This document shows, piece by piece, positions 1 through 23,729 of a stretch of DNA of 23,729 nucleotides. The notes under the pieces were generated by a model. The model saw only the letters and a list, made by a program, of their open reading frames with translations. It made no database searches and had not been told where the DNA came from. The stretch is from Amoebophrya sp. A120 (Eukaryota; Protista; Dinoflagellata), in NCBI GenBank assembly GCA_905178155.1, contig CAJINV010000005.1, positions 7,847,679 to 7,871,407 on the forward strand, in the 5' to 3' direction. A program made the position numbers and the translations under genes. Positions within the stretch are counted from its first letter, which is position 1, and every line of letters begins with the position of its first letter.

Positions 1-526
1 GACAGTGTGGCAGCGTGACTCCTGAGACCTTAGAGGGGTGAGGCAACATCAACCCTCCTACACAGTCGAGCATGAGTGAGAACTTCAACACCGCAGCAAC
101 TCAAGGAAGGGAGCAGAAGCCGGGCGAAGAAATTCACACCCGAACTTTAGGTCTCCTGTTTTGGGTCCATTTGTAAAGAAATAAAAAGCGACTCGCTGGG
201 GCCTTTTTTAACGTTAGGAGTCACGCACTAGCGACATCTTTATCTTTGCCCTTCCTTTGCGTCCCCGCCCGAAAAAAAAATGCGAGCTAGTAACAGATAG
301 AGAATGTCGCTGAGTCTGTTGGGGCATCAGGCGTAGTGGACATCTAAGCTACCTACTCCACTACCCCATCCTTTGCCCCAACTGTGGAATCCGTTTGGTT
401 TTGTGTGTTGCTTTAGCCAATCGAACAACGAGCGCTAACGCTGTAAAACCGCGATACGCAAACAGATATCGAAATCGAGACTCTCTATCCTGCTCAGTTA
501 GCCCTCCCCATACGAACCTCTAGGCG

Positions 527-572
527 AAATCTGCATGACAACTCTGGGGTGGGGAGGTTTTTACAGATGATA
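527..572. mobile_element. Right end of a family-F introner-like element; left end not found
   Basis: AAATCTGCATGACAACTCTGGGGTGGGGAGGTTTTTACAGATGATA matches the right end of element 19079-19357. No matching ACTGT direct repeat next to a TAT was found to the left. Confidence 0.6.
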
Positions 573-3500
573 ACTGTCCACCTGCGCGGATTCGTCAAAG
601 TAAGCCGAGTGTAGAATCCCATAGGGATCCACGGTCAAACCGGGTAAATACCCCGGGCACACTCCCCGCCGCTGGCAGCACTGCTTTTCGTTCCGTATCC
701 TGTGCAAAAGTATCGCACTCGTATAAATGCAAGGCCTGCATTACAAATCTCTTTCTTAAGGTAAATCAGCATTGCAAATTTTATTTCTCATGCTGAGGAA
801 ATTTGTAATGCATTTGTACGAGTACGATACTTTTGCAATTCATATTCCGGATGCTATCGCAATTCCGGCTGACGCAGTTATTACTCGGTAACTTCGCGTC
901 TGCAGTGTTGCCGCCAACAAACCCGGAGGGTATTTCGTTGTTCTCTACAGCAGGGAACACGATCTGCGGTGGAAAATTGCTGACATCCAGCTTCTCTTGT
1001 CCAACTGTGACATAGTCGTGCTTCAGGTAATACGTGGTTTTGTAAACTCCGGCGTTCTGCAGGCGAACGGTAGCGGTACCCTGTGCCGAGGTAATCATCG
1101 AGGTCTCGACCGATTCTGCCGCGATGTATTCCCCGATTGGGATCATGTATGCAGCCAGTGCACAACTCCCCCTCCCCCGCATTTGTATAGCATGAACGGC
1201 AATACAAGCATCAGCAACAGTGCCGGTTTTGCATGGCAAATTTGCACTGGATTGTAGTGCTATTCGGGCTACCAGAACTCGTCATGCATAATAGTGACAG
1301 GAGGGAAAGCGTGGATTTGGTATTTTGCATGAGAAATGAGAACGAGGGGGAGTTGTGCACTGTCATATCATGCGCGCCCGACACTGAAACTCTTTCGGCC
1401 AGGCGAAAAACCCGATGGCGCAGGTGGGGATCTCGCAGCACTTATTGTGAGGAAAAATCCCCCCTCCCCATATTGAAAAAGCATCCGTCGGAAAATTTGT
1501 GATGCAGATTTGTGGCCACAAATCATTTTTGTCTTGCAAAAAGGCAAGCGCTGAGGGATGCGCCGCATTATGGATGCTATTTTTCATGCTGGGTGGCCAA
1601 CAGGGCAGGCGTTTCCAATGCTAAACAGCTAGACTCTTGCGCTCTTAAACACCTATAAGAATCTGGCCGCAATTCCTCACAGCAAGACAGACCTCATCTG
1701 TGTACGCAAATGCAGCATCAGACGTTTCCTTTTGATATGGGGAGGGGGGATTTTTCCTTTTGATAGCACTCCTTGGAGCCCTCGTGGAACCCCGTTTTCT
1801 ATCCTGAGCAAAAACGTCCCCACCCCATAGTTGTCACGCATTTCTGCATGCCAAACAAGTTTCTCATGCTGAGCCCTATGAGAAGCATTGTCTGTCCGTG
1901 TTTTGGAATTTGTCATGCTCGAACCAGCATGCTGTGCTAGATCTGTGATGCTTCTGAACTAGCTAAACAGGACTTTGCTACGAGGACAAGCTTGTCATGC
2001 CAAACAACCAAAGCTGGTTGAATTGTCTAGCAGGTTTCCCATCTTGACTCTGGTGTGGGGACGTTTTTCATCAGGATATTTCCGGGTACGGTGCCAGGTC
2101 TTCGCCGCTTTCCGGCAGACGCACGACGTGTGTCAAGTCTTCGATCGGCTGCCCGAACCCCTTTGACCGGCAATACAGCGTCGCGCGCGTCCAGCCAGGG
2201 GGATTGCTTGGGTATAAATGGGACTTGAAGAAGTCCCCGTGAGGAACGTCATTCACATTCCCGTTCACGGGGATGGTGTGGCCGTCCCCGGAAAATCCCA
2301 AAATGGCGGCGCCGGACTATCAAAATGAAAAATCCCCCCACCCCATATCAAAACGGAAATTTGTGATGCTGATTTGGGGCCACAAATCAGCTTTGTATTG
2401 CAGAGAGGCATTGCGGCCAGATCCCCAGGCTAGGTAGAGGCGCATGTGTCTAGCTGCTCAGCATGGCAAACGACTCCCCTTTAGGCCCAACAGCATGACA
2501 AATCGCTTCCATAATGGGGCGGAAGCTTCTGCCCTTGTCTTCTTGCAAGACAGATGTGATTTGTGACCTCAAATCCGCAACACAAATTTTTGGAAACATA
2601 CCTTTTCAATATGGGGAGGGGGGATTTTGCCTCTCAATACGGACTGCTCGGTGAAAACGTCGGTCAAGCCAGAGGCGTCGATGGCGTCGTACAAAAACAC
2701 GCCGTATGCATTGCAAGCATGTCTGGAACTGGAAAGATCATGGGACTTGTAATGCTAGTCCTACAATCCTGTAACTATCTGTATTGCGTGATCAACAAAA
2801 AGACGCCGATGCCCCCTTATGTCATCCAAAAGCACAGTTTCTCATCCGGGCTGCGCATGACGAGAAGGTGTTCCGCGAATACCTTGTCATGCTTGGCTGC
2901 ATTGGGAAGGATTTCAATCATCCACACTTCAGCATCACAAGTTTCCGGACCCAGACAACATATTTGCATTGGATACGCCGCCACACCGCAGCGGGTGCTG
3001 GCTGTCCGGGCCCTCCCGCCGGCAGCAGTTCTCGGGCGGTAGTTCGCGAAAAGGCTCGGCATGACTCGCCCCAGTTTCCGTGGACGGGTAGGTTCTGGTA
3101 ATAGGAGACCTTTCGCTCGCGTACCGGACAACGCCGTAGCCTTTTAAGCCACAATGGAATTCCTCGTCACTCAAATCGTTTGCGATGCTCCTGTATCAAA
3201 TGTAAAAATGTCTGGGTCTGGAAGAGTCATGCTGTTTTTGCATGACGCAGAAGGTCTGGCATGGAAGCTCTAGCATCACAGGTTTCGAGAAGCCTCCGCA
3301 ATGCCGAACCCGCATGAGAAATCGCCCATTTTGGTGACAGAATTGAGCAGCTTTTGCTACCTATGCATGAGAGATTTTTCTGTGTTCGAAAATGCGCATC
3401 ACAAGTTCGGATCCTTCCAGACCCAGACATTTTTGCATTTGATATCCGGTGGCAGTTGTCGATGCAGCCCCGGTATGCATTGCAAAAGTATCGTACTCGT

Positions 3501-6500
3501 AGTAATCGCAATTGTGCATGACAGATCGCCTTCCTGAGCTAAAACAGCATTACAAATGCCATCTTTCACGCTGAGGGAGTTTGTCATGCGATTTCTACTA
3601 GTACGATACTTTTGCAATGCATACCCGGACCTCCACCGGCTCGCCCTCGTCTTTGCACCACAGCTCTGCTTATCAAGTGCAAAAATGTCTGGGTCTGGAA
3701 GGATGCCACTTGTGATGCTACCTTTGGACTCTACATAAAATCTGTATTGCATGAACAGCAAAAGAGGTGTAATTTGTGCCACGCGGAGAGGGCATTTCTC
3801 ATGCGGTATGAGCATCAGAAAGCCCTCGCAAAATCTGTGATGCTGGGGCATGCATCACAGACCTCATGGGTTATGCAAAATCTGCATGACAAACTCCTGC
3901 ATTCTTCCAGACCCAGACACTTTTACAATCCATACCGCTTTGCCGTGAAAGCCGGGGGCGCAACCCAAATTTCCGTCGCTCCCAGGGGGGTCGTACCACT
4001 TATCTGCGGCGCCGAGCGTCCCCGGCTCAGCGGCAAAACCCGCAGTATCATCTGGGTACAGGTGTACGCTTTTCAGTGCGTTTTCTATCGTGAGGAAAAC
4101 TCCCCATAGCAAAACCGGACACTTCTGAAAATTTGCGATGCTGATTTGTGACCACGCGTCGTCTCTGTATTGCAAGAAGGCCAACCCAGAGACTCCGCCG
4201 CATTATGCAGGCGGCTTGTGATGCTATGGAGCCTACAGAGTAAACCTTTGCCGTGCTACGCGCCTACGTCAAAACCCTTCTACTTAGGCTTAGTATGGGC
4301 CTGCAGTCCTCTACTGCAAGACAGGCCTGATCTGTGTACGCAAATCCTGCATCAGACACTCCCTTTTGATATGGGGAGGGCGGATTTTTCCTTTTGATAT
4401 TTTCCCAGTGGATGTCGTAGGGAAACGAGGATTGTACCGTTAGGCCGGATATCAAATGCAAGAATGTCTGGGTCTGGAAGATTGGTAGGTTTGTCATGTT
4501 GGGAAGCTAAGGGCTGGGCGTCCCTGTCGTTCTCTAAATCTTAAAACGGTAGCCACTTACTCGACAAACTCTAGGTAGAATAAGTTTGGACAAAGTGATC
4601 ATGCAGGTTTTTCCATGACCCGCGCGGTCTGGCATCCACGGCCTAGCATGACAGGTTCTGTGAGATCTCTATCTTCATGCCTTTCCTGCATGAGAAACTG
4701 CCTCGAAACTTGTTCAAAAGTGCACCTCGTTTGGTAATTATGCAACGCAAATTTTTTCACGATCCAGATGTAGCATGACAAGTCACACTCTTCCAGACCC
4801 AGACATATTTGCAATGCATACCGGACGCGGCGCAGGTAACGGCTGCGAGTTTCTCCGGGGGCCGGCACCCCTTCACGCAGCACGAACGTTTGCAGTTTTC
4901 CTCGGTGTACAGCTGTTGCACCACCGCATTATTTTGTTGCTGCATCGCATTCAGGGGCCCGTAGCCGCACAAATGCTGCGCCGGCAGGTTCGGCGCGCGC
5001 AGGGGTTGGTACCAGGGGCCGAAGTTCGCGATGGGATCGTGCCCATTGGCAGGAGCATCGTGCCGGTCACACCCGTTGACAGTGAGGAAGTGTGTCGCGT
5101 CGCAACTCGCCCAACACACTTTCTGCTTGTCCGCCCCGTTTGGGTTGAGGTCAGCCAACCGGTAGTTGCCCCCGGCGCCCGCTGCGTTGCAGTTAAGACA
5201 GGCCTGCTGATAGGGTTTCCCCATTTCGTTGCACAAATCTTGATCCACGTCTCCGAGGACCGTGTTATCAGCTGCAAAAATGTGTGGGTCTGAAAGAATG
5301 CAACTTGTGATGCTGCATTTCGATTCCAAAACAATCTGTATTGCATGAGCAGCAAAGGAAATGTGATTTTTGGTACGCGGAGAGGGCCTTTGTCATGCGT
5401 AGTAGGCATCAAGATCAAGAAGCCCTCAAAAAAACTGTGATGCTAGGGCATGCATCACCGGCATCATAGCTCGCGCAAAACGCGCATGACAAGCCTAAGA
5501 ATCTTCCAGACCCAGACATTATACTTGCAATTGATACGTGTTGGTATTGGAAGATGTCAGATGCGACGCGTCGGTCCGCAGCGTGCAGTAGCACACCGGC
5601 TCGCAGTATCAAATGCAAAAGTGTCTGGGTCTGGAAACATGTGAACTTCTGATGCGTATTTGAGACCAGAAAAAAATCTGTCACGCATGGACCGCAAAAG
5701 TTGCTCACTTCTTGCCACCAAAAGAGGGAATTTGTCATGCGGGTTAGGCATCGCCTAACCTGCTCAAAACCTGTGTTGCTAGGACTTGCATGCTAGACCT
5801 TCTGTGTCATGCACAAACAGCTTCACACTTTTCCAGACCCAGACATATTTGCATTTGATACGCAGCCCCGCAGTTGGACCTTCTGGTTGGACCCGGAGCA
5901 GAGCAGCTGGGGAGCTTGTATAACCCGCTCAGGTGTTACAATCTCAAGCGTTACAATAGAATCTGAGATCAGATTTGTCTTGCCTGATGAGCATGACAGA
6001 CTTGCAGGGCGTTCCACTTTCTGCAATACAAAGTTCGACAGATTGTAGTGGGGTTTGGGGCTCTGGAACTTGTCATGCGCAATCCTGTGGGAGTAGGGTA
6101 GATCGTGCACTTCTTGCAACACAAATTCCAGATTCTATTGTAACGTTTGAGATTGTAACACCTGAGCGGGTTATAGCTTGCCCGGCCACTTTTTCCTTGT
6201 ACCCCTCGGCGCAGATAAGGTCAGAGTCGGGGACCCACCCGTCTTTGTCGGGCATATTGTCATGCTGTGTGAACCCGGGATAGGTCGATGGTTGCTGGTT
6301 CGTAGTCCGGGGCGAGCCGCTCTCTCGCAGAATGTTGTGCCACGCTTTGCTGGGTCTTGGGCGGTAGCCCACCCCGTCGTTCTCCAGCCACCGGTTGGTC
6401 GGCATGTTATTCGCGTCCAAATCCAGCCCATCGTCGCCCCCCAACCCGGGCCGGTAACAGCCGGCAATGCAGCATATCAAATGCAAATATGTCTGGGTCT

Positions 6501-9500
6501 GGAAGATTCCGAGCTTTGTCATGCAGTTTTTCCAAGCTCCACCAAGTTTGGAATGCAGCGCCTAGCATCACAGGTTCTGCAGCCCCTTGGTGATGCCTAT
6601 TCTACATGAAAAATGCCCTCTCAGCATGGCCAGAAGTGGGGACCTTTTGCAGGTCATGCAGCACAGATTTTTGTATGATCCGCAACATGCATAACAAGTT
6701 CGCATCCTTCCAAACCCAGACGTTTTTGCAGTTGATACAGCAACTGTCGTAGCAATTGTCCTCGTTATATGCTTGCTCGCTGCAATACACGTGCTCTGTG
6801 TAGGGATAGGTGGAGTAGTATCCTGAGTAAAAACGTACCCACACCAGAGTTGTAATGCAGATTTGCAAAGACAGGAAGACTTGTAATGCGCATGCGCATC
6901 CCCATGAGAGCCATTTCCAATCGTGTTTTGGAATTTGTGATGCTGTGAACAGGATGAGCAGATGAATCTGTGATGCGGCTGCACTTGCTAACCTGCACTA
7001 CACTGCAGAGCGCAACTTGTCATGCGTGACTCACAAAACTCCTAGGTTTGTGTTGCAAAATCCTCATCCTGACTCTGGTGTGGGTACGTTTTTACTCAGG
7101 ATAANGAGCGCAACTTGTCATGCGTGACTCACAAAACTCCTAGGTTTGTGTTGCAAAATCCTCATCCTGACTCTGGTGTGGGTACGTTTTTACTCAGGAT
7201 AAGTAGAAATATGCGCCCTCAGCAGTCGTGTCCCTCCGATGGCACCCGATGGAGTCGCATTTGGACCAGCACTATCAAATGCAAATATGTCTGGGTCTGG
7301 AAGGATGCAAGGTTTGTCATGCTTGTCTGGCATGACTGGAGAGTTTGTGACGCGTGTCCAAGAAAAGATAGAGACCCTTTTGCTTGTCATGCAAAACGCA
7401 GTGTTCGTCATGTGGAAAGCGCAACACTAAGCCGCGCAAATATTTCTCATGCTTGGCTGCGCATTACAGAGAGCTCACTATTCACAACTCAGCATTACAA
7501 GTTTACAGACCCAGACATATTTGCAATGCATAAGCACCGCTGCTCACCCGTGCTCCCGCCTGCCGTCGTCGGGTTTCCGACCTCTTGCGGGTCCGTTGCC
7601 GAAACCCAGGGACGTATGGGAGTTCCAGGACCGAAATCGACAAAATCGCAAAACTTGTAATGCGTAAAATGTAGGCCACGAGTAGCCTCTGTTAGGAGCA
7701 GGAAATAAATGAGACCCATTGCAGGCCTGTTTAGAGGAAGACGATTTCTTGCCAGAGTAGCACGACAGGAGCAGTCTTCTTTGCCCAAACAGCATGACAG
7801 ACTGGATTTTGGTGCTCCCGAAATTTGTCATGCGCCACTTGGAATAAACTGAGGCTTGTTCAACACAACTGGTATCGATTTTATGCATCACGAAGTATTT
7901 CGATTGTGTTGATTTCGGTCCTGACGCTTCCATAGGACGTAGCTCGTACTTCGTCACGTCGCTGCACACGGCGCAATACTGCTTGCCCGGACCCGGATAT
8001 CAACTGCAAATATGTCTGGGTCGGGAAGAATGTTTTGCTGTTTCCGCACGACACAGAAGGTCTGTCATGGATGGCCTAGCATCACAGATTTTGAGAACCT
8101 TCCGCAATGCCCAATCCGCATGACAAATCCTCCGTTTTTGGTGACAGGAGATGGGGATGGGCACCTTTTGCTGCCTATGCATGAGAGATTTATGTGTGTT
8201 GTGACATGCGCATCACAAATTCGCATCCTTCCAGACCCAGACATTTTTGTAGTTGATACCGGACAAATCGGATTGATTTTCTCCCCACTCGGAACCGCGT
8301 CCTTGAAAGTTTGGCGAAATCCAAGTCCAAACCCCACGCCCGGATAATGATATCCTATTTAAAAACGTCCCCACCCCATAGTTGTCTGTCATGCAGATTT
8401 GCATCAAGAGAAACATTTGCAATGCGCATCCGCATAAGAGGAATTTGTAGCCGTGTTCTGAGATTTCGATTTGTAATGCAGAAAACAGGAGAAGCAGGCG
8501 TCTTTGTGATGTGGCTGTCCTTTCTAAACAGAACTACACTACAGACGGAAGCTTGTCATGCACAACTCCCAAAACTTGGAGATTTGTATTGCAGATTTAC
8601 CAACTTGACTATCGGGTGGGGACGTTTTTCCTTAGGATAAATGATTCGCGATGCCCAGTGTCGTATCCTGACTCACGATGGTGGCTTGGTCCGCTGTGCA
8701 CTTGCAGGTGGGGATGCACCCGTAAGCTATAGCGTGTTCCCCGGGCCCGGGACAAATCAAATCCGGGGTGCCCGCATCGAGAAGGCTCTGGTCTGAGGTC
8801 TGGTGGTTCGCCGGATAGGCGCCGGCGTTTATGAGAGTGCACAACCCCCCCCTCCACCTCGTTTTACCAAAGGGAAAAACACAGGAAAGGGGGAAAATTC
8901 AAAATTTTGCAATGCCTCATTTTTGAGAGAGGTGAGAACCACACGCATGCGCATGGCCTTGGTGATTTGCGGCGGAATCGCAAACGCCAAAAAACCGCTT
9001 ACAACGTATCAAAAGACATACTACGTAGAACGCCTGCCCCCTGGCCTGTCTACAATTTGAAACAAAAGGCCCGCGCTTCGTTTTAAAATCATTGCCGGGC
9101 CCCAGGCGGCGCCGGGCTTCGGGCCAGGGGGCCGGCGCCATTTTCCGAAGCCCCAGGCCATGCCCAACACGAGCAAAACCTGGCCCGGGCGCTACCGCTT
9201 GGGGTGGCCAAAAATTGCAGTCGGGGCCAAGGCAGTTTTTGCCTTCTAGTCTACGGCGTGCGGCTTCGGGCCACTTTTGGGCCCGTTCCTGTGGATTTGA
9301 AATCCGTCCTATCTGCCCCGGTTTTCGGCCAAAATTGGCCGCGCCGCTGTCGCGTCCGGGGCTGCCTCCATTTCTGGGCATTCCTGTGGATTTGTAACCC
9401 GACCTATGTATGTGCCCCGGTTTTCGGCCAAAAAAAGGCCTCGCTTTTGGGGTCTTTTTGATGGCCCGTGCCGAGGGGGGGTGGCCCCAAGGGTACCCCC

Positions 9501-12500
9501 CCGCCCATTCCTGTGGATTTGTAACCGCACCTGTGTGCCTTGATTTTTGGCCCATTTCGAGCCACCGCTACTTCCAGGCTTTGGCCCCTCTCCCAGACCC
9601 CACCCCCTGTCCATTCCTGTGGATTTGCGCTATAACAAAAGAGGTCCATTGGAAGAAGCCAGGCACGATGCTGTTGCGCCGGAATTGAGCGCAAAAAAGT
9701 GTGTCCCTTCTCGGACATACAAATTATACAGGCCGGCCACAGGGCTGCAAGCTCGTGGGGCCGTCCACCGCGATCGCCAGCAGCCGAAGTCGGGCGGCCC
9801 CGGTCCGGCTCAAATAGGGCCCACCCTCCCCCGGGCCCTTTGCGCTAATTCGGAAAAGAAAAAAAACGCGACGGCCAGGTCTTTGGGATCTTTCAGCCAT
9901 TTTGCCGCCGTTGCCTCGGGCGGGTTCATGTTCGACAGAAAAGCGGGCGCCCGACTTCCGGCACGAACGCGGCGAGCAAAAATAGTTAGGAGCGCAAAAA
10001 TATTGGCGACGGTGTGCCGATCTTGCGGAGAGTGGATGGCTGCGCTTTGCTGGAACTCAACAGACAGAAGCGCCGCCGCAAGGAGATCGCGCCGGGCCAT
10101 CGGGCCGGTGGGCCCGGCCATCCCTGCACCACTAGACTTCAGAGAGGAGCTGCCTTTGCAACATACAAAAATTTTGAATTTTTCCCCTTTCCCGTGTTTT
10201 CCCACTTGGTACGTTTGTCATGCCAAATACCCAATCCGCCCTTTGCCTCTTGGCACTGTTTGCATAACAAGTTCTGGTAGCCCAAATTATAGCACTATAA
10301 TCCAGTGCGAATTGGTCATGCAAAACTGGCACTCTTGCTGATGCTTGTACTGCCGCTCATGCTATACAAATGAGGGGAACAAGAGGGGTTGTGCACTGTT
10401 ATAACGTTGAGCCAGGAGTGGTAACCCTGCTCGCATTATTAAAATGAAGAATCCCCCCTCCCCATATCAAAACGGAAATTTGTGATGCTGATTTGTGGCC
10501 ACAAATCATCTTTGTCTTGCATATAGGGTCATAGGAACCATTTGACGCATTCCAGAGCAAGTCTGTCATGCGCTTTCGACTATCGCAAACCTGTTTGCCA
10601 TGCGCAGTTGCTAGCCTTCTGCATACCCAAACAGGCTCAGAAAATGCCGCCAAGCACTTTCTACAAGACAACTCTGATTTGTGTACGCAAATCCAGCATC
10701 AGAAACTTCGTTTCGATATGGGGAGGGGCGGGGATTTTTCCTCTCAATACGCATTTGTATCCATTGGCCCCGACCCCCGAATGAAACGCGGCCTTTAGCC
10801 AATTCCTACACTCGTATCCTGTGCAAAAGTATCGCACTCGTACAAATGCAAGTCTTGCATTACAAATCTTGTTTCCAAGGCAAATCTGCATTACAAATTT
10901 TATTTCTCACGCTGAGCAAATTTGTAATGCATTTATACGAGTACGATACTTTTGCACAGGATAACTCGTCGGTCATTACAACCACATTCGTGCGGCTGTA
11001 GTCGTGAAGGGGCTCTGTCCCGTCCTTGAGAAAGCACTCGTTCGAACCATGCGTGGTACCGTCCGAAGCCGAACCTTCTTCTTTTGCCCAGGCCACCGCC
11101 TTACACAGCGGCTCTTGCGCACACAGTGCGGCGCATGCTACTTCGCTCTCGATGTTGCCCACCGTCATTATGTTAGACCAGAAAATTGGACGAAGTGCAT
11201 GCTTTGTTTTTCGCGCCCCCGCTGCGGCGGCGGGTCGCTTTCGTTTCGCCTCGGGGGCTGCCGGGAGGCCTGACAATACTTACACCCGGCCCGGTGGCCT
11301 CGCTGCGCCATAAAACAACTCACGCGTTGTGACTTGTCAAAGAGAGTCGGGGCAGCTTCCCGGCCCCGAAGCTCCCACCCTCGCCCAAAGGGCGAGGCGC
11401 CCGCCGCCCCGCAGAGCAGCTTCGTTCGTTCCCCAAGGGCTGGCGGCTTGCTATCAGTCGGGGCGGTCCGACTGGCGGGCGCGGGCCACCATGTTTTTGG
11501 CCGACAACGCATTTGCCCTCCCACCATTCCACCCAAAAGGACGGGCCGGCCTTCGAAGCAGTGGGGCGCGCGCCCCACCCTAGAATGAATGGGGCCGGCC
11601 TGCTTTAGCCCCGGCCGGGCGGCTGCCCCCTCTCAGGTAAAGGCTTTGCGAGGGGGCCCGAATTAGCCCAATTCGGCCCCCTTTCGGGGGGAAAATGGAA
11701 CCGGTTTTAAAACATTTTGGGCCCCCCCGTAGCATCGGGCGAAGGCCAAAAAGGGAAATATCTGGCAGGCCTAGGCCAGTTCGGGCCCCTTTTTCCCCCC
11801 CCGGAAGGAATGGAATGGCCGTCCCCCTTGGGAGGGCGGGTTTTGCTTCTGTCCCTCCATCGGCGGGCCGGGGCCGGCCCCGAAAGACGGAAGGCCCGCC
11901 CGGCCCCGGCGAGACTTCTGCCGGCTCCGGGCCGGCTTCGAGTTGGGGCCCCAGGGTGCACGCCGCGCCGGCCGGCTGTGCTTCCCCGGCGTGGCCCCGA
12001 CCCGTGCGGGGGCGAGTGGCGGAGTGCGGGGACATGCCCTCTCCGCCGTATCTTCGTCGGGTCTGGCCGCGCGGCCGCAATGCAGGAAGTTATATTTTTC
12101 CGGAATAATAAAGCAGCCCGGCAACCGGCCTCACCACCGTGGCCCCCGATTTCGTTCCGTCCGCGACCCCCGCTGGAAAGTGGGGGCGTAACAAAGTATG
12201 AACATCGCTCTCGATGTTGCTCACCATAATCATGTCATAATGAGCCATGTCCTTATCCTCCTCGAGAATGCACGGCTTTCCAGCTGCGAATACATCTGAA
12301 TTTTTGATTTTGTGTGTTTTGTGTATTCATCATCAGATTTTGATTATTCTAAATTACTGCATTGATGCTCTCACGACCCAGCTACTATCAATTAATTGCG
12401 TGATGCCATATAATGATAAACAAAAATATGGTCATGGAACTACTAGGGTCACAATTTCGCTTCTATCTACAGACGACAACCACGACTCTAGCTAGGAATC

Positions 12501-15500
12501 ATGGGCTGATGCAACGGTGCAGCAGAAATCATCAAGCATCGTATAGAAAAATTTTCCTCCCCCGTAAAAAATACGGTGCGATTCGAATGGGTAGAGCGCT
12601 TCTTCCAGAATACAAGTATGAAATTCGAAGCCTGCTCTTTCCTCCAGCATCTATTTCTACACAGATCTTTACTGCAGCCATCAGGCTAATAACTGAGATA
12701 AAAGGCGCCGAAGGCGCGCCAGCAATAGCTGTAGGCTTAACGTTGCACCATGACACGAAAAAAAAATCTGGTATGCAACAAGGCGCACTGCTTTATTTCT
12801 ATTCTGCTGAAAATATGCGCCGGAGTAGAAGGCTTTTTCGTTTCGCAAGCGTTCTGCCAGTTGCTGATATCGTATCCCGAAATTTCACTCGGCGCTTTGC
12901 AACCCTGCTGGCAGCAGTTTCCGTGCTGAATATGGCGTTCTCAACTGTTACATTCTCAATTGTATACATGATTTGTCATGCAAAATGACCATCATGAGCC
13001 ACCAGACGACCAACCTCCTGCTTCGCATGACAAATTCTCGGAGTGCTAAACAGCGTCTAAATCTGTACCAAATCTGTCATGCAAGACGCGCAGGCTCCCC
13101 CCTTTCACTTTTGCCATTCTCGCATCACAAATTCATGTAACAGCTGAGAGCGTAACAGTTGAGAACGCCGTACTGAAGGCAGTTGGTTTCGGAGTCTTGC
13201 TTGCCGTTACACCAGGGATATGCATTGCAAAAGTATCGTACTTACTCGTATAAATGCATTACAAATTTCCTCAGCATGAAAAATGTTGAAATTTGTAATG
13301 CTAATTCGCCTTAAGAGAGAGATTTGTATTGCATGCTTGCAATTACTACGAGTACGATACTTTTGCACAGGATAAGGGAACAAAATCACTCGAAGTGTAC
13401 GCCGTTTTGATGTCGTCGCCATCCTGTAGTCGGGTAAAGTACCACGGGCCACTTGGGTTGTTAATGTTGTGTGTCGCATGATATGCATCTGCAAATGTCA
13501 TGTCCGGGTCTGGAAGAAAACGAGTTTGTGATACTAGGTCTGGAAGTAGACGCGAACCTCTGTATTGCGGGCACAGCATGACGCACCCACTTTTGGCCAC
13601 GCGAAGGCGGAATTTCATCTCATGCAGTATTGGGATTGGTATTAGACAGCCGCATGACAACAAGTTGTGATGCTGCAGCTCGCATTTCAGGCCGTCTGCG
13701 TCATGCTAGACCTGCATGACAAACGCTGCAGGGGGGTTCCACACCCAGACATATTTGCAATGCGTACATGACAATCGACATTCGAACACTTGGCTATCCT
13801 GTGCAAAAGTATCGTACTCGTATTGCAATCATGCATTACAAATCTTTTTCTTAATGTAAATCAGCACTACAAATTTTATTTCTCACGCTGAGGAAATTTG
13901 TGATGCACCTATACGAGTACGATACTTTTGCAGTTCATATTGGCCCAACAGGGCCGATTGACGTACCAACCCTTATCCCCCGCGATCCACTGAAACGCCC
14001 GCACGGTGTCGTGTGGCGGCACTTCGCGCACCGCGTCGATCGTACTTCGACTTATCAAATGCAAAAGTGTCTGGGTCTGGAAACTTGTGATGCTGGGCGG
14101 CGTATCATGAGGAGGCCACAAGTGCTGGCTCAGCATGACAAGTTTCTGAGCTTCTAGGTGTTGCCTATTCTGAGTGACAAACTGCGTTTCTGCATGACAG
14201 AAAAGTGGCGCTCTTGGGTAACGTGCATGACAGACTTGAGAGTCATGCCGGACAAGCATGACAAACATGCGCTCTTCCAGAGGACCCAGACACTTTTACA
14301 TTTGATTCGACTGCAAGTTTTGCAATTCTGTGCTCCTGGGGCGGGACAGGTCTCCACGTTTGTCTCGTCCTTACTACCGTTGTCGCAGACACACTTGGGC
14401 ACGCAGTCACTCGTGCTGTCTACAGAAAGAGGTTGGTTGGACCCCGGACACCAAAAGGCCAGATCGTGATCGAGATTCGGTTCGTAGTCATTTTCGTTGC
14501 AGGCAAAACTTACCGTAATTCCCGACGCAACGCCGGTGTTCGTCATTTGGCCGCTCGTTTTGTAGTCGGCCGTTTGTTTCGGGTAAAGCGCCTGGTCTTG
14601 CAACACCGCGTTCCAATTCGGCGTGTATCAAGAGTGAGAACGTCCCCACTGCAGGGCCAAGATGGGCATTTTGCAACACAAATGCAGAAACTTTAGCATG
14701 TTCGCATGACAGGTTTGGGCTTCTAGCATACCAAATGCCAAAACACTACTGCATACAAATTGCTTCTTATCGGGATGCGCATGAGAAACAGTTTAGGCAT
14801 GCAGATTCGCATTACAACTCTGGGGTGTGCTCGTTTGTAACTAGGATAGCGTGGCCGTGTACTTGGCCAGTTCGTAGTCGACGGTAGACGGCTCGGTGCA
14901 ACTCTCTATGCATTGCAAAAGTCCTTATCCACCGTATACTAGAGTAAATCGAATTATAAGGAGGAAAGTGAAAATGCTGGTTTGATGATCGCTAGGAAAA
15001 AAAATCTGTCAGAGTGGTCAGTCATAAATGATTACATGCTCGTACGATACAACTTTTGCACCAGAGCATACCCTGCACGCAACACCGACCGGGCACGTCG
15101 TCCATGGTGCAGCGTTCAGAGTCACATTTTTTGGTTCCCGACTGGGAGATTTGATGGTAGCGCTTGCTCGCAAAGGCACTACTCGTTGCGCCACTCGGCT
15201 TCGTTCCGAGATAACAGTCCACGCCCACCGAGCACTTTTCCCGGCAGTTCCGCAGGCTCAAAGGCTCATTCACCCCACTGCACCAAAATTGCGCGGAGGT
15301 GGTGCCGTCGGCGGGGAGGTGCGTGGTTGCTATGGGGGTGTCAGGATCGAAATTGACAAAATCGAAAAATTTGTGATGCATAAAATCGATACCAGTTGAC
15401 GCCTCAGTTTGTAAGTGGCGCATGACAAATGTCGGGAGCACTCAAATCCAGTCTGTCATGCTGTTTGGGCAAAGGATACTGCTGCTGTCATGCTACTCTG

Positions 15501-18500
15501 GCAGCACATTGCATACCCCTCAACAGGCTTACAATCGGTCTCATTTGCCTGCTCACCAATACAGGCCTCCAGTGCCCTACATTTCATGCATCACAAGTTT
15601 TTCGATTTTGTCGATTTCGATTCTGACACAACCATAGTACTGTCGCAGTTTATATTCGAAGGCCAGTTACTCCACGCGGGATGGCCGGACGAAGACTCCA
15701 CGCCGGGGTACGCGAAGTATCAAAATGAAAAATCCCCCCTCCCCATATCGAAAAGGAACCCCTAAGAGACTTCGCGATGGTGCTTATTTGTGACCACAAA
15801 TCGCGTCTGTCTTGCAAGAAAGCGCGTCTGTCTTGCAACATGGGCTCCGCCCCATTATGCAGGCGGTTTGCAATGCTGTTGGTCCTACAGCATAGACGTT
15901 CCCCATGCTAAGTGCCTAGGCCAAAACCTCTCTACATTGGCATGATACTGCAAGACAAATCTGATTTGTGTACACAAAGCCAGCGTCAAAAGTTTCGTTT
16001 TGATATGGGGAGAGGGATTTTTTCATTTTGATACTTTGTCGCCGCGCTTTACCAAATCATCCCAGGAGAACGGGGATGTCAGTTCGTACCCGTAGCTATC
16101 CGAGGGAGGTGTGCAACCTAGAATGCAGCACGTATCTTTGTCGTTGTTGGTCGTGCAGGCTTTCTTTGCGCAGTACCTCGAGGCGTGGTCGGTTCTCTTC
16201 ACGTAGTACCCGAGATCCCCGCACCAACTGAATCCGCTGCATGCTTGCTTGGCATCGCAGCACGTGTTTTGGTCTACGGAACCTGAACAACTCGCGCCCG
16301 CGCACTGGATATGGATGTGTCAGGATCGAAATCGCCAAAATCGAAAAGTTTGTGATGCATATAAATGCAAGGCACTGAAGGCCTGTATTGGGGAGCAGGC
16401 AAATGAGACCGATCGCAAGCCTGTTTAGGGGTATGCAATGTGCTGCCCGAGTAGCATAACAGGAGCGATCTTCTTTGCCCAAACAGCACGACAGACCGGA
16501 TTTGGGTGCTCCCGAAATTTGTCATGCGCCACTTGGAAACTGAGGCTCCAACTGACATCGATTTTGTGCATCGAAAATATTTCGATTTTGTCGATTTCAG
16601 TCCTGACACTCCCATACTGGATGCTGCTTGCGTTGTCTTTCAGCACGGTGCTCGCGCTTGGGTTGCACTGGTAGGTGGAGCAGTAGGCTCTTCCATCGCA
16701 GCAAGCGCTATGGTCGTCGGCCTCGGAGCATATGAGATTGCACAACATCACCTCCCCCCTCGTTTGTCTTTGTCATGCAAAATCCTATAATCCAGTTACA
16801 GCACTGTGGCTGTGGCAGTGTCTGCATGACAAATTTTTTCGAAGCCCGAACTGTACTGCAATTGCCGCACGAAGTTGTCATGCGCATGCGTCGGATCCAT
16901 GTGCCCTGTGGTTTCTATTGCTCCTCATCATCATGCCCTTCTTCAAATCAGGGGAACGCGGGGGAGTTCTTGTCGTGCAACACTCTCATACTGCAGGGGG
17001 TCGACTTACAGCGCGTTGAGCCTGCGTTGCTTTTCAGTGTGTACCCATTGTTACATGTCAGCGTCGAGCAAAATGTATGGAGAGAAAAAAGTTTGTCACA
17101 GTCACTAACTTGCAGGTTTTGCATTACAAATTTTCTTAGCATCACAAATTTTCCTTGTATTGCAGAAACACTAGGGAAATCCCCAATGAAGTTCGGCTGT
17201 GATGCATTTTTACGCATGACAAACACATTTGTATTGCAAAAATGCGCATCAGTGATCGTGACGAACTTTTTTTCTTTGATAAAATGCTGATTGTTCGCAA
17301 CACCGGTCCCGGTCCGCACTGACAGAGCAGGTTGTTCCCGCGCAGCGCACGTTAGCGACTCCGCTTTTTTTCGTATTCTGAGTAAAAACGTCCCCTCCCC
17401 AGAGTTGTCATGCAAATCTGCATGCCAGAAAAGTTTCTCATGCGGGGCTCCACGAGAAGCATTCTCTAATCTTCGCGTTGGGGAATTTGTGATGCTAGAA
17501 GCAGCACGATATTCGAGATTTGTCATGCGAAACAGCCGAAGCTGGTTGATTTGTGTAGCACATTTTGCATCTTAACTCTGGTGTGGGGACGATTTTACTC
17601 AGGATATTTCGCGTAGTAATTGGGGCAGGTGAGATATGCAATACAAATTTCCCGTACACGCACAAAATGCATGACAAATCTCGCTAACTTGGAGTGTCCA
17701 ATTTGTCATGCTGAGTAAGATTGGAGACAAGTTTTGTCATGCAGAGCCAGCATCTGTACGTCGTGTACAGGAAATTTACTACGGATATGAGATCGCTGCA
17801 CTTCGCCTTTTCCTCGCAGCACACCTTCTGGTCATCCGCGATGGCCCCGGGGTTGCAAGCATCGCCCTTGGACACGCACACCGGATTACCGCCTTTCGCG
17901 ACGTGCGTGCTGCTCGGACAGGCGGACGCAGCGCTGCATTTTTTCACGCAGCACGTGTTTTTATCACTTGCTTTGGTGCAGCTGTTTCCGGCACAGTAGG
18001 TTGTCCCTGTGGTGGCCTTCACGTAGTTGCTGGCATGTCCACACACCGTACTGATGTTGATTTGGCTGCACTTCTCGTGGCATCCTCGCAGCTGCATGTT
18101 TTGGTCAGCGCCTGGGCACATGTATTGCGGGGACTGTGCAACGTGTATCAAGTGCAAAAGTGTCTGGGTCTGGAAACTTGTAATGCTAAAAACGAATGAT
18201 AGACGCACTGCAATACGCAGCTATGCATGGCAAATTTTTTGGCTGCCATGTCTTACGTATTCCGCATGGCAAAGGCAAACGGCGTTTTTGCATGACAGGT
18301 AAGAGGGCTTTTTCGTGCCTATGCAACACAGATTCTCGAGTCATGCCAGACAAGCATGACAAACTTGCATTCTTCCAGACCCAGACAACATTTTTGCATT
18401 TGATAACGTGCGTGGTCTCGCAACTAAGTACGTTGTTGACGTTCTTCCAGTTCTCGTCGGGCCGGGCAGCTGTGTTCTTACCGTTAACCCAACTATCAAA

Positions 18501-21500
18501 TGCAAAAGTGTCTGGGTCTGGGAGATTCCGAGATTTGTCGTGCAGAATTTCGATGCCCCATAAGGTCTGGAATGCAGGACCTAGCATGGCAGATTCTGCG
18601 AGGTCTCTATCATGCCCTTCGTGCATGAGAATCTCCCTCGCATGGTGGTCAGACAAGGGCGACTTTTGGTGATTGCGCAAGACAGATTTTTGTGTGATCC
18701 ACAGGACGCATCACCAGTTCCATTTTTCCAGACCCAGACATATTTGCAATCCATACCAACCACGACACCGCAACTGGTTCCAATCGTCCCCGCTGCGACC
18801 GTATACAACTGTGCAGAAGTATCGTACTCGTAGTAATCGCAAGGATGCATTTTTTTCGTAAGGTAAATCCGCATGACAAATTCGAATTCCATTTGTCATG
18901 CTGAGCCCATTATTTCTATATGCAATTTATACTAGTACGCTACTTGTTTTGCAATTCATAGACCGTCAGAGCTCACCTTGTAGCCTTTTTTTGCACCCGC
19001 GCTCAGCGCTTTGCACTTCTTCAAACAGCACGTGGTCCTGTCCACGTCCTCCACGCACTGGTTGCCGGCGCAGACCTTTATCCTGAGTAAAAACGTCCCC
19101 ACCCCAGAGTCAAGATGAGGACTCTGCAACACAAACCTAGAAGTTTTGGGAGTCACGCATGACAAGTTCCAGTCCGTAGTGTAGTGCAGGTTGGCAAGGA
19201 TAGCCGCATTATAAATCCATCTGCTTATGCTGTTTCCAGCATCACAAATTCCTCTAAACGGTTGGAAATGCCTATCATGGGGATGCGCGTCACAAATGTT
19301 CCTGTCATTGCAAATCTGCATGACAACTCTGGGGTGGGGACGTTTTTACCCAGGATAACCTTGGACATGTCCTTAGTCGGCCAGTCCCACCCACACAGGC
19401 CGTCATCCGTTTGCATCAACAGCTGCTTTCGACACGTTGGGGTCATGATCAAATGCAAACATGTCTGGCTTTGGAAGTAGAATGCGTGTGTGTTTTGTCA
19501 TGCATCTTTTAGATCATGATGCAAATGGTCTCTAATGCACGCAAAAGCATCACAGGTTTTGCGCAGGCCTTTTGATGCCTTTCCCGCATGAGAAATTCCC
19601 TATCTCTCTGCGTAGTAAGAAAAAATTATACAATGGGCATCTACTTTTATTGGCGCTCATGCAATACAAATTTTTGCCTATTCCAGAATCCGCATCACAA
19701 GGTGCCACCTTCCAGACCCAGACATATTTGCCATGCATGGTCATGATCATGAAGTCCCGGTCCCCGGCGTTCCAGGGCGATTCAACGTCGATATCCGTCT
19801 TCTTCAACCAAACAAACGAGTCCGAGTATCAAATGCAAGTATGTCTCAGTCTGGAAGATGAATGTGAATCCAAGGTTTGTCATGCACCTTTTGCATGAGC
19901 ATGACCCATGATGTCTTGTCTATGATGCATGCCCGAGCATCACAAACTTTTTGAGGGCTACTATCTGATGCGTTTACCGCACGACAAATGCCCTCTCCGC
20001 GTGAGAGCACAAAGTCGACTCCTCTTGCCTTTCGTGCAAGAACACAGATTTTTTTAGAAACCGGGGACAGCATCAGAAGTTCAAGTTGCAGCCTGCTTCC
20101 AGACCCAGACATATTTGCATTTGATACGGAGGGCTTGAGAACCATGTGCGTGCACTCGTAGTATCCTGTGCAAAAGTATCGCACTCGTAGTAATTGCAAT
20201 CATGCACTACAAATTTTTTTCTTAAGGTGAATCCGCATATACAAATTTCATTTCTCATGCTGAGGGAATTTCTTGTCATGCATTTATATATACGAGTACT
20301 ATACTTTTGCGATTCATATGCCGCGATTTGCGCAGTCGAGGCGCGCACTTTGCCAGTTCGTATTGCCGTAGTTTATGGCGTTCCCTACGTTACATTCTCA
20401 ACTGTTGCATGGATTTGTCATGCAAGAATGGGAAAAGTGCAAGGGGGAAGATAAAGAAAAAGATTGCGCCTCTTGCATTACAGTTTTGGCTCAGATTTAG
20501 ATGCTGTTTAGCCCTTCGGAAAGTTGTCATATGAAGCAGCTTGATGATGTGGATGCTCATGAGAATTCTGCATGCCGAATCATGTAACAGTTGAGAATGT
20601 AACGTCTGAGAACGCCATATACCAGCGAAATTCATTACCGCCTTTATCCTCGTTCACCCGTCTCTCACAGTCTGGGTAGTTCCCGGTGTCGCAGGTCATT
20701 TTGCAGCCGAACAACCTTAACCTGCCGCCGCCACTTGGGCACTGGTATTGTGGATAGTTCCCCGAATCAGAAACTTGAGCCGAATGCGTTGGAAAGCACG
20801 ACAGCCTGGGGTGCCAAACTGTTTCGGACGCGTACGCGAACCCCGGGCGCAGCGCGTAAAATTCCCCCGGCTTGTAAAGCTTCTGGAACTCGGTTCCCGA
20901 CCGGTGCGCTGCGCGGCTACGGGGCTTGTCGGTGCCCGAGAGGGGCTTTACCAACCGGTAGCCTTTCTTCTCATCATTCGAGGGCTCCGTGCAGGCGGGC
21001 GTTTCGCAGCAGGTGTTCTTGTCACTAGCCGCGCAGGTGCCGCTCGCACATTTTTTCGACTCGTCGGTCGTCAGCCACTTGTCCGTGCCGCAGACTATGG
21101 AAGCGTCAGGTCTGAAATCGACAAACTTAAAATCATGACTTGCTATGCATAAAATGCGGGCAGGAAGTGCTTGTCTTGCCGGGATGGCAACGGCAAGTGA
21201 GGCCGATTATGAGCCTGTTTAGGGTTTGAAATGAAGCTGCTAAGTAAAGCAGCATGACAAAAGCAGGCTTCCGTGCCCCAAGAGCGTGACGCATTAGATT
21301 CCGGCGGTCGGAAAATTTGTCACGCGCTGCTTGATATTAACTGGGCTTCCGACTGGTACAAATGGTATCGGTTTTAATATGCATGACAACCTATTTCAAC
21401 TGTGACGAAGATTTCGATCCTGACACATCCATACAGACTGTAGTCGAGGTAAAGTAGAAAAGCTTTGGCGTCGGAAAGTAGGGCTGAGTACTGCTTTGCG

Positions 21501-23134
21501 CCGGATTGTCAAACCAGACGTCTCCCGAGTGGAGCACAGTTTCCTCTATGGCGTTCTCAATAGTTACATTCTCAGCTGTTACATGATTTCTCATGCGAAA
21601 TTACCTCAAGAATCGACACCATCAAGCTGCTTTGCATGACAAATTCTCGAGGAGCCAAACAGGCTGAGAATCTGTGCCAAATCTGTCATGCAAGACTCGC
21701 AAGGTCCTCCCCCCGTTCACTTTTTCTATTCTTGCGCCCCAAATTCATGTAACAGCTCAGAATGTAACAGTTGAGAACGCCATATCCTCTACGAAGTCGT
21801 TATGGAGCGCTATTTTGTTGATGCACACGCCATCCTCGTTGCTGTGGCGCACCCGCAGCGTGGTCACAAAGGTGCCCTGGAAAAGGAAAGTATCCGCGTC
21901 GGAAAAGGTCACATATTTCGTTTGCGACTTGCCGGTAAATTTCACGCTCTTCTGCGATTTTTCGCCCATTTCGTCCCACGCCCACACGTCTACGTTGGCT
22001 GCGGAGTCACTGTGAGCGACGCTGCAGCTGCGCAGCTCGACCACGAGCCCACCATATTGGCCCCCGCCCAAGAAGCCCCAGGCCCCCGCCGCCCCCGGGT
22101 TGCAGGAAGCAGGGACGAGGTTTGCGAGCATCTCTGCGTACTCGGTCGACGTCACGCAACACGTCGCTTTGTTTTGCGCCAGGAAGCCCGTGTCGTCGAT
22201 GGGAGAGCTGCAGAGGCTACTGTAGCAGGACCGGGCCCACGCGTTTGGTTTCCGGACCAGCCCCGCGCCGGCGCAATCGAAATCGCCACAGGAACAGGGA
22301 TAGTGCTTGTCCAAGTTGGAGTTGCCCACGTCGCAATATGTCGATTCCTTCTCTTTGATCGCCGTGCTGGGAGAGGTCGTCCAGCCATACCGATCGGGAC
22401 AGATATTTTCCATGTCGTAGCCGTCGCGGTCATAATGGCTCGTGCAGCCCCACCAGATCACGCTCCGCGATCGCGTTATGCATTCTTGCAAATATTTTTG
22501 TCGATCTAGGTCTGAAAATAAGTTGTGACGCATGGCAATGAATAGAAGCCACACAACTGTAAGTACTTATCTATGCACCTCCACCAAGTCGATGACGAAA
22601 CGCTTTTTTCGTAGCATGACTCCGTGTTCTTGCGTATTCAACGCATGACAAACAGCGTTTCTGCATGACAGAAAAGCGGTGGGCGAGCTCTTGCTGGCGT
22701 TGCAAAAATACAGAGCTCCTCAGTGTCGTGTGCCAACATGCCATACTATCTAGCATGACAAATCTCGTCGCATTCTTCCAGAGGACACAGATCGATAAGT
22801 ATGTGCAATGGATACGTGTTTGGGATAGACTTCCGGCACCGCACGTGTTTCTATAAATGAGTTGTCGTTCTGATTTATAGGTGGATTTGCAAAAGAACCA
22901 AAAACGGTAAAATGCGAAGGATTTACGAAGAAAACGGAACAAGAAAGACAAAGGAGAAAGACTACAACGGCAGCACGTATGAACAAGAACAAATCTATGT
23001 ACTGCGACAGCTCAGATCGCGAAAAGTCAAAAAACAAAATAGAAACTCAGTCCGGGGTAAAAATTCAAATATAGTACTGGAGGCAGGATTCCGCAGACCA
23101 GGAAGACCAGCTACCGTAGCACCAAGTGTAGTCT
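573..23134 (-). CDS. Giant multi-exon Cys-rich extracellular/adhesin-like protein (partial; about 52 exons, about 2,300 aa in window) with TSP1, PLAT/LH2-like, PAN/Apple and Cys-rich repeats
   Basis: Hand-splicing (remove each TAT...ATA element plus 5 nt) joins all inter-element segments into one open frame, e.g. CDSIRN|EKQCCQRRGVC, QCRARM|IPIGEY, GKA|ELWCKDEGEPVEVR|GCIDNC, EQRC|WSKCDSIGC, CSDL|TCPNYYAK|KSG. Only the ~12290-12815 junction is unresolved. The 5' end lies beyond 23134; the 3' end is either TAA at 563-561 or outside the window. Confidence 0.9.
696..844. mobile_element. Introner-like TIR element, family A (TGCAAAAGTATCGTACTCGTA TIR)
   Basis: TAT...ATA ends; DR TTCCG/TTCCG; removal restores the frame. 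Confidence 0.92.
845..1147 (-). CDS. Exon
   Basis: Core of ORF 781-1239: MIPIGEYIAAES...NNCVSRNCDSIRN, joining to EKQCCQRRGVCPG. Confidence 0.8.
1148..1367. mobile_element. Introner-like TIR element, family G (CAGTGCACAACTCCCCCTC TIR)
   Basis: TATG...CATA ends; DR TCATG/TCATG; removal eliminates an in-frame TGA. Confidence 0.92.
1443..1765. mobile_element. Introner-like TIR element, family B (AAAATCCCCCCTCCCCATAT TIR)
   Basis: TAT...ATA; DR GCACT/GCACT. Confidence 0.92.
1800..2078. mobile_element. Introner-like TIR element, family F (TATCCTGAG.AAAAACGTCCCCAC TIR)
   Basis: TAT...ATA; DR TTTTC/TTTCC (1 mismatch); only 5-nt removal keeps the Cys-rich frame. Confidence 0.88.
2079..2317 (-). 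CDS. Exon
   Basis: SGAAILGFSGDG...LAPYPE, joining (5-nt rule) to TGFHEGSKECCEIPTC. Confidence 0.8.
2318..2639. mobile_element. Introner-like element, family B
   Basis: TAT...ATA; DR CGGAC/CGGAC. Confidence 0.92.
2705..2975. mobile_element. Introner-like element, family C (TGCAAATATGTCTGGGTCTGGAA TIR)
   Basis: TAT...ATA; DR CGCCG/CGCCG. Confidence 0.92.
2976..3193 (-). CDS. Exon
   Basis: RSIANDLSDEEFHCGLKG...ENCCRREGPDSQHPLRCGG, joining to VFLYDAIDASG. Confidence 0.8.
3194..3444. mobile_element. Introner-like element, family C
   Basis: TATC...GATA; DR TCCTG/TCCGG (synonymous Arg difference). Confidence 0.9.
3474..3623. mobile_element. Introner-like element, family A
   Basis: TATGCATTGCAAAAGTATCGTACT TIR; DR CCCGG/CCCGG. 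Confidence 0.93.
3671..3934. mobile_element. Introner-like element, family C
   Basis: TAT...ATA; DR CTGCT/CCGCT (synonymous Ala difference). Confidence 0.9.
4086..4399. mobile_element. Introner-like element, family B
   Basis: TATC...GATA; DR TTTTC/TTTTC. Confidence 0.9.
4450..4820. mobile_element. Introner-like element, family C, with an internal ~100-bp insertion
   Basis: TAT...ATA; DR CCGGA/CCGGA; extra sequence at 4499-4598. Confidence 0.9.
4821..5265 (-). CDS. Exon
   Basis: Core of ORF 4757-5329: TVLGDVDQDLCNEMG...ENCKRSCCVKGCRPPEKLAAVTCAASG, joining to LTVQSSFPYDIHWEN. Confidence 0.85.
5266..5536. mobile_element. Introner-like element, family C
   Basis: TATCA...TGATA; DR CGTGT/CGTGT. 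Confidence 0.92.
5607..5860. mobile_element. Introner-like element, family C
   Basis: TATCAAATGCAAA TIR; DR CGCAG/CGCAG. Confidence 0.93.
5919..6175. mobile_element. Introner-like element, family D (long near-perfect TIR)
   Basis: TATAACCCGCTCAGGTGTTACAATCTCAA(G/A)CGTTACAATAGAATCTG at both ends; DR GCTTG/GCTTG. Confidence 0.94.
6176..6474 (-). CDS. Exon
   Basis: Core of ORF 6073-6522: CIAGCYRPGLGG...DLICAEGYKEKVAGQA, joining in frame to PQLLCSGSNQKVQLRGC. Confidence 0.85.
6475..6737. mobile_element. Introner-like element, family C
   Basis: TATCAA...TTGATA; DR CAGCA/CAGCA. Confidence 0.92.
6819..7201. mobile_element. Introner-like element, family F (true length about 285 bp; inflated by the gap duplication)
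   Basis: TATCCTGAGTAAAAACGTACCCACACCAGAGT TIR; DR AGTAG/AGTAG; N at 7105. Confidence 0.9.
7273..7532. mobile_element. Introner-like element, family C
   Basis: TAT...ATA; DR AGCAC/AGCAC. Confidence 0.92.
7615..7934. mobile_element. Introner-like element, family E (TATGG....TCAGGA.CGAAATCGACAAAATCG TIR)
   Basis: TATGG...CCATA; DR GGACG/GGACG. Confidence 0.92.
7998..8258. mobile_element. Introner-like element, family C
   Basis: TATCAACT...AGTTGATA; DR CCGGA/CCGGA. Confidence 0.92.
8351..8639. mobile_element. Introner-like element, family F
   Basis: TATCCTA...TAGGATA; DR AATGA/AATGA. Confidence 0.92.
8865..10211. mobile_element. Nested 1.35-kb TIR element (TAC...GTA ends)
   Basis: About 45-bp imperfect TIR TACCAA(A/GT)GGGAAAA(A)CAC(A/G)GGAAAGGGG.AAAATTCAAAATTTT; perfect 5-bp DR CGTTT at 8860-8864 and 10212-10216. 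Confidence 0.88.
9286..9627 (+). repeat. Dispersed ~95-125-bp spaced repeats inside the nested element
   Basis: TTCCTGTGGATTTG at 9286, 9381, 9508 and 9614; TGCCCCGGTTTTCGGCCAAAA occurs twice. Confidence 0.8.
10437..10749. mobile_element. Introner-like element, family B
   Basis: TATT...AATA; DR CGCAT/CGCAT. Confidence 0.92.
10815..10963. mobile_element. Introner-like element, family A
   Basis: TATCCTGTGCAAAAGTATCG TIR; DR ACTCG/ACTCG. Confidence 0.93.
10964..12285 (-). CDS. PAN/Apple domain split over exons ~12285-12229 and 11168-10964
   Basis: Spliced sequence GKPCILEEDKDMAHYDM(M/T)VGNIESEVACAALCAQEPLCKAVAWA...NECFLKDG shows the CxxxC...C...CxLK Apple/PAN pattern. Confidence 0.8.
11169..12228. 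mobile_element. Atypical 1.06-kb GC-rich intervening sequence interrupting the PAN domain
   Basis: TATG...CATA; DR GTCAT/ATCAT; recessed inverted repeat CAT(G/A)CTTTGTT..CGCCCCC at ~11198-11220 and ~12182-12200; the right end copies exon sequence. Confidence 0.7.
12291..12815 (-). other. AT-rich putative intron; boundaries unresolved
   Basis: The upstream frame (GYDISNWQNACETKKPSTPA) runs into a stop and coding resumes at AGKPCILEED. No TIR or DR pair was found. Confidence 0.5.
12931..13172. mobile_element. Introner-like element, family H (TATGGCGTTCTCAACTGTTAC TIR)
   Basis: TAT...GTA; DR CTGAA/CTGAA. Confidence 0.92.
13219..13374. mobile_element. Introner-like element, family A (inverted orientation)
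   Basis: TAT...ATA; DR AGGGA/AGGGA. Confidence 0.92.
13482..13766. mobile_element. Introner-like element, family C
   Basis: TAT...GTA; DR CATGA/CATGA. Confidence 0.9.
13795..13939. mobile_element. Introner-like element, family A
   Basis: TAT...ATA; DR TTGGC/TTGGC. Confidence 0.92.
14053..14307. mobile_element. Introner-like element, family C (right end ATT)
   Basis: TATC...GATT; DR CGACT/CGACT (extends to TTCGACT). Confidence 0.9.
14308..14625 (-). CDS. Exon, Cys-rich repeat
   Basis: Core of ORF 14154-14606: LAFWCPGSNQPLSVDSTSDCVPKCVCDNG...CPAPGAQNCKTCSR. Confidence 0.85.
14626..14848. mobile_element. Introner-like element, divergent family F
   Basis: TATC...GATA; DR GCGTG/GCGTG. Confidence 0.88.
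14907..15070. mobile_element. Degenerate family-A element
   Basis: TATGC...TGCAAAAGT / ACTTTTGCA...GCATA ends; DR CTCTC/CCCTG; removal gives CCVQGCTEP. Confidence 0.82.
15071..15330 (-). CDS. Exon, Cys-rich repeat
   Basis: Core of ORF 15022-15441: SAQFWCSGVNEPLSLRNCREKC...GRCCVQG. Confidence 0.85.
15331..15636. mobile_element. Introner-like element, family E (inverted relative to 7615 and 16310)
   Basis: TATGG...CCATA; degenerate DR GTTGC/GTACT; frame kept by 5-nt removal. Confidence 0.88.
15718..16033. mobile_element. Introner-like element, family B
   Basis: TATCAAAATGAAAAATCCC TIR; degenerate DR CGAAG/CTTTG; frame kept. Confidence 0.88.
16034..16309 (-). CDS. Exon, Cys-rich repeats (frame absent from the ORF track)
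   Basis: Hand translation: QCAGASCSGSVDQNTCCDAKQACSGFSWCGDLGYYVKRTDHASRYCAKKACTTNNDKDTCCILGCTPP... Confidence 0.88.
16310..16616. mobile_element. Introner-like element, family E
   Basis: TATGG...CCATA; DR CTGGA/CTGGA. Confidence 0.92.
16731..16990. mobile_element. Introner-like element, divergent family G
   Basis: TATGAGA...TCTCATA; DR GAGCA/CTGCA (either copy gives Cys-Ser). Confidence 0.86.
17076..17281. mobile_element. Introner-like element, singleton family I
   Basis: TAT...AGAAAAAAGTT(T/C)GTCAC TIR; DR AAATG/AAATG. Confidence 0.9.
17374..17606. mobile_element. Introner-like element, family F
   Basis: TAT...ATA; DR TTTCG/TTTCG. Confidence 0.92.
17635..17787. mobile_element. Introner-like element, singleton family J
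   Basis: TAT...AAATTTCC(C/T)GTACACG TIR; DR TGAGA/TGAGA. Confidence 0.9.
17788..18145 (-). CDS. Exon, Cys-rich repeats
   Basis: Core of ORF 17684-18208: QYMCPGADQNMQLRGCHEKC...YCAGNSCTKASDKNTCCVKKC...DDQKVCCEEKAKCSDL. Confidence 0.88.
18146..18405. mobile_element. Introner-like element, family C
   Basis: TATCAA...TTGATA; DR ACGTG/ACGTG. Confidence 0.92.
18494..18755. mobile_element. Introner-like element, family C
   Basis: TAT...ATA; DR CCAAC/CCAAC. Confidence 0.92.
18802..18960. mobile_element. Introner-like element, family A
   Basis: TAT...ATA; DR GACCG/GACCG. Confidence 0.9.
19079..19357. mobile_element. Introner-like element, family F (inverted relative to 1800 and 6819)
   Basis: TATCCTG.GTAAAAACGTCCCCACCCCAGAGT TIR; DR ACCTT/ACCTT. 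Confidence 0.93.
19447..19739. mobile_element. Family-C element with both terminal bases altered (GAT...ATG)
   Basis: DR GTCAT/GTCAT, effectively an 11-bp repeat GGTCATGATCA; frame kept (DFMIMT|PTCRK). Confidence 0.88.
19827..20126. mobile_element. Introner-like element, family C
   Basis: TATCAAATGCAA TIR; DR CCGAG/CGGAG (synonymous Ser difference). Confidence 0.9.
20162..20318. mobile_element. Introner-like element, family A
   Basis: TAT...ATA; degenerate DR CGTAG/TGCCG; frame kept. Confidence 0.86.
20374..20619. mobile_element. Introner-like element, family H
   Basis: TATGGCGTTC TIR; degenerate DR TAGTT/TACCA; frame kept. Confidence 0.86.
20620..21095 (-). CDS. Exon, Cys-rich repeat region
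   Basis: VCGTDKWLTTDESKKCASGTCAASDKNTCCETPAC...QYQCPSGGGRLRLFGCKMTC...FRWY; in frame with both neighbours after element removal. Confidence 0.85.
21096..21433. mobile_element. Introner-like element, divergent family E
   Basis: TATGGA...TCCATA; DR CAGAC/CAGAC. Confidence 0.9.
21547..21784. mobile_element. Introner-like element, family H
   Basis: TATGGCGTTCTCAA TIR; DR TCCTC/TCCTC. Confidence 0.93.
21785..22476 (-). CDS. Largest exon: Cys-rich segment followed by a PLAT/LH2-like domain
   Basis: Core of ORF 21757-22554. LVVELRSCSVAHSDSAANVDVWAWDEMGEKS...DTFLF...TTLRVRHSNEDGVCINKIAL, continuing after splicing to VLHSGDVWFDNP, resembles the PLAT pattern. Domain call made by eye. Confidence 0.65.
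22460..23134 (-). CDS. Exons encoding a thrombospondin type-1 (TSP1)-like motif
   Basis: Joining exons 23134-23074, 22851-22815 and 22476 downward gives CYGSWSSWSAESCLQYTCGAGSLSQTRSRSV, matching the WxxWxxC..TCGxG...RxR TSR signature. Confidence 0.8.
22477..22814. mobile_element. Introner-like element, divergent family C
   Basis: TAT...ATA; DR CGCGT/CGTGT (synonymous Thr difference). Confidence 0.86.
22852..23073. other. Decayed or minimal TATA...TATA intron without a family TIR
   Basis: DR GTTTC/GTACT; removal plus 5 nt joins WSSWSAESCLQY to TCGAG, completing the TSP1 motif. Confidence 0.75.
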
Positions 23135-23307
23135 TATGAGAGTGCAGCTGCCCAACTGGTCCCCCTCCCGCTCATTTGAAGCAGGGCATGAACAGCAAGA
23201 CAAGCGTCGGCAAGGATCCAGGTTTAGCACGACAAATTTGGACAACATGATTGTAGTGCTATTTACTGGGCTCTTACCGGAACTACCGGAGCCTGTCATG
23301 CATAATA
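23135..23307. mobile_element. Left part of a family-G element, interrupted near 23307
   Basis: Starts TATGAGAGTGCA and is colinear with 1148-1367 up to GTCATGCATAATA; the right end is outside the window. Confidence 0.75.
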
Positions 23308-23419
23308 TATATAAAAGCAGAGGTTTGCTGGGGTCGCAGGGGTTATTTTTGTCTAGCGTCGGAAGAGCAGAACCGCGGGAGCCAAAGCCCTCCCGTCGGA
23401 GGCTGCGCGGCTTCGCCAC

Positions 23420-23586
23420 TTTGGTACCCTACCCCGATTCGCCTAATTTCATACCCTCACCCGATTCGCCTTCTTTTGTACCCTACCCCGATTTGGCTAA
23501 TTTTGTACCCTCCTCGAATTTCGTACCCTATCCCGATTCGCCTAATTGTGTACCCTAGCCCGACTTGGCAAATTCTGCACTCTAGC
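23420..23586 (+). repeat. 27-bp minisatellite (about 6 units, one shortened to 18 bp)
   Basis: TACCCT recurs at 23425, 23452, 23479, 23506, 23524 and 23551; consensus TTTTGTACCCTACCCCGATTCGCCTAA. Confidence 0.9.
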
Positions 23587-23640
23587 GCGCCCCGGGTAGT
23601 TTTGCAAGCACCTTGCCCCGAAAGGCCTCACCTTGCGCCC

Positions 23641-23729
23641 CCGGGAAGCACGGAAACCGGGAAACACGGAAACCGGGAAACACGGAAACCGGGAAACACG
23701 GAAACCGGGAAACACGGAAACCGGGAAAC
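23641..23729 (+). repeat. 16-bp tandem repeat CCGGGAAACACGGAAA running off the window end
   Basis: About 5.5 near-perfect copies. Confidence 0.95.

Follow-up and report, generated by a model that had tools for sequence, protein, structure and literature searches.

TAT...ATA introners in a cysteine-rich gene of Amoebophrya sp. A120 and a proposal for their removal

An intriguing aspect of Amoebophrya is that non-GT-AG introns are removed in their tens of thousands while no U1 has been detected. That the genus carries non-GT-AG, MITE-derived introners is already published and is not a discovery of the present work; PMC7789003 and PMC12130899 describe genes with tens of introns having a TAT start, an A-run, a 5-bp direct repeat and a hairpin. 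According to the former, introns were called from RNA-seq junctions on a genome in which they are still present (Farhat et al. 2021), those of A120 being backed by at least three reads; 35% of A120 introns keep GT-AG, canonical and non-canonical introns co-occur in the same genes, and the spliceosome includes U2, U4, U5, U6 and 83 of 89 proteins, U1 being undetected in A25 and A120. In the dataset rows of PMC12130899, roughly half of the ends in annotated A120 introner families are non-canonical. Titles and abstract openings of the literature found report no splicing mechanism or cut position for such introns. Here we analyze a window of 23,729 nucleotides of an A120 contig, in which a single gene provides a test-bed of 52 junctions, 16 of them with mismatched repeat copies that bear on the position of the cut.

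A single reading frame across 52 insertions

The first-pass annotation of this DNA had described a gene split by 50 elements in 696–23073, each removed precisely together with 5 nt. This core observation was confirmed by the reading frame, a chance test and the direct repeats, while a curated recount gave 51 TAT...ATA elements in the same interval and 52 with the addition of 486–572; a further family F member begins at 23135, beyond the 52. The features are as follows, with fractions giving the matching positions of the two copies of each direct repeat.

361..23134, minus strand: Cys-rich host gene; no stop in 2,311 codons once 52 elements plus 5 nt each are taken out
10965..11162, minus strand: PAN/apple domain exon (Pfam PF00024, E 2e-5)
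486..572: short family B element, 0/5; least certain junction
696..844: family C element, 5/5; RNA fold z -8.8
1148..1367: family F element, 5/5
1443..1765: family D element, 5/5
1800..2078: family B element, 4/5
2318..2639: family D element, orientation opposite to 1443, 5/5
2705..2975: BLAST singleton, A-like ends, 5/5
3194..3444: family A element, 4/5
3474..3623: family C element, 5/5
3671..3934: family A element, 4/5
4086..4399: family D element, 5/5
4450..4820: family A element, 5/5
5266..5536: family A element, 5/5
5607..5860: family A element, 5/5
5919..6175: singleton, 47-nt 98% inverted arms, 5/5
6475..6737: family A element, 5/5
6819..7201: family B element, 5/5; a 98-bp duplicate round the lone N at 7105, probably an overlap in the assembly, adds to its length
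7273..7532: member of an A-like cluster of three, 5/5
7615..7934: family E element, 5/5
7998..8258: family A element, 5/5
8351..8639: family B element, 5/5
8830..10403: family F element, 4/5; 222 nt without the nested insertion; 183/226 columns match 1148–1367
8865..10211: nested TAC...GTA element, 1,347 nt; inverted arms 39/44; own exact 5-bp repeat; sits in non-coding DNA
10437..10749: family D element, 5/5
10815..10963: family C element, 5/5
11169..12228: intervening 1,060 nt, TAT/ATA ends, 4/5; no inverted repeat; borders ambiguous
12291..12869: intervening sequence of 579 nt, 3/5; transcript sense reads TAT...GTA; no inverted repeat or family
12931..13172: family G element, TAC start in transcript sense, 5/5
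13219..13374: family C element, 5/5
13482..13766: family A element, TAC start in transcript sense, 5/5
13795..13939: family C element, 5/5
14053..14307: A-like cluster element, AAT start in transcript sense, 5/5
14626..14848: family B element, 5/5
14907..15070: old element, C-like ends, 3/5
15331..15636: family E element, 2/5; slides to GT-AG
15718..16033: family D element, 2/5
16310..16616: family E element, orientation opposite to 15331, 5/5
16731..16990: element with F-like ends, 3/5
17076..17281: singleton in the window, 5/5; 95% copy in metagenome locus L066
17374..17606: family B element, 5/5
17635..17787: singleton in the window, 5/5
18146..18405: A-like cluster element, 5/5
18494..18755: family A element, 5/5
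18802..18960: family C element, 5/5
19079..19357: family B element, 5/5; slides to GT-AG inside the repeat
19447..19739: family A element, CAT...ATC ends in transcript sense, 5/5
19827..20126: family A element, 4/5
20162..20318: family C element, 2/5
20374..20619: family G element, 2/5
21096..21433: family E element, 5/5
21547..21784: family G element, 5/5; contig piece from run X5 starts exactly at 21785
22477..22814: old element, A-like ends, 4/5
22852..23073: old element, weak arms, 2/5; slides to GT-AG
23135..23307: start of a family F element; likeness to 1148–1367 stops at 23307, likely at another insertion

Most elements are 145–371 nt long (median 262) and fall into eight multi-member BLAST clusters plus singletons, so that the earlier figure of about 10 families was a fair one; their density of 7.5 per kb of exon agrees with the roughly 7 per kb of CDS first estimated. 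Exact pairs of the form [5-bp DR]TAT...ATA[5-bp DR] spanning at most 500 nt occur 33 times, against 0–3 in each of 10 Markov simulations, and 29 times against 0 when at least 12 of 20 terminal bases also pair. Candidates at 22568–23073, overlapping 22477–22814, and at 10288–10366, inside the family F body, were dropped. The intervening sequence at 11169–12228 lies between two copies of a 35-nt stretch of exon (29/35).

Removal of each element plus k nt at all junctions leaves no stop for k=5, none for k=8 and one for k=2, whereas every other k within 0–8 leaves at least 39 stops in the best frame, and 2,000 random removals of 4, 5 or 6 nt always left at least 17. The restoration of one stop-free frame by exactly 5 nt thus holds across all 2,311 codons, with k=8 performing equally; since the frame fixes k modulo 3 only, the value of 5 is taken from the repeats, which are exact 5-mers in 36 of 52 elements. 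The encoded protein is 6.9% Cys and GC3 is 0.71. Nothing closes the frame before the element at 23135, and the 5' end of the gene was not located; the stop at 361–363 holds only if 486–572 is a real intron. A significant Pfam family was found in one of 13 exons, that being the PAN match listed above, in agreement with the PAN motif originally noticed. The W-x-x-W-S...R-x-R pattern joined across 22852–23073, recognized by eye and unscored, we take to be TSP1-like. Homologue searches with the one exon queried (21787–22470) found no relatives, an exact look-up of three window exons gave no match, and an Rfam scan of the window returned no RNA families.

Element ends and direct repeats in the window and in related loci

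An exact 6-, 7- or 8-mer repeat was found at none of the 52 elements, and the 16 degenerate repeats comprise seven at 4/5, three at 3/5, five at 2/5 and one at 0/5. Terminal inverted repeats are significant in 44 elements, the other eight being no better than shuffled arms; 11169–12228 and 12291–12869 have neither inverted repeat nor family. Only 6 of 312 terminal bases depart from TAT/ATA. The uniform architecture of direct repeat, TAT, inverted repeats, ATA and direct repeat initially ascribed to all elements therefore describes most of them, but not the 16 with degenerate direct repeats, the eight with insignificant arms or the six deviating bases. In the 5' arms, T1, A2 and T3 are present in 50, 52 and 50 of 52, and A occupies arm positions 11, 12 and 13 in 37, 38 and 44 (one start is offset by 2 nt). 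Twelve window elements combine family-like ends with decayed repeats; in these, mismatches affect 22 of 60 repeat bases and deviations none of 72 terminal bases. Repeats decay and ends do not, which supports the TAT/ATA ends, in preference to the direct repeats, as the signal under conservation. The elements also share an internal TGT[C/G/A]ATGC motif.

The same families were found in 134 metagenome loci at up to 95% identity, while the element-end pattern had no match among viral contigs. Of 338 homology-defined copies in these loci, 243 have an exact 5-mer repeat, one a 4-mer and none a 6-mer. TAT forms 636 of 676 element ends, with the TAT/A-run profile seen in the window; these terminal counts are overestimates, since each locus was picked by a pattern with one TAT end fixed and a BLAST match was required to extend to both ends, while mis-projected ends of family F copies inflate the non-TAT count. 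Family F was left out of the analysis of orientation and decay, which kept 315 of the 338 copies. Removal of element plus 5 nt joins Pfam-supported genes in related loci, among them SNF2, Nramp, cullin, Tpt1, adaptin and Rab. The best named match of an SNF2 exon in an element-sharing locus is from Amoebophrya sp. A25 (56% over 100%, E 2e-124), and no near-identical A120 protein is among the 120 matches listed for the SNF2 exon of locus L008. As the window exon queried has no known relative in the searches made, the taxon, judged by sequence, is indicated by the element families shared with these loci.

Insertions number 50 sense and 75 antisense, and positions 1–3, 9 and 11–13 are equally conserved at 5' and 3' ends. 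This suggests that either orientation is tolerated and that the signal has no polarity. In 29 copies without a spanning ORF, some of which may lie in genes missed by the ORF test, there were no terminal deviations and repeat decay was similar (0.097 per site), so that terminal conservation does not appear tied to coding context, a point that counts against the removal model proposed below.

On these features the window elements are almost certainly A120-type introners, and their ends and 5-bp repeats match those of PMC7789003, bearing out the original assignment to MITE-derived, non-canonical Amoebophrya introners. That paper describes A120 inverted repeats beginning with TAT, seven looser bases and AAA, as in the window; a 5-bp direct repeat (Fig. 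S19 legend); hairpin-forming repeated families without a transposase ORF, as the window elements also appear to be; a mean length of about 240 nt; and, as here, tens of introns per gene. The A120 TIR-DNA families of Gozashti et al. 2025 (PMC12130899) measure 149, 160, 208, 222, 252–260, 278, 305 and 319–322 nt, like those of the window. In contrast, the density here exceeds the 1.42 per kb genome-wide; PMC7789003 gives repeats of 3–5 nt and does not settle where the border falls, whereas the window repeat is uniformly 5 bp and its upstream copy appears exonic. Introners of A25 share the IR/DR organization, and their predominant TT-NN, a fixed start with a variable end, is in keeping with cutting where the element begins; however, their ends start TTA-R-R, they are shorter (mean 120 nt) and their families are strain-specific (PMC7789003).

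The repeat copy retained in the mRNA

Mismatched repeats allow the two copies to be distinguished. The 61 degenerate junctions among 230 oriented ones offer 101 sites; the codon is the commoner one with the upstream copy at 65 of these and with the downstream copy at 36 (p=0.005). Keeping the downstream copy creates two stops and keeping at least two upstream bases creates none. SNF2 homologues P0001 and P0002 require at least three upstream bases, AP-4 epsilon (9u9i_E) at least one, and at junction 14907 four other CCxxGC repeats of the window protein demand at least four. At repeat position 5 the split of 10 vs 7 says nothing on the copy kept, and position 3 taken by itself is even at 10 vs 10. 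Near the Rab and hydroxyacyl-CoA dehydrogenase junctions the query pieces were short or divergent; three PDB searches with them found no match, and both junctions were left uncounted. A test of AT drift in the intronic repeat copy was mixed by position (8:8, 11:3, 8:7, 6:6, 5:9) and was set aside. The data suggest that the upstream copy is very likely the one kept in the mRNA, a tendency that would set the 5' cut no more than about one base from TAT; sequence decay thereby yields a specific prediction for both the copy kept and the cut.

A model for removal and its rivals

The data presented above lead us to propose, with a probability of roughly 0.55, that pre-mRNA loses these MITE introners through a cut guided by the hairpin, the most likely agent being a re-tuned spliceosome that would act without U1. 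The hairpin would bring both element ends together, symmetric TAT-N7-AAA boxes would be read at each end, the 5' cut would coincide with the start of TAT or precede it by one base, and the 3' cut would lie 4–5 nt beyond ATA, the distance being fixed and the bases free; the downstream repeat copy would therefore leave with the intron. Removal at the RNA level is highly probable, while catalysis by a spliceosome, acting without U1, is only somewhat favored by the analysis. From the first-pass reading of MITEs acting as introns recognized through paired TAT/ATA termini, the MITE-derived identity and the conserved ends stand; RNA removal and the machinery we infer. To the published system the present work adds, also by inference, that repeats decay while ends persist, that the ends are symmetric and that the upstream copy tends to remain. 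Such a ruler, if it operates, would explain how a genome can tolerate, without limit, the insertion of one class of transposon into its genes. At least 10 of the first 30 nt pair with the last 45 in the predicted folds of 44 of 49 short elements. Two features fit less well with hairpin guidance: TAT and ATA pair directly in just 33 of the 49, and two intervening sequences lack an inverted repeat. It also counts against the model that no read or contig was seen to bridge a junction of this gene. Ends that are fully symmetric and a 3' dinucleotide without constraint sit poorly with a polar spliceosome and recall euglenid nonconventional introns (PMC11282704).

Those introns inform a possible, though less probable, account with the same elements and RNA-level removal, in which a spliceosome-independent, structure-guided endonuclease and a ligase make a staggered hairpin cut, as is suspected for euglenids. 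PMC11282704 describes euglenid nonconventional introns as non-GT-AG, with paired ends at some offset to their splice sites, repeats resembling TSDs, a probable MITE origin and an unresolved mechanism; they differ in lineage and end motif (CAG/CTG at +4–6 and -8 to -6), and their excised RNA was shown to be full-length circles. The absence of bias against either orientation, equally conserved ends, strong predicted end pairing, the arbitrary 3' dinucleotide and the failure to detect U1 in A25 or A120 (PMC7789003) are all consistent with such enzymes. Against them stand the nearly complete major spliceosome and the mixing of canonical and non-canonical introns in the same genes. A spliceosomal precedent is provided by Fritillaria borealis, whose MITE-derived, non-canonical introns have TIRs and TSDs and are reported as spliceosomal in the review PMC11282704, although AG-AC and AG-AT are preferred there, partly from exonic sequence. 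Two window junctions without a hairpin and the lack of a candidate enzyme also argue against the endonuclease and ligase.

Precise DNA excision from an expressed genome copy is improbable. Ciliate IESs are removed in this way, each with one repeat copy, which is the geometry observed here. A 199-nt contig from run X5 (depth 2.8) matches exon 21785–21911 without a difference and breaks exactly at the element edge, its first 72 letters being unplaced in the rows shown; that X5 is RNA is a guess. However, the window and the metagenome loci keep elements in coding genes, the introns of Farhat et al. were called by RNA-seq junctions against an element-retaining genome (PMC7789003), and RNA runs X6, X7 and X8 contain element-like sequence. 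On 7110–23300 these runs gave 24, 18 and 442 reads, all partial, mostly at 90–95% identity and confined to element-like stretches, making them uninformative on the host gene; the 15 joints examined of 31 all link element copies and none bridges a gene junction. A sequencing-run search with 13400–23000 had no RNA run among the matches listed. Conventional splicing through cryptic GT/GC-AG sites close to the ends, as in introners of Micromonas, Aureococcus and Polarella, is more improbable still. Sliding within the repeat yields GT-AG at four junctions (22852, 19079, 15331 and 486) and 30 of 52 have an in-frame GT/GC-AG pair within 15 nt, but 22 have none, 48 cannot slide to GT/GC-AG, and about half of the annotated A120 introner-family ends are non-canonical in the rows of PMC12130899. 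As the first-pass annotation stated for the junctions it checked, its two examples at 696 and 1148 cannot slide; the four are exceptions. A dead gene that merely gathered MITE insertions is hardly credible: host exons were unseen in raw runs X6–X8 on 7110–23300, possibly from another strain, and the exon queried had no homologue, but 2,311 codons across 52 insertions, some with decayed repeats, hold no stop or frameshift, and GC3 is 0.71.

Returning to hairpin-guided removal from pre-mRNA, we tentatively suggest that splicing here could be free of polarity, with one symmetric signal, TAT-N7-AAA and perhaps the internal motif, read on paired ends, and the 3' cut set by the 4–5-nt ruler beyond ATA, which would copy the 5-bp stagger of the transposase. 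The catalyst could be either a non-spliceosomal nuclease and ligase or a U1-less spliceosome branching at the A of the terminal ATA. In such a system, any 5-bp-duplicating insertion of these families would be scarless in either orientation.

A gene densely interrupted by likely introners

The window gene is a real, dense example of an already known system, carrying 7.5 elements per kb compared with 1.42 for A120 overall. Introners of A120 have inverted repeats that begin TAT + 7 nt + AAA and form hairpins, and are flanked by direct repeats of 3–5 nt (5 bp in the legend of Fig. S19); the paper leaves their border positions open (PMC7789003, Farhat et al. 2021). A120 families with terminal inverted repeats (TIRs), whose lengths match those of the window elements (among 21 of the 58 A120 dataset rows), and tens of introns per gene have been described (Gozashti et al. 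2025; PMC12130899), and such elements are restricted to part of the genus Amoebophrya (PMC12005148).

Across the window, short exons (58% GC) alternate with inserted elements (47% GC). A scan found 33 TAT...ATA pairs of at most 500 nt with an exact 5-bp repeat, against 0–3 in ten Markov simulations; addition of family members with decayed repeats gave 51 elements within 696-23073 and a 52nd at 486-572. As the first-pass annotation had proposed, removal of each element plus exactly 5 nt restores one minus-strand frame without a stop over 2,311 codons at 52 junctions (6.9% Cys, GC3 0.71). Removal of 2 or 8 nt disturbs the frame little or not at all (1 and 0 stops, respectively), every other length in the 0–8 range leaves at least 39 stops, and random choices of 4, 5 or 6 nt (n=2,000) always left at least 17. 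The stop counts therefore fix the removal length modulo 3; its value of 5 is set by the repeats, which include no exact 6- to 8-mer. The single architecture claimed for all elements stands, as regards an exact 5-bp repeat, at 36/52; the repeats of the other 16 are degenerate, terminal arm pairs of 8/52 score inside the shuffled range, and two elements lack an inverted repeat and a family:

11169-12228, element with no inverted repeat, assigned to no family
12291-12869, element with no inverted repeat, assigned to no family

At 11169-12228 an insertion of another type may have acquired its TAT/ATA ends, or may show them by chance; in-frame alternatives starting with GT exist further from its ends. 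A 98-bp tandem duplicate around a single N at 7105 (window 7007-7203), within element 6819-7201, is likely an unmerged contig overlap.

A Pfam scan of 13 exons gave one significant match, PAN, bearing out in one exon a motif noted in the first-pass annotation. The protein also contains repeated CCxxGC modules, short CC-ended repeats and a TSP1-like pattern. Its features suggest an adhesive, extracellular protein of the alveolate kind. Homologue searches, made with one window exon, detected no relatives. A 35-nt PAN-coding exon piece is duplicated (29/35) at 11140-11174 and 12202-12236, around a GC-rich 1-kb insert without inverted repeat.

Element families, target sites and conserved ends

BLAST yielded 8 multi-member clusters of 65–91% identity, with both orientations found. 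One family F copy contains a further insertion:

8865-10211, nested element with TAC...GTA ends, 1,347 nt, with its own exact 5-bp repeat

Taking it out leaves a 222-nt family F copy that matches element 1148-1367 in 183/226 columns. Because this insertion has its own 5-bp repeat in non-coding DNA, we infer that the repeat is a target-site duplication, whatever the coding context. The nested element is GC-rich (57%), contains ORFs and has arms matching at 39/44; it had no match within the metagenome loci analysed. The element starting at 23135 is broken by sequence unrelated to family F (23308-23729), with tandem repeats of 27 nt (6 copies) and 16 nt (5.6 copies) reaching the window end.

A pattern from one family end recovered at least 136 metagenome contig loci, and 134 records (463 kb) were analysed. 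Copies there reach 95% identity to window elements; the window's exons are not among the 134 records. Exact repeats of 5 bp flank 243 of 338 homology-defined copies, with 4 bp at one and 6 bp at none, and TAT stands at 636/676 copy ends, a figure inflated because the search pattern already demanded one such end in every locus. Applied to the loci, the +5 rule links up the exons of genes for SNF2, Nramp, cullin, Tpt1, adaptin and Rab (the Pfam scan covered 133/247 exons). An SNF2 exon had its two best matches in EukProt and in Amoebophrya sp. A25, the latter at 56% along the full query (E 2e-124); all others lay far behind, at E 2e-69 or weaker. The window's probable taxon thus follows from the element families that it shares with these loci, given that the single exon used as query had no detected relatives.

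An internal 8-mer, TGT[C/G/A]ATGC, is common in either orientation to otherwise unrelated families (window 486-23073; loci L001-L136). Window elements (15.6 kb) contain 120 sites, spread over 45/52 of them, and window exons (7.1 kb) a single one; in the loci, called elements (112 kb) contain 1,333 and the sequence outside them (351 kb) 330. The motif, absent from the examined text of PMC7789003, may be where a single transposase or splicing factor shared by the families binds.

Window mismatches affect 33/260 repeat sites and 6/312 sites of the TAT/ATA ends; the values are 22/60 and 0/72 for the 12 elements whose repeats have decayed and whose ends resemble those of a family. Arm positions 1–3, 9 and 11–13 in the loci are equally conserved at transcript 5' and 3' ends, and insertions are 50 sense and 75 antisense. 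Locus copies without a spanning ORF (n=29), though they may sit in genes that the ORF test missed, show no terminal changes, which counts against a simple splicing explanation of end conservation. Of 49 short elements, 44 have paired ends in the predicted fold, and in 33 TAT pairs directly with ATA; one example element gave a fold z of −8.8.

Position of the cut

Identical repeat copies hide the cut position. Direct-repeat copies (upstream and downstream in transcript sense) are mismatched at 61 of 230 oriented junctions from window and loci; mismatches were masked for frame choice, and some short ORFs may be misframed. The commoner codon comes from the upstream copy at 65/101 sites (p=0.005; 55/84 at positions 1–4, 10/17 at position 5). 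If the downstream copy is retained, 2 stops arise; with at least 2 upstream bases retained there are none. SNF2 homologues require at least 3 upstream bases and AP-4 epsilon at least 1; at element 14907-15070 the protein's own CCxxGC repeats (four other copies) require at least 4. Together these constraints indicate that the intron most likely starts at TAT or one base before and ends 4–5 nt beyond ATA.

Insertion phase at TAT is uneven across the 230 junctions (102, 73 and 55 in phases 1, 2 and 0; p=0.0007), which could reflect target preference or the true cut position. Intron phases usually follow the order 0>1>2, and a cut one base before TAT would bring the counts into it. This order is a weak hint favouring that cut, as is the T in second position of each of the nine predominant motifs that Table S4 gives for A120, possibly an aligner effect (PMC7789003); a Tyr-Glu pair in the repeats at 12291-12869 hints weakly at TAT itself. 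The cut geometry may already be visible in the sequence logos of that paper (Fig. 3 and Figs S19–S25). The window gene makes both cut position and mechanism directly testable.

Proposed mechanism of removal

The raw RNA runs (X6–X8) left the exons of 7110-23300 uncovered, and none of the joints listed bridged a junction. One contig from X5, a set guessed to be RNA, matches an exon exactly and stops where that exon meets an element, as might be expected of a form lacking the element. The open frame and published RNA-seq support for the class argue for removal from RNA; precise excision from DNA is improbable, and a pseudogene, set against the same open frame, is the least probable reading of all. 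Cryptic GT-AG splicing is scarcely more credible than the latter: sliding within the repeat yields GT-AG at only 4/52 junctions, and 22/52 lack any in-frame GT/GC-AG pair inside 15 nt.

None of the papers listed in literature searches reports the removal mechanism. Most likely the paired ends would present two symmetric boxes, the 5' cut falling where the element begins and the 3' cut a set number of bases past ATA. A re-tuned major spliceosome probably performs the removal, at somewhat better than even odds (about 0.55). It is favoured because A25 and A120 retain U2, U4 and U6 (U5 in A120 only; U1 undetected), 83/89 spliceosome proteins and 35–40% canonical introns (PMC7789003), and because Fritillaria, reviewed with the euglenid cases in PMC11282704, offers a precedent. 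The absence of polarity in the TAT...ATA ends would suit a non-spliceosomal nuclease and ligase, as suspected for euglenids, a tentative and distinctly less probable explanation. One gene in the loci would be pertinent only if that explanation were true, its product being an enzyme of tRNA-type ligation:

L051 (metagenome contig locus):2837-4400, minus strand, Tpt1/KptA RNA 2'-phosphotransferase gene (PF01885), interrupted by three TAT...ATA elements

Follow-up and report, generated by a model that had tools for sequence, protein, structure and literature searches.

Elements with mirror-image ends interrupt coding blocks of Amoebophrya sp. A120 in both orientations and fit one removal rule

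Coding blocks and element anatomy

The window (the whole analyzed stretch of 23,729 nucleotides from Amoebophrya sp. A120) contains two minus-strand coding blocks that are interrupted by 48 elements, 23 in the left and 25 in the right block (Table 1), with one element per exon and a median exon length of 82 bases. Several in-frame bridges across the gap between the blocks are possible, and the blocks could be either one gene or two. In a Pfam search of eight window exons, PAN was the sole match above the cutoff, in one exon, and two weak matches (E 0.04 to 0.05) were discarded as chance. A sequence search with two window exons found no homologs, nor did a full profile search with the longer of the two. 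Among 41 long exons from other loci, five had Pfam matches. Rfam models, including those of group I and group II self-splicing introns, gave no match in the window at the gathering score.

The elements have TAT…ATA inverted ends and are flanked by a 5-base target duplication. TAT was present at 91 of the 96 ends (283 of 288 tip bases), and the duplication matched at 5/5 bases in 36 elements, 4/5 in 6, 3/5 in 2 and 2/5 in 4. A TA duplication of the Tc1/mariner type, with removal of the element minus 2 bases, was rejected, since the duplication consists of five bases outside TAT…ATA. A scan of one assembly yielded at least 407 unique element calls in at least 128 loci; a 5-base duplication accompanied 299 of the 404 elements listed and a 6-base duplication none, a result from a caller that sought 5 bases, with which the hand census of the window agrees. 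Changes affected 5 of 288 tip positions versus 22 of 240 duplication positions; at half rate, the difference was not significant (p 0.07). The window showed a C…G target preference (19 and 21 of 48) that did not recur among the 141 elements from elsewhere (34 and 40). Element 6819..7201, with its exact repeat on both sides of the N, likely includes an assembly duplication, its real length probably being about 285 bases.

Removal of the element plus 5 bases at all 48 sites left no stop over 2,244 codons, in agreement with the original prediction, by which each named copy restores the frame. With random removal phases, a stop-free frame arose in 1 of 20,000 trials for the left block and in none of 20,000 for the right, and retention of any single element brought back at least one stop. 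At six junctions near the block ends (including those at 696 and 13219), a one-directional shift by one base was also stop-free; these are not pinned by the frame alone, but exact 5-base duplications pin them. When we used diverged duplications to place the cut, no position was excluded by a stop codon in 49 cases and the changes had no A/T-ward pattern; hints to the cut position came from two sites only, element 3809 of another locus (L004) and window element 14907.

Table 1. Features of the window. For elements, the sign tells how a copy lies with respect to the reference copy of its family (+, reference; -, reversed;., undecided); for other features, the coding strand is given. Canonical option, possible GT/GC/GA-AG cut.
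Feature	Position	Strand or orientation	Remarks
Left coding block	603..11168	minus	981 codons, 0 stops after removal of 23 elements; Cys-rich (5.7%)
Family A element	696..844	+	duplication exact
Family G element	1148..1367	+
Family C element	1443..1765	+
Family F element	1800..2078	+	GA-AG option; duplication 4/5
Family C element	2318..2639	-
Family B element	2705..2975	-
Family B element	3194..3444	+	GA-AG option
Family A element	3474..3623	+
Family B element	3671..3934	-
Family C element	4086..4399	+
Family B element	4450..4820	+	no canonical option; putative RNA contig ends at 4821
Family B element	5266..5536	-
Family B element	5607..5860	-
Element without family partner in window	5919..6175	.
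Family B element	6475..6737	+
Family F element	6819..7201	+	97-base repeat around N at 7105
Family B element	7273..7532	-
Family E element	7615..7934	+
Family B element	7998..8258	+
Family F element	8351..8639	+
Family G element with 1.3-kb insert	8830..10403	-
Family C element, ambiguous, leaning to reference	10437..10749	.	excluded from counts
Family A element	10815..10963	+
PAN/apple domain, left block	10971-11168	minus	PF00024, E 1e-5
Gap between blocks	11169..12829		holds short coding piece at about 12230-12300, 34-base duplication, GC-rich insert
Right coding block	12830..22866	minus	1,263 codons, 0 stops after removal of 25 elements; Cys-rich repeats (8.1%)
Family H element	12931..13172	+
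Family A element	13219..13374	-	duplication exact
Family B element	13482..13766	-
Family A element	13795..13939	+
Family B element	14053..14307	+	one altered terminal base
Family F element	14626..14848	-	weak end duplex (-12.9 kcal/mol)
A-like element, no family given	14907..15070	.	duplication 3/5
Family E element	15331..15636	-	GT-AG option; duplication 2/5
Family C element	15718..16033	+	duplication 2/5
Family E element	16310..16616	+
G-like element, orientation ambiguous	16731..16990	.	excluded from counts
Element without family partner in window	17076..17281	.
Family F element	17374..17606	+
Element without confident family	17635..17787	.
Family B element	18146..18405	+
Family B element	18494..18755	+
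Family A element	18802..18960	+	weak end duplex
Family F element	19079..19357	-	GT-AG option; putative RNA joint skips 284 bases (element + 5)
Family B element	19447..19739	+	both terminal bases altered; no canonical option; putative RNA contig ends at 19451
Family B element	19827..20126	+
Family A element	20162..20318	+	duplication 2/5
Family H element	20374..20619	-	duplication 2/5
Family E element	21096..21433	+
Family H element	21547..21784	+	GA-AG option; putative RNA joint skips 243 bases (element + 5)
Family B element	22477..22814	+	weak end duplex
Likely canonical GT-AG intron	22870..23114	minus	pyrimidine tract; upstream in right gene; in-frame join

Orientation and symmetry of the families

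The original prediction had also named copies that are reverse complements internally. This was confirmed, beyond the inverted ends, by global alignment with 45 bases trimmed per end. The reverse-complement versus same-strand scores were 108 versus -26 for the G pair 1148/8830 (first 80 plus last 265 bases of 8830; untrimmed identity, 186/213), 77 versus 6 for A 696/13219 (135/148), 272 versus 18 for E 15331/7615 (256/305), 322 versus 16 for E 15331/16310 (268/306), 98 versus 4 for F 1800/19079 (202/274) and 242 versus 6 for F 6819/19079 (first 285 bases of 6819; 239/279). That both directions lie within one gene holds for the G pair and for E 15331/16310, which share a block, whereas the partners in the named A pair, in both F pairs and in E 15331/7615 lie on opposite sides of the gap. 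Through other copies, both directions were found inside single blocks for B, C and G on the left and for A, B, E, F and H on the right. All seven multi-copy families of the window (A, B, C, E, F, G and H) occur in both orientations, and the majority direction accounts for 29 of 42 copies, with 27.4 expected by chance (P 0.27).

The proposed sense/antisense count gave 64:50 in 42 other loci, where both directions are present in 14 of the 21 open frames that contain a family at least twice; at L004, an SNF2 gene, C elements of both directions lie within one frame. A mild skew to the window's majority direction was observed (142:107, or 57:43, p 0.03; 129:101, p 0.07). With this skew, equally efficient removal of both directions was not borne out.

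The ends themselves are symmetric. When 3' ends were read as their reverse complements and set against the 5' ends, base composition agreed at 29 of the 30 positions across the 189 elements for which the strand was called, and asymmetric tips move along with the element and serve at either side. A was present at positions 11 to 13 in 152 to 174 of the 189 elements, the ends of families E, G and H being without the A run, and apart from TAT the families have little common end sequence. A preference of TATG tips for the 5' side was not supported. In 343 elements, TAC occurred at nine 5' tips and its mirror at one 3' tip, a hint of polarity that was noticed post hoc and concerns 1 of 30 positions.

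Splice signals, end pairing and putative RNA joints

A GT/GC/GA-AG cut was possible in 20 of the 189 elements (5/48 in the window, 15/141 elsewhere), which is the chance rate, since 8.2% (window set) and 10.4% (other set) of random coding sites offered one; the options were equally frequent in both orientations (12/142 versus 8/107). Even a wider slide, from -15 to +5, gave GT/GC-AG in just 4 of the 48 window elements. Pyrimidines were not enriched towards the 3' ends of the 189 elements (0.537 versus 0.545 antisense), and their target sites were not filtered for canonical splice bases. YTRAY, a branch-like motif, was not in excess (37 versus 66).

Folding predicted an end stem in 44 of 48 window elements on the transcript strand and in 46 of 48 on the opposite strand, with a mean duplex of -35.2 kcal/mol each. 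In some elements the duplex is weak (-12 to -17 kcal/mol), and tip positions 4 to 7 pair poorly (77 to 126 of 189 elements). We tested for selection on pairing of the transcribed strand, but G·U and A·C pairs were about equally frequent in the 189 elements (297 versus 304), and private changes, of which 145 formed wobbles and 160 mismatches, had no wobble excess. A signal that is symmetric and non-canonical, as originally proposed, therefore stands on the end composition and the chance-rate options; an RNA stem as that signal does not find support in the pair counts.

RNA support came from one run that is only guessed to be RNA (X1; depth, about 3), with which 19 elements were compared. Two exact joints were found, and each lies in one of the three elements, out of these 19, that have a canonical option (post hoc P 0.018, or 0.05 when the 19451 contig end is included). 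On this small scale (2/2 joints), each orientation could be using its own cryptic canonical sites, the outcome named beforehand as contrary to symmetric signals, but such an option is missing from 169 of the 189 elements. Two further contigs stop exactly at the point at which the spliced form departs from the unspliced one, at 4821 (6 letters over) and 19451 (15 letters over), both at family B elements without a canonical option; here the stop positions served as the evidence. For the remaining 17 of the 19 elements no full joint was found, and in runs X8 and X9 no joint was seen, but a lack of coverage is no evidence against removal. The raw RNA runs X5 to X7, of the same species label, contained no exon joint of the window and had only part-matches to element ends with foreign flanks; they are uninformative on expression. 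A third joint, 19101 to 19307 (side 22), connects one end of an element with its other end and was discounted as stemming from another copy. Removal of one family in both orientations was not seen in the two full joints of this single run. In the SNF2 gene of L004, which carries the window's families and whose best named relative is Amoebophrya sp. A25 (67%), the product matched all four homologs compared without a gap when a B element lacking a canonical option was taken out exactly.

Candidate mechanisms and known systems

Near-even orientation, canonical sites at chance level and a single removal rule argue that the signal lies neither in a polar interior nor in the target site and, thus, in the mirror-image ends; we consider symmetric recognition of these ends on RNA likely. 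Structure is favored over sequence as the feature recognized because the families have little common end sequence and A25 elements reportedly start with TTA rather than TAT (PMC7789003).

On the leading reading, to which we give about even odds, the elements are transposon-derived introns removed by a relaxed spliceosome, which would be positioned by the mirror-image ends instead of GT, branch point and AG. As the anatomy suggests, a DNA transposase would insert the element either way, duplicating five target bases; no transposase was found in the window sequence searched, which lies outside the frames of two large inserts. Either strand is predicted by folding to pair its ends, so that the transcript would present the same TAT…ATA end structure whichever the orientation. 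Removal of the element with one duplication copy would restore the original exon, as the two putative RNA junctions and, elsewhere, the frame indicate. The cuts would be measured from the end structure, the two informative sites hinting at a 5' cut no more than about 1 base from the tip and a 3' cut 4 to 5 bases past the other tip. The chemistry would be spliceosomal, which is favored by the near-complete spliceosome of A120, where 83 of the 89 spliceosomal proteins are reported along with every snRNA except U1 (PMC7789003), and by the likely GT-AG intron in the same gene. No precedent for a spliceosome without conserved donor, branch or acceptor was found in the literature examined.

Symmetric recognition on RNA could also be non-spliceosomal, in that a structure-specific nuclease would cut to the left and right of the end stem before an RNA ligase joins the exons, a model built on what is suspected for euglenid nonconventional introns. 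The absence of a polar spliceosomal signal, cuts in arbitrary target sequence, the failure to detect U1 snRNA in A25 and A120 (PMC7789003) and the reported exit of euglenid hairpin introns as full-length circles without lariats (PMC11282704) speak for this possibility, which we hold at about one chance in three; but the enzyme is purely putative, no selection for pairing was seen, the A120 spliceosome is almost complete, and non-canonical Fritillaria introns are reportedly removed by the spliceosome (PMC11282704). Slightly more doubtful is a second, non-spliceosomal mRNA splicing pathway in Amoebophrya, in which a putative enzyme would accept any long end hairpin regardless of sequence and direction, cut by a 5-base ruler and re-ligate the exons exactly.

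Improbable is the use of canonical or cryptic GT/GC/GA-AG sites by each direction, or efficient removal of site-bearing elements only. The two full joints and the two-way introners of Aureococcus and Polarella (bioRxiv 2020.10.14.339549) fit it, but the options are at chance rate and few even with the wider slide, the L004 junction matches its homologs exactly without one, and more than 60% of RNA-supported A120 introns are reported to be non-canonical (PMC7789003). Excision from DNA by a transposase-like enzyme, as for ciliate internal eliminated sequences, would be naturally direction-blind and would agree with the complete strand symmetry, including the missing G·U bias, and with the guessed nature of X1; it is nevertheless very unlikely, since runs X2 and X3 contain 0.69 of the words, with just 0.31 wholly outside elements, and thus carry the elements, A120 introns were defined by RNA-seq against a DNA assembly (PMC7789003), and 6 of 48 duplications match at only 2 to 3 of 5 bases. 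That the elements stay in, the genes being dead or the frame match an artifact, would suit the two exons without homologs but is hardly credible given the stop-free codons, the random nulls, the exact joints in the putative RNA run and the conserved SNF2 frame restored at L004.

By what means Amoebophrya excises its tens of thousands of non-canonical introns when no U1 snRNA is detectable was left open by the founding study (PMC7789003). If the signal is end based, it would explain the element density, and same-family copies in opposite directions of the same transcript (15331/16310 and 20374/21547) are natural test pairs. If a hairpin nuclease-ligase pathway exists, a transposon landing anywhere in coding sequence would do almost no harm, and RNA could be excised seamlessly with the pathway as a portable tool. 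Introner pipelines that demand same-direction matches (PMC12130899) would break up or overlook some four in ten copies.

The ends match those of the introner elements of A120, a class already known, with TAT-starting inverted ends, seven variable bases and then A's, direct repeats of 3 to 5 bases and a length of about 240 to 260 bases (PMC7789003; Farhat et al. 2021). The window elements share the TAT start, the A run outside families E, G and H, the approximate length, the border direct repeat, the repeated families, the end-joining inverted repeat (8 to 20 or more bases; the stem predicted above) and, probably, the non-canonical borders and host genes in which canonical introns occur as well. 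For A120 introners, repeat length and splice position are reported to vary, whereas a single 5-base, element-plus-5 rule fits 48 of 48 elements here. In the passages of PMC7789003 examined, element orientation is not treated ("strand" is absent and "orientation" is used for genes only). Our literature search, with most subscription papers outside its coverage, found no report on orientation in A120-type introners, nor any of two-way use without normal splice sites.

IS3EU/GingerRoot elements also have TA…TA termini, and the fungal TAYGG…CCRTA resembles the E and H tips, but their target duplication is usually 6 bases instead of 5 (PMC10045372, PMC12730594). Euglenid nonconventional introns share border-joining inverted ends, duplication-like repeats and the lack of a pyrimidine tract, but belong to another lineage, in which circles were shown, and have a pyrimidine|purine consensus and CAG/CTG ends (PMC11282704). 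The MITE-derived introns of Fritillaria borealis likewise have inverted ends, a target duplication and non-canonical borders, but these are fixed as AG-AC/AG-AT with a preferred TAC target (PMC11282704), in contrast to the arbitrary border sequence here. Two-way introners are reported from Polarella glacialis (classes 1, 2, 3, 6, 7, 8 and 10) and Aureococcus anophagefferens; they too are transposon-derived introns that arise either way round, one direction being favored, but carry or recruit GT/GC/GA and AG and are therefore limited to suitable targets (bioRxiv 2020.10.14.339549), whereas the elements described here offer such sites no more often than chance.

Frame restoration and element orientation in the window

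The 48 elements occupy 13,629 of the 23,729 bases of this window of eukaryotic DNA, with sizes of 145 to 383 bases (median, 262) apart from one of 1,574. They were listed from an end-repeat scan and a self-comparison, and the borders were refined by hand. The elements start with TAT, finish with ATA (the tip is intact at 91 of 96 ends) and have inverted ends, and a 5-base direct repeat flanks each of them outside these tips, perfect in 36 of 48 and matching at 4/5 bases in 6, 3/5 in 2 and 2/5 in 4. The last four (15331, 15718, 20162 and 20374) have intact tips, and despite its poor duplication 15331 shares 87% identity with 16310; given 36/48 perfect copies, four such cases exceed simple decay. 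Other features of the window are collected in the table.

Positions of individual features in the window
Feature	Position	Context	Remarks
Left coding block	603-11168	minus strand	
Right coding block	12830-22866	minus strand	
GT-AG intron (likely)	23114-22870	upstream	joins in frame
Nested insert, GC-rich, 1.3 kb	8865-10211	inside G element 8830-10403	own inverted ends and 5-base duplication
1,060-base stretch	11169-12228		TAT and ATA ends, 4/5 duplication, no end stem; in-frame fit to element + 5; contains a 34-base exon duplication; GT-AG reading fits as well
Exact 97-base repeat	7008-7202	either side of N at 7105	probably an overlapping join of two contigs, in which case the F element there would be about 98 bases shorter than listed
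G-family element end	23136	runs past window edge	continues through tandem repeats (23136-23729)
Solitary F-family end	527-572		partner end not found

When each element was removed from the minus strand together with one copy of its duplication ("element + 5"), no stop codon was left in either the left block (981 codons, 23 elements) or the right block (1,263 codons, 25 elements). Other uniform removal offsets gave 12 to 14 and 23 to 25 stops, save offsets 2 and 8, which preserve the frame and left two stops in the left block and none in the right, and random phases reached zero stops in 1/20,000 and 0/20,000 trials. Retention of any single element restored at least one stop. Six junctions close to the block ends allow a one-base shift, in one direction only. 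The products of both blocks are Cys-rich, and a PAN domain opens the left one.

The original prediction had named pairs of copies in families A, E, F and G as reverse complements of each other, and this was indeed confirmed in the element interiors. Family and direction could be given to 42 of the 48 elements, the other 6 being unassigned or ambiguous and left out of the counts: A 6:1, B 10:6, C 3:1, E 3:1, F 4:2, G 1:1 and H 2:1. The majority direction (29/42) is at the coin-toss level (27.4 expected; P 0.27).

The elements (13.6 kb) contain 126 copies of a 9-base motif of the GCATNACAA type, the exons (6.7 kb) 3. It is present across all families, is often spaced by 31 to 34 or about 49 bases, and points inward-symmetric near the element ends; it is a possible protein-binding site.

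Orientation in independent loci

A 30-base end pattern returned at least 128 loci, all matches listed lying on contigs of one assembly and none of the loci listed overlapping the window; the insert nested in the G element had no match among them. An automatic caller, which found 43 of the window's 48 elements plus one extra call (the nested insert) and gave 0 to 1 calls in shuffles, made at least 407 unique element calls in the other loci. The frame test was applied to the 346 calls in loci of at least 1,500 bases with at least two calls, and 141 of these fell in a restored frame of at least 300 codons on one strand. The count of sense and antisense copies per family was extended in this way beyond the window: of the 114 family-labelled calls, 64 had the window's majority direction and 50 the opposite one (p 0.22), with B at 31:30 and A at 12:9. 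Both directions were found in 14 of the 21 frames with two or more copies of one family. When strand was called less strictly (327 elements in 70 loci, 249 of them labelled) the ratio was 142:107 (p 0.03), and with this set limited to duplications of 4-5/5 it was 129:101 (p 0.07); there is perhaps a slight preference for one direction in coding sequence. Both directions thus persist in coding sequence, and the two-direction observation is real and reaches beyond the window.

One such locus (L004:2780-5678) carries an SNF2 helicase gene whose best named relative is from Amoebophrya sp. A25; a single frame of 806 codons contains C elements in both directions and one B element. Exact removal of the B element, which has no canonical option (a GT/GC/GA-AG cut at its borders), gave a gap-free match to 4/4 homologs. 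The reversed C junction was gap-free against the closest homolog, but conservation is poor there; for the other C junction, a gap of one residue follows a few positions downstream.

End signals and candidate modes of removal

Canonical options were counted over every GT/GC/GA-AG cut that leaves the exon intact. They were available in 5/48 window elements and 15/141 others, against 8.2% and 10.4% at random coding positions, and the rate was equal between directions (12/142 vs 8/107). These rates speak against the use of its own canonical sites by each orientation, the counter-case to the original prediction. Neither a pyrimidine tract nor YTRAY, a branch-like motif, marked the 3' side of the elements.

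Persistence in both directions, the lack of canonical sites and a single rule of removal together would confine the signal to the mirror-image ends, and symmetric recognition of these ends on the RNA is the probable explanation. The proposal of a symmetric signal in the inverted repeats or terminal stem held in part. At 29/30 positions the 5' end had the same base composition as the mirror image of the 3' end, and end-to-end folding was predicted to be equally good on both strands, which makes a symmetric signal possible. However, mismatches that would form G·U on the transcript were no more frequent than those giving A·C (297 vs 304; private changes, 145 vs 160). Pairing is poor at positions 4 to 7, and the duplexes of a few elements are weak; the stem may have much more strength than is required, or the tips may be read by a protein. 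The family diversity of end sequences and the TTA tips described for A25 elements (PMC7789003, portions covered) favour structure. Unequal tips move with the element: in family A, one and the same tip is the 5' one in copies of one direction and the 3' one in copies of the other. Among 343 strand-called elements, TAC replaced TAT at nine 5' tips and the mirror change occurred at one 3' tip (post hoc), an asymmetry opposite to the one expected from wobble pairing; there may be a role for the A that lies three bases from the 3' end. At two sites where the duplication copies differ, there is a hint that 4 to 5 upstream bases remain in the mRNA, in which case the cut would be polar relative to the transcript, yet blind to element direction.

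Symmetric recognition of the ends on the RNA followed by spliceosomal chemistry has roughly even likelihood overall; the same recognition with nuclease-ligase chemistry is less likely. Removal at canonical sites, in whole or as one of two tracks, is improbable. In contigs of sequencing run X1, only presumed to be RNA, two joints skip exactly element + 5, each at a depth of about 3: a reversed family F element is skipped between 19073 and 19358, and a family H element between 21541 and 21785. Both have a canonical option, as do only 3/19 of the elements compared (post hoc P 0.018), which favours removal at canonical sites; chance-level options elsewhere speak against it. Two further contigs end where spliced and unspliced sequences diverge, at 19451 (15 letters left) and 4821 (6 left), both at B elements without a canonical option; we infer that they mark removal without one. 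Removal of the same family in both directions was not seen in these contigs, whose two full joints concern F and H. In raw RNA reads of runs X5 and X7, element ends with other flanks occurred at 3184-3225, 7061-7103 and 18154-18188 (up to about 340 reads), which suggests that certain copies at other sites are retained in RNA or abound as precursors. Excision from DNA is very improbable, and that the blocks are dead genes is hardly credible.

Relation to known introners

The ends match the Amoebophrya A120 introner motif in the portions covered of Farhat et al. 2021 (PMC7789003), and the elements are very likely the introner elements known from this genus. Those portions leave the removal mechanism open and do not treat direction. 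Literature searches found no report on element direction in Amoebophrya-type introners; in the parts covered, the method of PMC9860276 permitted opposite-direction matches and that of PMC12130899 demanded the same direction. The introner class is already known, and what is apparently unreported is a testable constraint on its still-open removal mechanism, for which the RNA support is thin. As far as the covered portions of the sources go, euglenid and Fritillaria introns offer parallels (reviews PMC11282704 and PMC11453091), and IS3EU termini (PMC10045372, PMC12730594) match those found here, but with a 6-base duplication instead of 5. Introners of Polarella and Aureococcus are likewise two-way in the part covered of bioRxiv 2020.10.14.339549, but they have canonical sites; new here is persistence both ways without such sites under one removal rule.

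What the first reader, a model, noticed from the sequence alone, without database searches (positions are those of the whole stretch)
14902..23078. A 5-nt ruler, not DR homology, defines the junction
Seen: six elements have badly decayed DRs (CTCTC/CCCTG at 14907, GTTGC/GTACT at 15331, CGAAG/CTTTG at 15718, CGTAG/TGCCG at 20162, TAGTT/TACCA at 20374, GTTTC/GTACT at 22852), yet removing element+5 nt still keeps the frame in all of them. At 14907-15070, keeping the transcript-upstream copy gives CCVQGC, matching the CC..GC repeat seen elsewhere (CCVKGC, CCIAGC, CCQQGC, CCILGC), whereas the downstream copy gives CCVESC. Inference: cuts are made at fixed staggered distances from the TAT/ATA stem, probably next to TAT and about 5 nt after ATA, mirroring a transposase's 5-bp stagger. 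This argues against RT template-switching or microhomology-driven deletion.
Basis: partly seen in the sequence, partly recalled or inferred. Interest (0 to 1): 0.8.

Follow-up and report, generated by a model that had tools for sequence, protein, structure and literature searches.

The report
Hairpin introns cut by position
These are known transposon-derived hairpin introns of a marine parasite, removed together with five flanking bases even where their flanking repeats have decayed, and the cut likely falls one or two bases before the hairpin, a rule that would explain introns whose ends looked random.

Summary
Observation confirmed; interpretation mostly right but the cut is misplaced. The window holds 49 TAT…ATA hairpin elements with 5-bp flanking repeats (DRs): the published Amoebophrya A120 introners. 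The six decayed DRs are real. Frame alone does not show '5', because 2 and 8 also keep it. Better evidence: contigs of run X5, guessed to be RNA, skip exactly element+5 at 4 of 4 joints, all at perfect DRs. A partial A120 gene model spans two of the six (20374, 20162) and is reproduced only by removing 5. In 368 elements DRs differ at 4.1% of copy-sites against 1.5% for TAT/ATA, so homology is dispensable. Published 'variable' splice motifs are reproduced by aligner sliding. Not shown: reads at any decayed junction, the machinery, any transposase role. Two of the six no longer fold a terminal stem. A spacer rule is already known in Euglena.

The parts
14907..15070 (-). Introner, TAT…ATA, decayed DR (transcript copies CAGGG / GAGAG); terminal stem not predicted
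   Evidence: gapless alignment to the CCILGC repeat favours 5 over 2 or 8, and G favours a cut 0-1 nt before TAT
15331..15636 (-). Introner, decayed DR (AGTAC / GCAAC)
   Evidence: end-to-end pairing 0.84; no transcript evidence
15718..16033 (-). Introner, decayed DR (CAAAG / CTTCG); would separate a cut at 0-1 (K), 2 (N), 3 (I)
   Evidence: pairing 0.94; no transcript evidence
16731..16990 (-).
   Evidence: gapless repeat alignment
19827..20126 (-). Introner, DR 4/5 (CTCCG / CTCGG, synonymous)
   Evidence: spanned by P0001 with element+5 removed
20162..20318 (-). Introner, decayed DR (CGGCA / CTACG); the decisive junction
   Evidence: P0001 reproduced only by cuts (1,4) or (2,3)
20374..20619 (-). 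Introner, decayed DR (TGGTA / AACTA)
   Evidence: P0001 reproduced only by cuts totalling 5 with at most 2 nt before TAT
22852..23073 (-). Introner, decayed DR (AGTAC / GAAAC); weak terminal stem
   Evidence: no transcript evidence
19751..20735 (-). Span of partial gene model P0001 (89 aa, three introners removed)
   Evidence: end coordinates read from the translations
5266..5536 (-). Perfect-DR introner, skipped as 276 = 271+5 nt in an X5 contig
5607..5860 (-). Perfect-DR introner, skipped as 259 = 254+5 nt in the same X5 contig
7615..7934 (-). Perfect-DR introner, skipped as 325 = 320+5 nt in an X5 contig
7998..8258 (-). Perfect-DR introner, skipped as 266 = 261+5 nt in the same X5 contig
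12780..23135 (-). Cys-rich repeat coding region interrupted by 26 introners (1293 codons once removed)
   Evidence: no Pfam family in 7 of 7 exons tested here
563..11186 (-). Second coding region interrupted by 23 introners (1031 codons); PAN domain at 10965-11186; other mismatched DRs at 1800, 3194, 3671, 8830

Best explanation
These are Amoebophrya A120-type introners, non-autonomous hairpin transposons with a 5-bp target duplication, removed with exactly five flanking bases, and the cuts are likely set by distance from the conserved terminal TAT and ATA (likely 1 nt before TAT and 4 nt after ATA) rather than by the repeats. Shown: 5-bp duplication; element+5 removal; decay of the repeats while TAT/ATA persist. 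Shown at one junction, through a gene model: the cut is 1 or 2 nt before TAT. Inferred: that the split is fixed and is 1+4 (my odds 1+4 0.55, 2+3 0.25, variable 0.12, 0+5 0.08). Inferred: a U1-less spliceosome does it, reading N-U-A-U-(C/G) as a donor with U at +2, with the stem bringing the ends together and the first A of ATA (7 nt from the 3' cut) as a candidate branch point from which the acceptor is measured. The total of 5 is what selection demands after a 5-bp duplication; no transposase is needed at the RNA step.
For: Element+5 skipped at 4 of 4 X5 joints between neighbouring exons, in 2 contigs. P0001 spans 3 elements, two with 2/5 DRs; only totals of 5 reproduce it, and only (1,4)/(2,3) at 20162. 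It begins and ends mid-exon, as a transcript-derived model would; the pipeline is transcript-based (PMC7789003 section 25). 14907 needs 0-1. DR mismatches are even over positions 1-5 (24, 25, 16, 24, 20) and rise with element divergence (4.0 to 11.7% per site, rho 0.13, p 0.013, 378 elements). TAT/ATA variants 34 of 2208 sites against DR 152 of 3680 copy-sites (p 1e-8, 368 elements). In 30 of 30 low-match elements the +5 register is never the single longest microhomology, yet 16 of 23 decided cases keep the +5 frame (p 4e-4 against 1/3). First A of ATA unchanged in 294 of 294, while its partner T varies in 4. A DNA-only likelihood puts 0.89-0.94 on 1-3 nt and 0.05-0.09 on 0.
Against: No read or contig across any decayed DR was listed; the position rests on one gene-model junction plus one motif. 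At 20162 the 1+4 cut gives AT…AC ends, so an aligner preference cannot be fully excluded. The coding-model test is not significant (best one-sided p 0.07; 1 versus 0, p 0.16) and peaks at 2, with wide intervals. Frame retention is lower for low-match elements (16 of 23) than for perfect ones (163 of 184; p 0.02). 14907 and 22852 lack a predicted terminal stem. In-frame 4-nt microhomologies at other offsets exist for 14907, 15331, 22852 and 16731. The end asymmetry is post hoc (p 0.015, 14 events). X5 is only guessed to be RNA. PMC7789003 Fig. 3 legend calls the sites variable. No test of machinery was possible.
Confidence: 0.6

Rival explanations
1. Same positional rule, but made by a structure-specific endonuclease and ligase (tRNA-intron or IRE1/RtcB type, recalled) or a Euglena-like non-spliceosomal system, releasing linear or circular introns rather than lariats.
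For: U1 not detected in A120 (PMC7789003 section 10); no sequence preference in the DR; only 12 of 249 perfect-DR elements can be read as GT-AG or GC-AG at any slide; Euglena introns use stem plus fixed spacers (PMC12501133 section 8).
Against: Terminal bases vary asymmetrically with transcript direction and the ATA adenine is invariant; two elements seem to have lost the stem; U2, U4, U5, U6 and 83 of 89 spliceosomal proteins are reported present in A120.
Confidence: 0.2
2. One reading: cut directly before TAT and 5 nt after ATA, whole upstream copy kept.
For: Compatible with 14907 and 20374; no stop codon in the window under this cut.
Against: Does not reproduce P0001 at 20162; DNA-only posterior 0.05-0.09.
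Confidence: 0.06
3. Cuts slide: the hairpin fixes the total at 5 but the pair of cuts moves within the duplicated bases from element to element.
For: PMC7789003 Fig. 3 legend; per-position intervals are wide; Polarella introner classes use several positions in one TSD (bioRxiv 2020.10.14.339549).
Against: Published motif frequencies are matched by aligner sliding alone, so they are no evidence of real variation; the three informative junctions (14907, 20162, 20374) share the single solution 1+4.
Confidence: 0.09
4. Homology-driven joining: removal follows repeats or microhomology (RT template switching in libraries, or repair at the DNA level), and decayed elements are unspliced or joined elsewhere.
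For: All 4 directly seen joints have perfect DRs; 268 of 358 DRs are perfect; frame retention drops at low match.
Against: A library artefact cannot keep 1307 and 1031 codons open across 49 ageing insertions; P0001 joins two 2/5 DRs in the +5 register, where one search finds equal or longer microhomologies elsewhere; X3, which looks like DNA, listed no exon-exon joint and one contig runs from element into exon (exon cover there is thin).
Confidence: 0.05

Closest known systems
Amoebophrya sp. A120 introner elements (Farhat et al. 2021, PMC7789003; families in PMC12130899)
   Same: Same system: inverted repeats starting TAT, 5-bp DRs, about 240-nt non-canonical introns; P0001, 100% identical to a window exon, is labelled A120 by its source.
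   Different: The paper leaves the border unknown, calls the sites variable relative to the hairpin and lists diverse motifs. Here that diversity is reproduced by sliding within the DR, and a fixed 1-2 nt / 3-4 nt cut is proposed.
Euglena nonconventional introns (PMC12501133)
   Same: Inverted repeats, abundant 'slidable' DRs, and spacer lengths that set the cut (3 nt before CAG, 5-6 after CTG), tested by knock-in.
   Different: Different motif (TAT/ATA), shorter spacers, no exonic purine preference seen here, unrelated lineage; not tested experimentally here.
TSD-co-opting introners of Micromonas, Aureococcus, Symbiodinium, Polarella (PMC11282704; bioRxiv 2020.10.14.339549)
   Same: DNA-transposon origin; intron equals element plus one TSD length, so the protein is restored.
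   Different: Those need G(T/C/A) and AG supplied by element or TSD; here any 5-mer serves and both orientations work.
Fritillaria borealis MITE-derived non-canonical introns (via review PMC11282704)
   Same: TIR and TSD, non-GT-AG ends, removed by an adapted spliceosome.
   Different: Those have preferred ends (AG-AC, AG-AT) and a TAC target; none here.

Membership tests
Amoebophrya A120 introner elements | Terminal inverted repeats starting TAT | tested here: met
   312 of 328 perfect-DR elements are TAT…ATA
Amoebophrya A120 introner elements | 3-5 nt direct repeats at the borders | tested here: met
   n=5 only
Amoebophrya A120 introner elements | Repeated in families across the genome | tested here: met
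   44 of 49 window elements have at least one match over half their length in the 141 loci held; 144 loci from one motif
Amoebophrya A120 introner elements | Removed from transcripts at non-GT-AG ends | tested here: met
   4 joints in X5, RNA by guess; P0001; 12 of 249 can be GT-AG or GC-AG
MITE / non-autonomous TIR DNA transposon | TIRs, fixed TSD length, short body | tested here: met
   48 of 49 are 145-383 nt; coding capacity of the short bodies not scanned
MITE / non-autonomous TIR DNA transposon | Cognate transposase or empty sites | not testable with these tools
   No genome held; no locus matched the host exons
Euglena-type spacer-defined nonconventional introns | CDG…CH'G pair with 3-nt and 5-6-nt spacers | tested here: not met
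   Termini are TAT/ATA and spacers total 5; works alike, not a member
Euglena-type spacer-defined nonconventional introns | Spacer length changes block splicing | tested here: inconclusive
   0 of 103 imperfect elements show an intact DR shifted by 1 nt, 4 by 3 nt, 2 by 2 nt; too few, and several are low-complexity
Spliceosomal (U2-type) introns | GT-AG ends | tested here: not met
   3% GT-AG under a 1+4 cut; only U at +2 is kept
Spliceosomal (U2-type) introns | Lariat with branch adenosine; snRNP dependence | not testable with these tools
   Only a hint: first A of ATA invariant in 294 of 294

The most novel reading that the evidence does not exclude
The 'unprecedented splice-site diversity' of Amoebophrya A120 is largely an alignment artefact hiding one rule: a U1-less spliceosome cuts 1 nt before TAT and 4 nt after ATA, using the transposon's terminal A as branch point, so any insertion in either orientation at any 5-mer is a clean intron at birth.
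Probability: 0.3. Interest if true: 0.8.

Novelty: new variant of a known kind. Interest (0 to 1): 0.5.

Why it matters
How tens of thousands of Amoebophrya introns are removed without GT-AG or U1 is stated as open in PMC7789003. Decayed repeats make the junction non-slidable, so existing RNA-seq can read the cut base by base, as was done for Euglena. A fixed, sequence-free rule would explain why these transposons spread in both orientations without harm, would correct gene models and published splice-motif tables, and would be a second, independent case of a spacer rule.

Tried and rejected
No RNA holder listed for 14000-23100. Raw RNA runs X6 and X7 laid only 6 partial reads each, and no joint at a window element was among the 15 of 34 joints shown. 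X9, X10 and X3 gave no exon-exon joint. I first read Table S4 of PMC7789003 (all nine top A120 motifs have T at +2) as support for 1+4 and withdrew this: a simple slide-to-GT-AG model of my own (scoring recalled from how such aligners work) recovers 6 of the 9 motifs against 2 of 9 for a fixed 1+4, and matches pooled frequencies of six families, 1898 introns, from PMC12130899 supplement file 8 (published gt 27, at 17, ag 29, ac 18%; sliding 29-36, 11-20, 22-28, 14-28%). A stop-codon test was uninformative: 2 stops under every cut, 3 under 5+0, in 78 elements. GC/AT drift by position was not significant. Paralog search gave one DNA-level case with a third base, uninformative, and one protein case (L003 5330) that disfavours only 5+0. 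Protein searches for further gene models found none. No whole genome or further contig DNA was available. Earlier findings: none.

Full report
What is there. The window holds 49 curated elements that begin TAT and end ATA (five with a variant triplet), with inverted terminal repeats and 5-bp flanking repeats. Removing each with 5 nt leaves two minus-strand reading frames of 1307 and 1031 codons, encoding Cys-rich repeat protein with one PAN domain (1 of 12 exons hit Pfam). The anatomy matches the Amoebophrya A120 introners of PMC7789003 (passages and supplement legends), and a protein identical to part of a window exon is labelled A120 by its source. The elements are therefore known; the question is the junction rule.

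Checking the observation. The six decayed repeats are as described; 13 of 49 are mismatched. The repeat length is 5 and no other. CCVQGC fits 4 of the 6 other CC-x-x-X-C motifs, and this region aligns without gaps to a sister repeat, which favours 5 over 2 or 8 and a cut 0 or 1 nt before TAT.

Direct evidence for removal. On 400-10800, two contigs of run X5 (RNA by guess, depth 2.7-3.5) skip 276, 259, 325 and 266 nt: element+5 at 4 of 4 joints between neighbouring exons; the other 7 joints listed came from X3 and link repeat copies. All four have perfect repeats and cannot place the cut. On 12400-23400 none of the 15 joints shown (of 34) was at a window element, and two raw RNA runs barely mapped.

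The informative junctions. P0001, a partial 89-aa gene model, starts and ends mid-exon and spans 20374, 20162 and 19827. Trying all cut pairs from -6 to +11 nt, only totals of 5 reproduce it; at 20374 the cut is at most 2 nt before TAT; at 20162 it is (1,4) or (2,3). I had noted before these calls that 20162 and 16731 were the discriminating sites. With 14907, the common solution is (1,4). Caveats: one junction, seen through an annotation built from transcript alignments (section 25), and (1,4) there happens to give AT…AC.

Population evidence. A motif scan returned 144 loci of the same families (141 held, 474 kb with overlaps, none matching the host exons). Of 358 elements found without using the repeat, 268 are perfect and 90 mismatched. 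Of 407 elements including the window, 330 could be oriented (dropped: 50 low margin, 16 stop in best frame, 11 short); 81 are mismatched, and in the 78 with up to three mismatches these are even across positions. Mismatch rises with element divergence. Terminal triplets vary at 34 of 2208 sites against 152 of 3680 repeat copy-sites in 368 elements found blind to both (some ends are miscalled, and the terminus library and hairpin score lean towards conserved ends). In 30 of 30 low-match elements another register has equal or longer microhomology, yet 16 of 23 decided cases keep the +5 frame (13 undecided), against 163 of 184 for perfect repeats (99 undecided); that is above chance but lower than the control. 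DNA alone cannot fix the split: in 76 elements (two with a stop under every cut dropped) the coding-model test favours 1-3 without significance, and adding a mutation spectrum gives posteriors of 0.05-0.09 for 0, 0.3 for 1, 0.43-0.5 for 2, 0.14-0.17 for 3.

Against a pure stem ruler. Four of the six fold end to end (0.62-0.94), but 14907 (0.01) and 22852 (0.13) do not, against a median of 0.80 for perfect-repeat elements. Both keep TAT and ATA, so the triplets may matter more than a long stem, or these two are spliced poorly. In 294 oriented elements the first A of ATA never varies while its pairing partner varies 4 times, and the last A varies 8 times against 2 for the first T (post hoc p 0.015). 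Under (1,4) the intron starts N-U-A-U with U at +2, and that invariant A lies 7 nt from the 3' cut. That it is a branch point is my inference from general spliceosome chemistry (recalled), not a result.

The literature. PMC7789003 (abstract, sections 10 and 25, passages, supplement legends and Table S4 rows; figures not visible, and Figs 3 and S19-S23 may bear on this) reports the inverted and direct repeats, no U1, variable sites and an unknown border. Its motif table and the family counts of PMC12130899 (passages; 22 of 58 A120 rows of supplement file 8; files 13 and 14 not searched) are matched by sliding within the repeat, not by any fixed cut, so they neither support nor contradict a fixed rule. 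PMC12501133 (passages, sections 5 and 8) shows a tested spacer rule in Euglena and the same use of non-slidable introns. PMC11282704 and bioRxiv 2020.10.14.339549 (passages; supplements not seen) describe TSD co-option. PMC13326754 was seen as a listing and a term search with no hits. Searches found no paper stating the cut position for Amoebophrya; subscription papers are largely missing from that library.

Verdict. Known elements; the claim that position rather than homology sets the junction is well supported, the proposed offsets are probably off by one or two bases, and the machinery is untested. Interest 0.5: it makes an acknowledged open question testable with existing data, but the position rests on thin evidence and a comparable rule is known in Euglena.

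Noticed in passing
window 8830-10403 and 8865-10211: An introner related to the one at 1148 carries a nested 1347-bp element with 44-nt TIRs (TAC…GTA) and its own perfect 5-bp repeat CGTTT; the frame is restored by removing the outer element +5. ORFs inside were listed but not searched. Possibly an intron within an intron.
   Followed up: partly
window 7008-7202: 98-nt exact duplication around an N at 7105 inside the 6819-7201 element: likely an assembly gap artefact.
   Followed up: no
window 10965-11186 and 12194-12240: PAN domain exon (Pfam PF00024, E 5e-6) and a 34-nt 85% identical repeat 1062 nt away around a GC-rich stretch; the two reading frames may be one gene joined across 11190-12780.
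   Followed up: partly
window 19447-19739, 14053-14307, 13482-13766, 12931-13172: Elements with variant terminal triplets (transcript ends CAT…ATC, AAT, TAC) but perfect repeats and an intact frame: natural mutants for testing which terminal bases are needed.
   Followed up: partly
L025 3475-3802; L134 373-526; L073 6365-6573; L114 301-555: Intact repeat displaced from the terminus by 3 nt (L025, L134) or apparent 8-nt or 7-nt repeats (L073, L114): a ruler and a homology rule predict different mRNAs here.
   Followed up: partly
window 430-575 and 23136-23310: Further introner-like ends beyond the stop codon and upstream of the last exon, not paired or curated.
   Followed up: no
window 23418-23729: 27-nt tandem repeats followed by a 16-nt unit array to the window's end.
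   Followed up: no
330 oriented elements: Insertion phase is skewed (146 with the first repeat base at codon position 3, against 93 and 91) and repeat positions 4-5 lean to G; unexplained.
   Followed up: no
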